Virus record (IMG/VR): IMGVR_UViG_3300028028_000001
Span: 1-64,000 of that record
Source of the DNA: a virus
Length of the DNA stretch: 64,000 bases
Strand: one strand, 5' to 3'
Shown here: in pieces, positions 1-64,000 of the stretch
How positions within the stretch are numbered: the stretch's first letter is position 1
Layout: each line of letters starts with the position of its first letter
The notes under the pieces: model-generated
Databases searched by the model: none
Seen by the model: only the letters and a program-made list of their open reading frames with translations
What the model was told of the DNA's origin: nothing
Program-made: the position numbers and the translations under genes

Positions 1-311
1 CTCATGGGGGCGGACGGAAGGGAGGATGCGAAGAGGGGCGCACGGTCCCGGCTCGTCTTGGCGAGTACCTTGTCCCCCTCACTCACGAGGGCCGGGTAGA
101 CTTGGGGGGTGCCGTCGGGGAGGAGAGTATAGTGCGCGTTCAGTTTGCCCTGGCCAGAGGTGGCCACGGTGGCGGCATCGATGATGTTCGACTTACCGGA
201 TCCGTTTTTGCCGGTGAGGATGTTCAGACCAGGGCGGAAGTCGAGGGTGAGGCTTCCTTTGACGGGGCCGATGTAGTCGAATTTGAGGGTGAGGGAGGGG
301 TTATTCGTCAT
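1..311 (-). CDS. SMC/RecF/SbcC-type ABC ATPase, N-terminal fragment (runs off window)
   Basis: My reverse-strand translation from the ATG at 311 gives MTNNPSLTLKFDYIGPVKGSLTLDFRPGLNILTGKNGSGKSNIIDA. This is the classic N-terminal beta-strand plus Walker A (GKNGSGKS) of SMC/RecF-like ATPases. The ATG overlaps the stop of the upstream gene by 11 nt. The ORF is open at the edge, so it is absent from the ORF track. Confidence 0.7.
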   Translation of the reverse strand, partial: MTNNPSLTLKFDYIGPVKGSLTLDFRPGLNILTGKNGSGKSNIIDAATVATSGQGKLNAHYTLLPDGTPQVYPALVSEGDKVLAKTSRDRAPLFASSLPSAPM

Positions 312-1506
312 CGATGTTACCTATTCCTTTGTGGGCCTTGTAGTGATGGATTTGGTCCATGTATTCCCTTTCCGAGTCAAAAAGAAAGTCCTCCGCGTCG
401 TAATAGGGAATCTCCATCTCGCTCGCGATCGGGGTCCGTTCCTCTTCGTCTCCGTCCAAGATCGATGCTTCATCGATCATGGCTTTGATATCGTCCTTGA
501 ACGCTTCCATGACCTTGCGTAGTTGCTTGTTGGCTCGGCTGTTGAGCTTCCGATACATGGCGTCATAGGCGCGCTTTGCCTCTTCATCGTAGTAGCAGAG
601 GATTTCGTCCGTTACCATCCTCTTGAGCACACCCGGATAGAGGGCTTCCAGTGCATCGAGTTCAACCGCGCCGCTTCCGAAAGCATCTTCGAACTTGGCG
701 GCTCGTTTTTCCGATTCCTTGATCGGAACCCTGGGCAGGTTGTAATCTCTGACCTGATCTTCGGTCAATGCAAGAGCCTTGACAAAGCAGTGAAGTTCGA
801 TGCCGTACTTCTTGAGCATAAACTCCAGCTTCCGAGCGACGGCGCACGGCATCGACTTGCCAGCCGGATCAAAGTCCGAGATGTAGAGAATAATAGCCGG
901 CTTGTCGGCATCCTCGATTCGTCTCGCGGCGTTGTAGACGCTCGTAATACTTGCCTCACCCTGGAAGGTGCAAAGATTCGCGCCATACAGGGAGCATAGG
1001 GGCTCCAAAACGTCGTTCATGGTTCCCTTCTCGCACCAGATTTCAATATGGTACGGTTGGACCGTCGAAGGTGATGGGCCGATGATGTTGACGTATGGGG
1101 TGATTTTAACCTCGGAAACGAAGGGTTTGTCCTCGCCCCAATAGTTCGCGTTGATGATCGGCTTCGGGTTCTTGTTGTCGATGATGCTCTCGATTTCGAC
1201 GAGCCCCAGGTATCGTGCCTGTTTTGCAGCCTGTGTGAGAAACTTCCAGCACTTGTCCGTGTTCTGGTACTGCTCCCCATTCGGAAGAGGGATCTCCTTG
1301 GACAATGCCCAATAGTGGGCGCGTCGAAGGTGGACGCCATTCGTGTAGCCCGCTTCCTTCCAGATTTTGTCAGCGAACCATTCCGCCATGATAACGTCGG
1401 ACGGGGTTCCAGCATAGAACGGATCATTTTTTGGGGAGAGGGCCAGGACTTCCGGTATGGAAAGTCCGTTTTCTCTTGCGATTGCTTTGATGTCGTTTTG
1501 GTTCAT
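301..1506 (-). CDS. Topo VI-A/Spo11-like protein (putative 5Y-CAP plus Toprim; 'mini-A'-like)
   Basis: 401-aa ORF. 'IEIWCEKGTM' supplies the Toprim Glu-Lys. 'FQGEASITS...AIILYISDFDPAGKSMP' supplies the DxDPxG acidic cluster, in the order and spacing typical of Topo VI subunit A, Spo11 and JetD. 'HLRRAHYWAL' resembles the R-x-x-Y-Y catalytic-Tyr motif. GC is visibly lower than in neighbouring genes. Confidence 0.55.
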   Translation of the reverse strand: MNQNDIKAIARENGLSIPEVLALSPKNDPFYAGTPSDVIMAEWFADKIWKEAGYTNGVHLRRAHYWALSKEIPLPNGEQYQNTDKCWKFLTQAAKQARYLGLVEIESIIDNKNPKPIINANYWGEDKPFVSEVKITPYVNIIGPSPSTVQPYHIEIWCEKGTMNDVLEPLCSLYGANLCTFQGEASITSVYNAARRIEDADKPAIILYISDFDPAGKSMPCAVARKLEFMLKKYGIELHCFVKALALTEDQVRDYNLPRVPIKESEKRAAKFEDAFGSGAVELDALEALYPGVLKRMVTDEILCYYDEEAKRAYDAMYRKLNSRANKQLRKVMEAFKDDIKAMIDEASILDGDEEERTPIASEMEIPYYDAEDFLFDSEREYMDQIHHYKAHKGIGNIDDE

Positions 1507-1703
1507 TCTGGCCTCTCAATGTCTTCGAAGGGAATGTGAATGGTTACGCCGTCGCCATCGACGGCTTGGATTGTGTAGGTTCTTCCGTGGTACTGGATTT
1601 CGTCGCCCGGGTTTAGGTGGTCAAGCCAGCGCTCGAATTCAACCTCTTCCTTGGACTCGCCGGGAAGGGTCGAGCATCCTGGAGGTAGGTTCCAGCCGGG
1701 CAT
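1503..1703 (-). CDS. hypothetical protein (66 aa)
   Basis: ORF track; ATGA overlap with the downstream gene at 1503-1506; balanced amino-acid composition. Confidence 0.5.
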   Translation of the reverse strand: MPGWNLPPGCSTLPGESKEEVEFERWLDHLNPGDEIQYHGRTYTIQAVDGDGVTIHIPFEDIERPE

Positions 1704-1996
1704 CAGAAAAGCCTCCCTTGTTTGCTCTCTTCTTCACGCTTTGACCCGTACCGGAATGCCGCTTCCTGGCAAGCTGGGCATGGTTGGCCGGGGCCGCAGG
1801 GGAAGCCTTTCGTGCAGCCATCCAAGGGCCAATCCATCGAAAACGCCATAACGTAGCCGGTAACTCCTTGCGGCGTTGTGCAGAGGGTGGACAGTTTCGC
1901 GTCTTTCCGGACCCATTCCACCGTCGTGTCCTCGATATGGCAGGCGAAGATATCGCCCTTTTTCGTCGCTACCCAGACTCGGGATTTTTCGGTCAT
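1703..1996 (-). CDS. hypothetical protein (97 aa)
   Basis: Part of ORF 1703..2098. I moved the start to the internal ATG (MTEKSRVW) at 1996, which forms an ATGA overlap with the upstream stop. Confidence 0.5.
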   Translation of the reverse strand: MTEKSRVWVATKKGDIFACHIEDTTVEWVRKDAKLSTLCTTPQGVTGYVMAFSMDWPLDGCTKGFPCGPGQPCPACQEAAFRYGSKREEESKQGRLF

Positions 1997-2130
1997 TCCG
2001 CGTCCTTGCATGTTTCGATGGTCGTGGCGATTCGGTCCAAGTGGGCGGCCACGTCGCCGATCGCCAGCACCATGCACAGGAGTTGCAGGATGATGCACAA
2101 CAGCAGAAACGGTATCAATGCCCCTTTCAT
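1993..2130 (-). CDS. small membrane protein (45 aa)
   Basis: Internal ATG of ORF 1993..2283 gives MKGALIPFLLLCIILQLLCMVLAIG, a single hydrophobic helix. ATGA overlaps at both ends. Confidence 0.45.
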   Translation of the reverse strand: MKGALIPFLLLCIILQLLCMVLAIGDVAAHLDRIATTIETCKDAE

Positions 2131-2363
2131 CTCGCGTCCCACTCCACTTTGGCCGCCTGAATGGTCCCGGTGGCGTTCTTGGAATTCCACCGATCCGCCG
2201 TGCCGGATTCGGTGACTTTCCCGACCTGGCCGGGAAGAATGGTTACGGACCCGAGGAACTTGGCGGTAGATGCTCGGGTGCATTTCACGCGCGTCCCGAT
2301 CGTGATGCGGAGGTCCGAGCCGTCTTCACGCTCGATACTGTCTTTCCGAATCCAGGTTTCCAT
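2127..2363 (-). CDS. hypothetical protein (78 aa)
   Basis: ORF track; ATGA coupling to the downstream gene. Confidence 0.5.
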   Translation of the reverse strand: METWIRKDSIEREDGSDLRITIGTRVKCTRASTAKFLGSVTILPGQVGKVTESGTADRWNSKNATGTIQAAKVEWDAR

Positions 2364-2550
2364 CTCGCTCTCCTCTCGTTCCGTTTCGCCCTTGATCGGG
2401 CTCGTTCGGCCTGGATTTCCAGGGACGGGGCCCGGCGTTACCGGGCGTGAATCATTGCAGACTCCTTCATGATGGCGGGTGAAACTGAAAGGAACATCCC
2501 TACCTTTACACGTTCCCCGCTTGCTGTCAACGGGGAAGCGTGGAAAAGCA

Positions 2551-2823
2551 CTAATAGAGTTCGGGGTAATCGGCTCGGTTGTAGTGCCCAGTCTCGCGGT
2601 TTCGCTCGCTGACAGTCTGGGCTACCCACCCGGCGGCGGTCTGATCGATCATCGCTCGGATGGCGATGGCGGAGTTCAGGTAGACCTGTCGGCTGGTTCC
2701 GTTCTGGCCCTGGTAAGTGACGACGATCTCTTTTCCGGCCAACGACTCGCGCACGGCGGCGTCCGTGGCTGCACGGTCTTTGCGGCTCTGGTCAATCAGT
2801 TCCTGGTCTTGAGTTCGGCTCAT
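2551..2823 (-). CDS. hypothetical protein (90 aa)
   Basis: ORF 2551..2871 with the start moved to the internal ATG (MSRTQDQELID) at 2823. Confidence 0.5.
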   Translation of the reverse strand: MSRTQDQELIDQSRKDRAATDAAVRESLAGKEIVVTYQGQNGTSRQVYLNSAIAIRAMIDQTAAGWVAQTVSERNRETGHYNRADYPELY

Positions 2824-3012
2824 CTTCGTTTCTCCTGTTCGGGTGACGCCCCAGAATAGAGCAACTTCCATGCCGCCACTAAAACCGGCGTTCTATGGTA
2901 GCCGGTACGACTTGAATGTCGTGGTCAATCCTGGCATGGTTCGTGCCTATTCCGTTCTATGTCGGTTTTCGACCACGACTTACAGATCAGGTCGTTGCGC
3001 TGGATGTCACGG

Positions 3013-3939
3013 TTAGAAGATCCGATCGATGATTTCGAGCACATAGAGATAGTTCGCCTTGAACTCCGGGTCCTTCTCTTTCTTGGCTCGTAGCGCCTTG
3101 ATCAGGATGTCGAAGTACGCCGAGTCAACCCCGGTCAGTTGATCTTCCAGAACATCGATGTCCGACAAGTCGAGTTCCGATATCTGGAAGGCCATTTTCA
3201 TGAACTGCCCGGCGTTGATCGAGAAGCCGCGCGCGATGAACTTGCGGGTCCGGATGACAGAGCAGATCGGGTACTTGCTTCCGACGTAGACGAGTTCCTT
3301 GGCCAGCAGGGCCTCAAGCGCCTTCGGGGGGAGGATGAGTTCACCGGTCTTCGATTCCCATGCGCAAGTACAGTGAACGAAGTCGTAATTCTTGTGGATC
3401 TCCGCGACTTCCCCGAAGAACCGAAGGACTATCTGAATCTTGCCCGAAAGCGTGATGGCGTTGGAGGACATGAAGATCGGGCGATATCGCGGCTTGCTCT
3501 TGTCCTGCTCTTCGTCGAGAACCTTGGCCACGTCGGCAACGAAGGTCTCGCAGGAAGGATCGTTGATCCCGGTACTCTCAAAGTAATGGTAAGAGGCGGT
3601 CCCCTCTTCGCTGGCGATGCCGGCGGACTGGATACGTACCTTCACGCGGTCGCCCGTCGTGTCCACCTTGATATCGATCGCGCCTCCGGTTTTGTGGGAG
3701 TTGACGGCGTTCGCCTCGTACTTCGCGACGTAGTACCGGGCCACACGAGCACAGGTGTCCTTGTCGGTGAAGTACACATCGAAGTCGTTGGGCGGCTCCC
3801 CAAGGAGCATCGACGCGATGGCCCCGCCGGTCACGAGGCAATGGCTCTTGACGTGGTCCCGAAGGGCCTCGTCTTCGATGGACGAAAGCCAGTCGTCGAT
3901 CTTCTTGCGGAGTACGGTTTTGATGGTCTTGGTTTTCAT
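3013..3939 (-). CDS. Pol-beta-superfamily nucleotidyltransferase-like protein
   Basis: 308-aa ORF. 'LVTGGAIASMLLGEPPNDFDVYF' fits the G[GS]-x(9-13)-DxD signature of minimal nucleotidyltransferases. ATGA-coupled to the upstream nuclease gene. Confidence 0.5.
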   Translation of the reverse strand: MKTKTIKTVLRKKIDDWLSSIEDEALRDHVKSHCLVTGGAIASMLLGEPPNDFDVYFTDKDTCARVARYYVAKYEANAVNSHKTGGAIDIKVDTTGDRVKVRIQSAGIASEEGTASYHYFESTGINDPSCETFVADVAKVLDEEQDKSKPRYRPIFMSSNAITLSGKIQIVLRFFGEVAEIHKNYDFVHCTCAWESKTGELILPPKALEALLAKELVYVGSKYPICSVIRTRKFIARGFSINAGQFMKMAFQISELDLSDIDVLEDQLTGVDSAYFDILIKALRAKKEKDPEFKANYLYVLEIIDRIF

Positions 3940-5195
3940 GAGTTCTCCTGATTGGTTTGAGCAGAAGGATCAAGGTCCGAGTCGATTTCAGCCGATTCAA
4001 CCTCGATCCCGAATTCGCGAGTATGAACGGTATCAAGACACGCGTCCAGAAGGTCCTCTCGGTCCTCTTTCCACGTCGCCTTCTTGCCTCGCCCCTTCCC
4101 AGGAGTCAAGGCAGTAGCCACCGCGCCGACGTTGCCGGAGCCGATCTTGAGCGCTCCGAGAAACCCGAGCCAAGAAGCGTTATCGCCTTCCCAGCGCACC
4201 GCCTCTTCTTCGGATACCCGGTGCCACCGACGGGCGAGCAAAGAGCCAGCGTCCACCTTGGGGCTCTTCTTGGTCTTGACGTGATAGCCGACGCTCCCGC
4301 CCGGCACACGGATAGCCCCGTTGTCGCAAGCCGCCCGGATGGCGGGCTCCAGTGCGGCAGTTTGAGCCTTCAAAATGGCGTAATGGGCCGCCAGCGCTTC
4401 TGGTTGAACACCGGCCCAGCCATGGGTGATCCATAGACAAGCCGCCTCGCACTGGAGAACGTAGGGACAACCCATGCACCGAGGCCCTGGGTTCGCCTGT
4501 CTTGGCTTGATCGATGCCGCCTTGATGGCCGTGGAGAGATCCGCCTTCCATTCTTCCAGAACGGAAAGGCCCGCTTCATCCAAGTCAAGATGCTCCGCGA
4601 AAGTGTGCCCCGTCCGGATCGAGGTGATTTCACGGCGTATCCAGTCCGGCTTCTGCCCGTTCTTCTCCTCGTATTCGGCGATGGCGAGAAGAGCATACCC
4701 GCGCATCTGGAGAGACGAGCACTCTTCCTGATTAGCGGTCCATGCCGACTTCCAGTCTCGGACCACGATCCCGGTGGATTCGGCGGCGTATTCGTCGCCT
4801 TCCGTCTGCTCGGTCCAGGTCAGGTCCAGGATCCCATGGTAGGACGCCTCGGGATATTCGCAGGCCTGCCAATTGGCGTCCGCTTTGAGCCAGACTTCAC
4901 GGCGTCCTTCTGGGATCCCGTGCTTGTCGGCGTAGTCCGTGGCCATTTTCGCGCCTTGGAGAGCGGCTTCTATGGGGATTGGGGGCTCCATCTCGGAATG
5001 GTAGGATCGCCCTTCCGTGGACAGGCGGATCACGAGAGATTCCGTGTCGCACGGATAGGCCTGGAGTACCGCGTGCGCCACGATCCCCGGGCCGAAGATG
5101 TCTCTTGGATAGGGCCTGCGCTCTTCGTAGAGGGTCAGGGCGTGCGGACAGTGACGGGTGAAGTTTCGGAGCGCTGATGAGGAGAGGGCTTTCAT
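3936..5195 (-). CDS. PD-(D/E)XK nuclease, Cas4/RecB-like with Cys cluster
   Basis: 419-aa ORF with an N-terminal Cys (RHCPH). Core 'ILDLTW...GIVVRDWKS...SSLQMRGYA' follows the D...(D/E)xK...QxxxY order. C-terminal 'CMGCPYVLQC' completes a four-Cys pattern typical of Cas4/AddB-type Fe-S nucleases. Confidence 0.7.
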   Translation of the reverse strand: MKALSSSALRNFTRHCPHALTLYEERRPYPRDIFGPGIVAHAVLQAYPCDTESLVIRLSTEGRSYHSEMEPPIPIEAALQGAKMATDYADKHGIPEGRREVWLKADANWQACEYPEASYHGILDLTWTEQTEGDEYAAESTGIVVRDWKSAWTANQEECSSLQMRGYALLAIAEYEEKNGQKPDWIRREITSIRTGHTFAEHLDLDEAGLSVLEEWKADLSTAIKAASIKPRQANPGPRCMGCPYVLQCEAACLWITHGWAGVQPEALAAHYAILKAQTAALEPAIRAACDNGAIRVPGGSVGYHVKTKKSPKVDAGSLLARRWHRVSEEEAVRWEGDNASWLGFLGALKIGSGNVGAVATALTPGKGRGKKATWKEDREDLLDACLDTVHTREFGIEVESAEIDSDLDPSAQTNQENS

Positions 5196-6130
5196 CCGAT
5201 GTTCCCCGCAGAAATGAGGTCCGCGTCAGCGGCGACGTCGTCCGGGTGTTCTTCGAGCAATCCAGCCACGCGGTATTCAGGCAACGCGCGCGCACCCTGA
5301 ATCCGGGCCTGTTGCGCCGTGATCCATCCGATGATGTCCGCGTCCCCTGCCACGGAGATGGAAACAACCGGGAAGCGCCTTTGCTGGCTCGCATCCGTTC
5401 GCTCCTGCAACTGGAGCAGGACGGGCAACCCAAAGAGCGGGATCGTGGACGGGTCCAATCCGAGCGCGGCACAAGACCGCTCAAACGAGGCGAACAGGCC
5501 GACGAAAGCCTGAACCGTGTTCCAGGATCCGCTCTGGTACTTGAAAGGCACGTTCGGAAGGCCCTTGCCGTCCACACGGGGCCAGTCAAACCGGGCAAGG
5601 AATCGCATCCACGGCTTGCAGGCAGGCCCATGGCGGTCGTCGGGCGGCTTGGCGAAGGGGCAGCGGTCACCGGGGCACTTGATCGCTCGATAGCCAACCC
5701 ATGCAGGCGGGAGTTTCGGATCGCGAAAGTCCGGGGCGCTAGGGTCGTATCGCCACGCGGTCCCGTCGCTCTCGCCACCGTTCCCGACGCAAACAGGGCG
5801 CTGTCTTGGGTGAGATAGTGCCTTGCCCGCGACGGGCAACTGTTGCGCCTGCCTTCGCCAGTCGAAGCACTCCGCGATCGTGGCATGGGTCAACCTGGCC
5901 GGGATGATCTTCCGTCGCTCGGCTGGCGCGTCGTTGAACGAAGCAAAGGACGGATGCGGCGCGCGAATCCCACCCTTGATGTCGCCTGCTGCCTGACGTT
6001 CGGGCAGAAGGACATGGAACCGGTCCCGCTCGATTGGGGCTCCGGAAGGCCCCTTTTTGCCGATCGCAAGAGCAGCAGCGATCGGCTCCTTGCCGGTTAC
6101 TCCGTTGATCCCTTTGGGGAGGTCGGTCAT
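5192..6130 (-). CDS. hypothetical protein (312 aa), Cys-containing; possible recombination partner of the nuclease
   Basis: ORF track; ATGA coupling on both sides; 'AIKCPGDRCPFAKPPDDRHGPACKPW' Cys motif. The function is inferred only from its position next to the exonuclease. Confidence 0.6.
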   Translation of the reverse strand: MTDLPKGINGVTGKEPIAAALAIGKKGPSGAPIERDRFHVLLPERQAAGDIKGGIRAPHPSFASFNDAPAERRKIIPARLTHATIAECFDWRRQAQQLPVAGKALSHPRQRPVCVGNGGESDGTAWRYDPSAPDFRDPKLPPAWVGYRAIKCPGDRCPFAKPPDDRHGPACKPWMRFLARFDWPRVDGKGLPNVPFKYQSGSWNTVQAFVGLFASFERSCAALGLDPSTIPLFGLPVLLQLQERTDASQQRRFPVVSISVAGDADIIGWITAQQARIQGARALPEYRVAGLLEEHPDDVAADADLISAGNIG

Positions 6131-6363
6131 TTCTCACCTCCCTTCATGTCTGGATCGGCTCCGAAGATGTCGGAAACGCCGTAGCCGCGATCGTTGCAGA
6201 CGTGAACCTGGTACAGGGTATGCGTTTTGAACGCCGCATCCACCAGGAATTGCACGGTATGAGGGACATGGATCGGTCGGTGCAACTCACCGCACCGCCG
6301 GCACTTGTAGATGATGAAGCCGGGTTTATCCAACGGACACCTCCGAAGCCTTGACCTGCCCAT
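6127..6363 (-). CDS. small Cys-rich protein (78 aa)
   Basis: ORF track; 'CPLDK...CRRCGE...C'. The start is uncertain and overlaps the upstream gene by about 38 nt. Confidence 0.4.
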   Translation of the reverse strand: MGRSRLRRCPLDKPGFIIYKCRRCGELHRPIHVPHTVQFLVDAAFKTHTLYQVHVCNDRGYGVSDIFGADPDMKGGEK

Positions 6364-6805
6364 TCAGCCAAACCATGAGCGGAGCCACGGCTTCCGAATC
6401 ACCGGCCTCGTAGTTCTTGACGCCGATGTAATCGATCGTCTTGGAAAGCCGAAGATCCTCGGGAAGACACCCTTCGCGCCGGAGATCCGCAAGGTCCTTG
6501 GCATGCGCGGCTTCCTCGTTGTCGAGGGCTTCGCGGAGCCGGTCGGATTTCCCGTGCGCGGCGATGGCGGCCTGCCTCTCGTTGTCCATGGCGTCGAAGA
6601 TCCCACAGAAAACAGGGGCAAGGGATGGATGTACGATTTTGAGCGTCGAAAGCGCTCCGGCGGCTTCGTCGTATTTCATTGAGTTCTCCATTGTGGAAGT
6701 GCAAGCGTCTACCAGACCGATAGCCGCTTTGCGTTGGTCGCCGTCCAAGTGAGCGACGAGGGAAAGTGCTGCTGTCCGGATTTTGTCCAGGGCGCGGCGG
6801 GTCAT
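6326..6805 (-). CDS. hypothetical protein (159 aa)
   Basis: ORF 6326..6853 with the start moved to the internal ATG (MTRRALDKIRTAAL) at 6805. Confidence 0.5.
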   Translation of the reverse strand: MTRRALDKIRTAALSLVAHLDGDQRKAAIGLVDACTSTMENSMKYDEAAGALSTLKIVHPSLAPVFCGIFDAMDNERQAAIAAHGKSDRLREALDNEEAAHAKDLADLRREGCLPEDLRLSKTIDYIGVKNYEAGDSEAVAPLMVWLNGQVKASEVSVG

Positions 6806-7055
6806 TTCTGCTCCGTGGGGAGCACCGCCCAACCCAAGAACAGGCAAGCGCAACGATGAGCCCGGCCGAATAGGGCACAGCGGGCGAGGGGGTGATAAGG
6901 AGGCGGGTGAGAAGATCGGCCGTCCAGGAGTAGGCTCGGACGCTTGCGACGACTCCGAGCGCCGTCAGAACACCGAGCCCAAGAGCAAAGGGGAACATGG
7001 GTGCGTGGTCCGCCTCGAACCATGTCACGAAAAGAGCGAGAAGGAAGGGGGTCAT
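6802..7055 (-). CDS. small integral membrane protein (about 85 aa coding-like; 3' end uncertain)
   Basis: The ATG at 7055 is ATGA-coupled to the upstream stop and gives MTPFLLALFVTWF...FALGLGVLTALGVVA...YSAGLIVALACSWVG, three hydrophobic helices. The frame has no stop until 6399, but beyond about 6800 it looks like out-of-frame Arg/Pro/Ser junk. Confidence 0.4.
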
Positions 7056-7309
7056 CTCGCCACCGCCCGGACATCGCACCAACGGACTCGGGATGCCGTG
7101 TAGTATCGGTGGACCGCGCCGTTGTGATTGACCTCCTCGTAGGGACCAGGGAAAAACTCCGAGAGGTCGCGCACCTGGACATGTGCGTCTCGGTCCTCTC
7201 GCATGTCCAGAGTGACCGCGAGCACCTCGGCATCGGGGTGCTGCATGAGCGTGGCCCGGAGCGGTCCACGGGCGAGGCGCACAGCGAAAACGGCTGCGGG
7301 GGCGCTCAT
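7052..7309 (-). CDS. hypothetical protein (85 aa)
   Basis: ORF track; coupled at both ends. Confidence 0.5.
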   Translation of the reverse strand: MSAPAAVFAVRLARGPLRATLMQHPDAEVLAVTLDMREDRDAHVQVRDLSEFFPGPYEEVNHNGAVHRYYTASRVRWCDVRAVAR

Positions 7310-7620
7310 GGGGCCATCCTTCGGGGTAGGGTGTCAGAGGAGGAGGAACCGGATCGAGAGACGGTTGAGGTCACCTCCCGATCCGCCTCTTGCATGGGTT
7401 CCTCCTGGTTCATCGCGTCGTGACAAAGGTCTGCGAGAGCCTGCCCAGCCGCCCGAGCGCCACTGTCGCAGGTCATCTCGGCGACGGTCAGCCCGTGTCG
7501 CCTGATGTTGGCGAGGTCGTCAATGAGCCTGGAGACCTCTCGCTGGGACTTGGCCAGCTCCAGGCGAAGGACCTGGAGCTCTTCGGCGGGCGGTAGGGTC
7601 TCGATGCCGATCTCGGGCAT
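7306..7620 (-). CDS. hypothetical protein (104 aa)
   Basis: ORF 7306..7800 with the start moved to the internal ATG (MPEIGIETLPP) at 7620; coiled-coil-like N-terminus. Confidence 0.5.
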   Translation of the reverse strand: MPEIGIETLPPAEELQVLRLELAKSQREVSRLIDDLANIRRHGLTVAEMTCDSGARAAGQALADLCHDAMNQEEPMQEADREVTSTVSRSGSSSSDTLPRRMAP

Positions 7621-7622
7621 GG

Positions 7623-7874
7623 CTACTCCATCTCGGCGTAGGGGCCCGAGGCCTCGCGCTTGACTTCCACGCAGGGCTGACCCTGCCCGTACATCCGAAA
7701 GAGATCGGCCAGCAGGGTGTAATGCCCCGTGGCAGAGCCGTACCGCTTCACAGCGCGACGGGCCCCGCGAAGGGTCCAGCCCGACTGGAGGCGGGCGCAC
7801 CCGAGGCTCTTGCCGGTTTCCTCGACTTTGGAGAAGGGGAGGGAGTAGCGGGGGAGGATGAGGTGCTTGATCAT
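7623..7874 (-). CDS. hypothetical protein (83 aa)
   Basis: ORF 7623..8054 with the start moved to the internal ATG (MIKHLILPRY) at 7874; ATGA overlap with the upstream stop. Confidence 0.5.
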   Translation of the reverse strand: MIKHLILPRYSLPFSKVEETGKSLGCARLQSGWTLRGARRAVKRYGSATGHYTLLADLFRMYGQGQPCVEVKREASGPYAEME

Positions 7875-8113
7875 CGGGACACCTCCCACGCGCGAGCGGG
7901 GTGCTTGATGGCGAAGTAGGCCTTCCACAAGGCCTCTACCGGGGCATAGGACTCCATGAGACGGAGATGAATCGCCAGCCTGGTTCGAGGCCCCTCCTCT
8001 TCCGTCATAAGGGGGAGGCGGTCGACCGCCTCCCGGAAAGCAACGTGATACCACGCGGAAAACTCATTGTGAGCTCGGGAGTAGGCCTCGAAGGCCTCGT
8101 AAACGTGCAGCAT
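7871..8113 (-). CDS. hypothetical protein (80 aa)
   Basis: ORF 7871..8185 with the start moved to the internal ATG (MLHVYEAFEAY) at 8113. Confidence 0.5.
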   Translation of the reverse strand: MLHVYEAFEAYSRAHNEFSAWYHVAFREAVDRLPLMTEEEGPRTRLAIHLRLMESYAPVEALWKAYFAIKHPARAWEVSR

Positions 8114-8160
8114 CTCATCTCCTCCCCCGGAATCCGCCGGGGGTCGGTGAAGGGGGAGGG

Positions 8161-8385
8161 CTAACGGGGGAATCTCACGGCCCACTGGCCGTTGACGTCC
8201 CCCACAAGCACGAGCGAGGCGCCATCAAGGTAGAGCTCGATGCCGTCCGTAGTCCACTGGTAGTTCCAGCCGTCGATGAGGCCGGATGGGTCGAAGCCCT
8301 CGCCGGCGTGGTTTCCCGCGCGGAAGGCCTCGACGATTTCGGTGGCGGTGAGATTGGCGGGGTTGACTGCTTCGAGGCTGAACAT
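8161..8385 (-). CDS. hypothetical protein (74 aa)
   Basis: ORF 8161..8439 with the start moved to the internal ATG (MFSLEAVNPAN) at 8385. Confidence 0.5.
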   Translation of the reverse strand: MFSLEAVNPANLTATEIVEAFRAGNHAGEGFDPSGLIDGWNYQWTTDGIELYLDGASLVLVGDVNGQWAVRFPR

Positions 8386-8478
8386 GGAATCTCCAAAGAG
8401 CCGGGGTGGTTGGTGGCTCCGTGCCCAAAGTAGTAGCAAGGTCTATGCCAGCGCTCCACAGGACGACCCGATCCGCTA

Positions 8479-8667
8479 TCAATGCCCGATTTCGTCTCCC
8501 ATGCTCTCTGATACAGGCCCGACCACGACATTCAGATCAATAGCGAAATGAGGCGTTCTTCCTACATCGGCAAAGACCGTGCCAACATGGCGAACGGTAG
8601 AACGTCGGTTTTCGCGGTCCTCGCGATTGGATTTCTCCACGGATCGGTCTGGAAAGCACGACATCAA
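8479..8667 (-). CDS. hypothetical protein (62 aa)
   Basis: ORF track; ATGA overlap with the upstream stop at 8664-8667. It lies in an otherwise lower-GC spacer, so the call is weak. Confidence 0.3.
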   Translation of the reverse strand: MMSCFPDRSVEKSNREDRENRRSTVRHVGTVFADVGRTPHFAIDLNVVVGPVSESMGDEIGH

Positions 8668-8891
8668 TGTCTCGATTCAACCCGTTCCCGCGTGCAACCA
8701 GCCTTTTCAAGCGCTTCCCGTTCCGCCTCGTCAATGGCGGCCAGGGAGAACGGGTTGGAGGTCTCTTTTCGGAGCGCCGCAAACTCCCGCTTGATGGCGG
8801 CTTTCGGGTCCACCGGGCGCACCTTGGCTATCAGGTACGCCGTGAAGAGGAGTAGAGCGATGGAGGAGGCTATCAGGGCGAGGTCGAGCAT
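8664..8891 (-). CDS. small membrane protein (75 aa)
   Basis: Internal ATG at 8891 gives MLDLALIASSIALLLFTAYLIAKV, an N-terminal transmembrane helix. Confidence 0.5.
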   Translation of the reverse strand: MLDLALIASSIALLLFTAYLIAKVRPVDPKAAIKREFAALRKETSNPFSLAAIDEAEREALEKAGCTRERVESRH

Positions 8892-9322
8892 GTCAGGATC
8901 TCCCGGAGTCGTCGGCAATGCGAGGAATCAAGGCCTTTCCGGCCCACTTTCACAAAATGGCGTCCATGGCCCACGATGTCGAGGTCGTCAAGGATCGCGT
9001 AGGTCCGGACCTCAGGATGAGAGTCCAGCCACGCGCGGATCTCGCCTGACCGTGGGTGCTCTCTCTTGAGCCAGTCATGCTCCGGGGTGCATCCGACGAT
9101 CGGAACCGTGAATCCCGCGCTTTGAAGAGCCACTTTCGTCTTCTCGTACCCGTAGATCCCCTCAATCCGCCAGTCCGAAGAGACCACGATCGATGTTCCG
9201 GTATCCTGGCATATCCGGTTTAGATGCTCGCATTTCTCCGGATCGATGTAGTCGATACCAAAGCGCTGGCGGGTCTTGCCGCTGTTCAGCACGTCGTCGA
9301 TGTCGAGGAAGAGGGCTTTCAT
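8873..9322 (-). CDS. HAD-superfamily phosphatase-like protein
   Basis: 149 aa. The N-terminal 'ALFLDIDDVLN' matches HAD motif I (DxDxV/T). The later 'AILDDLD' is an acidic motif IV-like element. Confidence 0.6.
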   Translation of the reverse strand: MKALFLDIDDVLNSGKTRQRFGIDYIDPEKCEHLNRICQDTGTSIVVSSDWRIEGIYGYEKTKVALQSAGFTVPIVGCTPEHDWLKREHPRSGEIRAWLDSHPEVRTYAILDDLDIVGHGRHFVKVGRKGLDSSHCRRLREILTCSTSP

Positions 9323-9558
9323 GAGGGCTCCTTCTCATGGCCAGGGCATCCGGTCTTGTACGAGAACCCTTCGCAGGTTTCGCCGAGCGGCATCATCTCG
9401 ATCCCGTCGCAGAGCATGTCGGCGAACCAGGACCGGAGTTCATGAACGTCTTGCGGATAGCGGCCTTCCCGGGTGAACGTCTTAAGATAGGGTCGGAGGT
9501 CCCGGTTGTTGTAGGTTGAAAGGCCCTTGATGGAATAACTGCAATGAATGATTTTCAC
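9319..9558 (-). CDS. hypothetical protein (79 aa, GTG start)
   Basis: Part of ORF 9319..9687. The GTG at 9558 forms a GTGA overlap with the upstream stop. C-terminal 'CEGFSYKTGCPGH' Cys/His motif. Confidence 0.45.
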   Translation of the reverse strand: MKIIHCSYSIKGLSTYNNRDLRPYLKTFTREGRYPQDVHELRSWFADMLCDGIEMMPLGETCEGFSYKTGCPGHEKEPS

Positions 9559-10112
9559 GTTGGCTCCAACATTTGCACGAACGCCGCCGGATCCGAGATT
9601 TCGGCGGTGAAGGACTCGGGGCACAGATGGATGCTTGTTCGAGTCGGCAGACCGTCGCGCTGGTACGAGGCGACATAGGGAGCCCATTTAGTCGGTTCCC
9701 CCTTGTGGATCTTGCTGCCTTTACATGTCACGCCGTCCACCACGGTAGTAACCTCTTCATGCCATGACCAGAAAAAACGGGCTTCGTGGGTGTAGGAGAT
9801 TGAGACGTGCTCGTCGGTCACGGTTACAATCGGGTCCACGGATCGGGATTCGACTATCCACACGCCCGAACCTTCGGGATCCTTGGGTGGCTCGGGTTTC
9901 GCGTTGCCGCGATCGAACCTGTTGAACGTGCCGTGAGAGCCGGGCTGATAACGGAAAGTGAAGGCGTCCGGTTTCTCTGCCATGATAGCAAGGGCCTCCG
10001 CGTGCATCCCTTTGATGCAGGCCTCTTTGCTCGGGTAGATGACGAATCGGCGATTACCGAGTCCGTTGGTTGATGTTGTGCCGGTTTCGGCGCGCCAGAG
10101 TTTTAGGATCAT
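9555..10112 (-). CDS. hypothetical protein (185 aa)
   Basis: ORF track; coupled at both ends. Confidence 0.6.
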   Translation of the reverse strand: MILKLWRAETGTTSTNGLGNRRFVIYPSKEACIKGMHAEALAIMAEKPDAFTFRYQPGSHGTFNRFDRGNAKPEPPKDPEGSGVWIVESRSVDPIVTVTDEHVSISYTHEARFFWSWHEEVTTVVDGVTCKGSKIHKGEPTKWAPYVASYQRDGLPTRTSIHLCPESFTAEISDPAAFVQMLEPT

Positions 10113-10777
10113 CTCTCAATCCTCCTGAATCCGATCGCCCAAACCCACTCAAGAGGCGAGTCGAAGTAGGCCAGGTAATCGGCAGGTTCGGTGAATCCTT
10201 CGGCCAGGAGATCCTTTGCCGAGATGTCCTTGACCCGCTCAAGCCGGATTTCAGTTATTTCCAAAATGGAACGTACTGCTTTGAAAGGCATGTGGATGCT
10301 CGGTTTCCATGGGCGGTAATCTGTAGGATCGGACGTTGCCCGGTAACATATCCCGACATCGCCGACCAGTGCTGGTCTCCACGTCTCCCGGACATAAAGC
10401 CGGTCTCCAACCCCGCCGTAGGGGCAATGAGCCCGATGGACGGTATCGTCCTGGTAGGGAATGTGGAGGTAGCACGCACCGAAGAGGGAAGGCCCGTCCG
10501 GATAGGCCCGCGCCTGCCAGTCTTCCACCGGCTTGGTAAACGGAATCTTCGGTGGCTTGACCGCCCGTCGGGTCTGACTCTTTTCGCCCGTCCAGGTAAG
10601 CAGGGCCATCCGGTCATCCATGAGGATCGGTCGGAGGTCGTAGGAGCCGCCGGGGCAGTCGTCGAAAGCCCAACCGCCGTCGGTTTTCACGTCGCGGGTA
10701 TGTTTCTTTGGCGTCCCGTCGATGTTCGCCGGCACGTCTTTTTCGCAGATCCCGCAGTAGCATTTTTCTCGGGTCAT
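10109..10777 (-). CDS. ASCH/PUA-like domain protein with N-terminal Cys motif
   Basis: 222 aa. 'GEKSQTRRAVKPP', 'GDRLYVRETW', 'WKPSIHMP' and 'LEITEIRLERVKDISAKDLLAEG' match the pattern I recall for phage ASCH-domain proteins. Confidence 0.5.
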   Translation of the reverse strand: MTREKCYCGICEKDVPANIDGTPKKHTRDVKTDGGWAFDDCPGGSYDLRPILMDDRMALLTWTGEKSQTRRAVKPPKIPFTKPVEDWQARAYPDGPSLFGACYLHIPYQDDTVHRAHCPYGGVGDRLYVRETWRPALVGDVGICYRATSDPTDYRPWKPSIHMPFKAVRSILEITEIRLERVKDISAKDLLAEGFTEPADYLAYFDSPLEWVWAIGFRRIER

Positions 10778-11184
10778 TTCGCTACCTCCTCAACAGCCTT
10801 CTTTCTCGTGTCCGCATCGAAAAGGGAGAACCCCACCCTTGCCCACCATCCAATCACGTTCATGAGTTCCACTGCCGGAAGGTCTACCCTTACCCGGGCA
10901 TGTTCGCCCTTTTCCATATGGAAATTACTGCACCGGTAGACAGGCCCGCGTCCGTCAAGGTACAGGTCCAACCCGGTAGCCTCCACGTCGCCGTTCTTGG
11001 ACCGGATGATGAGCGAGGCGGGCTCCTTGTCAGCGGTTTCGACGGTCGCCTTTTCCCGCTTGCCTGCGATGATCGTGGCACACAGGTCCACGCACTCATC
11101 GCAGATATTGACGTTTGGACCGGCAACCATCATGCGAGCGTCTTTGATGGTCTTTCCGCAGAAGGAACAGGAGATGGGTTTCAT
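10774..11184 (-). CDS. ClpX-type C4 zinc-finger (ZBD) domain protein
   Basis: 136 aa. The N-terminus 'CSFCGKTIKDARMMVAGPNVNICDECVDLCATII' is near-identical in pattern to the ClpX N-terminal zinc-binding domain (CSFCGK...IAGP.V.ICDECV.LC..II). There is no AAA+ module. Confidence 0.65.
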   Translation of the reverse strand: MKPISCSFCGKTIKDARMMVAGPNVNICDECVDLCATIIAGKREKATVETADKEPASLIIRSKNGDVEATGLDLYLDGRGPVYRCSNFHMEKGEHARVRVDLPAVELMNVIGWWARVGFSLFDADTRKKAVEEVAK

Positions 11185-11798
11185 TTCGCACCATCTTTCT
11201 CGGCTTTGATTTTTTCCAACCGCTGCTTTTCTTCCAGTGGAATGGGTGGGGAAAAGTAGGCGCGATCGAAGGTTCGCCTTGACTTCACCTTTGTCCGGTA
11301 CCCCTCCTCCTTGTTGCCAGGGTGGTAGGAACAGGCAATCACCGAGTCTCCCCCCTCTCCAAAGGATGTCACGGTGAACAAATCACCCTCTTCTGGAGTC
11401 CCCATCACACCGCCTACCCACCATGAGAACCCGATACAGACTCGACGGAGAGCGTAGCGCTTGATCCCATCGTTATGGGGATCGGAGTGGTGCCACCACT
11501 TACCTATCTTGATCGGCTTTCTCCCCTGGTAGTGGTCGATGGAGTCGGCGGCGCTCTTGTTCCCTGCCTGACAGGCCGCTGCGTGCATCTGGTCTATTTC
11601 CCCAGGGATGTAGCCGCTGGACTCCTTCATCATCGTCCGGAAGTCCTCCAGGTCCCATCGAAGTCCTCCCCATGTGGCAAGCCGGACGGCTGAGGCAAGA
11701 GACTCGTTCAAGCGGGCCCAGGAACGGGTCCACCCATCGGAGCCCCATCGTCCGAAAACGAGCCGGAATAGGTCGATTGCTGGGCTTGTTTTGTTCAT
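11181..11798 (-). CDS. hypothetical protein (205 aa)
   Basis: ORF 11181..11891 with the start moved to the internal ATG (MNKTSPAIDLF) at 11798; ATGA overlap. Confidence 0.55.
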   Translation of the reverse strand: MNKTSPAIDLFRLVFGRWGSDGWTRSWARLNESLASAVRLATWGGLRWDLEDFRTMMKESSGYIPGEIDQMHAAACQAGNKSAADSIDHYQGRKPIKIGKWWHHSDPHNDGIKRYALRRVCIGFSWWVGGVMGTPEEGDLFTVTSFGEGGDSVIACSYHPGNKEEGYRTKVKSRRTFDRAYFSPPIPLEEKQRLEKIKAEKDGAK

Positions 11799-12085
11799 TT
11801 CTTTTTCTCCAACACGGCAGCAAACACGGAAGGGAAAACGAAGTCGGAAGGACACCGAAGATCGCGCAGGTCCTCCTGCAAATACTCCCACTCGGAATCG
11901 CCTTCCTTCTTGGTCCCAGAGTTCAGCAGGTGGTGTATCCGGATGAACGCCCGTTTCTCGTCATCCGTCCAGTCTTCGGGCCATTCCCGATCGTTGCAGT
12001 TGCGACTTCCGAGGATGTCGGACAGTTGGCGGAGTAGGGCGATTATCTCCGTGGCTATTTTTTCAGGTACGATCATTTTGAACAA
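11795..12085 (-). CDS. hypothetical protein (96 aa)
   Basis: ORF track; ATGA coupling downstream. Confidence 0.5.
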   Translation of the reverse strand: MFKMIVPEKIATEIIALLRQLSDILGSRNCNDREWPEDWTDDEKRAFIRIHHLLNSGTKKEGDSEWEYLQEDLRDLRCPSDFVFPSVFAAVLEKKK

Positions 12086-12363
12086 CTCCCAAGAGTAACG
12101 CGAGCCCCTTCAACATCCCGCCGGACCCTCGGAGTAACCCGGAAAACATGGATATCCCAGTTCTTCCGAGGGCAAACGTCGCGGACGGTATACGTGATCC
12201 GATCGCCTTTCGGGAACGTGACGCAAACCTTGGACCCCATGGGCGCCGGGTGATTGATCGGCTTTGCGATAGACCGGGAGTTGACGGGCCACGTTGCATA
12301 GGGGGCGGGAAGGTCGAACGCCGTCACTCCGGAGAGGACGGCGAGAAGGAGAAGGGTTTTCAT
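12073..12363 (-). CDS. secreted small protein (signal peptide)
   Basis: MKTLLLLAVLSGVTAF is a typical Sec signal peptide. 96 aa. Confidence 0.55.
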   Translation of the reverse strand: MKTLLLLAVLSGVTAFDLPAPYATWPVNSRSIAKPINHPAPMGSKVCVTFPKGDRITYTVRDVCPRKNWDIHVFRVTPRVRRDVEGARVTLGSCSK

Positions 12364-12566
12364 CGGTTAGCCTGTTTGACGATAAACCTTGTGTAATCGC
12401 GTTCGGCAGAAACCGCTTCGGTAATCGCGTCCGAAAGGCGCGGCACGGCGACAAACGGCAGGATTTCAACCATGATGGCCATTTTCCCAGCCAGCGCCAG
12501 GGCCTCGCGCTGAACATGGGCGAGGTCAAGCAGTTCTTCGTGGGTCATTTCTTCAAGGGGTTTCAT
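12360..12566 (-). CDS. hypothetical protein (68 aa)
   Basis: ORF track; coupled at both ends. Confidence 0.5.
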   Translation of the reverse strand: MKPLEEMTHEELLDLAHVQREALALAGKMAIMVEILPFVAVPRLSDAITEAVSAERDYTRFIVKQANR

Positions 12567-12958
12567 CTCACCTCCACCCCGTCAAGAATAACGGTCCAAC
12601 CAGCGCGGACCAGGTAGGGAGCGGCCCATGCCCGGTGGCATCTTCCTGCCGCTGCTTCCGTCTTGGAACATGTGCAGCAGAGGGTATCGCCGTCCAGCAC
12701 CATGCGTCCGGTCGCCGTCGCAAGCCTGCCAGGATCAAGGGAAAGCTCCGCGAGCGCATCGAGCATCTGACAGTAGAAGTCCGCTCGGTAGTCCTCCATG
12801 GTGATTTTACCTTGCTGGTAATCCCTGAATCGCCTGGGGACGAGAGCGGAGACAGTTCCTTCCCCGTGCTCCCATGTCCTCGGCTTGGCCATGATCGTGT
12901 AGACATGCCCATGGTGGAGTTTCTTGCTGGAAAAGTTGGTAAGGTAAAGGGTGGGCAT
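12563..12958 (-). CDS. hypothetical protein (131 aa) with 'CCTC...CHR' motif
   Basis: ORF track. 'TLCCTCSKTEAAAGRCHRAWAAPYL' is reminiscent of the DUF488 C-terminal motif; this is a weak recollection. Confidence 0.5.
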   Translation of the reverse strand: MPTLYLTNFSSKKLHHGHVYTIMAKPRTWEHGEGTVSALVPRRFRDYQQGKITMEDYRADFYCQMLDALAELSLDPGRLATATGRMVLDGDTLCCTCSKTEAAAGRCHRAWAAPYLVRAGWTVILDGVEVR

Positions 12959-13290
12959 TATTTCGCTTCCGAATCGATGACGGAGCCGCCAAACGAAAGA
13001 ACGCCAACCCGGGCCAGCATGAGCACCTCGTCACGCTGCCACTTACCGGTGGCCGTCATCTCCTTGTTCTTCCGGAGGTTTATCTCACGAACCAGAGCAT
13101 CGATCGCGGGGTAAACCGGCTCCCCGTCCCACCAGAGAGGGGAGGCGTCACCCATGACCCGCTGGTCCACCTGCCATTCAGGCTTCGCGAATATCCCGTC
13201 CGCGCAGAATCGGACGTTCGCCGGCTTGTGACCAGGCCCTTGCGATTCCAGAAGTGCTGGGATCCCTACGAGAAGGATGTAATCTTTCAT
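12958..13290 (-). CDS. hypothetical protein (110 aa)
   Basis: ORF 12958..13311 with the start moved to the internal ATG (MKDYILLVG) at 13290. Confidence 0.5.
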   Translation of the reverse strand: MKDYILLVGIPALLESQGPGHKPANVRFCADGIFAKPEWQVDQRVMGDASPLWWDGEPVYPAIDALVREINLRKNKEMTATGKWQRDEVLMLARVGVLSFGGSVIDSEAK

Positions 13291-13300
13291 GTCGGTGCCT

Positions 13301-13681
13301 TCACGTTCCATCGAAGTTCATCGCGTTAGCTATGATCCGTCGAAGTTCATCCCGCTGGATTCGGCATTCGGCGAGATCGTTCTGAACGCTCTTGATCTCT
13401 GTGAGAAAACCCTGAACGAGCCTGACGAGCCCTTGCGAGTAGGGATACACGTCGTAATTCTCGATCGGCTCCGTGCGATGCGAAAGGATGATCTCATGGT
13501 CCAGGGCGTGCTCGATCGGCCCGTGGATGATCGCGGTAACGGTCTCGTGACCGATGGACGCGGTTCCACGGTTTGTGACTCTGCCGATCCACCATCCTTC
13601 CGGCGAGTTGACCCGATTCACGAAGATGATGCACTTGGAGCCGATAGCGGGCAGATCCTGGCCCTTCCATGTTCCGCTCAT
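13301..13681 (-). CDS. hypothetical protein (126 aa)
   Basis: ORF track; ATGA overlap with the upstream small gene. Confidence 0.55.
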   Translation of the reverse strand: MSGTWKGQDLPAIGSKCIIFVNRVNSPEGWWIGRVTNRGTASIGHETVTAIIHGPIEHALDHEIILSHRTEPIENYDVYPYSQGLVRLVQGFLTEIKSVQNDLAECRIQRDELRRIIANAMNFDGT

Positions 13682-13842
13682 CTCCCCTCCGTTTCCGCGA
13701 ACCGGATCGCCTCATTCACTCGAAGAATCGGCTTGCCCACGATGTCAATGCGGGCGCCGAGCACCTTGACCTCGCGCCGACCGCAGTAGGGGCATTCACC
13801 CCAATACAGGCCGTGTTCGGGGCATTCTTGCATCTTTTTCAT
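13678..13842 (-). CDS. small zinc-ribbon protein (54 aa; below ORF-track cutoff)
   Basis: My translation gives MKKMQECPEHGLYWGECPYCGRREVKVLGARIDIVGKPILRVNEAIRFAETEGR. ATGA overlaps at both ends (13839-13842 and 13678-13681). CPxH...CPYC motif. Confidence 0.5.
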   Translation of the reverse strand: MKKMQECPEHGLYWGECPYCGRREVKVLGARIDIVGKPILRVNEAIRFAETEGR

Positions 13843-14438
13843 GACTCTTTCCTCCACTCAACAACCGGCCTATCTCCTACCCATGGAATCCAGAAAACGT
13901 GATCCATAAATGTTACGAGGTGGTCACCAGGGAGATCCCCGTGAGAAAGATTCAGATTCTTCATTAAACGTTCGGCAGTCTTCTTTCGGTATAGGCTTTC
14001 GCCACCGAACCCAAAGATCGCACTTTCTTCGGCCTTGTCAATGACCTGCCAGCCTTTCCGTCGTTGTTTCAGGTAGTAACGGGGCGTCGGGGCCGGGATA
14101 TCAATCGATATGACTGTGTGTATCTGTGGGGAATCCATCCGAATCTCATTGATCCATTCCCGGATCTGGGGAAGCTCGGCCATAAAAGCAGATTCCGAGA
14201 TCCGCACGCGATGTTGGCGGAACTCAAGCCCTTCTCCAAGCTCGTTACTGTCCTCATCATGGATCCATCCGGGTATCCCTGCTGCCTCCATGACGCGGCA
14301 GAAGACGCTTTTCCCGCACCCTTGCGGCCCCCAGACTCGGCAACCCCTCCCGCTCCGGATGACTCGGGAGAGTTCCGGCAAGTCCTTGACTGCCGTGCGG
14401 TAGAAGGCCTTCCACTGGCTCGGAACTTCTTTGCTCAT
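13839..14438 (-). CDS. P-loop NTPase
   Basis: ORF 13839..14489 with the start moved to the internal ATG (MSKEVPSQW) at 14438. Walker A 'VWGPQGCGKS'. Confidence 0.55.
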   Translation of the reverse strand: MSKEVPSQWKAFYRTAVKDLPELSRVIRSGRGCRVWGPQGCGKSVFCRVMEAAGIPGWIHDEDSNELGEGLEFRQHRVRISESAFMAELPQIREWINEIRMDSPQIHTVISIDIPAPTPRYYLKQRRKGWQVIDKAEESAIFGFGGESLYRKKTAERLMKNLNLSHGDLPGDHLVTFMDHVFWIPWVGDRPVVEWRKES

Positions 14439-14506
14439 GGCTTCACTTCCTTTCATCTCCTGCATAGCCGATCGCCTTCGAGGTGTCAACGGGGATTCGT
14501 GGAATA

Positions 14507-15916
14507 TTACTCATCATCATCTCGGCCCATCCACCCGGGCTCAAAATACCAGAACTTCGTCCGTACCTTTTTACGAGTCCACCCGAGTTTCCGCAGAATG
14601 TTTCCGATCCGCATCTTCTCGTGATGCGCCTGCTTTTCGATCGGAACCTTAATGCACGATGACAGGATGTCACTCGTCTGCACGCGCCCGCGCCCTTGAA
14701 TCCACTCCGCAACAGGATCCTCCCAGATATCCGTGAGTTGGTATTGGTTCCATATCTCCGATAATGCCGCAGTGTCCTCGCCTCTGTTAAAATGCCACTT
14801 CTCGCCAGAGTGAAAAGCTGCCACAGCTTCGGCCCATAGTTGATCTCGGTTCCAGGCGATTCCTTTAAGGTCGATCGTCGTGACATGGACCGGCCAAAAC
14901 CGGCGCGCGCCTGTCGGGTCGTTCAGAAACTCGTCCTCGTTCGTGCTGCCGACTATGACGCATTGCCGCTCATATCGTACCTTATTCCTGCCATACGCCG
15001 GCCGGAACCTATCATCCTGCGCGGAAAGGAACGCCTTGACTGCCGTTGTCTCGCTCTTTCGCACGGAATCCAACTCGGCTAGTTCATAAATCCAGATCCC
15101 AACCAACGCATCCCGCCCGTCCTTGGAATGGATATCGATCGAAGTGTCGGAAAACCAGCGTTGATTAGGCACAAGTGCCCGAAACACTGACGATTTGCCT
15201 GCGCCCTGCTCACCGTGGAGGATCAGTGTTGTGTCCACCTTGCACCCTGGCTCAATCGCGCGAGCAACCGCCGATATCATCCACATACGGCCGATCTTTT
15301 CGTAAATCGGCCCAATCGCCCCCAAACCGCGCGACATCCACATATTAAGCCTGGGCTGGCCATCCCATCGAAGACTCTCCAACCAATCTCGGATAGGATG
15401 CGACGGATGGCGCGTAGCTACACAGATAATGGCCTCTCGAACCTTGGTTGTTGCGACTTCCTGGATCCCGTAAACCGAAGTTATCCACAGGTTGACCTCC
15501 GTTTCCATCGCGTCGGTCATCTCCTGCCCGCGCCACCGGACGACGTGGGCAAACGTGTCATCCACAAACGTGCCCTTCATCCTTGGATCCCCTTCAAGGA
15601 TCTCAACAAGGTTCCGCAGCGACGGAATGACCATCCCCTTCTTTTTCTGGAGCCTCGCAAGCAGGGCGGGATCGGGAGCCTCGCGCTTTTCCGCGTCGGA
15701 CACGTCCTCAATCATCATCCCAACCACGTCGTCATCCTGCTCTGGCGAGTAGTCCTCGGGGATTCCGTCCTCCTCTTCCTCCTGCTCGTCTATACCGTCC
15801 ACCGGAATGATCGGGCCCCGGATCTCCAGAGCCGCAAGCATCCGAGCCGTGCGCTCTTCCTCCGGGAAACTCGCTAAAACAGACGCTAAATCTCGCTTTT
15901 CGATTTTGTCGCTCAT
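14507..15916 (-). CDS. VirE/D5-like primase-associated NTPase (putative replicative helicase)
   Basis: 469 aa. 'LILHGEQGAGKSSVFRAL', 'IWIYELAELD', 'KAFLSAQDDRFRPAYG', 'VIVGSTNEDEFLNDPTGARRFWPV' follow the virulence-associated protein E / D5 C-terminal pattern. Confidence 0.75.
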   Translation of the reverse strand: MSDKIEKRDLASVLASFPEEERTARMLAALEIRGPIIPVDGIDEQEEEEDGIPEDYSPEQDDDVVGMMIEDVSDAEKREAPDPALLARLQKKKGMVIPSLRNLVEILEGDPRMKGTFVDDTFAHVVRWRGQEMTDAMETEVNLWITSVYGIQEVATTKVREAIICVATRHPSHPIRDWLESLRWDGQPRLNMWMSRGLGAIGPIYEKIGRMWMISAVARAIEPGCKVDTTLILHGEQGAGKSSVFRALVPNQRWFSDTSIDIHSKDGRDALVGIWIYELAELDSVRKSETTAVKAFLSAQDDRFRPAYGRNKVRYERQCVIVGSTNEDEFLNDPTGARRFWPVHVTTIDLKGIAWNRDQLWAEAVAAFHSGEKWHFNRGEDTAALSEIWNQYQLTDIWEDPVAEWIQGRGRVQTSDILSSCIKVPIEKQAHHEKMRIGNILRKLGWTRKKVRTKFWYFEPGWMGRDDDE

Positions 15917-16875
15917 AGAAACCTCTCTACCGTGAAACGCTCGACAGGGATCGGATGGACCGCACGGGCAATCTGCCCCGCGTACCGCTCACCTGCCTCG
16001 TCTTCGTCGGTCGCGGAGATCACCCGGATCCCCCACGGCCACTTGACATGATGAAACCCGCTAAAACCGCCCGATGTAGCTCCAAATACTGCGATCTCCT
16101 TCTGGTCCCTCAAACTGCTCGCGACAGCCAGGTAATCGGTCAGGCCCTCGCACAAGATCGCCACCTTCGCAGGCGCACCCTTCAACAGCGGACGCCCTTT
16201 CCACGGATCGGCGAAGAACAGGTTCTCCGAGGTGCAATCTTTCGGCCATCGGCACTTCGGGAAACCCTCTTCCTCCGGGCACGCTCGCCCGTGAACGCTC
16301 CGCACCGCGCCCTGGTAGTCCACCGCCGACACGACAAGAGGATAGTGGTCTCCCCATGGCCACCACGTCGGCCAGTGTCGCCCGGCGTACCAACCGGCGG
16401 GGATCCGCGCAGGGTCAAGCCCTCGCCCCATCAGGTACGAAAGCCCCCCAGGCGATCCGCTCCCCACGGGCCGGCACTCACGGATGAAGTCGCGGACCTC
16501 CTCGGCGTCCGGCAAACCCGCGCGAACAGGAGACGGCACGGTCCCCGGCTCGACTCGAATCCCGCCGTTCGACCTCCACCACGCGGCGAGCTCCACAGCG
16601 CGCCCGTTGCAGCCGTTCACTGGGCCCCCTATCACGCGCCAGGCCACAAGGTCCGCCGCGTCCCCAGAAGCCCCACAAGCCCAGCAATGCCATCCCACGC
16701 GCTCGTCCTTGCGGAAGACGTAACTCATGGGCCCGCGCCGATCCTGCTTGCCTCGATGCACCGCCCCGCAAGCAGGGCAAGGACCGAACGAACGGCCTCG
16801 ACCAGACTGCATACCGAGCACGCCCAGGACATCCTCTATCCGGGCAACTCGGGCGGCATCGAGCCATGAGGACAT
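15913..16875 (-). CDS. DNA primase (DnaG-type zinc finger plus Toprim)
   Basis: Internal ATG at 16875 (MSSWLDAARVARIEDVLGVLG). Zinc finger 'CPACGA...HCWACGASGD'. Toprim 'ILCEGLTDYL' and 'ISATDEDEAGE'. ATGA coupling to the VirE-like gene. Confidence 0.75.
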   Translation of the reverse strand: MSSWLDAARVARIEDVLGVLGMQSGRGRSFGPCPACGAVHRGKQDRRGPMSYVFRKDERVGWHCWACGASGDAADLVAWRVIGGPVNGCNGRAVELAAWWRSNGGIRVEPGTVPSPVRAGLPDAEEVRDFIRECRPVGSGSPGGLSYLMGRGLDPARIPAGWYAGRHWPTWWPWGDHYPLVVSAVDYQGAVRSVHGRACPEEEGFPKCRWPKDCTSENLFFADPWKGRPLLKGAPAKVAILCEGLTDYLAVASSLRDQKEIAVFGATSGGFSGFHHVKWPWGIRVISATDEDEAGERYAGQIARAVHPIPVERFTVERFL

Positions 16876-17089
16876 AGTTATGCCCTCTTTGCGATCGGCG
16901 ACATCTACACTCCTTCGAACGGTTCCGATGGATTCCTCCACGGGTCCGGCCCTCTCTCTGCTGACTGGTTGGCCGACCTGCCAGCAGAGTGCGGGGAGTA
17001 GACCCGCAAGAGGTGCCGTTCCGTTGATGGAGGAGTTGCCATCCTGATCAGGGTAGCCGGTTGGTTGAGATTCGTCAAGGTGGGGCAGA

Positions 17090-17300
17090 AAGTCGCAAGG
17101 GGTCCACAAAGTATTGATGGCATTGAAATAGCAATATCGCAGGTTTTTTTCGAAATCAGGCGCTTTAAGGTATCCTGCGAATATGTGGCGTTGTAATAGG
17201 GGAATGGAAAACGTGCGCCCCCCTGGACCCCTGTTTCTATAGTATTCTTCGGAGAATTGCAATATGTTACACTTTTTCTCACATGTAGCGAGGCATCAGG
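17090..17300. promoter_or_regulatory. AT-rich candidate promoter/control region of the leftward early operon
   Basis: GC drops sharply by eye (gtattgatggcattgaaatagcaatatcgcaggtttttttcgaaatc...tatagtattcttcggagaattgcaatatgttacactttttctc), directly upstream of the primase start. A TTGCAA (17257-17262) / TATAGA-like pair lies on the minus strand with suboptimal 15-nt spacing. Confidence 0.3.
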
Positions 17301-17473
17301 GGGGCGTGGGGGGCGCATCATGTCAGAAGGCAGTAAGGAGGCGGGTATCGTTGCGCCCCCCTTGAAAGGGAAGGGGGGCTCATTTGGCGTTGTTGATTCA
17401 TTGAAAGTTCCGGGCTAATGGAGCATATCCATCGTGGACCCCTTGAAAGACCAGCGGAAGCATGTGCGAACCT

Positions 17474-17845
17474 TCATGCGTCATACCCGAGCGCGCGGAG
17501 AGCGGAGCCGATCCGGTTGTACCGGTGCTGGCAAGGTTTGATGCCGAGCCCGGCCAGAACATCCTTGTTGCGGAAAAGCTGCTTATCCCCGACCCAATCT
17601 CGAACGAGCGCGATGAGTTCCGTATCCTTACACGTCTTCGGATCGGCTCGCTTCTTCTTGGTCTCCAGGGCGTGAATCCTGGCCTCCAAGGTATCGATCC
17701 GCTTGTCGGAGTTGAAGGAGCCCGTGCGCGCGATGGAGGGGAGGACTCGGTCATCCGAGAAAGTTACACCCTCCCCGTTGACAGATCCTCCCGAACGTGT
17801 AACAAGTACAGCATGATGATTCCAGTCAACCAGCCCCGTCGCCAT
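17474..17845 (-). CDS. hypothetical protein (123 aa)
   Basis: ORF 17474..17905 with the start moved to the internal ATG (MATGLVDWNHH) at 17845. Stand-alone gene inside the control region. Confidence 0.5.
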   Translation of the reverse strand: MATGLVDWNHHAVLVTRSGGSVNGEGVTFSDDRVLPSIARTGSFNSDKRIDTLEARIHALETKKKRADPKTCKDTELIALVRDWVGDKQLFRNKDVLAGLGIKPCQHRYNRIGSALRALGYDA

Positions 17846-17911
17846 GCCCGCTCCCCGGCGGGGCTTGCCGTTGTGGACCGCGCCAGACCCTTGAATGGCC
17901 GCCACAGAACC

Positions 17912-18185
17912 CCGTGGGCGCGTTGCCTATCCACGGGGAAGGATAGAGCAACGGGAGCCCGATTCCTCTTCGTGCGAGGGGATAGGGTCGCCAGCCAGGA
18001 GCGAGGGGTTCCGCCTTGCGGATTGCCGAATCCTGGCGCCCTTTCGCCGTGCGTCGTTCAACCCCGTATACGGTTTCTGCCGGAGTCGGGGAAGGAAAGG
18101 ACACCCAGGATCGGCCGCCAACCGTGTGCACGCGGCGCGGCCAAGCTCCAACGGAAACGGTGGTTCGAATCCACCCCCACGGCTC
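17912..18185 (+). ncRNA. candidate structured RNA ending in a tRNA-like T-arm/acceptor module
   Basis: Perfect T-arm GGTGG-TTCGAAT-CCACC (18159-18175), followed by CCCACGG (18176-18182), which is complementary to CCGTGGG at 17912-17918. A 12-bp hairpin spans 17921-17953. GGATT-GCCG-AATCC lies at 18020-18033, and CCCCG...CGGGG at 18062-18091. No convincing coding frame exists on either strand. Confidence 0.35.
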
Positions 18186-18234
18186 ATTTCCCCGTCGTCG
18201 CATTCCGCGATGACATGACACAAGAGGAGTAGAC

Positions 18235-18528
18235 ATGAAGTCAATCACCATCGACGGCGTGGAATACGCGCCGGTCGTCCCCAACGGAAAGCGCGCCATC
18301 GTCGTCGTCGATCGCGGGTGGATCTTCGCGGGTGATGTCACCGAGGCGAACGGCCGGATCATCCTGTCCCGCGCGGTCTGGGTCTTCAAATGGACGGGCG
18401 GCTGTGGCTTTTCGGCGATCTTTGAAGACGCCAAGAAGGCCGACGTACGCAAGATGCCGACGGTTGTTGACATCCCGGCGAAGTCGGAAATCTACCGCGT
18501 TCCGGTGTCCGACAACTGGGGGCTGTAA
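18235..18528 (+). CDS. hypothetical protein (97 aa)
   Basis: AGGAG Shine-Dalgarno sequence upstream (caagaggagtagacATG). First plus-strand gene. Its stop overlaps the next start (TAATG). Confidence 0.6.
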   Translation: MKSITIDGVEYAPVVPNGKRAIVVVDRGWIFAGDVTEANGRIILSRAVWVFKWTGGCGFSAIFEDAKKADVRKMPTVVDIPAKSEIYRVPVSDNWGL

Positions 18529-18869
18529 TGCTGGGCGAGACCCTTCCTCCGTTCGTTTTGGTCGGCGACGGCTACGGCAACGGCGACGGCGACGGCTACG
18601 GCAACGGCGACGGCAACGGCTACGGCTACGGCAACGGCGACGGCTACGGCTACGGCAACGGCTACGGCAACGGCAACGGCTACGGCAACGGCTACGGCAA
18701 CGGCGACGGCGACGGCTACGGCTACGGCAACGGCGACGGCTACGGCTACGGCAACGGCGACGGCGACGGCTACGGCAACGGCGACGGCGACGGCTACGGC
18801 AACGGCGACGGCTACGGCGACGGCTACGGCGACGGCTACGGCTACGGCACGGTTCAAAGCACACCATGA
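18528..18869 (+). CDS. Gly-[Tyr/Asn/Asp] dipeptide-repeat protein (113 aa)
   Basis: The ATG is translationally coupled (TAATG) to the upstream ORF. Sequence is MLGETLPPFVLV, then 47 G-[Y/N/D] dipeptides, then G-TVQSTP. The coding frame is not proven; see findings. Confidence 0.5.
   Translation: MLGETLPPFVLVGDGYGNGDGDGYGNGDGNGYGYGNGDGYGYGNGYGNGNGYGNGYGNGDGDGYGYGNGDGYGYGNGDGDGYGNGDGDGYGNGDGYGDGYGDGYGYGTVQSTP
18564..18848 (+). repeat. hexanucleotide tandem repeat (GGC-DAC)x47.5, D = T/A/G
   Basis: Read directly. Every unit is GGCTAC, GGCAAC or GGCGAC. Positions 1-3, 5 and 6 are invariant. Only position 4 varies, and it is never C. Confidence 0.95.
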
Positions 18870-19094
18870 CCCTTCCCCGGCTTCAATGGCCACCGATCCT
18901 CACCCGTTACCAAAGAAGCCGGACCCTCTGTCGTGCAATGGGGATCGTCTCTCCTGGTTCGAGTCCCACCAATGACGAGATCCCCAGCCGGGCAACCGGT
19001 CACCATATCGGCATTAGTGGGCTACCCCGTGGCTCTTTGGGGAAGCAGACTGGCTGAAGAATGCGTAGAGCCAACCCTTTACCCTGGAGATGAG

Positions 19095-20222
19095 ATGATC
19101 ACGATCCACCGCTTCAAGCTCCCAAAGCCCCCTGACAACCTCGATCACTTCTGGGAGGGCCTCGCCTCGCACCAGAAGACCCCGATCGGCCAGCACGAAG
19201 AGACATCCTCGGGCTTCATCGACATGAGCCCGCAGGAGTCTTCGGACCTCGTGAACACGCGCCCCACCGAGGGCTCCCTGCTCTCGTTCCGCTGGTGCTC
19301 CGAGCGCCGCAAGATCGACCCCCAAACCCTCAAGGACGCCTTCCAGGTCTGGCGCAGCCAGAACGACGGAATGCGCCTGACGAAGCGGGTCAAGGAAGAG
19401 ATCCGCGATCGGCTGCTGCCCGACGCCTCACCCAAGCGCAAGGTCCTTCGCTGCTACGTTGACCTCCGCACCAACTACCTCCTGGTCCTGGGCTCCGAAA
19501 ACGACGCCACCACGATCCGGAGCGCCTTCGATCGCGCTACTGGGCTCGCCTGCTATCAGGAGTCCGGCGCCGCTATCCTCCGGCACACCGAGACGAACCC
19601 GGACGTGCTCCGGGACCTCTGTGGCAAGGAGGTGGACCTCACAGACTACCGCGACAACGACATCCGGATCAATACGCGCGAATTCCTCCGCTGGCTCGTC
19701 CGTAGTGGCTCCGAGGTTCTCTTCCCCGTGCGCTCGCTCTCGGTCGAAAGCAACGGCATCACGGTTTCCTGGCGCGGTGACTCGTCCGATCGTGCCGACG
19801 TGGCCAGCGCCCTGCTTGACGACGAGGCCACGGTCAAGGGTGCTCGGTTTGCACTCGCTGACGACCTCTGGACCTTCGCCATGGGCCCGGACCTGGTTCC
19901 GGTTGGTGCGAAGAGCAGCAACTTCAAGGAGCCTTCCGAGGAGATGATCCTCGACTGGTGGGATCTCGTCGGCAAGATCGCGGCCGAGTTCTACGCCTGG
20001 GCGCAGGTCCAGGGTGAATCCCGAGAGCGCCAGGACCGCGAAGCCTGCCAGAAGGTGGTCCGCGCCGCCCTGGTCTGGGTCAGGAAGACGGGTCAGATCA
20101 CACTCTGGGAGGAGGAGGGCACGGAACTCGTGGGCCGATCCGAGCGTGTTATCCCGGTCGAGACCGACTCCGAGCGCAACCGGAGGGCATCGCTGGCGGC
20201 GATGGCCCAGCGTGAACTATGA
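19095..20222 (+). CDS. RdgC-like recombination-associated protein
   Basis: Part of ORF 18933..20222. ATG at 19095 preceded by GGAGA. 'MITIHRFKLPKPPD...SSGFIDM...RLTKRVKEEIRDRLLPDASPKRKVLRCYVDLRTNYLLVLGSENDATTIRSAF' parallels the RdgC N-terminal and middle pattern from memory. Confidence 0.45.
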   Translation: MITIHRFKLPKPPDNLDHFWEGLASHQKTPIGQHEETSSGFIDMSPQESSDLVNTRPTEGSLLSFRWCSERRKIDPQTLKDAFQVWRSQNDGMRLTKRVKEEIRDRLLPDASPKRKVLRCYVDLRTNYLLVLGSENDATTIRSAFDRATGLACYQESGAAILRHTETNPDVLRDLCGKEVDLTDYRDNDIRINTREFLRWLVRSGSEVLFPVRSLSVESNGITVSWRGDSSDRADVASALLDDEATVKGARFALADDLWTFAMGPDLVPVGAKSSNFKEPSEEMILDWWDLVGKIAAEFYAWAQVQGESRERQDREACQKVVRAALVWVRKTGQITLWEEEGTELVGRSERVIPVETDSERNRRASLAAMAQREL

Positions 20223-20860
20223 CCCTCGCAGACCGTCTCAAGGCGCTACTCAACCAGGAAGACCTGAACGCCTACCTTGCCCAGCACCCCCGGCTCTTCG
20301 CTGCTCTGCTCGACGCCGAGGGTTCCGAGGAGGCCAAGTCGCACAAGTTCTGGCTCTCTCGCGTGCATCTCCAGGAGCGCTGGCTTCAGCAGTGCATCGA
20401 CAACGCGGGCGGGTTCGAGGCCTTCACGGTCTGGGCCCATACCGCAGTCAAGGCGGACTTCATACCCTACACGATGGAGCCCGGTGACGCCCTGCCTCCG
20501 CTTGACCACGGGCTCATCTTCAAGATCACGGATCCGGAGTTCGCCTATCCCGGGCATGTCCAGGTCACCCAGATCGTAACCGAGGCCTTGGGCCTGTCCT
20601 GGTTCGTGGCGCTCCGGTTTCGCATGATGGGCAGCCTTGACCCTACGATCATGGACGGCGGTGGGCTCCAAACGGCGCGTGAGGCCATCCGGGCGATCGG
20701 AAAGCAGATCGGGCGCATCATCTTCAACGAGGAGCACGAGGGCCGGATCTACATGGAGGTGCCGCGCGTCGTCGTCGGGGGCGAGGCTCCGAACATCGGG
20801 CCCAATCCCGAGCACGTTGAAACCCCGGTCTGCTGGTGGTTCGCTCGTGCCGTTACCTGA
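20219..20860 (+). CDS. hypothetical protein (213 aa)
   Basis: ORF track; ATGA coupling to the RdgC-like gene. Confidence 0.6.
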   Translation: MTLADRLKALLNQEDLNAYLAQHPRLFAALLDAEGSEEAKSHKFWLSRVHLQERWLQQCIDNAGGFEAFTVWAHTAVKADFIPYTMEPGDALPPLDHGLIFKITDPEFAYPGHVQVTQIVTEALGLSWFVALRFRMMGSLDPTIMDGGGLQTAREAIRAIGKQIGRIIFNEEHEGRIYMEVPRVVVGGEAPNIGPNPEHVETPVCWWFARAVT

Positions 20861-21053
20861 TCCGCCGATCCCGAGCCAGCGGATCCCCGACGGTATCCGC
20901 ATCTCGGACGAAGAAGTCACGTTCCAGGGGCGGCGCGTCGGAGTGATCAGGTCGCTGCCTCTTGGGTACGAGGTTGAACGCCTCGACGGAGAGAAGCGGG
21001 CTTCCATGTCGCGGTTTGCTGCTCTTTGGTGGTTGACGGTGGAGAAAGCATGA
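20847..21053 (+). CDS. hypothetical protein (68 aa, GTG start)
   Basis: In-frame GTG within ORF 20637..21053. The C-terminal part is coding-like, and the stop is coupled to the next ATG. Confidence 0.3.
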   Translation: MPLPDPPIPSQRIPDGIRISDEEVTFQGRRVGVIRSLPLGYEVERLDGEKRASMSRFAALWWLTVEKA

Positions 21054-21247
21054 AGGCCACAGTGGTTCATTCATCAAAGAGTGTGGTAGCCGTCTCATCT
21101 GGTCCCGTGTCAGAAGACATTTTCATCGGTGAAGGTGAATCCCTACAAGAAGCGATCAACAAGTACAGCGCCAGCCACACACCAGACGCGACCGTCCTAA
21201 TCACCAAAGCCTCCCATCGAAAGCGTCGGAATAAAAATGCAAGATGA
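21050..21247 (+). CDS. hypothetical protein (65 aa)
   Basis: Internal ATG (MKATVVHSS) with an ATGA overlap; lower-GC segment. Confidence 0.4.
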   Translation: MKATVVHSSKSVVAVSSGPVSEDIFIGEGESLQEAINKYSASHTPDATVLITKASHRKRRNKNAR

Positions 21248-21443
21248 AGCCCTATTTCTGCTGTGCATGTTGTGGAAACCGTTTCACGGAACGGCGTTGC
21301 AAGGCCAAGAAGCCCTAAACGGACGGCGCGGGGTATTCTCGGATGAGCACCCCGGTCTGCAAAGCATGGATTGGGTAGCAGGTCACGGCATATACGACGA
21401 CGCCTTGGACTACGGCGAGAGTTTCAACATGGAGCCCCCATGA
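21237..21443 (+). CDS. hypothetical protein (68 aa)
   Basis: ORF track; its stop forms an ATGA overlap with the next gene. Confidence 0.4.
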   Translation: MQDEALFLLCMLWKPFHGTALQGQEALNGRRGVFSDEHPGLQSMDWVAGHGIYDDALDYGESFNMEPP

Positions 21444-21667
21444 AAGCCAAGTACGCCGGTAAATGCACCTGCTCGGCCATCGTGTCAGTAGGCTTCGAGA
21501 TTCGCATGGCGCAAGACGACGAGGGCCACTGGCGGATCACGTCCTGTCCGGCCTGTTGCGATTCCTTGTCCCGAGGATGCGCCGATACAGGCGCGGGCAT
21601 GAAAGACCCTCAGTCGAATCTCCAGAAGCGAATTGAACGCCAACGCCGCAGACTCGCCAAAAGGTAG
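21440..21667 (+). CDS. small Cys-rich protein (75 aa)
   Basis: Internal ATG (MKAKYAGKCTCS...SCPACCDS) of ORF 21371..21667. Confidence 0.5.
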   Translation: MKAKYAGKCTCSAIVSVGFEIRMAQDDEGHWRITSCPACCDSLSRGCADTGAGMKDPQSNLQKRIERQRRRLAKR

Positions 21668-21688
21668 CATTTCCGCTATACTGCCCCC

Positions 21689-22435
21689 ATGCCTCTCCCT
21701 TCGCTGAAAACCGCCGAAGTCGTAGCCCGATGGTACGGGCTCCTCGGGCTCGTTCTTGCGGGCGTGGATCCGATAGTTGCGCGCGGGGTGATGGAGATTC
21801 CAGACCGCGAGTTTGCGACTGTGCGATCGTCAGAGCATCCACTTTATAAGGAGCTTTCCGAGAGGTTCGAGGATGCGGAGGCGAACGCACGCCCGTCTAC
21901 GTCGCCCCTTTCAGTGATGGCCTCGCGGGCATGTAGCGGCAACCCCTATGCCGTCCGATGGCTTCTGCTATGGCTCGATGCCGGTGGATGGCTGAGCACG
22001 CCCACGCTCGACCAGCGTATCGCGCAGGTCCAGAGTCTTTATCAGGGCGCGACCGTTCGGGACTCCTTGGCAATCGACGAGCATTTGGGGCGGCTACTAG
22101 AAGAGAAGCGCCTTAAGGAAACCTCAGTCTCCCGTTCGGTGGAGGAGATGACTCGGGACTCCCTGGCAGGCCTGGACAAGGTTCTTGCAAGTGGTGAGAA
22201 GGGGGAGAAGAGGAAAGCGGCCCAGGTGATCCTCGCGCACGCGATCAACCTCGCCAAGCAAGAGAAGATCGCGGAAATCGTTATGCAGGCGATCCTCCCC
22301 TCGATACGGCGCTATTCGGAAGAACTGGTTAGGTTGGCAGAGAGGAGAATACCGGCAGAGGAGATAGCGCAATGGAGAGAGGAAGCGGAGGAACAACTTC
22401 GACAATTGCTGACTTCGGTCGGGAACGTCGAATGA
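21689..22435 (+). CDS. hypothetical protein (248 aa); possible small terminase by position
   Basis: ORF track; helical and charged C-terminal half; lies two genes upstream of the large terminase. Confidence 0.55.
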   Translation: MPLPSLKTAEVVARWYGLLGLVLAGVDPIVARGVMEIPDREFATVRSSEHPLYKELSERFEDAEANARPSTSPLSVMASRACSGNPYAVRWLLLWLDAGGWLSTPTLDQRIAQVQSLYQGATVRDSLAIDEHLGRLLEEKRLKETSVSRSVEEMTRDSLAGLDKVLASGEKGEKRKAAQVILAHAINLAKQEKIAEIVMQAILPSIRRYSEELVRLAERRIPAEEIAQWREEAEEQLRQLLTSVGNVE

Positions 22436-23109
22436 AGGCGGAAGACCTCGCGCAAGAGCAGGTCCGCGTTCGACGTGAGGCCTGGGCGGCGCTTCATCCT
22501 GTCGTCGGTGACGTTCCCTCGCTTGAGTGCGCCTTCCTGGTTGTCCCTGCCCTTGCCGCGCCCTGGGAGGCACGCCTTGACCGGATCCGCTGGGCGATGG
22601 TCTCGACCGTGGACCGCGTGGTCTTCGAGGTATGCCGCGAGATGGCGCGCAAGTTTGAAGTGCAGCGCGAGGACATCCGATCGCCTGCGCTACTTGGCTG
22701 CTACATCGCCGCGATGAAGATCGATTATACCAGACAGAACGCCAGTTATGAGACGCTCTGCTTCTGGTGGGCTCGACGGATGGCGCGCGAGCATATCCGG
22801 GAGGCATCGCATCCCTGCAAGACCTCCCGGAGAACCCCGGTGCGTGTCGTGCCCCAGGTGGACGCCCACGATCCAAAGAGCGGGCGGAAACTGGCGGCAC
22901 CGAACGACCGGCCTGATCATCGCCTCGAAGTACTCGACGGACACAAGACGCGCGAGAAGGGGATTCGGATTCAACTGGACACATACCCGAAGATGACACG
23001 GCGCGCGATTGAGCGGCTTATGGAAGGAGCGACGTTCGCAGAGGTGGCGAGTGAACTACGGCTATCGTGTCGGCGGGTTCAGGACTTGCTTGCGGAAGTG
23101 ATGGAGTGA
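22432..23109 (+). CDS. sigma-70/ECF-like protein (or HTH small-terminase-like)
   Basis: ATG at 22432 with an ATGA overlap. 'SYETLCFWWARRMAREHIRE' resembles sigma region 2. The C-terminal 'MTRRAIERLMEGATFAEVASELRLSCRRVQDLLAEV' resembles the sigma region 4 HTH. Confidence 0.5.
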   Translation: MKAEDLAQEQVRVRREAWAALHPVVGDVPSLECAFLVVPALAAPWEARLDRIRWAMVSTVDRVVFEVCREMARKFEVQREDIRSPALLGCYIAAMKIDYTRQNASYETLCFWWARRMAREHIREASHPCKTSRRTPVRVVPQVDAHDPKSGRKLAAPNDRPDHRLEVLDGHKTREKGIRIQLDTYPKMTRRAIERLMEGATFAEVASELRLSCRRVQDLLAEVME

Positions 23110-24962
23110 ACCTATCCAACTTGAACGCAGCGCTCCTATCCGGGTTCCAGCCCTGGAAGCCCCCGCTTGACCCTCGCGCGGATTCCCTGGACTTCGTGAC
23201 GCACCACGGGCTGAGGATCGACGGTCGTTTGTTCGACATGGACGCATATAGCCACCTTGAGGCCCTGTATCGAGACGAGCACAGGAACCAGTCCATCATG
23301 GCAGGGGCGCAGACCGGAAAAACCGGAAGAATGGCCGCTTTCCTCGTCCGCCTCATGCTGCTGACCCGTGGCGGAATGTTTGGTTACTATTTCCCCACGG
23401 AGACCCTGGCCCTTGACTTTTCGGCGGCCAGGTTTGAACCTCTGCTTCGCTCAAACTCCTACCTTGCCGCGTTGATCGGGCGGCACACGGAGAACTCGGC
23501 GAAAGGGTTTGACAACACCCACCGGCGCGTTGTTGGGCCTTCCACCGTGTTCTTCGCCATCACAGGTGGCAAGACGGGTACCGAGTCCTTCCCCTTCGAT
23601 GGCGTTTTCTTCGATGAAGTGCGGCGGATGAAGCCCGGCGACATCGAGCGCGCAGAAGAGCGGACCTCAGCAAAAGATGCGCCCTTCGATATCAAGGTCT
23701 CCACGGCGTTCTATCCTGACTCCGATATCCACAAGTACTTCAAAGAAGGCGATCAACGATACTTTCACTCGGCTTGTAACTGCTCGGAAGGGTGCGTTCT
23801 GTCGCTTGCCTATCCGGATTGCGTGGCCTCAATGGAAGGGGTCACGCCCGAATTCCTACGGCACGTCGAGCACGCTTTCTCCCTGGCCGGCCTTCCGTTC
23901 CTTGGCTGCTCCGAACAAGATCAGCACAAGTACGGGAAAGCCGTCTTTGTCTGCCCAAGGTGCGGGGAGATCATCGTCAACCCTCGGGACGGCTGGTGGG
24001 AGGCGCACGAGCCGGGCCGTTACGTTCACTCCTGGCAAATGAGCCAGATCCTTTCTCCGAACTACTCCGCGTCAAGGGTCTTTCACAAGGCCTCGCGTGC
24101 CTCTGACGTGATGGAACTCTGGAACTCCATGCTCGGACTCCCCTACCTTGACCCGCTGGCGCAACCTGTGAAACTGGAGCACCTTGAATCCTGCGTGAAT
24201 CCGGCTCTCTATTGGGCCGCCAACCAAGGTGACGAGTGGAAGCAGAGGAACGTCGTTCACACCGCGATGGGATCCGATCAAATGGGCGGGTTCAATTGCG
24301 TGGTTATCAAACAGCAGGCCCCGAACGGCAAATATCGCACGGTCCATCTTGAGGTTATCCACGGGGATGATCCCTGGGAGCGTCAGGCCTACCTCATGGA
24401 GGAGTATCAGGTGGACCTCGCGGTGGTGGACTCGAACCCAAATTACAACGAGTCGCACAGGTTCTGCAAGGCCTTTCCGAACCGTGTCTGGCTCGCAGAG
24501 TACACGGACGAAAAAGGGCCTCTGGTGCGCTGGATGGACAAGAAGCGCCAGAGAGAAGACCAGAACAAGGCAAAGGCCCTGAACTGGCGGTGGACCGTCC
24601 GGATCTCGCGGACGCGAGCGCTTCAATGGAGCCTCGGGCGCTGGGCACTGCGCCAGAACGAGACGCCAGATCCGGACGCCCTTCTGCAATCGCTCCCGAG
24701 AGACAACGGGCAGGTCGTCCTGACATCTCGGCTCAAGCGGGGCACGTTCTCTCCGTCTCGGATATGCCGGGAAGTGTATTGGGTTCATCAGCAACGGGTC
24801 GCGTTCCGGAAAGAGTTTCTCGACGACGACGCGGAGCTGGGAGTCCTCAAGAAGGTGGTGGCGGATCACGTCGGGCTCGATCCCCACTTTGCCCATGCGG
24901 ACCTTTACGCCAACGTGGCCCTTGCGCGTATCGGCGGCAACATGCTCGACGAGGAGGAATGA
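23106..24962 (+). CDS. terL: terminase large subunit (GpA-like)
   Basis: Walker A 'MAGAQTGKTG', Walker B 'GVFFDEV', and a long nuclease half. The GTG at 23106 makes a GTGA overlap; the alternative start is 23067. Confidence 0.85.
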   Translation: MNLSNLNAALLSGFQPWKPPLDPRADSLDFVTHHGLRIDGRLFDMDAYSHLEALYRDEHRNQSIMAGAQTGKTGRMAAFLVRLMLLTRGGMFGYYFPTETLALDFSAARFEPLLRSNSYLAALIGRHTENSAKGFDNTHRRVVGPSTVFFAITGGKTGTESFPFDGVFFDEVRRMKPGDIERAEERTSAKDAPFDIKVSTAFYPDSDIHKYFKEGDQRYFHSACNCSEGCVLSLAYPDCVASMEGVTPEFLRHVEHAFSLAGLPFLGCSEQDQHKYGKAVFVCPRCGEIIVNPRDGWWEAHEPGRYVHSWQMSQILSPNYSASRVFHKASRASDVMELWNSMLGLPYLDPLAQPVKLEHLESCVNPALYWAANQGDEWKQRNVVHTAMGSDQMGGFNCVVIKQQAPNGKYRTVHLEVIHGDDPWERQAYLMEEYQVDLAVVDSNPNYNESHRFCKAFPNRVWLAEYTDEKGPLVRWMDKKRQREDQNKAKALNWRWTVRISRTRALQWSLGRWALRQNETPDPDALLQSLPRDNGQVVLTSRLKRGTFSPSRICREVYWVHQQRVAFRKEFLDDDAELGVLKKVVADHVGLDPHFAHADLYANVALARIGGNMLDEEE

Positions 24963-25144
24963 TGGTCAGAATGAGAGCTCAACTCAAAGGGACTCGGCCA
25001 GGTTCGAACGCGGAGGTGGCGGTCTATGTGGAGGCGCCTCCACCGGGCGGCGTCAAGATCATCCTTCGAGTCTCCACGATATCCGTGGAGGTTGACGCGG
25101 AGGAGTTGCGGAAGGCCTTGAAAAAGGTTACAGATCCGGAATGA
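24959..25144 (+). CDS. hypothetical protein (61 aa)
   Basis: ATG coupled to the terminase stop (AATGATG); its stop is coupled to the next ATG. Confidence 0.45.
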   Translation: MMVRMRAQLKGTRPGSNAEVAVYVEAPPPGGVKIILRVSTISVEVDAEELRKALKKVTDPE

Positions 25145-25368
25145 GAACCTTCAAGCAACTCCGCAAAGCAAGGGGCATCACCCAAACCGAGCTATCTGCC
25201 TGTGTTGGATGCGCCCGATCCTACATCGCCCTAATCGAGACAGGCAGGCGCAAGCCGGCGGACCTTCTCGCCCGCATCGCTACCGCGCTCGGGATGACCC
25301 TGCCGGAACTTGAAGCAGTTGTGGATCCCCAAGAGCCCCAAGAGCCCCAGAAAGAGCCGCTCGGATAG
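25141..25368 (+). CDS. XRE/Cro-type helix-turn-helix protein
   Basis: 'LRKARGITQTELSACVGCARSYIALIETGRRKP' is a canonical HTH_3 pattern. Confidence 0.7.
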   Translation: MRTFKQLRKARGITQTELSACVGCARSYIALIETGRRKPADLLARIATALGMTLPELEAVVDPQEPQEPQKEPLG

Positions 25369-25409
25369 TGGGAGAGCCATAGGGGTATAGCCTCGCCCGA
25401 GGTGTACCT

Positions 25410-25805
25410 ATGGCATCGATTCTCTTCTCGCGTCGTTACTCCGGCTCTTCGGAGACCTCCTATTCGCTGGTCGGGCCCGTGCGCTCCGTCGCGATGGCCG
25501 CGCCGACGACTCGCCAGGGTTTCCTTGAGCCGTCCATGGCGTTCTCGGGTGTCCGCTGGTGGATCGACCCTGCGCCTGCTGACGTGGCCATCACCTACAA
25601 CATCCATGTTTGGCGCTGCGCGGTCTACGTTCGCGGGGACGTTGTAGTCCTGGCGACTCCGGTGGAGGAAGACACGATCGTCGGTCATTCCGGCGGCTGG
25701 TCCTACGATCAGCCCTGCAACGGCGACCTTGTGATGGTCACGATCAACACCTTTTCGGCGCCTCCCGCCGTAGGGTTCCAGATCCTGAAGAAGGGCGTCT
25801 CGTGA
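25410..25805 (+). CDS. hypothetical protein (131 aa)
   Basis: ORF track. Confidence 0.5.
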   Translation: MASILFSRRYSGSSETSYSLVGPVRSVAMAAPTTRQGFLEPSMAFSGVRWWIDPAPADVAITYNIHVWRCAVYVRGDVVVLATPVEEDTIVGHSGGWSYDQPCNGDLVMVTINTFSAPPAVGFQILKKGVS

Positions 25806-26218
25806 TTGAACTGTCGATGTTCTCCAGCCCGGCACAGATAGCGCTGGCCAGGATAACCGGGCTCGGCTCGGGTATGCCTGCGAGCGCACCGGGTACCACG
25901 ACGATGATCCTTCGCCTTCGACGAATCGAGGATCCCCAGCGCGACCTGGAAGAACTCCAGACGAAGGACTGGGACGACCCGCGAGCGAAGGAGGCCCGCA
26001 AGCGAATCAAGGCCGGCGCTGACTCAGGTGTCGGCCTGGACTCCGATGGGCATTACACGCTCGACGGGCGCCGCTGCTGCTACGGGCTGATGCACCGGCT
26101 CTCAAACCGCGAAAAAGTGGCCTGTGAAGACGGCGTTGAGCGGGACCTTCAATGCAATCGCCGGTGGCGCTGTTCCTGCCGGGCGCTCTGGGAAGCGCAG
26201 TACGAGGTGCTATCGTGA
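25802..26218 (+). CDS. hypothetical protein (138 aa, GTG start)
   Basis: GTGA overlap at 25802-25805 within ORF 25610..26218. Confidence 0.45.
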   Translation: MIELSMFSSPAQIALARITGLGSGMPASAPGTTTMILRLRRIEDPQRDLEELQTKDWDDPRAKEARKRIKAGADSGVGLDSDGHYTLDGRRCCYGLMHRLSNREKVACEDGVERDLQCNRRWRCSCRALWEAQYEVLS

Positions 26219-27861
26219 GCGACGATAACGCGGTCAACGCGGCTCAAGAGGAACTCCTTCGACGGGCGACGATCCGCAACGTGCCGGAGACCCCGCTCTA
26301 CCAGACTGCCGGTATCGGTGGCACGATCGAGAAGAGCCAGACCGCGTTCGGTGGGCTCTATCTCTCCTATGACGTGCTTCGCCTGCTACGCGAAAAGGTG
26401 CCTTCGTACAACATCATCCACTCGGTAAGGCATACGCAGATTGCGCGGATGTCGGAACAGTGGACCGGAAAACCGATTGATGTAGGTTGGGAAGTGGTCC
26501 ACAAGGACCACAACCGCCAGGATGTCAAGGTCCCGGAAGGGTTTCAACGACTCATCGATGAAGCGAGCCGCTACCTGCTCGAACCCGATCCGGGTGGTGA
26601 GGCCAGTACAACCGCGAGTTTCCTGGTTCCTCTCTGGGAAGACTTCGCCACGATCAACCACCCATGCGCCCAGGTGCTGCGGAACCTTGCCGGACGCCCC
26701 GTTGGCATTCGCTGGGTGGACGGTGGGATCATCTGGCCCATGCTGGAGTGGATGCGCTGGTACGAGAAGGAGAACCCCTGGCCGGGCAAGGTTCCGACCT
26801 CGTTTGAGGATCGGGTTGACGCAATCGCCAACCGAGTGAAGCGCGACCTGCAAGGGAAGCGCTGGTGCCTCGTCCGCGACGGTATCCCCCAGCGGACCTA
26901 TCGAGATGACGAGTTGATCGTGAAGCCGTTTGTCAATCGAACGGACGTGCGATGGCTTGGGTACTACCCTGGAAAGGTTGAATCCTCCCTTGAGATGGGC
27001 CTCCACGCTTTCAACGCGATCGAGTCCAACGGTGGATGGTTCACAAAGGGCGCATGGGTGGAAACCCTGCTTGCCCTTACCGGAAACGTGAGCGACGAAG
27101 ACTTCAAGCGCGTGCGCGAGGACATGCGCCTATCAACGCAGGGAGTCCAGAAGAACCAGCAGGTTCCGCTTGTGCGCTTGGGGGAGACAACGGGTGATAT
27201 TGACCTGAAAACGATTCAGATCAAGAAGAACCCGCAAGAAATGGGCTTCCAGGCCTGGATATCGTTCCTGTTCTCTGCACAGGGCGCGATCTACCGGATG
27301 GACCCGAGCACGTTCAACATGAAGCCATGGGACGGCGGGTCTAACCCGTCGTTGAACGCCCCAAATCGCGAGAAAGAGATCGCACTCGCGAAAGAAGAGG
27401 GCCTCCAGGGTGACCTCGCGCACCTGAAACGCTCGTTCCTTGACCCCTTCGTCCGGGAGATTCATCCGGACCTTCGCCTGATCTGGCATTATGGCGACTT
27501 CGACCCGGAGAAAGAGAACCGCGTCAACGAGATCCGGATCCGGGTGGATACCACAATCAACGAGATCCGCCTGGAACAGGGCAGGCGCCCGCTCGGGTTT
27601 TGCCTGACGGATGACAAATACGAAAGCGCCTCCGACGAAGAAAAGGCCAAGCACGACGTGAACCCCTACAATCACGTTCAGAGCATGGCCATGCAAAGCG
27701 CCACGCAACAGGCCAAGGCGGTCCTACAACCTCCCGAGCCTCAACCCTACGGCGAAGACTGGCAGGAACCCGACGGAGAGCCCCAGGGCCAACCAGGAGC
27801 GCTTGAGCAGGAAGGGCAGCCGTTCCAGAAGTCGGTCCGCGTCTATGTGGAGGACTTGTGA
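26215..27861 (+). CDS. portal protein (by position and size)
   Basis: About 548 aa, between the terminase and the MuF-like gene. GTGA overlap at the start. Acidic, Pro/Gln-rich C-terminus. Confidence 0.6.
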   Translation: MSDDNAVNAAQEELLRRATIRNVPETPLYQTAGIGGTIEKSQTAFGGLYLSYDVLRLLREKVPSYNIIHSVRHTQIARMSEQWTGKPIDVGWEVVHKDHNRQDVKVPEGFQRLIDEASRYLLEPDPGGEASTTASFLVPLWEDFATINHPCAQVLRNLAGRPVGIRWVDGGIIWPMLEWMRWYEKENPWPGKVPTSFEDRVDAIANRVKRDLQGKRWCLVRDGIPQRTYRDDELIVKPFVNRTDVRWLGYYPGKVESSLEMGLHAFNAIESNGGWFTKGAWVETLLALTGNVSDEDFKRVREDMRLSTQGVQKNQQVPLVRLGETTGDIDLKTIQIKKNPQEMGFQAWISFLFSAQGAIYRMDPSTFNMKPWDGGSNPSLNAPNREKEIALAKEEGLQGDLAHLKRSFLDPFVREIHPDLRLIWHYGDFDPEKENRVNEIRIRVDTTINEIRLEQGRRPLGFCLTDDKYESASDEEKAKHDVNPYNHVQSMAMQSATQQAKAVLQPPEPQPYGEDWQEPDGEPQGQPGALEQEGQPFQKSVRVYVEDL

Positions 27862-28991
27862 CCGGCGGCGCTTTGGTGTTCGCTGACGGGTTGAAACTGT
27901 CAACGAACCTTGCCGGCTACCCGGAAGACGTCCGCGGGGCTCTCTACCGCGCCCTCGGGCGGCATCTTGGGTGCTGCGAACACGAGATGGAGAAAGCCGT
28001 TCACGGTGAGCCCCCCGATCCTCGATACCCGGAACTGGAGAAACTGATCCGGGCTGCTCAACGAGACTGGACCCGTTGGGGCTCGGACCTCGTGGACGAG
28101 GTGTCGAAACTGGTAGGGGGCAAGAAACTACCGCTCTCGGCATCGCTGGAGCTCCGGCTTCAGGAACTACTCCAGGACCATCAGATCCGACTTGCGGCGA
28201 TCTTCTCGGGCCGCTGGCCGGGAAAGTTGGCGCTCCCTCCGAACGTACTCCTATTCCGGAAGGAACTTGGAACGAGCCCGACTGAGGCGGCTTTCCACCT
28301 GGGCAGGGTGCGCCAGGTCTTCGAAGTCCACTTTCCTCCAACGAAGGAACGACCCCTATCCGAAGCCGTCAAGGAAGCGCTTGCAAAGCCGATGACGAAA
28401 CAGGAGAAGGCCGCCCTTCGCTACGTTCAGGATCGGTCGTTTCAGTACATGCGCCGTCCTGCCTGGGGAGCAGCGGAGGCCCTGGGTGCGGAGCTGGTGC
28501 AGCAGGAATACGCGGACCTCCGCGATGGCCTGGCGGGCGCTGTCGAGCGCAGGGAAGGCCCCGTCGCCATAAAACACCGGCTCCAGGAGGCTCTCCAGGG
28601 CCATCCGACTCTCCAGAACGACCTGGATCGCGTGGTCCGCACCGAGACCCATTTCGCGCACGCTTTCGGGGCTTACGTTGCTCTCAAGGAAGGCGCCGCG
28701 AAGTCTGGAGAGGAAGACCCTGAGGTATACAAACTCGTCTCTCCGCGCGCGTGCCCGGATTGTCGGCGCTTGTGGGGCGATCCCAATTCTCCGAAGAGGT
28801 ATCGACTTTCCGAGATCGAAACCTGGGAAGCCCAAGGTGGCAACTTCAAGAAGCCTCACAAGGAATGGAAGGCCGTGATTGGGCCAACCCATCCGAACTG
28901 CACCGAAGGCCCGCTCCAGTATTTCGACGAAGAACTCGACGCCTCCATCAAACGAGCTGCGAAGGCGTTTCTTGACAAGCAGGAAGAATAG
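27858..28991 (+). CDS. MuF/SPP1 gp7-like minor head (head morphogenesis) protein
   Basis: 'VVRTETHFAHAFGAY', 'CPDCRRLWG', 'THPNCTEGP' match the Mu F-like pattern (RTE...CxxC...HPNC). GTGA coupling to the portal gene. Confidence 0.7.
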   Translation: MTGGALVFADGLKLSTNLAGYPEDVRGALYRALGRHLGCCEHEMEKAVHGEPPDPRYPELEKLIRAAQRDWTRWGSDLVDEVSKLVGGKKLPLSASLELRLQELLQDHQIRLAAIFSGRWPGKLALPPNVLLFRKELGTSPTEAAFHLGRVRQVFEVHFPPTKERPLSEAVKEALAKPMTKQEKAALRYVQDRSFQYMRRPAWGAAEALGAELVQQEYADLRDGLAGAVERREGPVAIKHRLQEALQGHPTLQNDLDRVVRTETHFAHAFGAYVALKEGAAKSGEEDPEVYKLVSPRACPDCRRLWGDPNSPKRYRLSEIETWEAQGGNFKKPHKEWKAVIGPTHPNCTEGPLQYFDEELDASIKRAAKAFLDKQEE

Positions 28992-29366
28992 ATGGCAACC
29001 AAGCATTTCGCGATCCGCATCATCGCCGAGACCTCCGACGACACGACCGACACGCCGGTGATCTGGGTAGACAAGACCTTCACGCTCGACGGCTACACCG
29101 CGAAGGAAACCAAGGACCTCGTTCTTGGTCCTACCGCTGCGGATCAGATCCTCACGATTCCCGACGCCTGCGGCATCGTCATCCTCTCCGAGGACTACCC
29201 CTTCTCGGTGCGGCTTGCGTCCGCGCAGAAGCTGGTGGGCCCGGTACTCTTCTGGTCTTCGATCGCGTCCGATACCGACGACAAGATCATCGACGTTTCC
29301 GTGCTCCTCACGGGCAACGGCACGAACGCCGCAGCCCTCAAGATCCTGGTGCTCGACCAGACCTAG
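28992..29366 (+). CDS. hypothetical virion-module protein (124 aa)
   Basis: ORF track; starts immediately after the MuF stop. Confidence 0.55.
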   Translation: MATKHFAIRIIAETSDDTTDTPVIWVDKTFTLDGYTAKETKDLVLGPTAADQILTIPDACGIVILSEDYPFSVRLASAQKLVGPVLFWSSIASDTDDKIIDVSVLLTGNGTNAAALKILVLDQT

Positions 29367-29417
29367 CCGCGAGATCGCGGCCTCTTACTCCCCTCCCCGA
29401 ACCTCAAAGGAAAAACC

Positions 29418-31877
29418 ATGCAGTCCGCTCTGACCACCAATGAACTCAACCTCCTGAACGGCTCCGTTCCCGGTGGCCCTCTGGGCATCCGGTCCAAGGA
29501 GATTCTTCTCGGAACCCGCCTCTTCGACCTCGAAGCCGTGGTTCGCGTCGTTCTCGACGGCGACGTGCCGATCACGATCGCCAACAACACCGCCGGAGTC
29601 CTTTCCGCCGGAACCCTGGTCGCCGTGCCCACCTCCTGGGACGCTGCCAACGGCGCCCCGGATGCGGTCAAGGCGGACGCTGACAACATTGCGCTGACCG
29701 CTACCCACGTCGTGATCGCCGACATCGCCGTCGGTGAGACCGGCCTCGCCCGTGGCGCGTGGCTCCAGGAAAACATCGACACCTCGGCCTATTCCGCTGC
29801 GGACGTGGCCCTCTACCTCTCTGCCGTCGCTGGTGGCGTGGTCGAGTCCGCTCCGACCGGTGCAACCCAGTTCCAGCAGATCGTCGGTCTCGTCGGCGTC
29901 AAGAGCGCGACCCTCGGGTCCATCTTCTGGTGCCCCGGCTACGGCAAGGTCGGCAAACAGGGAACCGCCTTCCTCCAGGACCTCGCGGTCACGGCGGACA
30001 AGATCGCGCTTGCCCAGGGCCGAATCCTTCGCGGCAAGAGCGACGGATCCGGCAAGGCCGAAGCGCTCGACCTGCACGTCGCGGATACCATCCCCGTCGG
30101 AAACGGAACGGACGTGGTCGGCATGGTACTTCCCACCACGGGGATCGTCGCCAAGACGGCCGCCGGTGCCGCCTCTGGGCGAACCATCACCGCAGGCTCC
30201 CTCTCCCTCTCCGTCACGAACGGTGATGGCGTCGCGGGCAACCCCACGATCGACACGGCGCAGGACATCCGGTCCACTGCTACGCCCACGTTCGCGGGCC
30301 TCGAAATCACTGGGGACCTTGTCGTCAAGGGTGACTCGATCATCGCCGACATCGAGCACGTCCAGATCGAAGCCAACTACATCGTCCAGAACACCGGATA
30401 CAGCACGAACGTAGCGGTCACCGGCGGCCGGGTGGTCAACTACCTCCCGACGGCCACCCAGACCACCACGGTCGGTTCGGGTGTCTTCACCCCGGGCGTG
30501 CTGGCCACCTCCGATCCGACGGTCACCACGGCGGGCGCGGCAACCTTCGCTGCCTCCGACCTGGTGCTGTTCTCCGGTGCCGCCGAAGAGAAGAACAACG
30601 GGATCTTCGAAGTCCTGACCCATGCGGCCAACCTCCTCACGATCAAGTCGAACTCCGGCCTGACTCCCGAGGTCGAAGCCTGGACTGATGGCCAGTTCAT
30701 CGCCGATACCGATGTCGGCGTGACCATCACGAAGGTCAACGTCACGGTCGACCGGGTGGGCGTGGACGGCCTCGTCGAACATGGCAAGGGCTCGGCCACC
30801 CCGATCGTCTTTTCGGATACGGTTCTCAAAAGCGACCTCACCCCGACCCCAAGCACAGTCATCCCGGCGGCGGTTTCTGGTGGCGCAAGCGGCCTGCTGA
30901 CCGGCGGTGACAAGGCCTCGCTCGACTCCCTGGTCACCGGTGGCGCGGGCTTCTGGAGCGACACGGCGGACGGTGCGATCGCCGTCGCTCGGTTTGTCGA
31001 GATCGACGCGGGCGGAAACACCGTCGCGGGATCGATCGGTTCGGACTCGGTGGTTGGCGCTGGCTTGAACGCTGCGCCGGTCGTCGGTACGGACCCGATC
31101 GTCGTCGGCATCGGCAAGCGGTCGCTGGTTGCGGCTGACGCAATCCTGGCTGGGCAGGAACTCAAGTGCGCCGAGGACGGGATGGCCATCTCCGCGGTCA
31201 CTTCGAACAACGGGCTCGCCAGTGCAACCATCGGCGGCGGCACGGGCATCGAGTACACGAACCAACCCGCGAATGACCAGTTGACGATCGAATCCTCCGA
31301 CGCGGCTGACACTGCCGTTCCGATCACGATCATCGGTACCACGTTCGGTGGTGTCGTTGTCAGTGAGGAAATCAAGAGCACCGACGGCGCGAACGGAACC
31401 ACCCCGGTGGACTCCGTGAAGAACAACTGGGGCCTCATCCTGGCCTTCAAAAAGCCGGTCACGGCAGGAACGATCACGGTCAAGGAGAAGTCGGGCGGTT
31501 TGACGATCCGAGTCATTCCTGCGCTTTCGACGACTGACGCCGTGATCGCCGTAGCCGCCGGGAACCAACAGGCGTACAACAATAAGCCTGAATTCGCCGC
31601 GGATGCCGGTACCACGAAGGTGATCGGGTTCAAGCGGATCGCCACCACGGGCACAACCGAGACCTACGAAGCGGCCACGCTCAACGGAACGGCGAAACAG
31701 AAGCCGGCCACCGCGTCCCGCCGGGTGACGGAACTCTACGTCGGCGACCTCGAAGCGGCGCGCACCCTGACGGTGACCACCACGGCCACGGCTGACGCCC
31801 AGGAGATCCGCACCGGTCGCGCCTACTCCGCTGCGGCGGCTCGCGGGGATACCATCTCGGCGATCGTGCGCCCGTAG
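29418..31877 (+). CDS. large Ala/Gly/Thr/Val-rich fibre- or decoration-like structural protein (819 aa)
   Basis: Beta-rich, low-charge composition. The N-terminal roughly 150 aa resemble decoration-protein folds. Followed by a terminator hairpin. Confidence 0.55.
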   Translation: MQSALTTNELNLLNGSVPGGPLGIRSKEILLGTRLFDLEAVVRVVLDGDVPITIANNTAGVLSAGTLVAVPTSWDAANGAPDAVKADADNIALTATHVVIADIAVGETGLARGAWLQENIDTSAYSAADVALYLSAVAGGVVESAPTGATQFQQIVGLVGVKSATLGSIFWCPGYGKVGKQGTAFLQDLAVTADKIALAQGRILRGKSDGSGKAEALDLHVADTIPVGNGTDVVGMVLPTTGIVAKTAAGAASGRTITAGSLSLSVTNGDGVAGNPTIDTAQDIRSTATPTFAGLEITGDLVVKGDSIIADIEHVQIEANYIVQNTGYSTNVAVTGGRVVNYLPTATQTTTVGSGVFTPGVLATSDPTVTTAGAATFAASDLVLFSGAAEEKNNGIFEVLTHAANLLTIKSNSGLTPEVEAWTDGQFIADTDVGVTITKVNVTVDRVGVDGLVEHGKGSATPIVFSDTVLKSDLTPTPSTVIPAAVSGGASGLLTGGDKASLDSLVTGGAGFWSDTADGAIAVARFVEIDAGGNTVAGSIGSDSVVGAGLNAAPVVGTDPIVVGIGKRSLVAADAILAGQELKCAEDGMAISAVTSNNGLASATIGGGTGIEYTNQPANDQLTIESSDAADTAVPITIIGTTFGGVVVSEEIKSTDGANGTTPVDSVKNNWGLILAFKKPVTAGTITVKEKSGGLTIRVIPALSTTDAVIAVAAGNQQAYNNKPEFAADAGTTKVIGFKRIATTGTTETYEAATLNGTAKQKPATASRRVTELYVGDLEAARTLTVTTTATADAQEIRTGRAYSAAAARGDTISAIVRP

Positions 31878-31893
31878 CGGAGACCTCGACAAG

Positions 31894-31931
31894 GCCCCCA
31901 TCGGGATCATCCTGGTGGGGGCGTTTTCTTT
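31894..31931 (+). terminator. rho-independent terminator candidate
   Basis: GCCCCCA (31894-31900) pairs with TGGGGGC (31916-31922). The loop is 15 nt, followed by GTTTTCTTT. Confidence 0.5.
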
Positions 31932-31943
31932 CAGGAGTTCAAG

Positions 31944-33314
31944 ATGCCCTATAAAACCGTTCCGAAGCACCTCCACGGCTTGACCCTGGCCCAGGCCAAC
32001 CGCTGGGGGTCCGTGTTTGATGCGGTTCAGGGCTCCACTGGCGACTCCGAGAAAGCGGCTCGGGTGGCTTGGGGGGTGATGAGGAAGGCTATCATGGCGG
32101 TCCGTGTTCCAGGCCATACCAGAAACGGACACTATGTGAAACCCTACCTGCGGATGATGGACCGCGCCGAGGCCCAGGCGGGACCAGGCGAGCGCATCGT
32201 TTACCGGGCGTCCAACGAGAACGCTCCCGAGGTCGGTACGCACTACACCGAGCAGAAGGAGCACGCGGTCGCCTACACCGATAATTCTGGTTTCGGTGGC
32301 TCAAAGGTCCATCGGTACGCGATCAAGCCGCAGAACGTGGCGGATACGGTCGGGGAGGAAAGGAACGGTCTTCGAGGACTGGCGCTTGCCTACCTGCGGG
32401 CGCTCGACCCTGAAGACGCGGCAGAGGTGAAGGAGAAGACCAGAAGACGACTTGGCGTGGATGACGACGAGCGGATCACGTCGAAGCACGTCGCGCAGGA
32501 TTGGGATGAGCGCGGGCTGACTCATGTCTTCCATGTTCTGGAGCACGATCCCCGGGTTGAACAGGCGATATCGCAGGTCCACGACTGGATCCGGTTTGAG
32601 GATGATTTCCCCGAGGGGTCGATTACCTGGAAGCGTCTTGGTGGAGAAAAGCCGATGAACAAGGGTCTTGTACTGGAGGCCTCAGATACCAACCCCGCAG
32701 TCAAGCGCTGGAAGCAGATCGATCGTGGCCACTCCGAGGAAGGGCACCGCTTCCTTTCGCGGGTCCATGCGGGCGGTGGGCAAATGGCCATCACCCAGGG
32801 CCATGCGGACGAGCCGCACGTCAAGAGGCTCCTTCGAGAAAAGTTGATTCAACTCAAGAGGAACCCGGGTCACCACTGGAACGAGTACACGGCGCACCTC
32901 ACGAAGGAGGGCACGAAGTACCATGAGGCCTATCGAGCCGCGCACGAGCAGACAGGAAAGCAGGAGAGCCTGTTCAAGGGCGTGGTCTGCATCTACATGA
33001 TCCGCAGTGACACGATGAGGAAAAGCATCCTTGAGAAGGCGGTTATCCCGGCGCTCGACATGGTTCCGGAGGACTTGGAGGAAGACGCTACCCCGAACAC
33101 CTGGACCGAGAACGGGTATACCGTCTCATGGCGACGGGGCAAGCGCGGGCATGGGTCGGTTACCTTCGAAGGGAACGGGCTGGCTATGCCGTTCGTGATG
33201 ACCGCTGCGGGCAAGAAGCACGCTCGGATCGTCGCAAGGGACGCGTCGGCGCTGTTGGCGAAGGGCAAGATCCCGCTTCTTGACGGGGTATTCAGGATGC
33301 GGAGAAAGACATGA
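31944..33314 (+). CDS. multidomain protein with ChaB-like N-terminus
   Basis: AGGAG-like Shine-Dalgarno sequence. 'MPYKTVPKHLHGLTLAQANRWGSVFDAV...AARVAWGVMRK' parallels ChaB (MPYK...LP..AQ...F..A...A..VAW). Followed by 'VRVPGHTRNGHYVKPYLR' and an internal 'QESLF'. Confidence 0.6.
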   Translation: MPYKTVPKHLHGLTLAQANRWGSVFDAVQGSTGDSEKAARVAWGVMRKAIMAVRVPGHTRNGHYVKPYLRMMDRAEAQAGPGERIVYRASNENAPEVGTHYTEQKEHAVAYTDNSGFGGSKVHRYAIKPQNVADTVGEERNGLRGLALAYLRALDPEDAAEVKEKTRRRLGVDDDERITSKHVAQDWDERGLTHVFHVLEHDPRVEQAISQVHDWIRFEDDFPEGSITWKRLGGEKPMNKGLVLEASDTNPAVKRWKQIDRGHSEEGHRFLSRVHAGGGQMAITQGHADEPHVKRLLREKLIQLKRNPGHHWNEYTAHLTKEGTKYHEAYRAAHEQTGKQESLFKGVVCIYMIRSDTMRKSILEKAVIPALDMVPEDLEEDATPNTWTENGYTVSWRRGKRGHGSVTFEGNGLAMPFVMTAAGKKHARIVARDASALLAKGKIPLLDGVFRMRRKT

Positions 33315-35122
33315 ACCAGATCGCGAATCAGCCGGGCGTTCATCTTGACCATTTGAAGCATAGGTGGGTTCGAGATGAGGACGTGAAACCAGGCACGCGG
33401 TTTTATGTGCCTCACCATGAGGAATTGGACGTTCGGTCTGTCAAAGACGGGAAGGCAGAGGTGGGTTTGGTTGGCCACCCCATCACTGTGGACGTGCCTG
33501 AAAAGTCGGTGAAGTACTTTCATGCAGACATGCATGGGCAGTTGAACCACAAGCCCGATAGTGGCAACGAGCATGTTGACGCCGTAATTAGAGGGGAGGG
33601 TGAACACCTCGGCAAGGGCAACGACGGGATCGTTTATCGCCACGGGGAGAAAGTGGTCAAGGTCTCAACGACCGTCCCTTACCAGCCCTTCAACCGTGGG
33701 CAGCACAGGACTCCAGAGGAAGCCCTACGGCATCTTCAAAAGGAGCACGAGGCCCATACGGCACTCCAGGGGATTCCTGGCGTGCCCGAAGTGGATGGGC
33801 AAGAGCATGAGGGGCGATACTGGATGGTTAAGCCGCATCTTTCGCCTACTGGCGTGGTCGATGAAAAAGAAGCACATCAGGTGCGCGATTCCGTCCGGGC
33901 CATGCACGCGAAGGGATGGGTTCTGGGCGATACCGTGCAGGTTGGCCGAGACAAGTCGGGCGGCATCCAGTTCATGGACCTCGGGTCTGCTCACAAGTCG
34001 GATAGCGACTACCAAAGAGAGCACGACGAAGAAAGGTTGGCCTCGTTCTTCCATCTTCATCGGTTGAAGTACACGGATCCCCCTGCTGAAGTACAGAAAA
34101 AGGAGCGGGTAGCACGCACTCTCCTGGACATGGCCATCAAACACCAGGATCCGGAAAAGGTCAGGGCGCATCGTATTGAGTGGAAACGACTGGCGAGCGA
34201 ACACAGGATGAACCTCGTCAGAAAAGACGACTTCGACGGGATGATGGCGTTTGCGGACATTACCGATGCGATGGAGAAACGGCTTGAAAAGGCCATCTTC
34301 CTCAACGGCCAAAAGCGCAACCCCAAGGACTTCGACGAAGCCGCCCTATCTCAAGGCATCCGCGTGGAGATGGAGCACACCGACGATCCGAAGATCGCGA
34401 TAGAGATCGCGATGGATCACCTTGCCGAGCGTCCGGACTACTACGATCGGCTGGAAGAGATGGAAGCGAAGCCGATTCAAAAAGCCATCCTCTCCGGGAT
34501 CCGCTTTATGTACCTACTACGCAAGTCTCAGCTCAACCTCTTCGACTGGCACGGCGAACCCGTCCAGCACGAGCACCGCGAGCCGATCCCCACCAGGCCA
34601 CGCATGGGACCGGGCCCCCTGTTCGCCGAAGAGCGAGCGTCGGCGCCCGTGCATGCCCCGCTGCCCCCTATGCCTCCTCCGACCTCGCACACCTTCACCT
34701 CCAATATTCACGTCAAGAGCCACCTTCGGCGCCTGCCGTCGGGTGAAGTGGTGGAGGTAGCCGCGCACGAGAGAACAGCCGATCGGGTAACCCACGACGA
34801 TCCGAAGCCCCGGCAGACGAAGATCACAGAGTACGCCGACAAGCCGGCGCTCTTGAAGCCGCCTTCCATGGCACCGCAGCCCCGAGAGATGCCGAAGCCC
34901 TTCACGGAAGAGCAGTTAAAAGCGATTGGAGAGGCACGGGTGCGCCAAGAGGCGGCCGGCGGAACTCCGGGACAAGGAAGGCCCTGGGTACGATGGCCCA
35001 GCCAACCAGCGCCTCTCTGCTGCGAAAGCGGGGAGACTTGGGCCCGCGCACCGGGCAGCGGCAAAGAGCGCCCCGTGGACCTCGCAGGGCGTCCTGCTCC
35101 GATGGCAGCAACTGGCGATTGA
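33311..35122 (+). CDS. protein-kinase-like domain plus 'EMEHTDDP...DHLAERPDYYDRL' (DUF5661-like) protein
   Basis: Gly-loop 'LGKGNDGIVY', Lys 'KVVKVS', 'MHAKGWVLGDTVQVGRDKSGGIQFMDLGSA' (catalytic-loop and DxG-like). The last roughly 60 codons look non-coding and overlap the next ORF. Confidence 0.55.
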   Translation: MNQIANQPGVHLDHLKHRWVRDEDVKPGTRFYVPHHEELDVRSVKDGKAEVGLVGHPITVDVPEKSVKYFHADMHGQLNHKPDSGNEHVDAVIRGEGEHLGKGNDGIVYRHGEKVVKVSTTVPYQPFNRGQHRTPEEALRHLQKEHEAHTALQGIPGVPEVDGQEHEGRYWMVKPHLSPTGVVDEKEAHQVRDSVRAMHAKGWVLGDTVQVGRDKSGGIQFMDLGSAHKSDSDYQREHDEERLASFFHLHRLKYTDPPAEVQKKERVARTLLDMAIKHQDPEKVRAHRIEWKRLASEHRMNLVRKDDFDGMMAFADITDAMEKRLEKAIFLNGQKRNPKDFDEAALSQGIRVEMEHTDDPKIAIEIAMDHLAERPDYYDRLEEMEAKPIQKAILSGIRFMYLLRKSQLNLFDWHGEPVQHEHREPIPTRPRMGPGPLFAEERASAPVHAPLPPMPPPTSHTFTSNIHVKSHLRRLPSGEVVEVAAHERTADRVTHDDPKPRQTKITEYADKPALLKPPSMAPQPREMPKPFTEEQLKAIGEARVRQEAAGGTPGQGRPWVRWPSQPAPLCCESGETWARAPGSGKERPVDLAGRPAPMAATGD

Positions 35123-35819
35123 CCCTCGCCTGTTGGATGATGAGTTCGCCGACGACTTCCCCGGATACAAGAGCCCGAAGCTCCAGGCGGTCATCCAGGC
35201 CACGAAGGACCACCTGACGAATCACCCCGAAACCGGCGCCGTGCTTTTCTGTGAGTACAACGGCGGGATTGAGGCGATGAAGTCGAGCCTGATCGAGGAA
35301 GGCTACCGCCCCGAGGACATCGGGGTCTATACGGGCAAGGTGTCAAGCCAGCGGAAACGGCGCGACCTTCAGAACGACCTGAACAGCGGCAAGATCAAGA
35401 TCCTCCTTGGCAACACGGCGGCACTTGAGACGGGCGCGAACCTCCAGAAACGCGCTAACTTTGTCGCTCATCTCAACACGCCATGGGCCCCGGATCGGCT
35501 TGTCCAGTCAACCGGGCGAGTCCATCGGCAAGGGCAGGAACGGAAGGTTACCGTATTTCGCCCGACCGGATCCGAGGTAGAAGAACTCATCGAGCGCGTT
35601 GTCTCGCGCAAGCTCCTTCAATCCTCACAGGCGACCGGCGTAACGATGGCCGCTGACTCTCATGTAGCTGTCTCCATGCGCCGAAAGGGCCGCGAAAAGC
35701 TCGACTCCTCCACGATCGCGAAACTGCTGGGAATCGACCCGTCGCTGTTGTCGCAGAAGGGCGATGAAGCAGAACGCGAGGCCGCAGAGATCAAGGAAAT
35801 GAAGAAGAGGAAGAAATGA
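34926..35819 (+). CDS. orphan SNF2/SF2 helicase C-terminal half
   Basis: 'LLRWQQLAIDPRLL', 'SPKLQAVIQATKDHL', 'AVLFCEY', 'ILLGNTAALETGANLQ', 'HLNTPWAPDRLVQSTGRVHRQGQ' correspond to motifs IV-VI. No motif I/II partner lies upstream. TTG start; stop ATGA-coupled to the next gene. Confidence 0.6.
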   Translation: MERHGCAKRRPAELRDKEGPGYDGPANQRLSAAKAGRLGPAHRAAAKSAPWTSQGVLLRWQQLAIDPRLLDDEFADDFPGYKSPKLQAVIQATKDHLTNHPETGAVLFCEYNGGIEAMKSSLIEEGYRPEDIGVYTGKVSSQRKRRDLQNDLNSGKIKILLGNTAALETGANLQKRANFVAHLNTPWAPDRLVQSTGRVHRQGQERKVTVFRPTGSEVEELIERVVSRKLLQSSQATGVTMAADSHVAVSMRRKGREKLDSSTIAKLLGIDPSLLSQKGDEAEREAAEIKEMKKRKK

Positions 35820-37537
35820 ACGACTCCGAAGCCACGAATCTCCTGCGCGCCTTGGCCCCCGTCGGTGGGTCTCCTGGTGGGTTCGACCCCAAGAAGCGCC
35901 GCGTGCTCGTCATGCGGCTTCATCGGTATCTGGTGGAGGATGGCGGCTACATCCCAGCGTGGCTCAAGAACGAGGCGGCCGAGATGCGGAAGGGCGTGAT
36001 CCTTTACGTCGAGTTGCACAAGGCCGCTCAACTTGGGCTCTTCGGTGGTCAGGGTCGGGAGTTTCGCCCGGAGGTGCCGAAGCCGCATGGTGGTGGTAAG
36101 CCTCGTGGGCCGCAGCAGACCGGGATGACCTCGGGCGGGCTCTTCGGCACGGTCTGGGTCAAGGACCATGATCGGGTGGTGAATGGGCACGTCGAGCACG
36201 TTGACGGTCATGAGAGGAAGGTGGTGGGGAATGTCCACGCGCCCACGTTGACAGGAAAGGAGGAAGGTGGTAGGGTCGAGAGTGAACCTTCTCCGAAAGA
36301 GGAAAGCATGACCCGGCACCCTGACGCTCCGGAAGGATTCGAACCGGTTGACATGTCCATTCATGGAGCCCATAAGGCACCATCGAACGAAAAGGGGCAA
36401 CAGGGCTCTTTCAACTACTGGTATCCGACGCTGGAATCGGCTCGGGCAGGCCAGAAGCACCATGAAGAGCAGCAACGAGTAAAGGGGGATATGAAGCGGG
36501 CGCGGGAACATGAGAAGATCGCTCGCGGATCGGCAAAGTTCATTGAGGCTGAAACTCAACGAAGAGCAAAACTCGCGGCGGCAGAGATTCGGCGCACCGC
36601 TGTTCCTTTTGTTCACCCGAGTATCTATGAATATCGGGACTACATCAGAGAGCAGGGTGGTTTCGTGGAAGATGGTGGGTGGAAGGTGCCAGCCGCAGCT
36701 CACGCCGCCATTACGGAGCACATCGAGGAGCGGAATCGGAAATTGGCCATCAAGCGCCAAACGAAGCCATCAGTAACCCCACCGGTTCCGGCCGCACTGA
36801 AATACATACCCATACAGCACTCGAACACCTACGACTATCGGGAAGACATCAAGAAAGCCGGTGGTCGGTGGGACAATAACCAGCGGGTCTGGATGGTCCC
36901 GGAAAACAGGCATGCCGAACTAATCGCCAAGATGACGCCTGCGCCTGCGCCCCCTCCCGCAGCTCCTTTGCCGACGATCGCACCAGGAGAAAAGGAATAC
37001 ACCAGATTTGAGAATGGATCGCGTCGTATGAAGCCCGCTCATCCGTTGGCTGTCGGAGACGTGGTGTTTCGAGGGGATGGCGCAAACCGAACTTACCAGA
37101 CGGTCACGAAAGTAAGGCCTTCGCTCTTCCGTTCCGAAAACGATCAGGAGGACTTTGGAGAAACCGGAAGAGGTGCAGGTTGGTATCATCCGTATACCGT
37201 TCGACCTGCTACTGAGGAGGAATCGGCCAACCTCCGCGGCAAGCACGCAGAAGCAGACGCAAAGGTCAAGGCTGCGACTGCCGCAAAAATGGCGCTACAG
37301 TCAGCCATCCAGACGGCGGAATATCCGAAGAAGGCTGAACCATCAGGAGAGAGCATCAAGATTGGTCAAAATGAAACAATTCAGGTTGAGCCAGACCTTC
37401 AACACGCGTGGCACATCAAGTATAACGGTCGTGATGGCGACAACTGGGCCTACAACAACCTGGGCGGCCACTCGATCGCGCATCGGTTCCCAATGACTCC
37501 TGAACTATCAGGACACATCGAAGCGCTGAAAGTCTAA
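35816..37537 (+). CDS. multidomain protein with QLGLF module and two tandem 'GGxWD...WxVP' (DUF5710-like) domains
   Basis: 573 aa. 'YVELHKAAQLGLFGG', 'WVKDHDRVVNGHVEHVDGHERKV'. Repeats 'YEYRDYIREQGGFVEDGGWKVP' and 'YDYREDIKKAGGRWDNNQRVWMVP'. Confidence 0.6.
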   Translation: MNDSEATNLLRALAPVGGSPGGFDPKKRRVLVMRLHRYLVEDGGYIPAWLKNEAAEMRKGVILYVELHKAAQLGLFGGQGREFRPEVPKPHGGGKPRGPQQTGMTSGGLFGTVWVKDHDRVVNGHVEHVDGHERKVVGNVHAPTLTGKEEGGRVESEPSPKEESMTRHPDAPEGFEPVDMSIHGAHKAPSNEKGQQGSFNYWYPTLESARAGQKHHEEQQRVKGDMKRAREHEKIARGSAKFIEAETQRRAKLAAAEIRRTAVPFVHPSIYEYRDYIREQGGFVEDGGWKVPAAAHAAITEHIEERNRKLAIKRQTKPSVTPPVPAALKYIPIQHSNTYDYREDIKKAGGRWDNNQRVWMVPENRHAELIAKMTPAPAPPPAAPLPTIAPGEKEYTRFENGSRRMKPAHPLAVGDVVFRGDGANRTYQTVTKVRPSLFRSENDQEDFGETGRGAGWYHPYTVRPATEEESANLRGKHAEADAKVKAATAAKMALQSAIQTAEYPKKAEPSGESIKIGQNETIQVEPDLQHAWHIKYNGRDGDNWAYNNLGGHSIAHRFPMTPELSGHIEALKV

Positions 37538-37539
37538 TC

Positions 37540-37818
37540 GTGCTGCTTCTTTTCGTTCTCCTCCTCTCCTGCGCCCCAGAACCGCCAGAAGTCTGCAATA
37601 TGGTCTCCGTGCCCTGGGAGCGCTCGACGCTCAAGGCGATCGAGGTTTACCTCGACTACCTGCCCTGTGAGGCCACGATCGGCTGCGAGTCGCTTAACGG
37701 GACCGTGACGATTTACGACCTGGAGCCCGTTTGCGGAGTCGCCTGCCGGGTATACGGATCCTGCCGCCCGGACGAAACGCCGCTGGAACTTCGATACTCC
37801 GCGTGCGACTGCTCATAG
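37540..37818 (+). CDS. Cys-rich lipoprotein (92 aa)
   Basis: GTG start. 'LLLFVLLLSC' is a lipobox-like signal (L-L-S-C), followed by 7 further Cys. Confidence 0.5.
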   Translation: MLLLFVLLLSCAPEPPEVCNMVSVPWERSTLKAIEVYLDYLPCEATIGCESLNGTVTIYDLEPVCGVACRVYGSCRPDETPLELRYSACDCS

Positions 37819-38625
37819 CAGCGTAGTTTGCTCCCGCTCCTCATCCTGGCCCATTGGCAGACCTATCTGAACGCCAGCGGCCTCGATGCTCTCCAACCTG
37901 CGCGCCGCGATGTCGAGATAAGCCGGCTCCGTCTCGATCCCGATGTACTGGCGCCCAGAGAGTAATGCAGCCTCTCCGATGGCCCCAGAACCTGCGAAAG
38001 GGTCAAGGACCGTGCCGCCATGGGTCACGACGGAAACGAGCCACGCGCAGACCCTTGGGGGCTTTTCGGTGACGTGCTCGCGGTCCCTTGAAGACGCCTC
38101 GGTGACGTAACCGGGCAGGCAGCCGATCCCTGGTCTGTCGGTCGGCATCGGTCCAAGGGTTCCGACGGCGATGAATTCGCCCGGGTTCCAGAACCAGCCC
38201 ATCCGAGGCCTTGACGATCCGGGAGGCTTCAACCACGGGTGGATCCCGCGAAGGATGAACCCGCCCACTTGGAGCGCATCACAGACCGCGCCAACCTGCC
38301 GCCAGTCGGAAAAGACGCATGCCGGACTGCCGGGGAGCATGACCCGAGTCGCACGGGCCGCAATCTCCCCAAGCCAGATCGTGAAGGATCGCTGGTCTCG
38401 GTTGTCGCCTGCGAAGTTCGGAAGGTATTCGGCCTGCGCGGAATCGGAGCTGAGATACTTCTTGCGGGTGTCTAGCGTTCGATCACCACGGAAGGCACCC
38501 CCCGAAGAGTACGGGGGATCCGTGATCAGGGCGTCAACGCGGACGCGTTCGCGTTCGAGATCCGCGAGTACGAACAGGGAGTCGCCGTTGTAGAGTTTCC
38601 AGGTCTTTCCTTGGGCGTGTAGCAT
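37813..38625 (-). CDS. DNA methyltransferase (N6-adenine or N4-cytosine; DPPY before FxGxG)
   Basis: 'DALITDPPYSSG' (motif IV) lies near the N-terminus and 'VLDPFAGSGAIGEAA' (motif I) near the C-terminus. Only minus-strand gene in the right arm. Its stop overlaps the lipoprotein stop (TCATAG). Confidence 0.85.
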   Translation of the reverse strand: MLHAQGKTWKLYNGDSLFVLADLERERVRVDALITDPPYSSGGAFRGDRTLDTRKKYLSSDSAQAEYLPNFAGDNRDQRSFTIWLGEIAARATRVMLPGSPACVFSDWRQVGAVCDALQVGGFILRGIHPWLKPPGSSRPRMGWFWNPGEFIAVGTLGPMPTDRPGIGCLPGYVTEASSRDREHVTEKPPRVCAWLVSVVTHGGTVLDPFAGSGAIGEAALLSGRQYIGIETEPAYLDIAARRLESIEAAGVQIGLPMGQDEEREQTTLL

Positions 38626-38790
38626 GGTGGAAGTGTAACACGTTGCATGGAGAGGTCAAGGTGGCACGGTCTTTGCTACACCTTTCAGTGAAAGGAAAGA
38701 CCATGGAAACCCTCATCGCGGCGGGATCGGCTCCGGCCATCCTCATGTCGAGTTCTTCGTTCCCGTCTACCGAATCCACGCGAGCAAGCC

Positions 38791-39006
38791 ATGACCTGCC
38801 CCCGCTGCCACCAGCAATTCACCCCGACAGCAGAGGAGTCCAAGTGCCCCGACTGCGAGCGGGAGATCCTTCGTCGCAGGTACGAGATCGCCAGGATCCG
38901 CCGACATGGCGAGACCTGGCTTCTCGTCTCCCCGCGCCATGTTCTCGCGGGTGGGTTCGCCTCGCGCGAGCAGGCCGAGAGGTTCCGTTCCGCCAGGGTG
39001 GGGTAG
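38791..39006 (+). CDS. zinc-ribbon protein (71 aa)
   Basis: 'CPRC...CPDC' pair. Confidence 0.5.
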   Translation: MTCPRCHQQFTPTAEESKCPDCEREILRRRYEIARIRRHGETWLLVSPRHVLAGGFASREQAERFRSARVG

Positions 39007-39013
39007 ATCCGGA

Positions 39014-39511
39014 ATGGACCTCTTCAACCATCAAGGCGCCGTCTTCTCGGAGGATCGCGTCTACCGCTATCGGCTCTGGCGGCATCCTCCTGATACCCGG
39101 TTCGCCGCGTTCATCGGGCTCAACCCGAGCACCGCTGACGAAACCCAGAACGACCCGACCGTGACCCGTTGTATCGGGTTCGCTCGGTCGTGGGGTCTTG
39201 CGGGCATGGAGATGTTGAACCTTTACGGGTTTCGCTCGACGGATCCCGATCCGATGTTCAAGCACTCTGCTCCTATAGGACCGGGCAACGACGAGGCGAT
39301 CCTGGCGGTCGCTCGTGAGGCGTCGATCGTGATCGGCTGCTGGGGCGCGTTTCCTCAAGCCCGCATCCGTGCTATCGAGGTTCATAGGATGCTTTCCTCT
39401 GCCGGTATCGTGCTTCATGCTCTGCAATTGACTTCGCAGGGTTGGCCTCGGCATCCTCTCTACCTCTGCCGAGACCGGGAGCCCTTTCCATGGAGGATCC
39501 CTGCGGGGTAA
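39014..39511 (+). CDS. DUF1643-like protein
   Basis: Internal ATG of ORF 38906..39511. 'FSEDRVYRYRLWR...AFIGLNPSTADETQNDPTVTRCIGFARSWGLAGMEMLNLYGFRSTDP' matches the DUF1643 pattern I recall (YRY.L.R...NPS.AD...DDPT...NL). Confidence 0.6.
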   Translation: MDLFNHQGAVFSEDRVYRYRLWRHPPDTRFAAFIGLNPSTADETQNDPTVTRCIGFARSWGLAGMEMLNLYGFRSTDPDPMFKHSAPIGPGNDEAILAVAREASIVIGCWGAFPQARIRAIEVHRMLSSAGIVLHALQLTSQGWPRHPLYLCRDREPFPWRIPAG

Positions 39512-39537
39512 AGAGGTAACACCATTCGAGGGTTCCC

Positions 39538-41871
39538 ATGCACCTCTATCGCCCCGTTCGATCCGCTGACGGTTCTCTTTCGCTACGTGCCTCGGAACTG
39601 GTCTTCCGTCGCCCCGATGTGGCCCCCCGCGAGCTGCGCAAGGCCCTTCGTCTTCCGATCGGCATCGGCTGGCGTGACATCGACCAGGACGTGGACGGTG
39701 GCAAGGAGAAGAGGATCGTGGAGTGGGGAACGGTCTCCCGCTACTGGCCCTCACTCGAAGCCGCCATGGCCGCAGAACGGCGCTACCTGATCCTCGGGTC
39801 GCAGGATGACGGCTACGGGATTCCCCAGGTCGAGCGGCCCGGGTCGGTCCAGGCCTGGGAAGCACGGGAGCGCGCCCGTTCGGCTCATGAGATGGTGATC
39901 TACTACTCGCCCGACGGGTGGACGGCTCTTGCTGGTGACGAGCACGGTGGGCAGGTCAAGGTGCTCGACGACTGCCGCGCGTACCGCTGGCCCTCGCTCA
40001 TGGACGCGCTCTCTGCTGAGACGGCGTGGAGAGAGAAGGCGGACGCCGCGACCCTCAAACAGGTCCAGGCCGAAGCGCGCGGTGGAGAACCGAAGCCTTC
40101 GTTCTACGGTTACGGCGCGTTCATGGACGCGGCGCGGAAGTGTGCGGAGTTCATGGCGCTTGCGGATCCGGGTGTCGGGGCGCCTCTCGTTCGGTTCACG
40201 GTGGACCTTCGCAAGGCCGCTCAAATGGGGTTGTTCGGAGGGGAGACACGGATCCCGGAGCGGTCGCATCAAATGGGCCTCTTCGGTGGGACCGCGCACG
40301 TCAAGGCGCATACCCGGGTGGTCCATGGGCATGTGATCGAGGTGAAGGCCCATGATCGGGAGGTCGAGCATGGGGCGAACCATCCTCCCGAGGTGATGGG
40401 GCACTCGGCGCCGGGACATCGGGTGGATGTGGATGCGAAGGTGGCATGGCCAGAAGTCAAAGAAGGCAACCTGTACCGCATCCATTTCGACACCCGCGAC
40501 GAAGGCCAGCCGCACGGCGACTATATCGCCAAACGAGCCTCGACGAATCATCACCAGTTCGAGAACCTTCTCAACGGCGCCCCCATGATGTTGAACCGGG
40601 ATGCGGAAGGGCAGGGGAAGCACAGTCTGAGCGGCAAGGAAGGTGTCAGGATCCGAAGCGTTACAGGGTTTGAGGATGCTCTGGATGAGGCGAAAGCCAA
40701 GCATGAGATCATCCGAAAGGACGCGGAACGGGCGGCTTTGGCACCGAAGGTTGAGGAGAAGCCCTCCATTTCCGTCGATCCGGCCCAAATCGTCAAACCA
40801 GCGGACATTCAACCACCGGGCCCCATTCGTGACTACACCGACATGAAGCCATCGGTCGGTATGAAGGTTCACGGGCACTACATGCGGTCACCCTTCACCG
40901 GCACGGTCCATAACATCGAATCCGACTCAAGCGGATACCCTGGCACCCAGAACGATCGCAGGTTGTGGGTGAAACTTGATAGCCCCCTGGTGGTCCCGGA
41001 AGGTGATTCGTCATACCCCGCCGGTCACGTTCGGCGCGAGGCAGGGGAAAGCATCATTTTCCACGGGGAAAAACAGGCGTCAGGACATACACGGGTTCAT
41101 CATGACACCCATCAAACCCTGGATTCGGTAGATAATCCGCTTCCTGGGTTGGTGCCCTTCGTAACAGACTACGATTCACGAAAGAAAACCCATACCCTGT
41201 CCGTGAACGGGAAGATGTCGAGCCATCCGACGCATGAAGCCGCGTTTGCTGCGGGGATGGAGGAGGTCAAGCCCACAACGCAACTTATCACCGAAGATGA
41301 GCTGAGAGAGCAGACCATCAAGCCCCCACCCAAGCCCACCCTATCCGTCAAACCTGCGGAAATCGTTCAGGTTATACCGGGTATGGAGCACGAACATCCG
41401 GACTTTCCAGGCCACCGGTTGACCCGTGTGCAAACCCGGGAGAGGGACATCAGTTCCCGTGGTCGGGGACATGATTTATACACAATGATTGCCGGCCCAG
41501 AAGATGACACAATGCACTGGAGCGACAAGCATGTTGGCCATGAAGTAATTTCGGACGATTATCCAAGGTCAAGGTCCATACGATCAAGCGATAGACATGG
41601 TGAAACCTATGCGCATATGCCGCTCAAGCCCGGTAGTGTGATTATGCGTCTCAAAAAGAATACCGACGGGACAACCCAGAAGTCTGCGTTAGTTGTTCCG
41701 GAAAGTGGAGGAGACACATACCCAAGACACAAAGATCAACCACTGGACGCCGATAGTTTGCCGTCTGCAACGGTAACCTCACGCAAAGCGGCTACTGGAT
41801 GGGAAACTGTAGTAGATATCCCCGAAGGGATATCGGGTGTCAAGGCTGGTAAGCGAATTTACCGAGGATAG
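39538..41871 (+). CDS. large multidomain protein (777 aa) with two QMGLF modules
   Basis: 'TVDLRKAAQMGLFGGETRIPERSHQMGLFGGTAHVKAHTRVVHGHVIEVKAHDREV'. I recognised nothing in the remainder, and the distal part has lower GC. Confidence 0.6.
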   Translation: MHLYRPVRSADGSLSLRASELVFRRPDVAPRELRKALRLPIGIGWRDIDQDVDGGKEKRIVEWGTVSRYWPSLEAAMAAERRYLILGSQDDGYGIPQVERPGSVQAWEARERARSAHEMVIYYSPDGWTALAGDEHGGQVKVLDDCRAYRWPSLMDALSAETAWREKADAATLKQVQAEARGGEPKPSFYGYGAFMDAARKCAEFMALADPGVGAPLVRFTVDLRKAAQMGLFGGETRIPERSHQMGLFGGTAHVKAHTRVVHGHVIEVKAHDREVEHGANHPPEVMGHSAPGHRVDVDAKVAWPEVKEGNLYRIHFDTRDEGQPHGDYIAKRASTNHHQFENLLNGAPMMLNRDAEGQGKHSLSGKEGVRIRSVTGFEDALDEAKAKHEIIRKDAERAALAPKVEEKPSISVDPAQIVKPADIQPPGPIRDYTDMKPSVGMKVHGHYMRSPFTGTVHNIESDSSGYPGTQNDRRLWVKLDSPLVVPEGDSSYPAGHVRREAGESIIFHGEKQASGHTRVHHDTHQTLDSVDNPLPGLVPFVTDYDSRKKTHTLSVNGKMSSHPTHEAAFAAGMEEVKPTTQLITEDELREQTIKPPPKPTLSVKPAEIVQVIPGMEHEHPDFPGHRLTRVQTRERDISSRGRGHDLYTMIAGPEDDTMHWSDKHVGHEVISDDYPRSRSIRSSDRHGETYAHMPLKPGSVIMRLKKNTDGTTQKSALVVPESGGDTYPRHKDQPLDADSLPSATVTSRKAATGWETVVDIPEGISGVKAGKRIYRG

Positions 41872-41874
41872 CCC

Positions 41875-44800
41875 ATGTTCACCCCCTGCAAGTGCTCCAA
41901 AGGCTGCAAGGCCCACGCCATCATCACAGCGCTCGACATGGACGGGACCACCTACCCTGTGCGAGTCCCCTATGAGCACCGCTACTCCTCGATCGGCTGG
42001 GGCGACCGTCCGCGCGTGCGGTTCGGTGATTCCGTAGCCGTCGAAGTGGCGCGCGGAGAGAAGGGCGTCCAGGCTCTTGACGAACTCGGCAACCTTCACC
42101 GGTTGAACCATGGCGCGTTCTCCACCTGGATTCCGGAAAGGAAGGGCAAGGCTCTCAAAAAGGCGGAAGTCAAAGCCGGTCAACGATGGATCACGGTCCA
42201 CCCCGGCGGCGAAGGCTCAACGGGCGTCCCCATCCTGATTCAGGAGGAGAAGGACGGAACCCACCGAGTCGTGGCAGGCGCGGGCGGGAAACTGACGCAC
42301 CTCCGGCTTGAGAACGTCAAGAGCGCGGACGAATACGCCAAGTCCAAAGCCGACAAGAAGGCCGCAAAGAAAGAGAAGGACAAGACCGCTCCGAAGGAAG
42401 TCAAGGAGACCAAGAAGGAAGCCCACGAGAAGAAGCGCGAGGCCGAGCGCCAGTTCGTCAAAAAGGTGAGCACGAAACTCGGGGGAGTCTCCGAGGATCG
42501 CAAGCGTGACGAATCCGAATCTCCCGCCGTCGCACGTCGGCTTGACGCGCAGCATCATCGAAAGCAGGTCAACGAGGCCAAGAAGCGCGCCCACGGAGCC
42601 ATGCAGGCGGTCGTTGCAGAGCGGACCGGGCAGGAGAGGGCAAAGGCGCTCACCTCCGAGGATACTCCCGAGGTCTCCGCTCACGTTCAGGAAACGATTC
42701 GCGCAGAACTCGACGACGAGGAAGCCGCTCAGAAGGCGCGCAAGGAAGCCCGCGCGCCAAAGATGATGGCCTCCCGGGCCGTGGACCCCGGAGCGCAAGA
42801 GAAAGCCGTCGTCCATGCCGTTGAAGCGGTCAAGCAGGCCCCTGAGCAGCTCGACAAGACACTTGAAGCGCTCGGCGGGCGTACTGACTCGGGCGAGGTT
42901 CTCCGGCTCTCTGTCGTGCCTGCCGTGGAGGCGAAACGCCGGTCCCTGCAAGCGCTCCAGGACGCCCAGATCATCCATGAAGCCCTATCGAACGGGCCCC
43001 CGAAAGACGAGAAGCAGCAGGCGATCGTGGAGCAGGCCCTGGGCGGCGCGAAACTCGGAACCGAGGAGGCCAAGGAAGCACTCCAGACCGCCATGGTCTC
43101 GAAGGTCAACGAAGCCGAGCGGCACGAAGTCCAGTCCAGGAAGCTCGACCAGATCGCACGGGACAAGGGCGAAGACGTGGCCGACCGTGCTCTCCGGGCG
43201 ACCGACGCGGCAAGGGCCATCGCTCGCGAAACACAGGAAGCGCGGCGCCTGGGACTCGACAATCCCGAGAAGACGCCCCTTACTGTGCCTGAAACCGATG
43301 AACTCATGGACGTGGTGAAGGACCTCCAGGACCTGAAAGCGAAGACCCGAGCCCTGAAGAACGTCGTCAAGGACGCGGAAAAGGGCAACTTCGATCGGTC
43401 GCGCCGTGCGTTCAAGATGGACGTTCAAGCGGCCCCCAAAGACGTGGAGATGTCGATCGAGGAAGAGGTTCAGCGCTCACTCACGGAGCAGCTCCTCGGC
43501 GCGGTCAAGACCGATCGCCCGGAGTACATCCAGGGCGTCACCGCTGGGCACTATGACGCCCTCGCGGATGTCGGCTTGCAGATTGGCGGCCAGCGCTACC
43601 TGGACCGCCCCACGGTGGACGCTCTCGGCGCGAAGAATGCCGCGATCCTACTCCGGTATGGGCTTGACCAGGACGGGCACGATATGGACGCCGTTCGCCA
43701 GGCCGTGGAAGAGTCGCACGTTGACGCGGTGAAAACCGAAGCCGCCAAAGCCATCGAGAAAGCGCGATCCTACGTCCCTGGGTTGGTCCACGAAGTCGAT
43801 ACAACCGAAGACGCCGAAGCAGCAATGGCGCACTTGGACGCCCACGAATCCGAGATCGTCTCAGCGCAGAAGGCCCTTTCCTCGGCGATCGGGAGGCTCG
43901 AAGGTACGGCTACCCTTGGCCAGGCGCTGCGCGACAAGATGCCCGATAGCCTTTCCGTTCGGGGCACCTCTCTTGAATCGTCTCAGCAGTGGGTTCATTC
44001 GCTCGGGCTTCACCCTGCCGATTACGAGGTGAACGCTGCACGGAACGAGATTACGATCCCCCGCCGATCGTGGGACAAACTGCTATCCCGAGACTCGCGC
44101 GAGGACATCGACAACCGGCGCGTGGTCAACGAGATCAAGGCAGGTCAGCACGACATCAAGGGTTGGCTTCCTCCCGGCATTGCCTATCGAGAGGCCTCCA
44201 CGTTCACCGCGCCCGTTCCCAGCGCTCCTCGCATGTGGGAACCGCTTTCGTTCGATGGCGACCTCGACGAGGCCATCAAGACACACGTCGGCGCCCGGTT
44301 GGCATCCGGTGAGCATATCGGGGAGATTGCGTCTGACATCTCCTCGGAAGGTGTTGCTTCGCAGGCCCCGAGCGCGAAGGAATACCGCGCGGCACTCGAG
44401 CGGCACTTCCCTCTCTACAAGGAAGGTGGAAAGGAACGGCTCACCGAAGCCCTGGCGGCTCTTGGACCTCGGCCGGAGAACGAGAACGAGGCGATCGAGT
44501 GGGACCGAAAAGCCATTAAGGCGGAGCAAGCGGAAAAGGTAGGCCTGACGCACTTCGCCGACAAGTGGGAGTCCTGGGCCCAGGACTACATGGAAAAGAA
44601 GCACGGTGGCGAGGGAGCCTATCACTCGCAGAACCTGCATCCCGAGGACGTGGCGACCCGTGAGGCCATTTTCCGGACGCTGGCGGATCACCCGGAGGGC
44701 AAGATCGCCTTCAAGCCGTCGGGTCAACTGACACCGCAGGAAGAGGGGGTGATTCGGGACCGGTACTATCAGAGGATGGGGATCGACCCGAAGGTGAAGG

Positions 44801-47577
44801 TTGACGAGGCAAGGTTCCAAAGGGAGATGGCCCAGGCCAGTATGCCGGAAGGGCAGTGGGAGACCATGGTCAAGGAACACGAAGGAGAAGGCATAACTCC
44901 AGGGCAGGCCAAGGCCCGAGCCATGTCTCACCTTGGAGAGAAGGTCAAGAATGAGGCGTATTACCAAGAACTGACGAAACCATGGGACAAGACGGCTGGA
45001 ACTGCATCTATAGACGAACCAAAGGATGTAAAACAACGTCGCCAATACCTGACGCGCGAACTCGCCGCACTCGGGAAAGAGCCCGACCGCCAAGACAAAG
45101 AGGCCAACCAGAAATGGCAAGAAGCGCGTAATGCTGTTTTTGAAAAGGCCGACACCGATTCTGGCAAGGAAGAACTTGATGAGACCAGTCCCGAATACCG
45201 GGCTTGGCAAAAACGACGTGATGCTGTTCTTGCCCGTCATCCGCGAGCGGGTATGCAAAGCGCAATCGATAGTCTCGACAAAGCCGATCCGGAGTACGCA
45301 AGCAAAGTCGAAGCCATCAAACAGGACGCAGCGACCGCCCCCACCGCCTGGGGCAACTACGTTGAAGCGCACGGTTCGCGGCAACTGGCGATCGAGGCCC
45401 TGCAAGATGAGATGAGGGGCGAATTCGTCAAGACGTACCAGGAGCACCACGGAAAGGTCACCGGGAACCCGCTACGGGTGGGCGTTCAGGACGTAACCAA
45501 CAAGGCGCGCCATATCCGGGCAACAGGATCCCCCGAGGAAATCGCGCAAGCCAGGGCAGAGGAAAGGTCCAGGCTATCCAGTCTCCAGAAGAGGCAGGGC
45601 GGCGGATTTACCGAGATGGGCGGTGCAGGGTCGGCGAAAGCCCTGTTCACAAAAGCACTTGAACAAGACGAAATCGACAAGTCAAGTCAACTCGCTATGT
45701 TCGGATCGGCTACCTCCTCGGTGGCGGACCTCCCCGAAAAGAAGATCGAGCCGAAGACCGGCCAGCGGTGGAGTCTCGGAACCCGCGCGGAATCGCAACT
45801 TGAGAGCGTCATCAATGGCGGCCTGGGCCAGCAGTTTCAACCAGGAAGCCCGATCCGGCTTTTCGGTGGGCTCAACATGGATGGCGATCGAATCCACCAG
45901 CAGCGGGTTCTTCGCCAACTCGATCGGGTCAAAAGGATGGCGGCGCTTCTCGGCACGGGCGCGGGGAAGTCGCTCACCTCGATCGCAGGGTTCACCCAGG
46001 CGCACGCGAAGGGTGAGGCATCCCACGGGCTCTATCTGGTCCCTGCCGCAGTCCAAGACCAGTTCGGCGGCGAGATGTTGCGCTACACGCAGCCCGGGAA
46101 ATACAACTGGGCAACGGGTGGCGGAAAGAGCCACGCGGAACGGGTACGGATGCTCAAGGATCCGTCTATTCATATGCGGGTTATGACACACCAGTCCTTC
46201 CGGGATACTGCCCTAAAACTCATGGCAGACCACCATGGTCGGACTACCGAGAAGATGACAGAGGACTTCGGAAAGGCAGACCCAAAGACCCGCGCCCGGT
46301 GGATGCGTGAGGCCTTCGATGCCCACGGGATCCCCCGCCACTTCGTCTATTATGACGAGGCGCACACCGCGACCTCCGAGAACGAGAAGAGCGCCTCTCT
46401 GACTCATGACGTTGCGACGGCGGTAACGCATCCGTCGAACGCTACCCATCTGCTTCTCGGGACCGCCACCCCCACGAAGAACAACACCGGAGAGATGCAC
46501 TCATGGGCCTCGCTACTCGATCCGGACAAGTACGCCGATCGGTGGAAGTTCATGCAGAACTTTGGGAGGGAAACCGCCTGGAACCCGAACGCGATCCGTC
46601 AAGAACTTGGGCACCGGGTTTACACCGCCAGAATCGACCCCGAAGGAGTATCCCGAACAGACACCGACAACCCGACCGTGGAGGAAAAGGAAGTCCAGAC
46701 TGGTGAGAATATGTGGGGTCCAACCTACGAAAAGCAGAAGGTGAAGTCTGCCGGCAAGCCGATCGAACTTCACCCTACCCAGAAGGCCCGGGTAGATGAG
46801 ATCACGGCGGCTTATGAGCAGGCATCCACCTCGTTCAAGAAGGGCCATGTGGACGTGGAGAGCATCCGGAAAATCAACCCGGCACCGTTCGAGGGTAAGA
46901 CCGATGAGCAGGCCCAAAGCATCGCGCGGAACATGATGAAGGGCCTTGGCTTCACCCGTGACGCGGCGCTGGAGCGGGCGATCAACCGCTCGCCTGTGGG
47001 CCAGAACGCGAAACTGGACGCCCTGGCCTCTGTCGTCCAGCATGACCTCGCGCAGAACTGGACCGATCGGAAAGGCAACGCGCGCAAGGGGAAGGCCTCG
47101 ATCATCTTTTCGGACTCGGCGCAGGATGGAAAACTCATCAACCAGCACCTTCGCTCTCTTGGCGTCCGCTCGGCTTTCTATCACGGTGGGCTTCCGAACG
47201 AGCAGAAAGAAGCCATCCGCACCGGGTTCCAACCCGAGCAAGGCGAGCCGAAGCACGACGTTATCGTCGCCACGTCGGCGGCCGAGGCGGGTCTGAACCT
47301 CCAACGGGCAAGCGTGCTGCACAATTACGACGTGCCCCAGACTGAGAAGAGCCACGCGCAGAGAGCCGGGCGAGCGTACCGGCAGGGGCAACTTGGCGAC
47401 GTGGAGATTCACAACTGGCACACGAACACGGCGTTCGAGCGTCGGGCGCTTCAACTGCTCAAGGAGAAGCGGTATCTCGCTTCCGTGTTTCAGACTCCGA
47501 TCGGCCATATGGACGACACAGGAACGGGCCTGCGTTATACTCGGATCATCTCACGCAAACATGAGGCTGCGGCATGA
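41875..47577 (+). CDS. giant polyvalent/DarB-like protein (1900 aa) with C-terminal SNF2-type helicase
   Basis: N-terminal 'RWITVHPGGEGSTGVPILIQEEKDGTHRVVAGAGGKL'. A long Lys/Glu/Ala coiled region follows. Helicase motifs 'LLGTGAGKS', 'VYYDEAHT', 'LLLGTATP', 'QRAGRAYRQGQ' start at about 45,900. Confidence 0.8.
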   Translation: MFTPCKCSKGCKAHAIITALDMDGTTYPVRVPYEHRYSSIGWGDRPRVRFGDSVAVEVARGEKGVQALDELGNLHRLNHGAFSTWIPERKGKALKKAEVKAGQRWITVHPGGEGSTGVPILIQEEKDGTHRVVAGAGGKLTHLRLENVKSADEYAKSKADKKAAKKEKDKTAPKEVKETKKEAHEKKREAERQFVKKVSTKLGGVSEDRKRDESESPAVARRLDAQHHRKQVNEAKKRAHGAMQAVVAERTGQERAKALTSEDTPEVSAHVQETIRAELDDEEAAQKARKEARAPKMMASRAVDPGAQEKAVVHAVEAVKQAPEQLDKTLEALGGRTDSGEVLRLSVVPAVEAKRRSLQALQDAQIIHEALSNGPPKDEKQQAIVEQALGGAKLGTEEAKEALQTAMVSKVNEAERHEVQSRKLDQIARDKGEDVADRALRATDAARAIARETQEARRLGLDNPEKTPLTVPETDELMDVVKDLQDLKAKTRALKNVVKDAEKGNFDRSRRAFKMDVQAAPKDVEMSIEEEVQRSLTEQLLGAVKTDRPEYIQGVTAGHYDALADVGLQIGGQRYLDRPTVDALGAKNAAILLRYGLDQDGHDMDAVRQAVEESHVDAVKTEAAKAIEKARSYVPGLVHEVDTTEDAEAAMAHLDAHESEIVSAQKALSSAIGRLEGTATLGQALRDKMPDSLSVRGTSLESSQQWVHSLGLHPADYEVNAARNEITIPRRSWDKLLSRDSREDIDNRRVVNEIKAGQHDIKGWLPPGIAYREASTFTAPVPSAPRMWEPLSFDGDLDEAIKTHVGARLASGEHIGEIASDISSEGVASQAPSAKEYRAALERHFPLYKEGGKERLTEALAALGPRPENENEAIEWDRKAIKAEQAEKVGLTHFADKWESWAQDYMEKKHGGEGAYHSQNLHPEDVATREAIFRTLADHPEGKIAFKPSGQLTPQEEGVIRDRYYQRMGIDPKVKVDEARFQREMAQASMPEGQWETMVKEHEGEGITPGQAKARAMSHLGEKVKNEAYYQELTKPWDKTAGTASIDEPKDVKQRRQYLTRELAALGKEPDRQDKEANQKWQEARNAVFEKADTDSGKEELDETSPEYRAWQKRRDAVLARHPRAGMQSAIDSLDKADPEYASKVEAIKQDAATAPTAWGNYVEAHGSRQLAIEALQDEMRGEFVKTYQEHHGKVTGNPLRVGVQDVTNKARHIRATGSPEEIAQARAEERSRLSSLQKRQGGGFTEMGGAGSAKALFTKALEQDEIDKSSQLAMFGSATSSVADLPEKKIEPKTGQRWSLGTRAESQLESVINGGLGQQFQPGSPIRLFGGLNMDGDRIHQQRVLRQLDRVKRMAALLGTGAGKSLTSIAGFTQAHAKGEASHGLYLVPAAVQDQFGGEMLRYTQPGKYNWATGGGKSHAERVRMLKDPSIHMRVMTHQSFRDTALKLMADHHGRTTEKMTEDFGKADPKTRARWMREAFDAHGIPRHFVYYDEAHTATSENEKSASLTHDVATAVTHPSNATHLLLGTATPTKNNTGEMHSWASLLDPDKYADRWKFMQNFGRETAWNPNAIRQELGHRVYTARIDPEGVSRTDTDNPTVEEKEVQTGENMWGPTYEKQKVKSAGKPIELHPTQKARVDEITAAYEQASTSFKKGHVDVESIRKINPAPFEGKTDEQAQSIARNMMKGLGFTRDAALERAINRSPVGQNAKLDALASVVQHDLAQNWTDRKGNARKGKASIIFSDSAQDGKLINQHLRSLGVRSAFYHGGLPNEQKEAIRTGFQPEQGEPKHDVIVATSAAEAGLNLQRASVLHNYDVPQTEKSHAQRAGRAYRQGQLGDVEIHNWHTNTAFERRALQLLKEKRYLASVFQTPIGHMDDTGTGLRYTRIISRKHEAAA

Positions 47578-47738
47578 AGATGAGAAAGAAAAAAGTAGAC
47601 TTCTCAGCGGTAATCCGGCCAGTCAAAGAAGAAACTTCCTCGCACTTCGGATCGCGTGTCGTCGATATACGGTGTGTAGATTTCTCGGTTGACTCGATCC
47701 GTGCGTTTATCAAGCGGATGGAGCAGGAACCACTATGA
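47574..47738 (+). CDS. small protein (54 aa; below ORF-track cutoff)
   Basis: My translation gives MKMRKKKVDFSAVIRPVKEETSSHFGSRVVDIRCVDFSVDSIRAFIKRMEQEPL. ATGA overlaps at both ends. Low GC. Confidence 0.4.
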   Translation: MKMRKKKVDFSAVIRPVKEETSSHFGSRVVDIRCVDFSVDSIRAFIKRMEQEPL

Positions 47739-47977
47739 ACGACCGACAAGAGATGATCAAACTCCTCGCGTCTCTGGAGGCCAACAAGCAGGCAATCCAG
47801 GGCGCAAGAAAGGACCTGGCCCGGGAATGCTCCGAGCGTCAGGATGCCGTGTCTCCTGCCCTGGAAACGATCGGCGAGCACCCCGACATGGAAGACGCGG
47901 GGATCCTCGGGCACCGCTACCACAAGACGATTCTGGCCGATCACCATGCGCTTGGCGAACTGGCGCGCCGTGGCTGA
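47735..47977 (+). CDS. hypothetical protein (80 aa)
   Basis: ORF track; coupled. Confidence 0.5.
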   Translation: MNDRQEMIKLLASLEANKQAIQGARKDLARECSERQDAVSPALETIGEHPDMEDAGILGHRYHKTILADHHALGELARRG

Positions 47978-48206
47978 CCTGTCGGCGTTCAAGATCCGAT
48001 GTCCTGCCTGCGGTTACGATATGTGGGCCGTGCGCGCGGGTCAGTGGACGCTCAAAACCGCTATTATCCGGGTGGACGACGGGGTCTTCATTGCACGATG
48101 CCCAGAAGGGCGGTGCAAAGGTGAAGCCGTGGTCCCGATGGTTCTCCTGCACTCCGACGCTACCCGCCGAATTGTGAGAATTCGAAAAAACAGCGCTGAG
48201 GTATAG
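47946..48206 (+). CDS. zinc-ribbon protein (about 86 aa)
   Basis: Part of ORF 47844..48206. 'CPACGYDMW...CPEGRC'. The start is either ATG 47946 or GTG 47970. Confidence 0.45.
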   Translation: MRLANWRAVADLSAFKIRCPACGYDMWAVRAGQWTLKTAIIRVDDGVFIARCPEGRCKGEAVVPMVLLHSDATRRIVRIRKNSAEV

Positions 48207-48244
48207 CCGGGCAGTCTGGTCCGAACCTCTCACGGCCCACCCAC

Positions 48245-48286
48245 GGCCCTACCCGGATCCCCTCCCGGGTAGGGCCTTCTTTTGTT
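48245..48286 (+). terminator. rho-independent terminator
   Basis: Perfect 12-bp stem: GGCCCTACCCGG (48245-48256) with CCGGGTAGGGCC (48265-48276). The loop is 8 nt, followed by TTCTTTTGTT. Confidence 0.7.
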
Positions 48287-48293
48287 GGTACTC

Positions 48294-49079
48294 ATGTCGA
48301 TCCCCTTCGAACTCTCCGGATCCCTCCTCGCTCGCCCGCTCCGAAAAGCGGTGAGCGCGCGGACTCGTCCGCTTGAAGGGTTCCTGACTACCTACGGCGT
48401 ACTCAGCGAAAACGGCGGGATCATCCCGACCGCTGACCGAGACGGGCAGGTCATGGAAGCCGCCTCTGCTCTGGGGCTCATCGACTTTCAGGAGTACCTC
48501 CGAACCGGGCTCTGGAACGATACCCACGATGACACCGTGATTGTAGGGCGCTCCGATGGCCTGGAGTTTCACAACGGCTCGACGAAGTTGTCACAGGCTC
48601 ACCGGAAGGTCGGCTACTTCACGGCCGGGCACTTGTTCGACCCTGCGAACCCGGCTTCTTTCGGGGACTACAAGCCCTCGCCAAAGGAACTGGAACGCTC
48701 GGACTACTTCTGGGACCTCGCCAGCAGTACCCTGGGCGAAACCGATCGCGGGTTGGCTTTTTCGGCTCATGGCCGGATGTGGACCGACCCGACAAATACC
48801 AGGATTTTGACGGCGAAGATTGATCAGGTGGCGGTCTGCGAAACCCCGGTCAATCCCTACTGTCCTGCCGAGATCCCCGAAGTGTCGGCTGAACTTGCGA
48901 AGGCGGTCAAGAAGCCGACTGCTTCCTCTTTGCTTGCTTCCCTCAAACCGGAGACGCGGGAAAAGCTGGTCGCCATCATCAAGAAGCGTTTCCCCCATCT
49001 GTCAGACGCGGAGATCGATACCGTTCTTCTGAAACTGGCAGAAAACCACCACTATGGAGTAAAATCCGATGCCCAATGA
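48294..49079 (+). CDS. prohead protease (HK97-type serine protease-like)
   Basis: 'LEGFLTTYGVLSENGGII', 'LWNDTHDDTVIVG' (His) and 'GLAFSAHG' (Ser), in the order expected for HK97-family prohead proteases. Lies upstream of the scaffold and capsid genes. Confidence 0.6.
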   Translation: MSIPFELSGSLLARPLRKAVSARTRPLEGFLTTYGVLSENGGIIPTADRDGQVMEAASALGLIDFQEYLRTGLWNDTHDDTVIVGRSDGLEFHNGSTKLSQAHRKVGYFTAGHLFDPANPASFGDYKPSPKELERSDYFWDLASSTLGETDRGLAFSAHGRMWTDPTNTRILTAKIDQVAVCETPVNPYCPAEIPEVSAELAKAVKKPTASSLLASLKPETREKLVAIIKKRFPHLSDAEIDTVLLKLAENHHYGVKSDAQ

Positions 49080-49746
49080 AAAGAAGCCGCTCGATGACCT
49101 GATCGAGCAGATCGATGCCTCTGTCGTCACCTCGGCAATGCAGCCGCTGGTGGACGGGTTCAAGGACCTTGCGAAAGCGGTCAAGGACTTCACCGACAAG
49201 GAAGACGACGAGAAGGAAGACAAGGAAGAGGAGTCCGACCCCGACATCCACGAGGACAAGGAGGACGAATCCGATCCTGACATCCACGAGGACAAGGAAG
49301 AGCCCCCGCACAAGGCCAAGGAAGACGACTCCGACGCCATGGAAAAGGCGATCGCGCTCGACGTGACCGAGTACCTTGACCGGTGGTCCAGGGATCTCCC
49401 GGCGCTCACCTCCGAAGTCAAGGCGCTCCGCAAGGACAACGCGGACCTTCGGAAGGCGGTGGCCGCTTACGCGGACCATTCGGCAGCGCTCACCAAGGCC
49501 GTGCTCTCCCTCGCCGAAGTCCGCAAGCCTGCCGAGGCCTCCCCGGCTCCCGTGGTCGCCGAAGCCGCTGGAGAGCGCTTCGAGGCTCCGGTCGTTCTGT
49601 CCGTGATTCCCATGGAGAAACTCACCAAGGCCGTGATGTCCGGCGTCATCGACGGTCGCCACTTCGACAACTACACCTCCACCAAGCGTTTCGACCCCAA
49701 CGACATCACGAACGATCGGCTTCACAAAGCCGTCTCCGCTCTCTGA
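49069..49746 (+). CDS. scaffolding protein
   Basis: Acidic and helical. Contains duplicated 'ESDPDIHEDKE'. Located between the protease and capsid genes. Confidence 0.55.
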   Translation: MPNEKKPLDDLIEQIDASVVTSAMQPLVDGFKDLAKAVKDFTDKEDDEKEDKEEESDPDIHEDKEDESDPDIHEDKEEPPHKAKEDDSDAMEKAIALDVTEYLDRWSRDLPALTSEVKALRKDNADLRKAVAAYADHSAALTKAVLSLAEVRKPAEASPAPVVAEAAGERFEAPVVLSVIPMEKLTKAVMSGVIDGRHFDNYTSTKRFDPNDITNDRLHKAVSAL

Positions 49747-49777
49747 TCCCATCCCAACCCCACAAGGACAAAACACC

Positions 49778-51379
49778 ATGAACCCTCAGACTCTCCTCCT
49801 CGCCTTGACGATGGCCTATTCGTTCTCCGCTGACGGCTCCGTCTCGATGAACAAAGCCGTCACATCCAGCACGATCGCCAGCGCGGTCCCCGAGTCGCTG
49901 GAAATGCAGGCCGCCATCGCGACCTGGAGCGACCGAACCCCGGGCGTCAACACCCTGCTCAAGCTCATCCCGCGCGCCGTCGCCACGAAGCAGGAGCACA
50001 AGTACGTCAGCCTCGACTCCTGGGGCGACGTGGCCCACCAGACCGGCATGGGCACCGAGACCGGCACCCCCGCGAGCCTCCAGTTCTCCTCGACCACCCC
50101 GGTTGTGTGGCTCCAGATCTGCAACCAGGCGACCGACGTCTACTTCATGGCCGAGCTCCAGAAGATGGTCGGCATTGAAGGGACCGTGGATCCCGTCGTC
50201 GTCGCCACCAACGCCACCCTCAAGCGTGAAGCGTGGCTCACCAACCGCAACATGTACCTGCTCGACACCAGTAAGAGCCGCGCAGGCGTCGGCGCCGCCG
50301 GTCGCGTCTACAAGGGCGTCCTTCAGCAGGTTCGCGAGGGCACCGACGGCACCACGGGTTCCTCGACCTTCGGCTCGCACGAGATCGACCTTCGTGGCGC
50401 GGACATCACCTCCGATAACATCCGCACCCAGATCGCCCACATCCTGGAGTACTACGGCATGGCCAACGTGCTCCTGATGCCGCCCACCCCGCGAGGCAAC
50501 CTGGAAAGCTCCCTCGAAGGCGCCAACCGCATCACCATGGGCGGCGTGGACATTCGAACCCACCTTCTGGGCAACTCGATCGCCGGCCTCCAGAGCCAGG
50601 GCAACGTCATGTGGTTCGCCACCGAGCTCGCGCTCAGCGCGAAGAACTCGAAGCCCCGATACACCGCGCCTCCCGCCGGCTGGGCAACCACCACGGTCCC
50701 GACCGTCGTGTCTGCCGTGGTCGCTGGTGGAACCTCGGGCAACGCCTCGCTGTGGGGCGCCTCGGACGATGGCAACATCTACCACGTCGTCACCGAGGTT
50801 GTCAACGAGCTCGAAGGCGCGGGAACCCGTGAGCCTGCCGGCGCCGCCTACAACGCGGTCGCAGTCGGGCAGGAAGTCCGCCTGACCCTCACCCCGGGTT
50901 CCGTGGATGCCGATCGCCTCCGCGTCTACCGTGGCCACGATACCGACGTGAGCCCCGGCGGCACCGCTGGCGCCGTGACTGAGGCTTGGTTCCTCTTCGA
51001 GGTGGCCGCGAACGGCGCGGTTCCCGTCGTGACCTACGACTACAACCAGAGCCTGCCCCGCACCGCCTGGGCCGTCGCGCTCGACATCCAGAGCCCGGTC
51101 GCCGACGCCATGTTCAACCCGAGAGGCAACTCCCTGGGCGCCAACTATGCCGACGCCAACGACGCCGCGATCTCGCAGATCGGCTACCGCGACAACGGTA
51201 TGACCTCGAACGTGAGCTTCGCGCAGCTCGGGCCCGCTCCCATGCGCCTCCAGCTCGCCCCCGTGGCCCTGACCGCCCCGATGGGCCGCCCCGTGATCCT
51301 CCGCGTCGGCGCCCCCGTCGTGCGGATCCCGCAGCGCTGCTTCACCTTCAAGAACGTTCGTGACGTGGTTTACAACTAG
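49778..51379 (+). CDS. major capsid protein
   Basis: 533 aa, following the protease and scaffold genes. Followed by a terminator hairpin. Confidence 0.65.
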   Translation: MNPQTLLLALTMAYSFSADGSVSMNKAVTSSTIASAVPESLEMQAAIATWSDRTPGVNTLLKLIPRAVATKQEHKYVSLDSWGDVAHQTGMGTETGTPASLQFSSTTPVVWLQICNQATDVYFMAELQKMVGIEGTVDPVVVATNATLKREAWLTNRNMYLLDTSKSRAGVGAAGRVYKGVLQQVREGTDGTTGSSTFGSHEIDLRGADITSDNIRTQIAHILEYYGMANVLLMPPTPRGNLESSLEGANRITMGGVDIRTHLLGNSIAGLQSQGNVMWFATELALSAKNSKPRYTAPPAGWATTTVPTVVSAVVAGGTSGNASLWGASDDGNIYHVVTEVVNELEGAGTREPAGAAYNAVAVGQEVRLTLTPGSVDADRLRVYRGHDTDVSPGGTAGAVTEAWFLFEVAANGAVPVVTYDYNQSLPRTAWAVALDIQSPVADAMFNPRGNSLGANYADANDAAISQIGYRDNGMTSNVSFAQLGPAPMRLQLAPVALTAPMGRPVILRVGAPVVRIPQRCFTFKNVRDVVYN

Positions 51380-51398
51380 TCGCGGCTTCGAGGTATAA

Positions 51399-51426
51399 GG
51401 GGATCGCTCTGCGGTCCCTTTTTTCT
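51399..51426 (+). terminator. rho-independent terminator candidate after the capsid gene
   Basis: GGGGATCGC-TCT-GCGGTCCC stem with one G-U pair, followed by TTTTTTCTT. Confidence 0.55.
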
Positions 51427-51436
51427 TGGAGTTTGC

Positions 51437-52204
51437 ATGATTGCCATTGAGTACATTTCGCCGATTTCGATCCGGATCAATGGAATCACCGTCGATTTTC
51501 GCGCCCATGATTTCAGGGGCCGCTCCCGGTTTATGGCCTTTGTCGCCGAAGACATGCCGATCGGGTTCTTCAAATCGAAGGGCTACACGATCCACGGCAT
51601 CGTCGCGGATCCTCCTGTTCCGACGCTCAAGGCCCCTCCGCTGGCGTCCGGCGCGATCTACTCCCTCCCGGAAACGCTGGCGCACGCCTTCCTCCGAGGA
51701 TGGACCCTGGAAGACCTCTGGGGCGCTGGCAAGGGCGGCAAGTGGAATGACGAGGGCGGGCGCGGAACTTGCGGCCTGACGGTTGTGGAGTGCGCTCTGG
51801 CGTCCCCTCCGAAGGGTTGGGTTCCTGGTTGCGGCGCGAAGCCCTGGGAGATGGCTGGGTGGATCGCACCTGCGCAGACCTGGGCGCCGCCTGTCGTCGT
51901 CGAACCTGTTGTGGAGGCTGAGCCCGAAGTGGTGGCCGAGGAACCTGCCGAAGAGCCCCAGGCGGAACCAGAAGTGGAGCCAGAAGTGGAACCCGTGAAG
52001 GAGAAGATCCCCGAGTCCTGGACCGCTGATGAGTGGGAGCGGATGGCCTCGGCGATCCGCGAGGTCCACAAATCCGACGATCCCCCCAAGCGTGGGCGCC
52101 TGGAATGGCTCTGGAAGAACAAGGCCACCGATGACAAGCGGCGCAAGATGCCGGCGCTCTCGGACGATGACCTGAACCTGCTTCTCGGCCGGGCCTTCGC
52201 GTGA
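51437..52204 (+). CDS. hypothetical virion-module protein with Pro/Glu-rich linker
   Basis: ORF track; 'VVEPVVEAEPEVVAEEPAEEPQAEPEVEPEVEPV'. Confidence 0.55.
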   Translation: MIAIEYISPISIRINGITVDFRAHDFRGRSRFMAFVAEDMPIGFFKSKGYTIHGIVADPPVPTLKAPPLASGAIYSLPETLAHAFLRGWTLEDLWGAGKGGKWNDEGGRGTCGLTVVECALASPPKGWVPGCGAKPWEMAGWIAPAQTWAPPVVVEPVVEAEPEVVAEEPAEEPQAEPEVEPEVEPVKEKIPESWTADEWERMASAIREVHKSDDPPKRGRLEWLWKNKATDDKRRKMPALSDDDLNLLLGRAFA

Positions 52205-53106
52205 CACTTGAGCGCACCCTTGGCCTGACGTGCCCCATCCCGGAGGCCATCGACGCTCAGCTTTGGTTGGACCGGTTCGCGTGGCCCCTCCTGGAATCGG
52301 TTGGCGCGTCTCGGTCCAAAAGTGTCTTCGAGAACACCGATCCCGTGGTCCGGGCGAAACTGCTGGACGCGGTACGCTGGCAACTTCGGGCCGTGCTGTC
52401 CGAGGCCGAGATCAAACTCGGCGTGCCCATGGGCATCCGCGTGGTCAAGTCCGATCCTGTGGACTCCGGTCTTCGGCAGGGCATCGACTATGACGAGCGG
52501 ATCGGGAGAACCCCCTTCTATCCCGAGCAATGCCGGGATGAGTACTACCCGCTCGAACTCCCGTCAGGCACGATATCGATCGAACGGGTCCGCCTGTACT
52601 ACCTTCGGAACCTCGTCTATGAGTTTTCCCCTGCCATGGGCAACGAAGACGCGATCCGGCTGGCCAACATGCGGACGGGCGCGGCGAACCTGATCCCTCA
52701 AGGTGCGCCGTATCTGCTCACGTCCACCGCGTGGCTCCCGATGATGCTCCCTTCCTTCTCACTTGGGAGGACCACCCCGGACGCCTGGGCCATCGACTAC
52801 ACCCTGGGCCCGGTCACTGTCACCGGGGAGATCGGGCGGATTGAACTCGTGGTGGTGAACTGGTGCTATGCCGCTGCGGCTAAGATGATCTTCGCCCAGG
52901 CCGGCCTTGCCCGTAGCCAGGGGCTTACCAACGCCTCCCTTTCCTTTGACGGGTTCTCCAAGTCGATCGGTCTGTCGTCGGGCGCAAACACCGGGCTTTA
53001 TTCGGCGATCGAGAAGTCCTGCCAGGACCTGATGGATCGGATCGATTGGCGCGCTTTGCGGTCCATGAAGCGAGGGGGCCCGAGGATTCTTCCTTATGGC
53101 TCGTGA
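52201..53106 (+). CDS. head-tail joining module protein (301 aa)
   Basis: GTGA coupling; call rests on position. Confidence 0.5.
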   Translation: MTLERTLGLTCPIPEAIDAQLWLDRFAWPLLESVGASRSKSVFENTDPVVRAKLLDAVRWQLRAVLSEAEIKLGVPMGIRVVKSDPVDSGLRQGIDYDERIGRTPFYPEQCRDEYYPLELPSGTISIERVRLYYLRNLVYEFSPAMGNEDAIRLANMRTGAANLIPQGAPYLLTSTAWLPMMLPSFSLGRTTPDAWAIDYTLGPVTVTGEIGRIELVVVNWCYAAAAKMIFAQAGLARSQGLTNASLSFDGFSKSIGLSSGANTGLYSAIEKSCQDLMDRIDWRALRSMKRGGPRILPYGS

Positions 53107-53869
53107 ACCGTTCTTCTTCGGCGTTCATGCCGACGACTTCCCGGCTCTGCACTTCGATTCGATCGAGTACGATCACGCGATTGAGGAGCACGGGCAGAAC
53201 ATCGAACTCCGGCGCGCGGTTCTGTGTCCTTGCGCCCGAATCGAGGATCACCGGCCACGGGGAACCTGCACGACGTGTAAGGGCCTCGGACTGGTCTACC
53301 CGGAAACGATGCGAGAAGAGACCCGGGTGCTTCTGTCAACCCGTGCCCCTCGGAAGACTCCGGAGGGCGCCACGGTCTACGTCGTGGGCACCATTTGGGC
53401 TTCTTTTCGGCTCGGGTACGTCCCTGGTGACGGGGATCTGATTCTACCCGAGGAGGAAGAGCACGTCGTCCACCAGACCATCTTCCGTGAGTCGCTACAG
53501 GTCACCACGGGGGCGGCATGGGCCCGAGCTACCGCACACGATCAGGTGCCGCCCGTCCTTCGACCCGCGCAGGATCGGCTTCTGTACCCAGATCCTACGA
53601 CGATCGAAGCCGTGCTCTGGAAGAACGGCGATACCCTGATCACTGCCGGCGCTCTCGATTACTCGATCGTCGGTGATCGTATCGTGTGGAGCGGCGCAAG
53701 GTCTCCGGCTCCGGGCGTGGCCTACACGATCCGATATCGGGCGAAAGCGGCCTATCAGTTGCAGCCGTCAGAACCTCTCTACCGGATGGAGGCAGATTCC
53801 GGGCTCCCCTACCGCTGCCAGGCCGTGCGCCTCGACCGCGTTGGATGGCCTGATGTTCGGGATGTTTGA
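53096..53869 (+). CDS. virion-module protein with CxC...CxxC motif (257 aa)
   Basis: ORF track; 'CPCARIEDHRPRGTCTTCKG'. Confidence 0.5.
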   Translation: MAREPFFFGVHADDFPALHFDSIEYDHAIEEHGQNIELRRAVLCPCARIEDHRPRGTCTTCKGLGLVYPETMREETRVLLSTRAPRKTPEGATVYVVGTIWASFRLGYVPGDGDLILPEEEEHVVHQTIFRESLQVTTGAAWARATAHDQVPPVLRPAQDRLLYPDPTTIEAVLWKNGDTLITAGALDYSIVGDRIVWSGARSPAPGVAYTIRYRAKAAYQLQPSEPLYRMEADSGLPYRCQAVRLDRVGWPDVRDV

Positions 53870-54777
53870 TGAAACTGGAGATCCCCCGGCTGACGTTCAA
53901 CGTGGAGTTGTCCTCGTTCCAGGGCCTTGAGCGGATCGGTCTGGAGCAGGTAGGCGCGGCTCTTGAGTCGGCGACGTGGCGCACCGCTCAATGGATGAGG
54001 AACCAGTGGGCAGACCAGGCGCAGCGGATGGGCGTTCATGACACGGGCGCCTATCTCCGAGGAATACGAGAAGATGGCATGATCGTGCCGGTTTCGTCGA
54101 ACCTAGCGGATCCGTCGGCCGCTATGTTTGCCGTCGTGCTCGACGTGGTGAACACCGCGAAGCACGCGCAGGCGGTGGAGGAGGGGTCCATGGCCTTCCA
54201 TATGCCCGATCGCGTGGATTGGGCCCGATCGGGTCGGGTCAAGGTCTCCAAAAAGGGCGTTCCTTACATCCATGTCCCGTTTCGGCACTACACGCACGCG
54301 GCGAGCGGGTCAACGGCTACCGCCCTGCGCTCGATGATGACGAAGGAGATCACAGCGGAGGCCAAGACGCTCGACCGTCGGTTGGCCCTTGGCGCTGGGT
54401 TCCAGCATACGCCAGAGGGCCAGTTCGTAGCCGTTGACAAGTACCGCTGGGCGGGCCTGTCGGACAAGAAGAGGATCACGAGGCCCGGGGCAAGTGTCGG
54501 CGATCCGGAGTGGCGTGGAGCGAAGCACGTCGCGTTCGGGATGGTCAACCCCGCGTGGAAGTCGTCGAAGTACGAAGGGCTCATGAAGACGGACCCGGAA
54601 AAGCATACCAACTACATGACGATCCGCACGATGACTCGGGACTCTCCAGGGTGGAACATCCCGGCAAAGGCCGGCAAGTGGGTTGCCCGGACTACTGCGC
54701 AGATCACAGAGTCCTCCGATGAGGTAAAGAAGACCTTTGAAACGGCTTTCGCAAAGGCGATATTGAAGGTGCTATGA
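53869..54777 (+). CDS. virion-module protein (302 aa), HK97 gp10-like by weak motif
   Basis: ATG at 53869 overlaps the upstream TGA by 1 nt. Contains 'HDTGAYLRGI'. Confidence 0.5.
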   Translation: MKLEIPRLTFNVELSSFQGLERIGLEQVGAALESATWRTAQWMRNQWADQAQRMGVHDTGAYLRGIREDGMIVPVSSNLADPSAAMFAVVLDVVNTAKHAQAVEEGSMAFHMPDRVDWARSGRVKVSKKGVPYIHVPFRHYTHAASGSTATALRSMMTKEITAEAKTLDRRLALGAGFQHTPEGQFVAVDKYRWAGLSDKKRITRPGASVGDPEWRGAKHVAFGMVNPAWKSSKYEGLMKTDPEKHTNYMTIRTMTRDSPGWNIPAKAGKWVARTTAQITESSDEVKKTFETAFAKAILKVL

Positions 54778-55484
54778 CGGTTCCCGTTCTTCCCAACAGC
54801 GCCAACTTCACGGAACTCCGGATCCGCGAGATCCTTCTTCGAGGCATCGTTGACCTGGCCTCCGATGAAGAGCGGCTCAACCTCCTTTTCCGCAGGGTGG
54901 ACGGTCTGCCGCAGGGCACCCAAGAGACCTGGGCCGAAGACCTGAAAACGCTCTTGAAACTTTCGGTTACGGACCCTGCCGCCAGGATCCGGGTCATCAT
55001 TGGCTACCCCTGGGATGTCAACTCCCTACCATGCTGGTCGATCGTGAAAGAAGGGGGCTCGGAGAACGATTCCGAGGCCACCATGGGCGATGAAGCCGGC
55101 CTCGTGAACGTCCAGACCGGGCATATCCACGATTCAGACGGCGTTGAATGGCCCCGGATCGTCGGGTATACGGCTTACGGGATCCCGTGGACATCGAACT
55201 TCCAGATCGGGACCTGGGCCACGACTCCGGATGTTTCGATCCTTCTGCACGAAGCCGCGATCGAGATTCTGGACATCGCCCGGGGGGAGCTCGATACCTC
55301 TGGCGTCCAGTCCATCTCCCTCTCCGAGCCGGGTGGGATGATCCCGAACCCGGAACAGCATCCCTCCCTTGGCGTGGGGTATATCCCGCTCGTTCGCGTC
55401 TCCTGTAAGTGGACTCGCCTCCGGTTGCAGAAGCGCTCCCCTCGTCCAACACACGTCACACGCCGCACCACGACCCTCCTGTAA
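54774..55484 (+). CDS. virion-module protein (236 aa)
   Basis: ATGA coupling; lies immediately upstream of the sheath gene. Confidence 0.5.
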   Translation: MTVPVLPNSANFTELRIREILLRGIVDLASDEERLNLLFRRVDGLPQGTQETWAEDLKTLLKLSVTDPAARIRVIIGYPWDVNSLPCWSIVKEGGSENDSEATMGDEAGLVNVQTGHIHDSDGVEWPRIVGYTAYGIPWTSNFQIGTWATTPDVSILLHEAAIEILDIARGELDTSGVQSISLSEPGGMIPNPEQHPSLGVGYIPLVRVSCKWTRLRLQKRSPRPTHVTRRTTTLL

Positions 55485-55496
55485 GGAGCGCTCTCC

Positions 55497-57290
55497 ATGT
55501 TCATCACGTTCAACGGCGAAAAAGTCTACATTCCTGGAGCGTACTCCTCGACCGAGATCGTTTCGACGCTCGAAGGCCCCACGGCTTCGTTCCAGGTCCC
55601 CATGCTCATGGGCGCGGCGGACTACGGGATCCCCTACCATTTCCCGGAGATCAAGTTCTCCGACGAGCCCGCGCAGAACCCCTGGATCATGTGCGGCGAT
55701 TTGACCACGCTCAAGCGGTTCTTCAACCGAGATTCCGAGATTGCGACGGCATACGAGACGGCGGCACTTCACGGGCTCCCCTACTCCTACGTCGCCTGCA
55801 TGTCGAAACTCACGCGCGAAACCGTGGTCGCCACCTCCGGCGCTGGTCCCGTGGTCAACGAGCAGACGATCTACTCTCGCCTTGCTGGTGCTCCGGGTGG
55901 GTTCCATAAGATCAGTTACACCGCTGCGCACGTCTTCACAGTCATCCCGGTCAAGGACTTCTCGATGCTCACCGCCAACGCGGCGGGCGCTGCGACCAGG
56001 GTCTACGTCAAGAGCAACTCCTGGGTCACAGATGGCATGACTCTCACGATCGGCGGAAACGCCATCGTCGCGGAAACGAAGGTGGTAGCCACGCCCGGAA
56101 CAGGTGAGGAACTCTCTTCGACCGGTCAGAAACTCTACTGGATCGAGTTCACCACGGGGCTCGCGAACCCGATGACCACGGCGGCTTACAGCCTCGTGTG
56201 CTCCCATGACGCTCCGATCGTCGGCTCCGCACTCACCACGGGTCAGAAACTCTACGATTGGCTCAACACCGATCCGGCCGCGAAGCTCGTCCTGGGCTCC
56301 AAAAAAGAGTCCACCTACACGGGCACCCGGCCCACCACGATCGCGGCGGCTACCTTGATGAAGGAGATCGCGACCTGGGGCGCCAACACCGCTGGGACCT
56401 CGCCGAAGCCCGCACTCACGGACTTCACCGACTTCATCACGGACATGGACGCCTCGGCCTGGGATGACTTCATTCAGGTCTATGACGACGTGCCCCGGCT
56501 TTTCTACGTCGTGGACCCCACGAACACGGTTCATGAGGCCATGCGCAACTGGGCGATTGCCAAGCGGTCCTCGACGACTCCGGGCGACTATTCGATCAAG
56601 GTCCTTACCGGGTGCGCCTGGGGCGATGTCGTTGTCGCCTCGGGGACCACGACTTCGCCGACCTTTCGAGCGCAGGCCATCGACAATCAGGATGTTGTCC
56701 TGGTTGCCAACGGCTTCAACTGGCAGGCCGCATACCTTTCCCACGCGGCGGCCGTTTTCGGGATGATCGTCGCGGGCGGCGTGAACCACAACCTGACCCA
56801 GGACCGATATGTCGGCATCATGGCGTGGGAAGCGAAGTGGAACGAGCGGGCGCTCGGCGAACTCACCACGCTGCACAAGTACGGGGTTCTCACGAACCGG
56901 CTCGCGGTAGACAACTCTGGATCCTACTGGGTCGTTTCGCAGGGGCTTTCGACGCTCCAGGCGAACTCGGTCTCCTGGAACCCTGACGCGACGACTCCGC
57001 TGATTCAGCAGCGCGACCTCCAGGACTTCGTGAAGCGGGATCTCGACTTTGTTCTCGTGCGGTCGCAACTCGGCCAGGACGAAACCGATCGCAACTCGAT
57101 CACCTCGGCGCTGGTCGCTCGGGCAACCGGCTACCACTACGACAACGGGTTCATCGAGGATGGCACCTACAAGATCACTTCTACCGCGCTTGACCCCTCC
57201 GGCGCTGGCTGGGTTGTCGGCGACACCTATCGCCTGCCCACCACGGTAGACTGGATCACGACTGTTCACCGCGTCCTCGTGGGCGAGTAA
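55497..57290 (+). CDS. tail sheath protein
   Basis: 597 aa. Strong Shine-Dalgarno sequence (TAAGGAG). N-terminal 'VYIPGAYSST'. Followed by a tube-sized gene. Confidence 0.6.
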   Translation: MFITFNGEKVYIPGAYSSTEIVSTLEGPTASFQVPMLMGAADYGIPYHFPEIKFSDEPAQNPWIMCGDLTTLKRFFNRDSEIATAYETAALHGLPYSYVACMSKLTRETVVATSGAGPVVNEQTIYSRLAGAPGGFHKISYTAAHVFTVIPVKDFSMLTANAAGAATRVYVKSNSWVTDGMTLTIGGNAIVAETKVVATPGTGEELSSTGQKLYWIEFTTGLANPMTTAAYSLVCSHDAPIVGSALTTGQKLYDWLNTDPAAKLVLGSKKESTYTGTRPTTIAAATLMKEIATWGANTAGTSPKPALTDFTDFITDMDASAWDDFIQVYDDVPRLFYVVDPTNTVHEAMRNWAIAKRSSTTPGDYSIKVLTGCAWGDVVVASGTTTSPTFRAQAIDNQDVVLVANGFNWQAAYLSHAAAVFGMIVAGGVNHNLTQDRYVGIMAWEAKWNERALGELTTLHKYGVLTNRLAVDNSGSYWVVSQGLSTLQANSVSWNPDATTPLIQQRDLQDFVKRDLDFVLVRSQLGQDETDRNSITSALVARATGYHYDNGFIEDGTYKITSTALDPSGAGWVVGDTYRLPTTVDWITTVHRVLVGE

Positions 57291-57299
57291 GGAGCTTCG

Positions 57300-57788
57300 A
57301 TGGGTTACGCTGACTATCAGACTTCGGGCGCGTATGCGGCAAAGCAGGCCGGCGCCTTCCATTCCGTCGTGCTCCAGAACGAGGCGGACGCCACCGACAA
57401 GTTGGTCGGCGCCACCACGGGGATCTCCTGGAACGAGGACTATGAAGGGATCCCGGTGGAAGAGATGGGCAACGATGGCGTCGACGAGCATGTTGACGGT
57501 CGCATGACCGTCTCAGGCTCCTTCACCATGAACGCCTCCTCACAGCGCCTCGACGCCATGCCGACGCGCCAGGACTTCATCGGCAAGCGCTACACGATCA
57601 CGCAGCAAGTCGCAAAGTCGGCGGACTCGACGGCGATCGGGACCGTGGTCTGGGTCTGTACCAAGTGCAAGATCACCGGGATTTCCGGGCAGAACGCGGC
57701 GCGCGGGATTCAGACGCTTTCGGTGAACTTCGTCGGTTCGCGGCGCTACTCCGGCGCGGAATGGGCCGACCTGACTGGGGCGATGTAG
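57300..57788 (+). CDS. tail tube protein
   Basis: 162 aa. TAAGGAG Shine-Dalgarno sequence. Lies between the sheath and chaperone genes. Confidence 0.55.
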   Translation: MGYADYQTSGAYAAKQAGAFHSVVLQNEADATDKLVGATTGISWNEDYEGIPVEEMGNDGVDEHVDGRMTVSGSFTMNASSQRLDAMPTRQDFIGKRYTITQQVAKSADSTAIGTVVWVCTKCKITGISGQNAARGIQTLSVNFVGSRRYSGAEWADLTGAM

Positions 57789-58298
57789 ATGAAGCGCGCC
57801 ACCGTTTCGTTCCAGGCGCAAGTCCGGGATCTCTGGGTTCTCCCCGATGGGTCCCTTGGCCCCAAGGAGCAGGCGGCTACCTTCACCATGCACCGGTCCC
57901 CTACCGGCCTGGAACGGCTCAAGATCACCCGTCGAACCCACTCCATCCTCGGCGAGGGCAACGAAGCCGCTGGGCATTTGGAACTCGCGGCGCTCAAGAT
58001 GGCGATTCAAGAGCAGGCTCGGATCGTGCGCGAGGAGATCGGCGAAGTTGAAGACGTTGAGAAGGCCTGGGAAACCCACGAAAGCGAAGCCGCGATCATG
58101 TATGCGGACCTATCTGAGCAGGCGGGCGACCTTTACGCAATGGCCCGGTGGGAACTCCTGGCCGTGGACGTACCCGAGCGATTCCGGAACCTCGCAGAAT
58201 CCGACATCGAAGAGCGGGTCGTGATGGCGCTCCGGGTCGCCTGGTGGAAAGCCGAGGATCCGACTCGCGCGGGAAAAGAGCAGCCCTCCGAGTCCTGA
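57789..58298 (+). CDS. tail assembly chaperone (gpG-like)
   Basis: Lies between the tube and tape-measure genes. Contains a slippery heptamer near its 3' end. Confidence 0.65.
   Translation: MKRATVSFQAQVRDLWVLPDGSLGPKEQAATFTMHRSPTGLERLKITRRTHSILGEGNEAAGHLELAALKMAIQEQARIVREEIGEVEDVEKAWETHESEAAIMYADLSEQAGDLYAMARWELLAVDVPERFRNLAESDIEERVVMALRVAWWKAEDPTRAGKEQPSES
58271..58277 (+). other. -1 programmed ribosomal frameshift site G_GGA_AAA
   Basis: In the zero frame the codons are GCG GGA AAA GAG. Slipping -1 gives GGG AAA AGA GCA..., that is GKRAALRVLNGEPGG, which continues ORF 58148..58642 up to the tape-measure start. Confidence 0.6.
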
Positions 58299-58642
58299 AC
58301 GGGGAGCCCGGAGGGCAGACCGCAGGACACCCGACCGTAACGGACGCGGAGATCGAGGCTGATTCCATCTGGACCCTTTGGCGGCTCGCCTATGGAATGC
58401 CTCCGAACGACCCACGGTTTCAGGATATCACGGAAGAGGAGGTTCTAACGGATCTCCTCGTTCGCCATTTCCACAGGAAGAACGGCGCATCCGAGGAAGA
58501 GCGGCTTATCGAGCACCTTCGAGACAACCTATCGGAGTTCGATGCTCTTGAGAAGTTGGCCGAGAAGATACCGCAAGTGAGGCCTTCGAAGCCAAAAGCG
58601 CCGCCCACGATCGCCCGTCGGGGTAAAAAGGTGATGCCATGA
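58277..58642 (+). CDS. frameshift extension of the tail chaperone (gpGT-like fusion 57789..58277 / 58277..58642)
   Basis: The -1 frame is open from 58148 but has no plausible independent start. It ends with an ATGA overlap onto the tape-measure gene. Confidence 0.55.
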   Translation, partial: RAALRVLNGEPGGQTAGHPTVTDAEIEADSIWTLWRLAYGMPPNDPRFQDITEEEVLTDLLVRHFHRKNGASEEERLIEHLRDNLSEFDALEKLAEKIPQVRPSKPKAPPTIARRGKKVMP

Positions 58643-60318
58643 CCGACGCCAAGATCAGAATCACCGGTGAAGCCGACGTTACCCGTATGCGGGCGATGAC
58701 GGATGAACTGCGCAAGTTGACGGATGGCGTCCGGAACTTCAATCGCGAATCGAAGACCAGCGGAGGCGGCGCGCCTGCTGGTGGCGATTGGGGCGCCTGG
58801 CAGGCGTATCACAAGGCGAATCCGATCCCCTGGGCGCCTGTGTCGGGGATGGCTGACGAGGAGGCCAGGGACCGCAGGACGGAGCGAGATGAAGAGCGGC
58901 GGGTTGCTCGCGAGGAGCGTCAACGATCGTCGAAGGAGAGCCGAGTCGGCGCTAAGGCGATGGCTGGCGCTCGGGCTGGCTACGGCTACGGTATGGCAGG
59001 CCTGGGGCTCCTGGGCCTCGGTGGTGGCGTTGGCGGCGTGATGTCCTGGCTCTTCCAGTCGGGCGAGGAGCACCTTCAGCAGAGCACGGCCATCAAGGTT
59101 CTTGAGCAGAGGTTTGGCTCACTGGCGACCGCAGGCGACCGGGTGAAGTCCTCGTTCTGGGGCGCCGGGCACTCTCTCGGGTTCGTGAATTCTCAAATGG
59201 CCGGGCTTATGGAAGCCCTTGGCGCGCAGACGAACACGGTATCGAAAGAGGATTGGCAGCAGTTCGGCGGGTTTGCAAAGCACACTGGGATGGACCCAGG
59301 CGCGGCAATGGGATTACTTGGGCATTTGGAACGGTTGACCCCAGGTGGTGTTACTGTGGTTGAGTTGGCCGGGCTCAAGCAGCAGGCCAACAAGCAGGGC
59401 ATGGGTAGGGGGAGGCTCCCGGAGTTTCTTCAAAACTTCATGACCCTTGCTCAGGAGCAGTTCCAGGACACCGGAAAGTTCGACTTCTCGCCCGCTATGA
59501 ACGTCTCGGCGATGCCTTCCTCGATGTTTTCGGGTGAGGCAGGGCGCGGCGAGATGGGTTTGAGTTTTGTCCAGAACATGAACCAGGCCATGACCGGATC
59601 GGACGCGGCGAAAACGTTTCTTCTTCGGTCGATGGGCTACGGTCGCGAAGGTGGCCCCGACTACATGTCTGCGAAGGAGCGGCTTGAAGCCGGTATCCAT
59701 GGGGAAGCCGGCGCTCAGAACCTGCTTGCGATGTCCGAGGGTATGCGCGGATGGGGCAAAGACCGAATCGCGCAGTCCATGGAAAAACTCAACCCGAACA
59801 TGAAGATGTGGCAGATTCGGGGATTCGTCGAAACTATTTCGGACGACAAGAAATATGCGGAGTTCAAGAGGGCGCTTTCCGGGGATCGTACCTTTTCCGA
59901 TTATGAGGAATACGTAGGCACCTTGAGTGAGGATCAGAGAAAAGCCTTTGAGGAAGAGGGCTATTTCGGTCTTGGCAAAAAGGCGCTTTCCGAAGGTGAA
60001 TCGATGGCGGTTACCAAGGAAGCGCAGAAAGCCGAGCAAGGCGACACGATGGCCGATGTTCTCCGATCGCTGAATCGAACGCTGGAAAACCTGCGCGATT
60101 GGATGCAGAGCGCCACCGGGCAGACTTTGGCGAAGTCGGTGGAGAAGATGACTGATGCTATCGAGGGTTGGTCAGAGAAGTTTGAGAAGTACGCAAAGGG
60201 TGGGGAAATAAAGGATGCGCTCAAATACTACCTGGAACCTGATGAAAAACCGCCACTGAAACCGGGTGAAAGGGGTTACGAGCGGCAGCAAGCAGAACGG
60301 GAACGGTACGGCCTATGA
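58639..60318 (+). CDS. tail tape measure protein
   Basis: 559 aa, helical. Gly-rich hydrophobic segment 'GYGYGMAGLGLLGLGGGVGGVMSWLF'. Lies after the G/GT chaperones. Confidence 0.7.
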   Translation: MTDAKIRITGEADVTRMRAMTDELRKLTDGVRNFNRESKTSGGGAPAGGDWGAWQAYHKANPIPWAPVSGMADEEARDRRTERDEERRVAREERQRSSKESRVGAKAMAGARAGYGYGMAGLGLLGLGGGVGGVMSWLFQSGEEHLQQSTAIKVLEQRFGSLATAGDRVKSSFWGAGHSLGFVNSQMAGLMEALGAQTNTVSKEDWQQFGGFAKHTGMDPGAAMGLLGHLERLTPGGVTVVELAGLKQQANKQGMGRGRLPEFLQNFMTLAQEQFQDTGKFDFSPAMNVSAMPSSMFSGEAGRGEMGLSFVQNMNQAMTGSDAAKTFLLRSMGYGREGGPDYMSAKERLEAGIHGEAGAQNLLAMSEGMRGWGKDRIAQSMEKLNPNMKMWQIRGFVETISDDKKYAEFKRALSGDRTFSDYEEYVGTLSEDQRKAFEEEGYFGLGKKALSEGESMAVTKEAQKAEQGDTMADVLRSLNRTLENLRDWMQSATGQTLAKSVEKMTDAIEGWSEKFEKYAKGGEIKDALKYYLEPDEKPPLKPGERGYERQQAERERYGL

Positions 60319-61877
60319 CCACCATAATCCAGCAGCCCCAAAGAGGGCAACCAAGGGTCTATATCTGGGCAGGTGACACCGAAGCCGACAAGGTGGACGT
60401 TTCCGCCGACGTGATCGGGTTCGAGACATCCAAGAAACTCGGCTCCCCTACAGGCTCCTTCACGCTAACGCTCATGCCGAGCGTTGGATCCGCACAGACT
60501 CCCGCCGACATGCGGAGAATCACGAAACTCTATAGGGCGAACCTGACGAATCGCGTTGTTTCCATCGGCTGGAAGTACGACGGCGGAATCATGCTCGGGC
60601 TGGTTTCCAACGTCGCGGAAAGCCACAACTTCGGCGGGTCCTACACGCGCACGCTGACTATCACCGGGCAGGACTTTGGTAAGGTGCTTGTGAACGACAA
60701 CGTGGTTTCTGCGCTCATGAACCAACACGACGCGGGCTCTATCAAGTTCCTCGACAACGTGAAGGCGGCGCTCGGTCCAAGTACCTACGTTGGAGAGATG
60801 TACCTGAATGACCCACTTTCAAACGAACTCATCCCGACTCTGGCATACGGGCTGAGCGAGGTTATCGACTGGATTCTTGCAATATCGCCGTCCATGACGA
60901 TTCCGATCATGGGTAAAGTGTTCGGCGGGTCGGGCAAGGTGTCCGAGTACATTAACACCGCGAGTTACAGCTCCTTGGCCTGGAACGATGGCAAGATCTG
61001 GTCCACCGACGCGGCTACCTATTCGGGCAATATCTGGGGCTATATCCAGTCCATGATCGATCCAGACTTTTACGAAGTGGTGATCGATAGTTACCCACTT
61101 GCGACCAACCATACCGCGCTGAATGGACTTGCGCAGGTTTACCTCATGGTTCGCCCCAAACCCTTCGACGAGAAGATTCTTGAGTGGGCCTCGGTAGACG
61201 AGCAGACCGGGATGACGTGGGAAGACCTCAAGACCAAAACGAACGAGAGCAACCACGATATCGACCTTTCCGAGATGATCTCAGCGCAGTTCTCCTATGG
61301 GGATTCGGGCGCGATTTCGTCCTATGTGGTGACCTCGCCCTATACCGTGTTCGGCGCCTCCGACGGCTCGCTTCTTGGGATGCAATTCCCACTTCTGGAC
61401 ACCTATATCGCGAAAAGGTACGGTATCAAGTCCATGAAGTCCCGGCTTACCATGCTCGGACTCGACCCAAACGTGAAGTCCGATCCTGCGGCGATAACGG
61501 ACTTTATCCACCGCCTGTTCAACTGGTATCGGTATGCCCCGTTCTTTGAGAACGCCACGATAACGATCGCGGGTGGAACGCCGCTTGAGGGGGCGACTCC
61601 GACAAGCCGCGAGCTGATCCGGGTCGGCGATCCTGTTCGGCTTCCGTGGCGAAAGGCTCCCTATTCGGTCCCCTACATGTCGGAGGATGGCATGCGCTAC
61701 TACTGCACAGGCGTCTCGCAATCCTGGCGATCCTCACCTGGGCGCACGGGCATCCTGACGACTCGCCTGGACCTTACCCGAGGGCACAACGCTTCGATGA
61801 TCGCGGCTCTTGACGAGATGGTCCGCAAGGATGCGCCCGTCTCAAATCCCGCCCACTTCGCCGATTCCCTGGGGTAA
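60315..61877 (+). CDS. tail/baseplate hub-region protein (520 aa)
   Basis: ATGA coupling to the tape-measure gene; call rests on position. Confidence 0.5.
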   Translation: MTTIIQQPQRGQPRVYIWAGDTEADKVDVSADVIGFETSKKLGSPTGSFTLTLMPSVGSAQTPADMRRITKLYRANLTNRVVSIGWKYDGGIMLGLVSNVAESHNFGGSYTRTLTITGQDFGKVLVNDNVVSALMNQHDAGSIKFLDNVKAALGPSTYVGEMYLNDPLSNELIPTLAYGLSEVIDWILAISPSMTIPIMGKVFGGSGKVSEYINTASYSSLAWNDGKIWSTDAATYSGNIWGYIQSMIDPDFYEVVIDSYPLATNHTALNGLAQVYLMVRPKPFDEKILEWASVDEQTGMTWEDLKTKTNESNHDIDLSEMISAQFSYGDSGAISSYVVTSPYTVFGASDGSLLGMQFPLLDTYIAKRYGIKSMKSRLTMLGLDPNVKSDPAAITDFIHRLFNWYRYAPFFENATITIAGGTPLEGATPTSRELIRVGDPVRLPWRKAPYSVPYMSEDGMRYYCTGVSQSWRSSPGRTGILTTRLDLTRGHNASMIAALDEMVRKDAPVSNPAHFADSLG

Positions 61878-61879
61878 CC

Positions 61880-62668
61880 GTGGAACCTGACCGACACAGT
61901 ACTTATCCGGTTGGGCCTCGCCTTGCGTGGTTCGTCAAGCAGGATGGGAAATACTTCCTCCAGGACGAGCACGGGAACAAGTTCAGGAACCTGGACCGTA
62001 TCCTGATCGTTCAGGGCTCGTTTGGCTTCGACTTTGAGGGCCAGGAGAAACTCCCCCGGCCGCAGATTCGGGATCCCCTTGGGAAGGTCCTTGTCCAGGG
62101 TGACGCGCTCATCCTCGACTTTCGGAACGGGGACGATCGTTGTCCGATCGTTCGCGGTGGCGTCCGCTCCTATGATACCGGCGACGGGCAGTTGGCGCGC
62201 AACTTTGAGAACATGGCGCGGGGATATAACCGCTACAAGTTCCGGCTCTATCCGCAGGACGAGACCGGGCTGAAACTCGGAGAGGTCCGGTTCTACTGCT
62301 GCGACAATTACAAGAACGAGGCGGATTGGGGCCTTGTTGATTTCTACGTCTCGAACAGCGTGGACGGGGTGATCGAAACGGCGCTGAATGTCCAGGTCGG
62401 GCCGGTTCTTGGGTCTCATAACCTGTTCTTCATGAGTCCGTCGCAGGCTGGTTTTACGGTTTCGGGTGGGTCGGATCCGGTTATCAAGCAGCCCTTTGAA
62501 GACGACTTGAAGACGTGGCTTAACGGACTCACGACGTTTCTGGCGTCCATTGCTGCGGCGCCGCCCCCGATCGCTGCTGCCGTCGCTGCCTTCCAGCCGA
62601 TCCATGCGGCGTTTCTGGCAACCGTCAACGCGGGAACCCACCTCACCACGGTCTTCAAAACGGAGTAG
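61880..62668 (+). CDS. baseplate/spike-region protein (262 aa)
   Basis: ORF track (GTG start); call rests on position. Confidence 0.45.
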   Translation: MEPDRHSTYPVGPRLAWFVKQDGKYFLQDEHGNKFRNLDRILIVQGSFGFDFEGQEKLPRPQIRDPLGKVLVQGDALILDFRNGDDRCPIVRGGVRSYDTGDGQLARNFENMARGYNRYKFRLYPQDETGLKLGEVRFYCCDNYKNEADWGLVDFYVSNSVDGVIETALNVQVGPVLGSHNLFFMSPSQAGFTVSGGSDPVIKQPFEDDLKTWLNGLTTFLASIAAAPPPIAAAVAAFQPIHAAFLATVNAGTHLTTVFKTE

Positions 62669-62671
62669 CCC

Positions 62672-64000
62672 ATGATCGGCGTTAACGGCGGGCATCAACT
62701 GAACATCCTGATCTTCGAGGTCGGCATGATTCAGACGATTCAGGCGCTCGGGATTGACCTCAAGGTGGTCTCGACCGTTTCTGTTCATCCGCTCCTTGTG
62801 GCTCCAACCTCGATCCGCTACACGGATGCAACCCGATCCTCGTTCAACCAGACTGCCGGTGGGACCGTGCTCACGCCCGGCGGGCGGGCTCTCCGAAACG
62901 TCACGCTTGAGGGCACGTTCGGGTCAGAATCGCGGGGGCTTGGCCCCTACATCGGCAACGGAGCGATCCGCTTTACCCGGTTTTACAAGGAAGTCGTCCG
63001 TATGGGTGAGGCGCTAACCCAAGACGAAGTGGACGATAACGTGGATTGGCTCAATGGAACGCCGTTTATCAAGCTGTTCCTGACGACCTACGATGATGCG
63101 AATACAAACTTCTTCATCAACTTCTATGACTTCTGGCACGATCGCGCTTTCCAGTGTTTGGTCCAGCGCTTTGACCACGATCGCGCGTTCATGAAGGGCG
63201 GCGCGGTCGGTCTGACGCACTACACGATGTCGCTTCAAGAAATCGGGCCTATTGTGGAAGGTGGGCTTGGGGAGTCCATCATTTCGCTTCTGATGGACGG
63301 GTTGACGCTCTGGAACGATATCAACAACGTGATCGATAGTTACGACCTCGCTACGATCATCGAGGCCTTCACCGGACCCGTTGCCATCGCTCTTTCGATG
63401 GCCGAGGGCACCCTGGAGGCCATCCGGAGCAACCTGGACGCGGCGACGGCTCTCTTCGGATCCTCCCTGCCGCCCGAGTCGGCACTTCCGTCGGCGCTTT
63501 CCTCGTTCGGTGCGGAGTGTGAATCGTTGGCATCCTCCATGGAGGCAATCTCTGGAACAGTGGAGGCCTCGGCGCCTGCTCCTGCAGCGCCTGCTACCAC
63601 GATGTCCTGGGATGACCCGCGAGCGCTCGACCTGGACGCCTGGGATACCGTGGCGTCCATGCGCGACCTGGCCGACGCTGCACGTTTCCAACTCTGCGCT
63701 GGCCTGTTCTTCGGGATGTCGCTCACCGACTATCAGAACTTCCTGGCTTCGTCCGGAGACGCATCCTGGCGGGGTCCGGAGTTTGGGGGCTCCATCGACT
63801 ACATTGTGGGCGAGTACGACACCGCAGGAGCCATCGAGGCGCGCTTCGGGGTAGACTGGCAACGCGTGCTTGCCTTCAATGGCCTGACGCCTCTGGAGGC
63901 CCTTACCGAGGGCACCAGGATCCGGATCCCGGTGCGCCGCTACTACGGAACCCAGGGACGGAATGCGATCCCCGTGCTCGACTCGCACGCTGGGGAAGCC
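62672..64000 (+). CDS. tail/baseplate protein with LysM domain (3' end outside window)
   Basis: My translation runs from the ATG at 62672 (MIGVNGGHQLNILIFEV...) and is open to the window end, 443 codons. 'YIVGEYDTAGAIEARFGVDWQRVLAFNGLTPLEALTEGTRIRIP' is a LysM pattern. Confidence 0.6.
   Translation, partial: MIGVNGGHQLNILIFEVGMIQTIQALGIDLKVVSTVSVHPLLVAPTSIRYTDATRSSFNQTAGGTVLTPGGRALRNVTLEGTFGSESRGLGPYIGNGAIRFTRFYKEVVRMGEALTQDEVDDNVDWLNGTPFIKLFLTTYDDANTNFFINFYDFWHDRAFQCLVQRFDHDRAFMKGGAVGLTHYTMSLQEIGPIVEGGLGESIISLLMDGLTLWNDINNVIDSYDLATIIEAFTGPVAIALSMAEGTLEAIRSNLDAATALFGSSLPPESALPSALSSFGAECESLASSMEAISGTVEASAPAPAAPATTMSWDDPRALDLDAWDTVASMRDLADAARFQLCAGLFFGMSLTDYQNFLASSGDASWRGPEFGGSIDYIVGEYDTAGAIEARFGVDWQRVLAFNGLTPLEALTEGTRIRIPVRRYYGTQGRNAIPVLDSHAGEA

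Follow-up and report, generated by a model that had tools for sequence, protein, structure and literature searches.

A two-gene phage cassette encoding a (Gly-X)n dipeptide-repeat protein and a predicted small beta-barrel

Two phage domains, DUF6948 (PF22253) and DUF7666 (PF24703), each about 85-95 aa long, are found fused to or directly upstream of (G-[YDNSH])n arrays. DUF6948 occurs in stand-alone genes followed by overlapping (G-X)n genes and, in one case (locus L098, E 3e-23), is fused to the array. The (G-[YDNS])n module is likewise joined to unrelated small phage domains, namely DUF7666, TIGR02996, DUF1496 and several unnamed ones. Neither DUF6948 nor DUF7666 is mentioned in the literature searched. 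A single cultured phage, Eggerthella phage PMBT5, carries the cassette described here (gp37/gp38). Its protein gp38, encoded after gp37, is a (G-[YNDC])n protein labelled "adsorption protein", and the two genes are located between those for SSB and a DnaD-like protein; neither is discussed in the PMBT5 paper. The original prediction, that no phage protein of this type had been described, hence stands for the literature, where searches with repeat motifs and for Gly/Tyr-rich phage proteins retrieved no description of the family, but not for sequence annotation, in which gp38 already has an entry.

The DNA analysed here, referred to as the window, comprises 64,000 nucleotides of a virus (positions 1 to 64,000 of the IMG/VR record IMGVR_UViG_3300028028_000001). 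Its repeat gene is the second of a two-gene cassette, whose first gene codes for a predicted small beta-barrel of about 95 aa and ends in a stop codon that overlaps the start of the second. The features of the locus are:

18224..18229, plus strand: GAGGAG, a putative Shine-Dalgarno-like motif read from the sequence, 5 nt ahead of the partner ATG
18235..18528, plus strand: partner gene, first of the cassette, coding for a 97-aa small all-beta protein of the 'A1' family (homologues and AlphaFold2)
18526..18530, plus strand: TAATG stop/start overlap of the partner TAA with the repeat-gene ATG (read from the sequence)
18528..18869, plus strand: repeat gene, 113 aa (ORF calling; frame conserved in 64 distinct relatives)
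18564..18845, plus strand: hexamer array, 47 x GGC-[T/A/G]AC (direct pattern search and Tandem Repeats Finder)
18564..18611, plus strand: units 1-8 (DYNDDYND), first copy of a 48-bp exact internal repeat (sequence comparison)
18762..18809, plus strand: units 34-41 (DYNDDYND), second copy of the 48-bp exact internal repeat (sequence comparison)
18846..18869, plus strand: C-terminal tail GTVQSTP and stop codon (comparison with 64 relatives)

A regular-expression search returned a single unbroken (GGC-N-AC) run at 18564-18845, corresponding to 282 nt or 47.0 units, and no second array on either strand of the window. The run consists of GGCTAC (19 units, Tyr), GGCGAC (15, Asp) and GGCAAC (13, Asn) in the order DYNDDYNDNYYNDYYNYNNYNYNDDYYNDYYNDDYNDDYNDYDYDYY, while GGCCAC is absent; the variable base is thus T19/A13/G15/C0. 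These values reproduce exactly the 47 units with 19 Tyr, 13 Asn and 15 Asp that had been counted before. Tandem Repeats Finder reported a period of 6 with 48.5 copies (score 377) and additionally a super-repeat of period 24 (score 422). A perfect hexamer array of 282 nt cannot have originated by chance.

Of the possible reading frames, a plus-strand Gly-[Tyr/Asn/Asp] frame starting in the TAATG overlap at 18528 had been favoured, and the sequence confirms this start as well as two accompanying claims: a minus-strand (Ala-Val)n ORF with a GTG start is present (18492-18893), and across the array all but one of the six frames are open. The choice of frame is supported by the relatives. All 80 IMG/VR viral loci that contain a homologue of the 97-aa gene possess an adjacent (G-X)n ORF in this frame, nearly always immediately downstream. 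In the genome collection, 14 loci match most of the 97-aa protein, and 13 of them likewise have such an ORF. The relatives' repeat gene starts 0-15 nt from the upstream stop codon, as ATGA, GTGA or TAATG overlaps. In these loci the (Gly-X)n ORF overlaps or abuts the upstream stop and has conserved non-repeat motifs at its N- and C-terminus, whereas the products of the alternative frames differ between loci (MAMA, VTAT, AAAT and others) and their ends are not conserved. Relatives that lacked the array, or carried it out of frame, had been named as the observation that would overturn the prediction; the relatives have the array, in frame. Within the window, the variable base does not look like the synonymous third position that it would occupy in the other two candidate frames: GCC accounts for 37% of the Ala codons of the genome and GTG for 33% of the Val codons, and both occur in 0 of the 47 array units. 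Neither the 113-aa product nor the minus-strand (Ala-Val)n product is on record as an exact sequence, so public gene calls lack the 47-unit ORF. Judged from these sequence comparisons, the array makes up the main part of a gene that is translated into a (Gly-X)n dipeptide-repeat protein, X being Tyr, Asp and Asn in this copy, and the TAATG overlap implies a probable translational coupling of the partner and repeat genes. We consider it highly probable that the cassette is real, translated and conserved.

The repeat protein has the sequence MLGETLPPFVLVG-(G-[Y/N/D])47-GTVQSTP. It contains 49 Gly, 19 Tyr, 15 Asp and 13 Asn (43% Gly, 17% Tyr and 12% Asn) and no basic residues, resulting in a pI of 4.05 and a charge of about -16. 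Its 113 residues include 19 [G/S]Y[G/S] motifs, 11 Y-G-N and two Y-G-D motifs. Just ahead of the array, the consensus of 64 family sequences is F-R-P-[VI]-G; the window copy reads F-V-L-V-G, in which the F, V and G positions agree and the R-P pair differs. Most family members end on the motif G-T-x-S-P-x-RRRR, and at least three Arg/Lys residues are present in the tails of 58 of the 64 relatives. The window tail opens as the family tail does (G-T-V-x-S) but lacks this motif with its Arg-rich end and is devoid of Arg and Lys. A single-sequence AlphaFold2 run on the repeat protein yielded a pLDDT of 37 and no secondary structure, a low confidence, which here means that no fold was shown.

The partner protein affiliates with the A1 family, which comprises more than 1,000 homologues in 252 clusters at 50% identity, none of them named and none with a Pfam domain. 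Its AlphaFold2 model (pLDDT 81.5) is all-beta, without an N-terminal helix. The top matches in a Foldseek search of the PDB were all Sm/LSm proteins, at weak scores (E 0.02-0.1, TM about 0.5), and a search of BFVD found PMBT5 gp37, which is 39% identical to the window barrel, and DUF6948 proteins (E 1.7e-3 to 1.6e-2, TM 0.53-0.67). The partner resembles DUF6948 in its predicted structure, in its genomic pairing with arrays and in a sequence pattern common to A1 and DUF6948. It differs from DUF6948 and DUF7666 in that it stays below every threshold in a Pfam profile search and that the profile-profile comparison of A1 with DUF6948 was not significant (hhalign probability 0.6%); the PF22253 profile matched one of 42 family members, at E 0.054, and not the window partner. 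For the partner we thus predict a small beta-barrel with a weak resemblance to Sm proteins and DUF6948. Longer A1 homologues were considered as candidate barrel-array fusions and rejected, the extra length being N-terminal extensions or tandem duplications of the barrel. PHROGs returned no match for either cassette protein.

Homologues of the 32 neighbouring genes of the window were absent from the 80 loci, and the largest cluster of neighbours was present in 16 of the 80. That no other window gene recurs points to a mobile two-gene cassette, which, as read from these loci, moves between otherwise unrelated phages, hundreds of them. The cassette is situated in the early region, among genes of replication, recombination and nucleotide metabolism; from their sequences we take the neighbours to be ThyX-like thymidylate synthase, ribonucleotide-reductase-like, MazG-like, YqaJ-like and ERF-like proteins. 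A tRNA-like element upstream of the window cassette was considered as a part of it and rejected, as it is not conserved in the other loci. More than 120 perfect arrays of at least eight units are present in IMG/VR. Such (Gly-X)n arrays go uncalled or, as in the case of the "adsorption protein", mislabelled. A megablast search with window positions 16000-22000 against cultured phages returned no match. With PMBT5 gp37/gp38, a cultured carrier of the cassette is available.

The arrays evolve in two ways: entire hexamers are gained or lost, and single bases are exchanged in the X codon. Pairs of loci with 100% identical 600-nt flanks have arrays that differ by one unit, by a Tyr/Ser change, or in length (17 versus 81 residues), and L213 and L214, which have their DUF6948 gene (P0435) and called neighbour genes in common, carry versions of 53 and 85 aa. 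Length therefore varies without loss of frame, and the differences by whole units between pairs with identical flanks bear out the earlier expectation that slippage would alter the length and not the frame. Across the family, X is Tyr > Asp > Asn > Ser (Y937, D419, N332, S259), with His, Phe and Cys much rarer; His is about 20-fold below Tyr. The claim that variation is confined to position 4 of the hexamer is valid for the window copy and fails in the family, where His (CAC), Ser (TCC/AGC), Phe and Cys occur at X and some Gly codons are GGT or GGA. The number of Asp residues per protein ranges from 1 to 15, and mechanisms based on charge are therefore not general.

Gly is encoded by GGC in 92% of 2,087 array codons, and the X codons mostly end in C; GGC/NNC codons make up about 90% in every lineage. 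In loci below 55% GC, GGC/NAC usage reaches 86-92% in the arrays and 40-45% in the gene beside them, for which the value over all loci is 45-63%. In PMBT5 gp38, located in a 50% GC locus, 44 of 46 Gly codons are GGC, and the DUF6948-linked arrays behave alike. Arrays with mostly GGA or GGT are also present (L006, L025 and L075), and purer repeats tend to have purer codons (Spearman rho 0.33, p 0.008).

The unit number, exact in the window, depends on the assembly. The ENA MEGAHIT contig ERZ27247322 represents the same phage, with 100% identity over 8 kb on either side, yet has 14 units, which correspond to window units 1-8 and 42-47. In the Logan k=31 assembly of SRR8449812, one contig ends at about window position 18592 and the next starts at about 18813. 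The length difference of 198 bp between the 47- and 14-unit forms falls between the two 48-bp internal repeat copies, and a deletion or an assembly collapse between these copies takes out 198 bp. An assembly artefact, by which an assembler made the array, or most of it, from a short microsatellite, would fit the three outcomes for the same phage (47 units, 14 units and a contig break), the numerous related contigs that stop within arrays and the run of N in one array. We nonetheless regard it as extremely improbable. Both array edges and the unit type agree in all three assemblies; the interior has non-periodic stretches, e.g. NYNNYNYN, and k-mers are not invented by assemblers; a collapse between the two internal repeats would yield exactly the 14-unit form; and 64 distinct relatives have a median of 34 units (range 6-51), which makes 47 ordinary and 14 the outlier. 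The array edges and the unit type are reproducible because the assemblies share them, and the interior unit number and order have the support of one assembly. The artefact that had been named as grounds for withdrawing the prediction thus does not apply outright, although the unit number does differ between assemblies. Whatever their function, (Gly-X)n arrays break or collapse short-read assemblies.

With respect to function, the repeat product would be an intrinsically disordered chain in which tyrosines are evenly spaced by glycine and small polar residues, a layout that may correspond to the sticker-and-spacer grammar of prion-like low-complexity domains. Via its tyrosines it may self-associate or bind partners multivalently, as a condensate, a gel or an amyloid-like polar zipper. 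Repeat protein and barrel would be produced in a fixed ratio; the barrel may dock onto the conserved termini of the array protein (F-R-P-[VI]-G and the basic tail) and either control the assembly or use the array as a tail, as in the fused DUF6948-array proteins. Early in infection, the pair would probably serve host takeover, or else organise or protect the DNA metabolism of the phage. Amyloid-like fibrils are formed by synthetic GYGYGYG peptides (PMC8163036). Phase separation of FUS is driven by Tyr-Arg cation-pi contacts (PMC5927716), and in most family members the Tyr array is followed by an RRRR tail. The window copy has no Arg tail and a strong negative charge, a state that opposes simple self-association and is not that of most relatives. 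As a whole, a cassette with a Tyr-sticker, self-associating disordered protein working with the barrel is our best explanation, held tentatively and at somewhat less than an even chance; Tyr-mediated self-association or multivalent binding together with the barrel, taken by itself, is possible but rather doubtful. Among the four functions initially offered, a low-complexity self-associating domain fits best, and the precursor peptide and the purely DNA-level element find no support.

The same genes may be read in other ways. In an extended chain, alternating Tyr and Asp side chains about 7 Å apart could imitate single-stranded nucleic acid. The protein would thereby titrate out a defence sensor or a DNA- or RNA-binding protein of the host, the Sm/OB-like barrel acting as a co-factor. 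The many Asp and Tyr residues of the window protein and its lack of basic ones would suit such a mimic or decoy, as would the weak match of the partner's nearest fold to a nucleic-acid-binding small barrel and the constant position of the cassette among replication and recombination genes (SSB, RdgC, primase and, as read from sequence, ERF-like and YqaJ-like genes); mobile early-region cassettes are typical of anti-defence genes. Many relatives, however, have only 1-4 Asp, are rich in Asn or Ser and end in a basic tail, so acidity is not conserved, and searches of Pfam, PHROGs, NCBIfam and the PDB gave no similarity to known DNA-mimic proteins; we therefore rate this role as unlikely. Selection could also act wholly or partly on RNA or DNA, with the peptide secondary. 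The (GGCNAC)n tract would then bind proteins as an array, offer an unstructured platform for translation, act as a contingency tract prone to slippage, or sense the supply of tRNA-Gly(GCC) and of the queuosine-family tRNAs, which decode NAC. The codon usage speaks for this, since GGC/NAC in the arrays lies far above that of the adjacent gene and the bias recurs in PMBT5 gp38 and the DUF6948-linked arrays; the array-region RNA has less structure than any of 100 dinucleotide-preserving shuffles (z = +4.77), and the NAY codon box encodes precisely Tyr, Asp, Asn and His. Yet this set is also simply that of the first-position neighbours of TAC, and although one transition turns TAC into CAC, His is rare, a sign of selection on the amino acid. 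The peptide motifs at both ends are conserved in one frame, the start codon is coupled to the upstream stop everywhere, the GGA/GGT-dominated arrays depart from the pattern, and the correlation of codon with repeat purity is expected from concerted evolution. We hold such selection on RNA or DNA, whole or partial, to be quite improbable. A protein-only model does not, however, predict the extreme GGC/NNC uniformity, which is seen in lineages with 39% partner identity and in loci of 44-50% GC. As an unusual signal across distant lineages that needs an explanation, it hints at an added RNA-, DNA- or tRNA-level constraint.

A ribosomally made, post-translationally modified peptide precursor, e.g. 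triceptide-like with cyclophane cross-links on Tyr-Gly-Asn or Tyr-Gly-Asp as in GrrA/OscA1, would account for the Y-G-N and Y-G-D motifs. A DUF7666-array fusion (P0129) reaches 23.8 bits against TIGR04260, below the cut-off of 31, and a Radical_SAM/SPASM gene lies 1.4 kb upstream in one DUF6948-array lineage. That gene, the sole radical-SAM neighbour, adjoins 5-hydroxymethyl-dU kinase, thymidylate-synthase and TAGT-family genes, surroundings that look like a DNA-modification gene set; the window protein has no TIGR04260 match even at E 0.1, the precomputed Pfam calls over its contig include no radical-SAM, YcaO or other maturase, no enzyme gene recurs beside the cassette in the 80 loci, and the leader has just about 12 residues. 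A diversity-generating retroelement was considered as well. The contig Pfam calls contain no reverse transcriptase, the window has one array, and the adenine at hexamer position 5 is invariant in 47 of 47 units while position 4 varies. Given the lack of a radical-SAM enzyme, a reverse transcriptase and a second array, both the modified-peptide precursor, which we hold to be most improbable, and the retroelement were rejected. On the model of the EBNA1 Gly-Ala repeat of Epstein-Barr virus, the array might instead be a slippery substrate or cis-protective tract that jams host AAA+ proteases (ClpXP, Lon) and so protects phage proteins. Half of its residues are Gly in a dipeptide register, the module is found on many different small phage domains like a transferable tag, another protein of the phage has a ClpX zinc-finger domain, and Gly-rich tracts stall proteases. 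In the window, however, the array is a separate polypeptide and not a tag on a cargo, the link to proteolysis is one of analogy, and the conserved tyrosines are left unaccounted for, so that we consider this very unlikely.

Beyond the preferred reading of a Tyr-sticker protein acting with its barrel, the (Gly-Tyr/Asp/Asn/Ser)n tract could be a general phage 'address tag', that is, a self-associating, prion-like module that nucleates a phage-made membrane-less compartment or targets proteins to it, or a sticky host-factor sponge, with the barrel as its dedicated nucleator or regulator. The near-universal GGC/NAC coding would then be selected for translation, because fast and accurate translation from tRNA-Gly(GCC) and queuosine-family tRNAs would be needed. 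This extension is unlikely but, if true, would define a widespread, previously unrecognised class of phage condensate-forming proteins. Should the preferred reading hold, bacterial virology would gain a compact two-gene system for condensates or amyloid-like assemblies during infection, and one with built-in controls, namely the barrel alone, the array alone and the natural fusions.

Several known repeat classes and database matches were set aside. The pattern GG.G.D of RTX/beta-roll proteins (GGXGXDXUX) is absent from the repeat protein, whose period is 2 and not 9. Collagen-like and polyglycine-II repeats (GXX or GGX) were rejected on the ground that glycine occupies every second residue throughout, not every third. 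A Pfam match to TrAA12 (35.3 bits) is compositional, covering profile positions 385-434 only and being obtained with every Gly-X protein tested, and so is an NCBIfam match to 'serine-rich protein' (23 bits against a cut-off of 650). PDB sequence searches with the repeat protein and with the A1 and DUF6948 profiles gave low-complexity or chance matches only. At the nucleic acid level, nothing credible emerged from Rfam at the gathering threshold (window), from Rfam at E <= 1 (17200-19100) or from ARAGORN; an isrG match on the minus strand of the array scored only 13.9 bits against a gathering score of 100. A promoter and terminator scan of 17200-19300 found nothing exceeding shuffled sequences.

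The remaining comparisons concern systems that resemble the cassette in part. With silk fibroin (GAGAGS/GAGAGY) the repeat protein shares glycine at every second position, and a beta-strand with alternate Gly carries all Gly on one face. In the window protein, which is intracellular and phage-encoded, X is bulky or charged and not Ala/Ser, and no beta structure is predicted. Staphylococcal Ser-Asp adhesins (ClfA/B, SdrC/D/E) and EBNA1 Gly-Ala share the dipeptide period, the short DNA repeats and in-frame copy-number variation, and EBNA1 sets a precedent for a Gly-X repeat in a virus. NCBIfam Sdr and Clf models gave weak compositional matches to one related array protein (P0233). The window protein is, however, not part of a larger protein, has no signal peptide, LPXTG anchor or ligand-binding domain, uses Tyr/Asn/Asp rather than Ser/Asp or Ala, and shows no homology to these proteins. 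GrrA/OscA1 (TIGR04260; triceptides, PMC11499958) likewise have Gly-rich repeats with aromatic-X-Asn/Asp triplets; they are cyanobacterial, whereas the present genes belong to phages, and a radical-SAM/SPASM maturase is neither encoded in the window's contig nor recurrent near the cassette. Sm, LSm and Hfq proteins with Gly-rich tails (SmD1, SmD3 and LSm4 RG; Acinetobacter Hfq GGFGGQ, PMC11617691) also combine a small bent-strand beta-barrel with a Gly-containing low-complexity repeat. Here the fold match is weak, and the repeat is a separate, putatively translationally coupled polypeptide rich in Tyr/Asp/Asn and not in Arg or Phe. With the prion-like, FUS-type domains the window protein shares the Gly, Tyr and small polar composition, the even spacing of Tyr and the predicted disorder, presenting a Gly/Tyr/Asn-rich tract, predicted to be disordered, with its many [G/S]Y[G/S] motifs. 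In most relatives an Arg-rich segment accompanies the Tyr tract, as in the Tyr-Arg interactions of FUS (PMC5927716). The window protein differs from these domains in its strict two-residue register, with 50% Gly and no Gln, in belonging to an often strongly acidic family, and in being a stand-alone phage protein of about 100 aa beside a dedicated barrel partner. If the preferred reading holds, very common unannotated phage proteins would follow the sticker-and-spacer grammar known from eukaryotic prion-like domains, with a pure dipeptide repeat as its simplest form.

The array of the window is a single unbroken run of GGC-N-AC hexamers, each encoding a Gly-X dipeptide, and is enclosed by the second gene of a two-gene cassette:

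18235-18528, plus strand: partner gene, 97 aa (A1 family, hereafter the barrel), its TAA shared with the ATG of the next gene as TAATG
18528-18869, plus strand: repeat ORF, 113 aa, enclosing the array
18564-18845, plus strand: hexamer array, 47 units

The units are GGCTAC (19), GGCGAC (15) and GGCAAC (13), with no GGCCAC. Tandem Repeats Finder detected a period of 6 (score 377) and a 24-nt super-repeat (score 422); such an array could not have originated by chance. The factual statements of the original prediction were all correct, including the minus-strand (Ala-Val)n ORF with a GTG start at 18893 and the five of six frames open across the array. Further tandem repeats of the window are located at 49219-49302 and 36175-36275, with periods of 36 nt (2.3 copies) and 46 nt (2.2 copies).

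The 97-aa protein has more than 1,000 homologues, all unnamed and without a Pfam domain, and matched 317 IMG/VR stretches, from which 80 loci were kept for a comparison of reading frames. An adjacent (Gly-X)n ORF in the plus-strand Gly-X frame, the frame favoured in the original prediction, was present in all 80 loci, nearly always directly downstream of the barrel gene and with a start that overlaps or abuts the stop of the upstream gene. The 64 distinct array proteins have an N-terminal F-R-P-[VI]-G motif in common, and most carry a C-terminal G-T-x-S-P-x-R-R-R-R tail. In the alternative frames the product changes from locus to locus (MAMA, VTAT, AAAT and others) and ends without conservation. 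The variable base of the window array (T19/A13/G15/C0) also differs from the synonymous sites of this genome: GCC represents 37% of the Ala codons and GTG 33% of the Val codons, and each occurs in 0 of 47 units (chi-square p 3e-11 and 1e-22, respectively, both overstated since the units are not independent). Across the family, the X residues are Tyr (937), Asp (419), Asn (332), Ser (259), His (49), Phe (43) and Cys (22), all encoded by single-base neighbours of TAC, and the set is strongly biased to Tyr and small polar residues and away from His. As His is disfavoured although TAC to CAC is a transition, this bias is due to selection at the protein level. Variation at position 4 only, described for the window array, did not extend to the homologues; with Ser, Phe and Cys among the family X residues, it is a trait of the window copy. 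We are highly confident that the two genes form a real, translated and conserved cassette.

No homologues of 32 other window genes surrounding the cassette were found in the 80 loci, and the neighbours vary by locus, the commonest occurring in 16 of 80. Judged by sequence, they include ThyX-like thymidylate synthase, ribonucleotide-reductase-like, MazG-like, YqaJ-like and ERF-like proteins. Since window genes are not shared and neighbours differ, the cassette is, as judged from gene neighbourhoods, mobile and resident in early regions devoted to DNA metabolism. In the window it is flanked by a divergent primase/helicase block on one side and an RdgC-like gene on the other. Eggerthella phage PMBT5 is the only one of 50,697 cultured-phage records with the cassette. 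Its gp37 shares 39% identity with the window barrel, and gp38 (L086, NC_048022, 2788-3114; 108 aa) starts with MANYGYGNGYGNG... and is a (G-[YNDC])n protein. The pair has an SSB on one side and a DnaD-like initiator on the other, within a replication module; the RefSeq name of gp38, 'adsorption protein', is probably an artefact of low-complexity similarity. Neither protein is discussed in the PMBT5 paper, and because gp38 lacks internal Lys/Arg, the trypsin-based virion proteomics of that phage would be blind to it. Bacterial and archaeal genomes, one per species, contained only 16 loci, almost all on MAG contigs; the sole isolate, a Novosphingobium strain, has a degenerate array. Variant arrangements comprise an array between two barrel paralogues (L011, 3312-4300; order barrel, array, second barrel) and loci with two array genes each (L032, L065, L074).

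The barrel was predicted by AlphaFold2, with 42 homologues, as an all-beta protein (pLDDT 81.5). Every match of the model in the PDB was a weak one to Sm/LSm proteins (E 0.02-0.1, TM ~0.5), and matches in BFVD were an uncultured-phage homologue, PMBT5 gp37 and several DUF6948 proteins (E 1.7e-3 to 1.6e-2). Profile-profile comparison of A1 with DUF6948 was not significant; sequence patterns of the two line up (VVVVDRGWIFAGDV..GR..L.RAVWVFRW vs VIVRCRDAGVHAGIL..GR..L..SRRLWYWK). True DUF6948 genes likewise have an overlapping (G-X)n gene downstream, a pairing that decisively supports the barrel-array association. Array lengths vary even where the DUF6948 gene and the called neighbours are shared, three DUF6948-linked contigs end within the array gene, and one DUF6948-array fusion was found. 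Some A1 proteins (P0241, P0242, P0351) contain tandem barrel duplications in a single polypeptide. Because DUF6948 genes show the same pairing, the combination of a small barrel with a Gly-X array, as two genes or fused, can on sequence grounds be regarded as old and recurrent. One DUF6948 and array lineage (L213-L215) has a Radical_SAM/SPASM gene (644-1585) 1.4 kb upstream, neighboured by TAGT-family, 5-hydroxymethyl-dU kinase and thymidylate-synthase genes; a place in a DNA-modification set is more probable for it than a role as peptide maturase.

The tract also occurs on other domains. When IMG/VR was scanned for runs of eight perfect GGCNAC units, at least 120 DNA stretches matched; of 129 arrays among the matches listed, 46 were downstream of an A1 gene and the rest within other small proteins. 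Protein searches found the same tract fused to DUF7666, TIGR02996 and DUF1496. A second family (alignment A2, P0129 and relatives, one member from a Lachnospiraceae MAG) consists of DUF7666, (G-[YDN])n and a conserved hydrophobic C-terminal N-I-Q-R-I-L-L-F. Other architectures have an N-terminal domain with a G-A-C-x-D-G-V motif, or an N-terminal array followed by a C-terminal domain with FAHGET...DWHHRLTGSC.

The contig was deposited as a 'Thermoleophilia bacterium' MAG (WC911_01770), a label that is probably a binning artefact and uninformative on the host; by its genes it is a phage genome of ~97 kb (VapE-like helicase, primase, RdgC-like protein, large terminase, portal, SSB). Other features of the window are:

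17912-18182, plus strand: tRNA-like element directly upstream of the cassette
3013-3939 and 3936-5195, both minus strand: Gad2-family protein (PF26128) beside a weak PD-(D/E)XK nuclease match
10774-11184, minus strand: ClpX-type zinc-finger protein (PF06689), 136 aa, without ATPase domain
41875-47577, plus strand: 1,900-aa protein with SNF2-related and Helicase_C matches, late region
37813-38625, minus strand: N6/N4 DNA methyltransferase, near the SNF2-related protein, as is a DUF1643 gene

The tRNA-like element has a perfect T-arm, GGTGG-TTCGAAT-CCACC (18159-18175). The minimum-energy fold (z = -2.72) joins the subsequent CCCACGG (18176-18182) to CCGTGGG (17912-17918), so that an acceptor-like stem and the T-arm enclose ~240 nt in a tmRNA-like topology. 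ARAGORN and Rfam made no call on it, and ahead of the cassette at other loci it shows no conservation (T-arm motif in 3 of 76). The Gad2-family protein (the family is named after an anti-Gabija protein) and the adjacent nuclease match constitute a possible anti-defence locus. The zinc-finger protein may interfere with ClpX adaptors or substrates.

An independent MEGAHIT contig of the same phage in ENA matches the window at 100% identity across 8 kb of either flank and has only 14 units, namely window units 1-8 joined to 42-47. Window units 34-41 are an exact copy of units 1-8, and this 48-bp repeat suggests that the 198-bp difference is a deletion or assembly collapse between the copies. In the Logan k=31 assembly of run SRR8449812, one contig stops at ~18592 and the next starts at ~18813. 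With a median of 34 units (range 6-51) among the 64 distinct relatives, 47 units are ordinary and the 14-unit form looks like a collapse. That the array itself is an assembly artefact is extremely improbable. Gly-X arrays are assembly break points, and array lengths in short-read metagenomes are therefore likely underestimates. Several contigs (among L215-L217 and many of L087-L166) stop inside an array, and the 76.8-kb contig JBBAWA010000001.1 (L220/L221) has the cassette at both start and end, with a run of N within the array. The unit-number polymorphism sought in relatives was found: between contigs with 100% identical flanks, the arrays show a single-unit difference, a Tyr/Ser change or a difference spanning most of the array.

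Codon use is uniform, GGC encoding Gly in 92% of 2,087 array codons and ~90% of X codons ending in C. At loci below 55% GC, GGC/NAC use is 86-92% in arrays versus 40-45% in the adjacent gene (45-63% over all loci). PMBT5 gp38 uses GGC in 44 of 46 cases, and DUF6948-linked arrays are equally GGC-biased. Concerted evolution has a part in this, since purer repeats use more GGC (Spearman rho 0.33), but it does not account for identical codons prevailing in such distant lineages. Selection may favour codons decoded by G34 or queuosine-34 tRNAs, or an unstructured message; all 100 shuffles were more structured than the array RNA (z = +4.77). A role mainly at the RNA, DNA or tRNA level is unlikely.

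No fold was predicted by AlphaFold2 for the window repeat protein, and a PDB search gave no solved structure for any of its relatives. We tentatively propose a disordered protein with Tyr stickers that works with the barrel. The barrel, made in a fixed ratio with the array protein, would dock on the conserved ends of the latter, and the array protein would act at an early stage of infection by self-associating or binding multivalently through the stickers. A nucleic-acid mimic or decoy is a doubtful alternative, and protease jamming a very unlikely one. The precursor-peptide possibility of the original prediction fares still worse and fails, because the window protein was not matched by TIGR04260, no maturase was found among the Pfam families called in its contig and no enzyme recurs near the cassette in the 80 loci. 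A diversity-generating retroelement was rejected, as the same Pfam calls include no reverse transcriptase, the window has a single array and the position-5 adenine of the hexamer is invariant.

Low-complexity dipeptide-repeat proteins are already known as a kind of sequence; the literature searched contains no description of this phage family, of the barrel as its obligatory partner, of how widely it occurs or of how uniform its codons are. The window protein (Gly 43%, Tyr 17%, Asp 13%, Asn 12%; pI 4.05), with 19 [G/S]Y[G/S] motifs, follows the grammar of prion-like low-complexity domains. Fibril formation has been described for synthetic GYGYGYG peptides (PMC8163036). Condensation of FUS is driven by Tyr-Arg contacts (PMC5927716), and most relatives of the array protein similarly combine a Tyr array with an RRRR tail.

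Follow-up and report, generated by a model that had tools for sequence, protein, structure and literature searches.

An effector island among the head genes

The window, by which we mean the whole 64,000-nucleotide stretch analyzed here, belongs to a tailed phage of roughly 97 kb whose source is a metagenome contig filed at NCBI under a Thermoleophilia MAG and whose cultured relatives are myoviruses. We observed that an island of effector genes interrupts its head genes, as the first-pass annotation had claimed and PHROGs matches confirm. On the 5′ side lie the genes for TerL (23067–24962; phrog_675, E 1e-60), the portal (26152–27861; phrog_11117 and phrog_12) and a 377-aa MuF-like head morphogenesis protein (27858–28991, plus strand). 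On the 3′ side, at 48282–51379 (plus strand), are those for a 265-aa head maturation protease, a 225-aa acidic, coiled-coil, scaffold-like protein and the 533-aa major capsid protein (49778–51379; phrog_752, E 3.5e-22). The 377-aa protein itself has no Pfam match; the MuF label given to it earlier is reasonable because its 17 homologues match phrog_2468 "head morphogenesis" (12), phrog_115 "minor head protein" (8) and, weakly, PF04233 Phage_Mu_F (4). Proteins at the protease position match phrog_1028 in Bordetella phage vB_BbrM_PHB04 (4e-70), a Nitrosomonas contig (1.8e-39), Morganella phage Mecenats66 (2e-24) and, weakly, the related locus L007 (E 0.0043), to whose protein the window protease is 53% identical.

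Two further plus-strand genes (28992–31877) separate the MuF-like gene from the first terminator and are outside the effector set. The first product (124 aa) is conserved beside MuF, with a homologue after MuF in the related locus L004. The second (819 aa) is rich in Thr, Ala and Gly, has a high GC3 (0.82), gave no match in a family search and is likely to be a structural or decoration protein made in abundance.

The island boundaries are two plus-strand terminator-like hairpins, each followed by a T-run, at 31894–31922 (13-pair stem) on the left and 48245–48276 (12 pairs, 10 of them G-C) on the right. The bracketing reported earlier holds, as these are the two strongest terminator-like sites in 29.5–49.4 kb; weak sites occur at chance level in total (20 found, 19.5 expected). 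Another strong hairpin, the third, is located after the capsid gene (51397–51421). On the other hand, the genes had been described as chained by ATGA overlaps into one coupled set, and such overlaps exist at four junctions only (33311, 35816, 47574 and 47735). The methylase gene of the island has its own sigma-70-like promoter (38659–38632), and therefore the island is not a single operon. The transcription model is incomplete, because a strong terminator lies just 5′ of the protease gene and the downstream head genes have no visible promoter.

Genes of the island

Four island proteins, of 456, 603, 573 and 777 aa, bear a common element of 40–120 aa, here called the tag. It consists of a hydrophobic strand, Q-x-x-L-F-G/D, a linker of variable length and a His/Arg β-hairpin of the form V-x-V-K-x-H-x-R...G...V-x-V-x-x-H-x-R. 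In the 456-aa protein (31944–33314, plus strand), it occupies about aa 24–83 (nt 32013–32192; tag HMM, E 4e-6). The first 54 aa and aa 242–375 of this protein resemble, by tblastn, the first island gene of the related locus L006, whose 516-aa product has a weak DUF7218 match. Pfam assigned the 456-aa protein to no family, and the former "ChaB-like" description found no match even at E 10.

The 603-aa protein (33311–35122, plus strand) contains DUF5661 at aa 346–387 (E 1.5e-11, Pfam/PHROGs) and a complete internal tag at aa 379–502 (nt 34445–34816), "LLRKSQLNLFD...IHVKSHLRRLPSGEVVEVAAHER", which scores E 1.1e-6 when window sequences are kept out of the HMM. Its putative N-terminal kinase-like motifs (GKGNDG...VVKV...DLG) were read by eye only; a profile search of the region gave no match and a single-sequence AlphaFold model reached a pLDDT of 39; the kinase-like assignment is not confirmed. 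Overlapping the 3′ end of this ORF is a plus-strand frame (34926–35819) for the C-terminal lobe only of an SNF2 protein (Helicase_C). The product is homologous to aa 872–1043 of the L002 SNF2 protein, a DarB-like protein of L003 shows homology to the window DNA from nt 34989, and the GC3 signal changes frame at about 34860–34980. This gene looks like the remnant of a tag–SNF2 module that has lost its N-terminal ATPase lobe. The 573-aa protein (35816–37537, plus strand) carries the tag at aa 26–146 (nt 35891–36253), "AAQLGLFGG...VWVKDHDRVVNGHVEHVDGHERKV". Of the tandem DUF5710 domains ascribed to it, one repeat falls just under the Pfam threshold (25.8 vs. 26.5 bits) and the second was recognized by eye only.

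The next four genes (37540–39511) encode a Cys-rich lipoprotein with the lipobox LLSC (37540–37818, plus strand), a DPPY N6/N4 DNA methylase (37813–38625, minus strand; N6_N4 methylase in Pfam/PHROGs, with a DPPY motif), a zinc ribbon with CPRC...CPDC (38791–39006, plus strand) and a DUF1643 protein (probably 39014–39511, plus strand; E 4e-36). The tag HMM gave no match over this block. These untagged genes look like inserted morons; they do not fit the packaging model presented below, and their products probably act within the infected cell and not as part of the virion.

The 777-aa orphan protein (39538–41871, plus strand) has the tag at aa 203–286 (nt 40144–40395; E 1e-6 with an HMM built without window sequences), with two QMGLFGG motifs followed by "AHVKAHTRVVHGHVIEVKAHDR". 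Against 5.8 billion protein clusters, its sole match was itself.

The largest gene (41875–47577, plus strand) encodes a 1900-aa core protein composed of small, beta-barrel-like modules, a long helical region and a C-terminal SNF2 ATPase (aa about 1340–1840; SNF2 and Helicase_C in Pfam/PHROGs). It includes an invariant RWITVHP...GAGGKL module (aa about 100–145) and QLAMFG at aa 1272. The ATPase looks active, with the motifs GTGAGKS, DEAH and QRAGRAYRQGQ intact as read from the sequence. Three small plus-strand genes coupled to it (47574–48206) encode a 54-aa protein, an 80-aa protein with a counterpart in L002, and a zinc-ribbon protein of about 86 aa that is also present in L005 and L007. Pfam/PHROGs matches thus agree with the earlier calls of DUF5661, the SNF2 C-terminal half, the DPPY methylase, DUF1643 and the SNF2 domain of the 1900-aa protein, and the RWITVHPGG string, the zinc ribbon and the Cys-rich lipoprotein are visible directly.

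The tag

The tag matches no Pfam model. The pattern Q..[LM]FG occurs four times in the window, always in the island, compared with 0.18 expected, and none of 2000 shuffles reached four. With an HMM from other genomes only, the 777-aa and 603-aa proteins came out on top among 586 frames (E about 1e-6). Furthermore, an iterated HMM, which was trained on the very loci that it scored, gave 114 matches in the 14,112 frames of the loci examined, 113 of them on the late-gene strand; the remaining one is a PHB04 gene co-oriented with the late genes of that phage, which has three tagged proteins. Opposite-strand frames totaling about 1.0 million residues yielded zero false matches, a control that covers random matches and not a shared motif serving another function.

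The tag is present in 56 of 80 IMG/VR loci. It is mostly N-terminal on effector-type proteins: among 82 distinct copies, 56 are found no more than 50 aa from the first Met, and the other 26 are internal. In fused polyvalent homologues of 2400–2800 aa, it sits at module junctions (aa 311 and 516 in P0054, two places in P0102, aa 10 and 847 in L018). Many copies consist of the hairpin alone ("LKAHVKGYTRKDGTVVKPH"). The proteins attached to it are diverse; in a sample of 32 tagged proteins, 20 Pfam families were recognized at E 1e-4 or better, DarA_C among them, and InPase, ART, NUDIX and a ppGpp hydrolase-like HD protein are among the tagged enzymes.

A fixed core with variable partners

Relatives of the 1900-aa protein are encoded in 116 IMG/VR stretches. 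In L002, L003, L005, L007, PHB04 and Mecenats66, an SNF2 protein gene lies just 5′ of the genes for protease, scaffold and capsid, and a homologue of the 1900-aa protein occupies the same place in the Nitrosomonas contig and in metagenome contigs. Where the DNA covers the other side (L004, L006 and Mecenats66), a MuF-like or minor head protein gene lies 5′ of the SNF2 gene; in Mecenats66, the SNF2 gene follows it directly, with nothing between. More than 100 contigs share this synteny. The partner genes in front of the SNF2 gene vary, are of the type known from phage polyvalent proteins (InPase, LPD1, ART-PolyVal, Zeta toxin, HD_4, topoisomerase IB) and include a true DarB homologue that aligns to residues 29–1637 of P1 DarB. 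These comparisons bear out the suggestion that the island is a cassette whose content varies while the MuF-like and protease genes flanking it, the left and right anchors, are conserved. The fixed part in this phage group is the 1900-aa protein, always just 5′ of the protease, scaffold and capsid genes; the variable part comprises effector modules, all of which start with the conserved tag.

Homologues of the core protein in PHB04 and Mecenats66 are only 24–39% identical to it. Distant homologues are fused to ART-PolyVal, InPase and LPD1, and the RWITVHP module recurs inside the long polyvalent proteins P0076, P0054 and P0048. The polyvalent, DarB-type logic proposed for the island is supported by these fusions; the four untagged genes do not fit it.

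Packaging model and alternatives

Could the tag direct its carriers into the phage head? It may be an address label for the capsid, and we consider it rather probable that the island is, by analogy with known systems, a split phage polyvalent protein with tagged modules packed into the prohead. In other phages, such tagged modules are fused into one polyvalent protein of 2400–2800 aa ending in the SNF2 module, and the window phage has them as separate or half-fused genes. The split, already put forward in the first-pass annotation, is supported because the tag that starts separate genes here marks internal junctions in the fused homologues. The island genes would be transcribed late together with the head genes, and the tag would dock the modules in the assembling prohead, on the scaffold, the MuF-like protein, the portal or the inner capsid wall. 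It might also be a site of trimming or separation by the head protease, as in the T4 capsid-targeting sequence. The island proteins would then exit together with the DNA and, on entry into the new host, be the first to act, countering restriction and other defenses. We infer packaging and injection from gene position and from analogy: the N-terminal 30 residues of P1 DarB suffice to bring a reporter to the capsid (PMC9024508), and proteomics found a polyvalent protein of 2811 aa in virions of phage phi24B (bioRxiv 10.64898/2026.04.10.717836). The Thermus Lalka phages likewise encode a relative of the 1900-aa protein, and their DarB-like proteins have already been proposed as packaged (PMC11437467).

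Some observations point away from packaging. The homologue in Thermus phage Lalka27a (1715 aa) is encoded in the tail module, not the head module; in sequence, the tag does not resemble the capsid-targeting sequences of P1 DarB and T4; 24 of the 80 IMG/VR loci are tagless within the available DNA; and the Q-L-x-L-F core resembles a bacterial sliding-clamp-binding motif, which would suggest a host target and not the capsid.

The proteins could also be made late and stay in the infected cell as DNA-handling or anti-defense enzymes that might, for instance, protect or process replicated DNA ahead of its packaging, the tag being a shared oligomerization or regulatory element. DNA is the substrate of the SNF2 protein, of the methylase and, in relatives, of the topoisomerase; two island products, the lipoprotein and the reverse-strand methylase, are clearly not packaged; and the literature searched, including the Mecenats66 paper, contained no virion proteomic or genetic data for the island proteins or any member of this phage group. 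Yet we regard this explanation as unlikely: the site beside the MuF-like and protease genes is kept across very distant relatives, the partner domains are those treated by Iyer et al., and the tag is borne by homologues of DarB and DarA_C, whose P1 counterparts are proven head proteins.

Alternatively, the core might be a genuine clamp-binding motif that recruits the proteins to the polymerase beta clamp of host or phage after entry, with the hairpin contacting DNA or the clamp. The variants QLGLF, QLALF, QLSLF, QLNLF and QMSLF presumably fit the clamp-binding consensus QL[SD]LF as well as the corresponding motifs in E. coli Pol II and UmuC, and they often stand beside Pro/Lys/Glu-rich linkers typical of short linear motifs. 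However, the conserved unit is no free pentapeptide; it spans 35–60 aa, in which a hydrophobic strand precedes a fixed hairpin. Hairpin-only copies, tagged enzymes without a role on DNA and the lack of a loaded clamp on incoming phage DNA also render this improbable.

We give still less weight to the tag as mainly a cleavage or processing site, for the head protease or for self-cleavage, with N-terminal tags on single genes as leftovers. Its place at module junctions and the protease gene directly 3′ of the island are in keeping with cleavage, as is the T4 capsid-targeting sequence, described as both address and cleavage site in a passage of PMC9024508 that cites Mullaney and Black. If the tag served for cleavage alone, there would be no need to retain it at the extreme N-terminus, where most distinct copies lie, and processing is compatible with the packaging model, not opposed to it. 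Ordinary replication or recombination machinery, or random inserted genes without a common role, are very improbable and largely refuted: a helicase-family ATPase, a methylase and a decayed SNF2 gene are present, but the primase, DnaB-like helicase and exonuclease form a separate, opposite-strand module at 0.3–17.9 kb, the synteny is widely kept and four unrelated proteins have the tag in common.

Comparison with known systems

With tagged modules packed into the prohead, the island would come closest to the phage-type polyvalent proteins of Iyer, Burroughs, Anand, de Souza and Aravind (2017, PMC5512222), large effectors encoded, as here, with portal–terminase head genes. SWI2/SNF2 ATPases, InPase, LPD1 and ART-PolyVal recur in them, and packaging and delivery with the DNA were predicted; the term "packaging signal" is absent from that text. 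Homologues of the 1900-aa protein are fused to the Pfam-defined domains of that system; in contrast, the window modules are mostly separate genes, the 456-, 573- and 777-aa effectors match no catalogued domain, and the MPTase (metallopeptidase) hub domain was not found.

The layout is not unique and is known in sequenced cultured phages. PHB04 (Phabquatrovirus) and Mecenats66 share the window head layout, with the SNF2 gene directly 5′ of the protease gene; PHB04 has a multi-gene island as in the window, and Mecenats66 is without extra island genes. Their capsid proteins are too distant from that of the window for tblastn, their annotations call the SNF2 protein just "helicase", and the Mecenats66 paper, which names Pseudomonas phage Dolphis as a relative, does not discuss this protein. 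The earlier description of the island as undescribed therefore holds for particular effectors, such as the 777-aa orphan, and not for the layout or for DarB-like packaging, already proposed; what is new here is the tag common to four island proteins.

The P1 Dar system (DarB, Ulx, DarA, Hdf, DdrA, DdrB) likewise has a giant SNF2 protein gene that adjoins genes for the portal and for head processing and is followed immediately by a small gene, and its DarB is packaged via an N-terminal capsid-targeting sequence (PMC9024508). The PHB04 and Nitrosomonas islands encode a true homologue of DarB and also have a weak Ulx-like gene; in the window, a DarB orthologue and DarA and Hdf homologues were not found, the 1900-aa protein matches P1 DarB over only about 100 aa of the helicase C-lobe and has no methylase domain, and the sequence of the tag bears no relation to that of the first 30 residues of DarB. 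Finally, in T4, unrelated internal proteins share a short N-terminal peptide that guides their entry into the prohead and that the head protease cleaves off. That signal has about 10 residues, compared with 35–120 in the tag, its cargo is small and there is no homology; the T4 capsid-targeting sequence is the closest functional model for the tag.

The Island and the Head Module

The window is part of a ~97-kb metagenome contig (ENA ERZ27247322), the proteins of which are filed by NCBI under a Thermoleophilia MAG. Replication genes (primase, DnaB-like helicase, exonuclease) occupy the reverse strand in the leftmost 18 kb of the window, and late genes follow on the forward strand from ~18 kb onward. 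The first-pass annotation proposed that an island of effector-type genes splits the head module, and both profile matches and gene order agree with this: portal and MuF-like genes lie before the island, and protease, scaffold and capsid genes lie after it. On the forward strand, the large terminase (TerL, 23067–24962) and portal (26152–27861) genes are followed, directly 3′ of the latter, by the gene of a MuF-like 377-aa protein (27858–28991), then by those of a 124-aa protein and a Thr/Ala/Gly-rich 819-aa protein. Beyond the island, a 265-aa protein and a 225-aa acidic coiled-coil protein, also on the forward strand, precede the major capsid protein (49778–51379, +).

The 377-aa protein had no Pfam or other family match of its own. 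Its 17 homologues, however, matched phrog_2468 “head morphogenesis” (12/17) and phrog_115 “minor head protein” (8/17), and four of them matched PF04233 (MuF) weakly, at E 0.014 or worse; a PDB search with the family profile returned designed repeat proteins only. The 265-aa protein shares 53% identity with its positional counterpart in the related locus L007; the L007 protein matches phrog_1028 “head maturation protease” less strongly than the counterparts in Bordetella phage PHB04, the Nitrosomonas contig and Morganella phage Mecenats66 (E 4e-70 to 2e-24). A nucleotide search of GenBank phages with 24 kb of the window, a tblastn search of the same phages with the capsid protein, scans of IMG/VR with either the MuF-like or the capsid protein as single query and a tRNA scan all returned nothing. 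A topoisomerase-like gene in the early region (301–1506, −; 401 aa, phrog_6247 “DNA topoisomerase”) was compared with the topoisomerase IB of the L007 island and showed no similarity to it.

The hairpins at the island edges (31894–31922 and 48245–48276) are by far the strongest terminator-like sites within 29.5–49.4 kb, where the total of weak sites is not above chance; a third strong hairpin lies directly 3′ of the capsid gene. The 819-aa protein (29418–31877), which is rich in Thr, Ala, Gly and Val and is followed by the first of these terminators, matched no family except, faintly, DUF5881, and may decorate the head or form a fibre. Its position is filled by a different gene in each relative (388 aa in locus L006, 296 aa in L004). 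Because the codon bias of the 819-aa gene is capsid-like (GC3 0.82), the first hairpin may simply be an attenuator that follows the gene of an abundant structural protein. Between the second hairpin and the start of the protease gene, no promoter was seen, and the methylase gene within the island has a sigma-70-like promoter of its own.

Gene Content of the Island

Profile searches recovered many of the domains that had been read by eye. The 603-aa protein matched DUF5661, and the ORF at 34926–35819 matched Helicase_C alone (the C-lobe only, as expected of an orphan SNF2 C-terminal half); a reverse-strand DPPY N6/N4 methylase and a DUF1643 protein were also recovered, and the 1900-aa protein has an SNF2 ATPase at its C-terminus. 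Read from the sequence were a zinc ribbon (38791–39006), a Cys-rich lipoprotein (37540–37818) and, behind the 1900-aa protein gene, three small genes. The ChaB label of the 456-aa protein did not survive, as PF06150 was unmatched even at E up to 10 and the resemblance is by eye only. The kinase-like motifs of the 603-aa protein (GxGxxG, VVKV, DLG) were likewise seen by eye only; they found no kinase match in Pfam or in PDB sequences, and the AlphaFold single-sequence model of this N-terminus had a pLDDT of only 39. One sub-threshold DUF5710 match was obtained, but the proposed tandem arrangement was not confirmed by profile, and the ATGA overlaps said to chain the genes are present, but at four junctions only.

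PDB sequence searches with the 456-, 603- and 777-aa proteins, the DUF1643 protein and the protease gave nothing meaningful. The 777-aa protein is an orphan, for which a homologue search of 5.8 billion clusters gave back the protein itself alone, and a literature search on DUF1643 yielded no function. The lipoprotein, methylase, zinc ribbon and DUF1643 genes, none of which carries the tag described below, are best seen as a block of moron-type insertions.

The Helicase_C ORF looks like a relic. It lacks the N-terminal ATPase lobe and aligns to residues 872–1043 of a complete SNF2 protein in the related locus L002. Its alignment to the DarB-like protein of L003, the Nitrosomonas contig, starts at nt 34989, within the end of the 603-aa ORF and in a different frame. 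The two ORFs overlap by ~200 nt in different frames (34860–35140), and the codon-bias signal changes frame at ~34860–34980. A programmed frameshift could join the two ORFs, but the SNF2 N-lobe is absent, which makes decay or deletion of a gene the simpler explanation. The segment 34860–35140 has the look of a one-time tag–SNF2 gene that suffered an internal deletion and a frameshift, or of an assembly error.

A Conserved SNF2 Core Gene Behind a Variable Cassette

The 1900-aa protein (41875–47577, +) matches PF00176, PF00271 and PF04851 and has GTGAGKS, DEAH and QRAGRAYRQGQ, i.e., both RecA-like lobes of a SWI2/SNF2 ATPase. Its residues ~100–145 form a module, “RWITVHP...G.PVLI...GGAGGKL”, with invariant R104, W105, I106, T107, P110 and G135–G138, which also occurs deep within the much longer ART-PolyVal/InPase/LPD1 homologues P0054, P0048 and P0076. 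AlphaFold, given a 30-sequence alignment, modeled the N-terminus as long helices preceded by three small beta modules (pLDDT 86). Foldseek found no significant match to this model in the PDB, the best being SPT5 KOW and Spindlin-type small barrels (E 0.015–0.2), and the modeled region is therefore described as small beta-barrel-like modules and no more specifically. A short way N-terminal to the SNF2 domain, a Q-x-x-[LM]-F-G motif (45688–45705) lies ~20–35 residues before “GER.(S/T)LG.RAE.Q”; it is kept, with no hairpin after it, in most close and several distant homologues. Intein and LAGLIDADG domains (PF14890, PF14528) were noted in homologues P0048 and P0059.

The 1900-aa protein has 76 homologues, mostly of 1500–2000 aa and many on 80–98-kb contigs, and a scan of IMG/VR with its N-terminal alignment gave 116 relatives. 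In contig SRR5011273_2305, TerL, portal, three small genes and a MuF-like gene are followed by genes for proteins of 135, 388, 516, 714 and 267 aa, a 1438-aa InPase+SNF2 protein, a 512-aa topoisomerase IB, the 1830-aa SNF2 homologue, two small genes and then protease, scaffold and capsid. Besides a 1204-aa InPase+LPD1 protein, L002 carries a second SNF2 protein, and the Nitrosomonas sp. Nm132 contig has a Zeta toxin, HD_4, InPase and a 2119-aa methylase+SNF2 protein before the homologue. PHB04 shares the layout, with the homologue, ATI15643, last in an island annotated in GenBank as encoding a (p)ppGpp synthetase/hydrolase, a Ser/Thr phosphatase and a 2097-aa N-6 DNA methylase. In Mecenats66, the order is minor head protein, SNF2 protein, 88-aa protein and protease, with no extra genes. 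Counterparts of the upstream island proteins of the window were absent from the examined relatives, save for a partial match to the 456-aa protein and the relic Helicase_C ORF.

By this comparison of neighborhoods, the SNF2 gene belongs to the conserved core of the structural module and the region in front of it is a variable cassette, which supports the variable-cassette idea that the first-pass annotation had put up for comparison in relatives: the genes in front of the SNF2 gene do differ per relative. The homologue also occurs outside the head module, in Thermus phage Lalka27a (PQ109076), where a 1715-aa “putative helicase” (7621–12768) sits in the tail module between tail protein and baseplate genes. 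A different protein, DarB-like and of 2074 aa, is discussed in the paper on the Lalka phages, but the 1715-aa homologue is not (PMC11437467).

Some features of the contigs themselves were also noted. Logan contig SRR27197517_7540 (80.5 kb) has both ends inside its island, one 1.8 kb past the MuF-like gene and the other 3.4 kb short of the SNF2 gene, without overlap between them; repeats or population variation in the cassette may have caused the break. The Nm132 contig (FNDH01000009), found in an isolate assembly, is of phage-genome size (87.5 kb) and has the same head module; possible origins are an extrachromosomal prophage or phage contamination. PHB04 has a gene for an integrase-family protein.

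A Tag Shared by Four Island Proteins

The most interesting outcome of the analysis is a conserved tag, composed of a hydrophobic strand, Q-x-x-L-F-G/D and a His/Arg beta-hairpin, in the 456-, 603-, 573- and 777-aa proteins. The 573- and 777-aa proteins have a common segment (BLAST E 4e-10) containing “AAQ[LM]GLFGG” and “V.VK.H.R.V.GHV..V..H.R”; the 603-aa protein has “LLRKSQLNLFD”, a linker and then IHVKSHLRRLPSGEVVEVAAHER, and the 456-aa protein has MAVRVPGHTRNGHYVKPYLR. The window contains Q..[LM]FG four times, always within the island, against 0.18 expected, a result reached in none of 2000 shuffles. When an HMM was built from copies in other genomes only, the 777- and 603-aa proteins ranked top among 586 window frames (E ~1e-6).

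A full HMMER scan of 1.84 billion representatives with the tag profile returned two proteins beyond the window's own, because the motif is too short for a database of that size, and the tag was instead traced with local HMMs on the fetched loci. Iteration over all of these gave 114 matches, every one on the late-gene strand, and none among ~1 million residues of opposite-strand frames. The tag was present in 56 of the 80 IMG/VR loci; 74 matches lay in ORFs upstream of the SNF2 gene, 14 in effector-like ORFs just after it and 7 inside it. It lay within 50 residues of the first Met in 56 of 82 distinct copies, the commonest form, “M-I-I-F-L-K-S-Q-L-A-L-F-D-A-P-V-H-V-A-A-H-V-R-K-D-G-T-V-V-K-P-H-V-R-I-Q-K”, standing at the start of ~2000-aa ORFs.

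Among 32 sampled tagged proteins, the domains included InPase, SNF2, LPD1, N6_Mtase/Eco57I, ART-PolyVal, DarA_C, RadC, topoisomerase I, C5 methylase and NUDIX, with others. In fused homologues, the tag recurs at internal junctions: at residues 311 and 516 of P0054, at two places in P0102, and in P0059, P0053, P0048 and P0076. Pfam has no model that covers it, and the term “packaging signal” is absent from the 2017 polyvalent-protein paper (Iyer et al., PMC5512222). In one relative (IMGVR_UViG_3300031578_000150, 6195–8354 and 15547–18470), a cluster of small proteins of 144–187 aa, with one of 432 aa, each start with the hairpin part of the tag, e.g., RVRAHRRRTSGGKVSQVKEHARR; this looks like a family of tagged mini-effectors.

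Possible Role of the Tag

Could the tag address the effector proteins to the capsid? The first minutes of infection are decided by proteins injected with the phage DNA. To our knowledge, few such proteins have been identified so far, since they lack a common signature. We favor the reading that the tag would be a capsid-targeting element, by analogy with T4, and possibly also a processing site. The main alternative is that its Q-L-x-L-F core is a sliding-clamp-binding motif, which it presumably resembles. Packaging of the island proteins is inferred from their position in the head module, from the DarB and DarA_C homologues among tagged proteins and from precedents that come from other phages only: a reporter fused to the first 30 residues of P1 DarB is directed to the capsid (PMC9024508), and phi24B gp47, a 2811-aa polyvalent protein, was found in virions (10.64898/2026.04.10.717836).

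A relative of the core protein is encoded in at least 116 IMG/VR stretches, and tagged proteins, the HD protein ATI15650 among them, occur in cultured PHB04. That the tag might be a portable capsid-targeting and processing signal of a large, mostly uncultured group of tailed phages is put forward tentatively, as a real possibility falling somewhat short of an even chance. If so, the whole injected-protein set of these phages, including the orphan 777-, 573- and 456-aa effectors, would be readable from sequence, and fused polyvalent proteins would be chains of modules, each independently addressed. With a conserved tag, phage genes for packaged cargo would bear a recognisable signature, currently unannotated proteins that are new counter-defence enzymes would be brought to notice, and the building of giant polyvalent proteins from modules, as well as their break-up into modules, would have an explanation. 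The tag might also serve to load foreign proteins into phage heads, like the P1 and T4 targeting sequences. As PHB04 is cultured, has tagged proteins and has a known host, Bordetella bronchiseptica, the idea is directly testable there.

Relation to Polyvalent and DarB-Type Proteins

The comparative evidence supports the first-pass assignment of the island to the polyvalent and DarB-type families. As with phage-type polyvalent proteins, the island lies among the late/virion genes of a portal–terminase phage. P0048, P0054 and P0076, homologues of the 1900-aa protein, carry InPase, ART-PolyVal and LPD1, and P0102, found with the tag profile, has InPase, DUF5661, ART-PolyVal, LPD1 and HATPase_c, so that several effector domains of the polyvalent catalogue stand together in one polypeptide. 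Phage-type polyvalent proteins carry at least two catalogued effector domains per polypeptide, whereas each window protein has at most one recognised domain (SNF2; DUF5661; DUF5710 below threshold), and the window is therefore a split relative rather than a polyvalent protein in the strict sense. “Split” has a concrete basis here, as the tagged modules are separate genes in the window and are concatenated elsewhere. The island is a real feature, a split variant of phage polyvalent/DarB-type effector loci, with effector proteins of its own.

The P1 DarB family is defined by an N6-adenine methylase plus SNF2 and by full-length similarity. The 1900-aa protein falls outside it, being without the methylase and aligning to P1 DarB over only 97 residues. 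On the other hand, the 2097-aa protein of PHB04, ATI15645, is, by BLAST, a true DarB homologue, aligned to DarB residues 29–1637, and it exemplifies the commonest N-terminal form of the tag, which P1 DarB itself lacks.

Follow-up and report, generated by a model that had tools for sequence, protein, structure and literature searches.

Pentapeptides of the type that bacterial proteins use for binding the sliding clamp recur in an island of large proteins encoded beside the head genes of a phage, which raises the question of what they do there. The island lies within the window (i.e., the whole stretch of 64,000 nucleotides that was analyzed, positions 1 to 64,000 of the IMG/VR virus record IMGVR_UViG_3300028028_000001) and is flanked by the portal gene and by the genes for a putative prohead protease, a scaffold and the major capsid protein (Table 1). 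This portal/cargo/protease–scaffold–capsid gene order recurs in the phages PHB04, Mecenats66 and Cumys. A sequence-only reading of the window had listed six such pentapeptides in five consecutive proteins, termed A, B, C, E and F here, and had proposed that these injected enzymes dock onto, or poison, the host DnaN clamp. All six pentapeptides are present, each translating exactly in the frame of a genuine long open reading frame. The five proteins are not strictly consecutive, as a methyltransferase gene and a DUF1643 gene separate C from E.

The only recognized domains of the window proteins are the SNF2 helicase of F, the DUF5661 of B and the sub-threshold DUF5710 match of C. Protein A has no family match, no domain of the polyvalent-protein set was recognized in A, C or E, and the sole match of E among 5.8 billion proteins is E itself. 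The C-terminus of B runs into a frame-shifted helicase remnant (34926-35819). A protein kinase in the N-terminal half of B, suggested by eye, was unsupported by searches of Pfam, PHROGs, NCBIfam and PDB, and was rejected.

Table 1. Features of the head-cargo island and its flanks (positions in the window; aa, amino acids)
Feature	Position	Strand	Remark
Portal gene	26152..27861	+	PHROG portal matches; left boundary of the head-cargo block
Protein A, 456 aa	31944..33314	+	ORF, translation; tag-like hairpin near the N-terminus and non-canonical QESLF
Tag of A: MRKAIMAV, then hairpin RVPGHTRNGHYVKPYLR	32079..32153	+	No Q-x-x-L-F insert
QESLF (protein A), weakest match	32961..32975	+	Probably not of the motif family
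Protein B, 603 aa	33311..35122	+	DUF5661 (aa 346-387), then module
B module: hydrophobic strand IRFMYLLRKS, then QLNLF (QLNLF 34529-34543)	34499..34543	+	Pentapeptide identical to the E. coli UmuC motif
B hairpin HVKSHLRRLPSGEVVEVAAHER	34709..34774	+	
Protein C, 573 aa	35816..37537	+	Module at aa 62-134, then one DUF5710 match below the Pfam cut-off
C module: strand ILYVELHKAA, then QLGLFGG (QLGLF 36029-36043)	35999..36049	+	Pentapeptide identical to the E. coli Pol II motif
C second LF element GGLFGT, directly before hairpin WVKDHDRVVNGHVEHVDGHER	36134..36217	+	
Methyltransferase gene between C and E	37813-38625	-	
DUF1643 gene between C and E	38906-39511		
Protein E, 777 aa, orphan	39538..41871	+	No family match
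E module: strand VRFTVDLRKAA, QMGLFGG, 11-aa spacer, second QMGLFGG, hairpin HVKAHTRVVHGHVIEVKAHDR	40189..40359	+	
QMGLF copies of E	40222-40236 and 40270-40284	+	Identical to the B. subtilis DnaE motif
Protein F, 1900 aa	41875..47577	+	Long uncharacterized N-terminal region, C-terminal SNF2-type helicase
QLAMFGS (protein F), pre-helicase junction (QLAMF 45688-45702)	45688..45708	+	
Putative prohead protease, scaffold, major capsid protein	48282..51379	+	Right boundary of the cargo block; none with the motif

Five of the pentapeptides (QLNLF, QLGLF, QMGLF twice and QLAMF) match the strict pattern Q[LM]x[LM]F and are spread over four large proteins, B, C, E and F (motif-bearing stretches of 12 to 16 residues: ...HKAAQLGLFGGQG, ...RKAAQMGLFGGET, ...LRKSQLNLFDWHG and ...DKSSQLAMFGSAT). 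These five fit the canonical definition of the beta-clamp-binding motif, and position 4 is Leu or Met in each of them, as in natural clamp ligands (PMC11139829). QESLF of protein A fails this definition; its second residue is Glu, which is not aliphatic, and the 25 residues downstream are hydrophobic rather than linker-like, so that QESLF is probably no member of the family. The identities given for QLGLF and QLNLF in the sequence-only reading are correct (PMC11139829), and for QMGLF of DnaE, binding to DnaN has been observed by fluorescence polarization (PMC12309361). On sequence form, the identification of the five strict pentapeptides as clamp-binding-type is indirectly supported, three of them being characterized motifs letter for letter. 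In addition, the residue after Phe is small or Asp in 84% of 148 non-redundant motif copies, and small or acidic residues follow Phe in known clamp motifs (PMC11139829).

The frequency of the strict pattern is well above expectation. Shuffling of proteins A, B, C, E and F (4309 aa in total) gave 0.026 expected matches versus five observed, and 0 of 20000 shuffles reached five; the earlier estimate of about 0.1 chance matches was conservative. Throughout the six frames of the 64-kb window, the five island copies are the only strict matches. Under a broader canonical pattern (Q-aliphatic-x-[LM]-[FL] or Q-aliphatic-x-[LM]-x-[FL]), genes called across about 82 kb of the phage yield only two further matches, one in a Gad2-like protein (QIVLRF) and one in the sheath (QVPML), the island thus holding five of seven. 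The extended context that had been noticed in two copies is indeed shared between C and E (YVELHKAAQLGLFGG and TVDLRKAAQMGLFGG). The DNA of these two copies is only 76% identical over 41 nt, and most of the differences between their codons are synonymous, suggesting that the peptide has been conserved by selection and does not stem from a recent duplication.

Relatives of the helicase junction in F extend this view. Protein F alone retrieved nothing in a search for related loci, and a fragment of F retrieved only two homologs; the relatives were recovered by a locus search with a six-member helicase alignment. The pre-helicase junction motif is kept in about 50 distinct orthologs from phages of three phyla. 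Gln and Phe are present in 51 of 51 distinct junction sequences (49 IMG/VR loci, PHB04 and Cumys), and the linker of about 20 residues that follows varies in sequence and length. At the junction, the window has QLAMF, the Thermus phages Cumys and Lalka27a have QMALF and QALLL, respectively, and a proteobacterial group has QMGFF; this last variant, with Phe at position 4, is the commonest. A relative with 42% identity (P0002) bears four tandem Q-x-x-MFG[AG] copies at this junction, and the motif is likewise present in L007 and L008, the closest relatives. In the F orthologs, 950-1500 aa separate it from the N-terminus, and at least one of these proteins has an N-terminal tag of its own (see below). 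Together, these comparisons indicate that the motif is under selection. Cultured relatives include PHB04, Dolphis, ECML-606-1, fHe-Yen8-01 and Mecenats66, the last of which is free of the motif. Peptides of this type in PHB04 include KAQLALFDTP and EQAQMGFFSAQ.

Among other proteins, all DarB-like methylase-helicases of the relatives have the motif inside an N-terminal tag, among their first 15 residues, and most have one or two additional copies within about 110 aa. ART-PolyVal proteins also carry it. Many neighboring LF elements have no Gln (GMFGGGGMFGGG, GGLFG, GMFGG, DDMFGG and TPDLF). Among head proteins of the clade, no copy was found in 63 prohead proteases and 49 scaffolds, and 1 of 59 capsid proteins and 2 of 16 portals have the motif. 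The DarB-like protein of the conjugative plasmid pVAPA1600 (2963 aa) and P1 DarB have neither tag nor motif, indicating that the motif is no general requirement of such enzymes. Searches with the modules themselves were less productive: a profile of five module copies gave nothing significant against 5.8 billion proteins, tblastn against the phage collection gave no matches beyond the query's own record, and an exhaustive HMMER search with four window modules returned the window proteins, four spurious repeat or zinc-finger proteins and one true relative (P0009), which has three tags and no motif.

The V-x-x-H-x-R element, regarded at first as forming one module with the motif, forms the core hairpin of a tag, N-terminal or at a junction, that is absent from Pfam. 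The tag consists of a hydrophobic strand ending in K[AS] and a basic beta-hairpin, [VI]-x-[GA]-[HY]-x-R...G-x-x-V...H-x-R, and is found on 'polyvalent' head-cargo proteins of a myophage clade with genomes of roughly 90 kb. In the six frames of the window, duplicated [VIL]xx[HY]xR occurs four times, always inside the island. The proposed placement of the hairpin 10-60 aa after the motif does not apply to A, in which it occupies aa 54-70 and precedes QESLF by about 270 aa, or to F, in which there is none nearby. The tag of A resembles the proteobacterial tag HVxGYTRKDGTxVxPHxR, with a weak HMM score (E = 5.1). On plasmids, the tag gave four weak matches only.

Tag and motif are separable. The tag occurs without Q-x-x-L-F on small effectors, namely InPase, Zeta toxin and NUDIX proteins (Pfam matches) and a protein annotated as (p)ppGpp synthetase, and at the helicase junction the motif stands without the tag. 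In Yersinia phage fHe-Yen8-01, a tagged NUDIX protein that lacks the motif carries the annotation 'particle associated', suggesting that the motif is not needed there for virion association. Judged from its distribution, the strand-hairpin tag is a candidate for a portable signal of capsid loading. The motif-bearing proteins B, C, E and F are probably packaged in the head and delivered with the DNA; the description of these enzymes as injected derives from gene position, the domain repertoire of the relatives and the 'particle associated' annotation in one relative.

The location of the motifs at domain junctions, also proposed earlier, is supported for B, where the motif follows DUF5661, and for F, where a linker of about 20-25 aa separates QLAMF from the conserved helicase start RWSLGTRAE; for C and E it is plausible. 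The linkers downstream of the motif are Pro/Gly-rich in B, in which QLNLF is directly followed by Asp, and in C, in which Pro and Gly make up 48% of the next 25 residues. An AlphaFold2 model of C from the single sequence was poor (mean pLDDT 50; below 50 for aa 60-176) and placed a low-confidence beta-hairpin at aa 125-137. A model of F residues 1111-1900 from a three-sequence alignment was weak (mean pLDDT 44), with QLAMFGS in its lowest-confidence coil. As both models are too poor for defining domain borders, exposure of the motif is supported mainly by composition and by the indel-rich alignments.

A possible partner is encoded by the phage itself. A dnaN homolog (355 aa; L090:19327-20394) is located on the same contig about 8 kb left of the window, the overlap of contig and window being 100% identical over 11.5 kb. 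The protein matches solved beta clamps (E = 1e-36) and is 30% identical overall to E. coli DnaN; within the clamp pocket, as defined by a published residue list (PMC11139829), 11 of 12 residues of subsite I and five of eight of subsite II are identical. The residue bridging the two subsites, His175, is changed to Ser in the phage DnaN and to Tyr in that of Lalka27a. Changes in the pocket of the phage clamp lie at positions 175, 344, 362 and 364. No DNA polymerase was seen in about 82 kb of this phage, whose genome has about 96.5 kb, and the related Lalka phages encode a clamp with no recognizable DNA polymerase.

The explanation that we favor, while holding it tentatively, is that the strict pentapeptides may be true clamp-binding peptides and the tag a capsid-loading signal. 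The tag would direct the cargo into the head, and the motifs would be displayed in flexible linkers of proteins that are delivered with the DNA. In the cleft between domains II and III of a sliding clamp, hydrophobic subsite I would then receive the Leu/Met–Phe pair, and subsite II the Gln and the aliphatic residue; this clamp might be the host DnaN, the phage DnaN homolog or both. DNA-acting cargo, such as the SNF2 helicase F here or the DarB-like methylase-helicases in relatives, would be tethered to clamp-loaded DNA, or else host polymerases would be outcompeted for the clamp. The co-occurrence of clamp-type peptides on the cargo and a clamp of the phage's own suggests that the injected enzymes may use or block the clamp. 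We infer the binding, the clamp partner and the consequence of binding alike, and 'poisoning' of the clamp is pure speculation.

Several features are at odds with clamp binding. Natural clamp motifs have only Leu or Met at position 4, and Phe weakened inhibition in peptide studies (PMC11139829); QMGFF, the commonest variant, would thus count against this function. The Gln-free LF neighbors (GGLFG, GMFGG, DDMFGG and TPDLF) would likewise count against it; the LF pair alone can bind subsite I (PMC11139829), so that these copies are also compatible with clamp binding. The longer conserved context (strand–K[AS]–motif–GG), which clamp binding does not require, counts against it, as do the tandem arrays, which are unusual for clamp motifs, and the carriers with no known DNA activity (the ART-PolyVal proteins, B, C and E). 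The confinement of the motif to this clade of phages is equally consistent with a phage-internal partner.

An extension of the clamp-binding explanation, which we consider quite unlikely, is a private clamp system, in which virion-delivered enzymes with clamp-binding peptides would operate together with a phage DnaN having a changed bridging residue. As one possible outcome, injected arrays might saturate the clamps of the host and stall its replication and repair, with the phage clamp escaping. As another, phage helicases and methylases might ride phage-loaded clamps, marking and protecting replicating phage DNA, in parallel to DNMT1, which rides PCNA in eukaryotes. The strand-hairpin tag would in this case be a general, portable loading signal of the phage clade.

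Among the alternatives to clamp binding, interaction of LF/MF–Gly with another conserved host or phage protein, or condensation of the cargo to a compact mass within the head through cohesive 'stickers' in the manner of FG repeats, is possible, though rather unlikely; the likeness to clamp motifs would then be convergent. Such a role would account for the many copies without Gln (GMFGGGGMFGGG, DDMFGG and TPDLF), although these also fit clamp binding (PMC11139829), and it would suit repeats in Pro/Ala/Gly-rich low-complexity linkers. P1 DdrB, an internal head protein, has comparable elements (QGDMF and GDMFGGG). However, no candidate partner is known, and Gln is invariant at the best-sampled site.

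It is unlikely that Q-x-x-[LMF]-F is itself a capsid-loading peptide, docking the cargo inside the procapsid on the scaffold, the capsid protein, the portal or other cargo. By analogy with the targeting sequences of T4 IPIII and P1 DarB and with encapsulin cargo-loading peptides, several copies might provide avidity, and tandem arrays in Pro/Ala-rich linkers would suit multivalent docking. All the carrier genes are located between the portal and the protease–scaffold–capsid genes. The motif is confined to this phage clade and absent from the plasmid DarB-like protein, and head genes are homologous across the clade, which makes a conserved phage partner possible. The position of the motif in DarB-like proteins, within the first 15 residues, resembles that in P1 DarB, for which experiments identified the N-terminal 30 aa as a capsid targeting sequence (PMC9024508). 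The P1 sequence is, however, unrelated: it starts with MNKLSMGVFRCSS... and has neither tag nor Q-x-x-L-F. A kinship of its targeting core MGVFR with [LM]G[LMV]F was considered and rejected, as these residues, the GVF and MGVF included, are not conserved in DarB of phage D6. In addition, the motif-free tagged effectors, one of them virion-associated by annotation, suggest that the tag alone seems to suffice for loading, and a motif 950-1500 aa from the N-terminus in F orthologs, at least one of which has its own N-terminal tag, is not readily explained in this way. The invariant Gln and the exact match to clamp motifs would be an unexplained coincidence.

A processing site, which the sequence-only reading had kept as a fallback, is improbable. 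The prohead protease or another phage peptidase would cut after Phe, freeing the targeting strand or separating domains. In T4, the prohead protease removes the capsid targeting sequences at the N-termini, and the protease of staphylococcal phage 80alpha cuts after Phe. The location of the motif at junctions and the predominance of small residues or Asp after Phe (84% of 148), as at many cleavage sites, would agree with processing, which has been proposed for polyvalent proteins (Iyer et al., 2017; PMC5512222). The near absence of the motif from the usual protease substrates (none of the 63 proteases or 49 scaffolds, one of the 59 capsid proteins and two of the 16 portals) weakens this idea, and a site for the prohead protease is down-weighted for this reason. 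Furthermore, three sites in the first 110 aa of the methylase-helicases would have no obvious purpose, and no metallopeptidase domain was detected in A, B, C, E, F or the DUF1643 protein. The last alternative, chance or a by-product of recent segment duplication among paralogous genes, is extremely improbable and, despite the 15-aa context common to the C and E copies, effectively refuted by the shuffling result (0.026 expected; 0 of 20000 shuffles reaching five), by the mostly synonymous differences at 76% DNA identity and by retention of the motif in about 50 distant orthologs.

If, as favored here, the peptides bind DnaN, these proteins would be the first virion-delivered phage effectors addressed to the sliding clamp. 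Binding would also explain clamp genes in some phages without a DNA polymerase, such as the Lalka phages, would give DarB-like anti-restriction enzymes a route for finding DNA, and would provide natural multivalent ligands for a validated antibiotic target. The tag is common to NUDIX, InPase, Zeta toxin, ADP-ribosyltransferase and methylase-helicase proteins and, if it is a loading signal, would be useful for putting foreign proteins into phage heads. In the literature searched, no link was found between clamp-binding motifs and DarB, polyvalent proteins or virion proteins.

Characterized bacterial clamp motifs (Pol II, Pol III alpha, Pol IV, Pol V, Hda, MutS/MutL and B. subtilis DnaE/PolC) have the same form, Q-aliphatic-x-[L/M]-F. 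[quoted passage not shown] Unlike these motifs, those described here reside in phage head-cargo proteins instead of replication or repair enzymes, form arrays of up to four copies beside a strand-hairpin tag, and have Phe at position 4 in most proteobacterial orthologs. Mobile elements also use the host clamp, as in the cases of Tn7 TnsE and IS transposases. MuC of phage Mu, which uses the clamp for late transcription, is likewise a mobile-element protein that recruits the beta clamp via a clamp-binding motif, as proposed here for the cargo (PMC12867686). Such clamp users differ from the window cargo in that they are made after infection and have a single motif; none of them is known to be an effector delivered by the virion or to be accompanied by a phage-encoded clamp.

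On the side of packaging, the targeting sequences of T4 internal proteins and P1 DarB are likewise short N-terminal elements on unrelated cargo enzymes (PMC9024508). The strand-hairpin tag, which is N-terminal in many relatives, has no sequence similarity to the P1 DarB signal and, unlike it, also occurs internally at fusion junctions. A parallel in gene content is given by the polyvalent proteins, whose published account (Iyer, Burroughs, Anand, de Souza and Aravind, 2017; PMC5512222) is silent on clamp binding, on linkers and on an N-terminal tag. Departing from that repertoire, A, C and E have no recognized domains of the set. The relatives carry ART-PolyVal, InPase, Zeta toxin, RadC, NUDIX, LPD1 and the methylase–SNF2 helicase pair; in the window, too, the genes lie beside head morphogenesis genes, and F has an SNF2 helicase.

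All six pentapeptides of the sequence-only reading were found where it had placed them, in the large plus-strand island proteins A (QESLF), B (QLNLF), C (QLGLF), E (QMGLF, twice) and F (QLAMF); five stand as strict Q[LM]x[LM]F copies, and QESLF, with Glu at position 2 and a hydrophobic, non-linker context, probably does not belong with them. In 20000 shuffles of the proteins, 0.026 strict matches were expected against the five observed, and six-frame translation of the 64 kb yields no further one. Under the published canonical definition of the clamp motif, just two extra matches, probably irrelevant, occur outside the island among all genes called over ~82 kb of the phage. The C and E copies have a 15-residue context in common with only 76% DNA identity, the differences being mostly synonymous, which indicates that selection acts on the peptide. 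QIVLRF, the one clamp-motif-like hexamer outside the island, lies in a gene labelled Gad2-like by the Pfam annotation precomputed for its copy in another assembly.

Canonical motifs take the form Q-aliphatic-x-[L/M]-[F/L] or a six-residue version of it; the examples listed include TLMTGQLGLF from Pol II, QLNLF from Pol V and IGQADMFGV from Pol III alpha (PMC11139829). The motif of B. subtilis DnaE, QMGLF, binds DnaN with ~20-fold lower affinity than QLSLF (PMC12309361). Thus, all five strict copies fit the definition, and three match characterised motifs exactly. Gly, Ser, Asp or Ala follows Phe in 84% of 148 non-redundant family copies, and the positions after it hold small or acidic residues; flanks of known motifs are mostly negatively charged (PMC11139829).

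The phage itself encodes a DnaN homologue, on a contig that overlaps the window by 11.5 kb at 100% identity. Identity to E. coli DnaN is 30% overall, 11/12 residues in subsite I and 5/8 in subsite II, the pocket changes being H175S, V344L and M364I. The related Lalka Thermus phages, whose clamp pocket is more diverged (L155F, H175Y, M362V, Y323Q), carry a beta-clamp gene without a recognisable polymerase gene; likewise, no DNA polymerase was seen in ~82 kb of the ~96.5-kb genome of the window phage, a metagenome assembly filed under a Thermoleophilia MAG. SSB, RecU-like and SbcC-like genes lie in the same early region as the phage dnaN.

Sequence searches with the short module alone failed to retrieve relatives; an alignment of the F helicase part (C-terminal, SNF2) with five homologues led to 80 IMG/VR loci with 10-kb flanks. 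Q-[ML]-[GAS]-[FLM]-F stands at the pre-helicase junction in 51/51 distinct junction sequences recovered, with Gln and Phe invariant, followed by a length-variable linker, acidic or Pro/Ala, and the conserved helicase start. QMGFF is the commonest variant; Thermus phages Cumys and Lalka27a have QMALF and QALLL, the site is deleted in Mecenats66, and a relative 42% identical (P0002) bears four tandem Q-x-x-MFG[AG] copies. DDMFGG is a second motif at the helicase junction of relatives. The same kind of element occurs in the P1 internal head protein DdrB (QGDMF and GDMFGGG, at aa 355 and 407).

The clade's DarB-like methylase-SNF2 helicases (~2000 aa) start M-[IL]-[IV]-[LF]-[FL]-x-K-[SA]-QLALFD-[AT]-P-VHV-[AG]-AHVRKDG-x-VV-x-PHVR, usually with 1-2 more Q-x-S-LF or T-L-D-LF elements in the following 70 aa. 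The N-terminal 70 aa of the Lalka27a protein begin with EQPALFA (QPALF), followed by two QPTLWEAA repeats, with Trp in place of Phe, and Pro/Lys-rich spacers. F carries near its N-terminus (~aa 93-125) KAGQRWITVHPGGEGSTGVPILIQE, which may resemble a motif at the start of other large phage cargo proteins.

The V-x-x-H-x-R element, which the sequence-only reading had joined to the motif, forms the hairpin of a tag on cargo proteins, ~25-40 aa long and made of a strand ending in K[SA] plus a basic hairpin; the Q-x-x-L-F peptide can be inserted in this tag, lie beside it or be missing from it. The window has four copies of the duplicated [VIL]xx[HY]xR element, all of them within the island. In relatives (loci L007-L086, L001, L087 and L093) from a clade of myophages with genomes of ~90 kb, the tag sits at the N-termini and fusion points of effector domains that are otherwise unrelated. 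Its motif-free form, [IL]LF[FL]K[SA]-HV-x-[GA]-YTRKDGT-x-V-x-x-H-x-DKR, is found at the N-terminus or internal junctions of InPase, Zeta-toxin, RadC and NUDIX proteins (Pfam) and on one protein annotated as (p)ppGpp synthetase; a NUDIX protein of Yersinia phage fHe-Yen8-01 that starts with MLKAQIKGYMRRDGVYVKPHD is annotated 'particle associated'. The closest relatives of the window phage have the window-type layout, e.g., MIMVRILVQALVKGE-QLGMFGG-Pro/Ala linker-VNVKAHMRVGAHGVELVTQHER. At the F junction, the motif stands without the tag, 950-1500 aa from the N-terminus. Motif and hairpin are therefore separable. The sequence-only interpretation is partly supported: of its proposal that injected enzymes may dock onto or poison host DnaN, the clamp-type fit of five copies is retained; the single module is not.

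The order portal, large enzymes, protease-scaffold-capsid is common to the window, Bordetella phage PHB04 and Mecenats66, and Cumys has its helicase/protease-scaffold-capsid portion. Between C and E, the run of plus-strand cargo genes is interrupted by genes for an N6/N4 DNA methyltransferase and a DUF1643 protein, which look like inserted morons. An ORF overlapping the end of B in another frame encodes only the C-terminal (RecA2, Helicase_C) SNF2 half; it is either what is left of a helicase, frame-shifted or truncated and joined to the end of B, or the product of an indel in the assembly.

Features of the window and the adjoining contig
Feature	Position	Strand	Remark
dnaN homologue, 355 aa, full-length	L090:19327-20394 (7.8-8.9 kb left of window position 1)	-	matches solved beta clamps, E = 1e-36
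Gad2-like gene	3013-3939	-	PF26128
Large terminase	23067-24962		
Portal	26152-27861		
377-aa protein	27858-28991	+	directly after portal; weak SPP1 gp7/MuF-like match, E = 0.0035, below cut-off
819-aa Ala/Gly/Thr-rich protein	29418-31877	+	next large gene; no family match
A	from 31944	+	large; tag 32079-32153
B	33311-35122	+	large; tag 34499-34774
SNF2-half ORF	34926-35819	+	
C	from 35816	+	large; tag 35999-36217
Methyltransferase	37813-38625	-	
DUF1643 gene	38906-39511	+	
E	from 39538	+	large; tag 40189-40359
F	41875-47577	+	large, 1900 aa
KAGQRWITVHPGGEGSTGVPILIQE in F	42150-42260	+	
Putative prohead protease, scaffold, major capsid protein	48282-51379		
Putative tail genes	after capsid genes		

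The leading, still tentative reading, at somewhat under even chances, is that the motif is a true clamp-binding peptide. Against it, position 4 of QMGFF is Phe, a residue found there in no known natural motif, and many adjoining LF elements lack Gln, although an LF pair by itself can bind subsite I (PMC11139829). ART-PolyVal proteins and window B, C and E, which have no assigned function, also carry the motif. It was looked for in P1 DarB and a conjugative-plasmid DarB-like protein and is absent from both, and is thus specific to this phage clade, which suits a phage-internal partner equally well. That the motif is a ligand of another partner, or a cohesive sticker, is rather unlikely. A capsid-docking peptide is unlikely too, as it would leave both the motif-free tagged small effectors and the invariant Gln unexplained. 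A processing site is improbable because the motif occurs in 0/63 proteases, 0/49 scaffolds and 1/59 capsid proteins of the clade. Chance or recent duplication, extremely improbable, was rejected on the shuffles, six-frame uniqueness, 76% DNA identity and junction conservation.

The literature search found no paper linking clamp-binding motifs with virion cargo or DarB-like proteins. The motif, of a known kind, comes with a cargo tag that no Pfam family covers and that the polyvalent-protein paper does not describe (Iyer et al., 2017; PMC5512222). Although it has no sequence similarity to the clade's tag, the N-terminal 30 aa of P1 DarB is a capsid targeting sequence (PMC9024508), and by this analogy the tag would be a stronger candidate than the motif for a capsid-loading signal.
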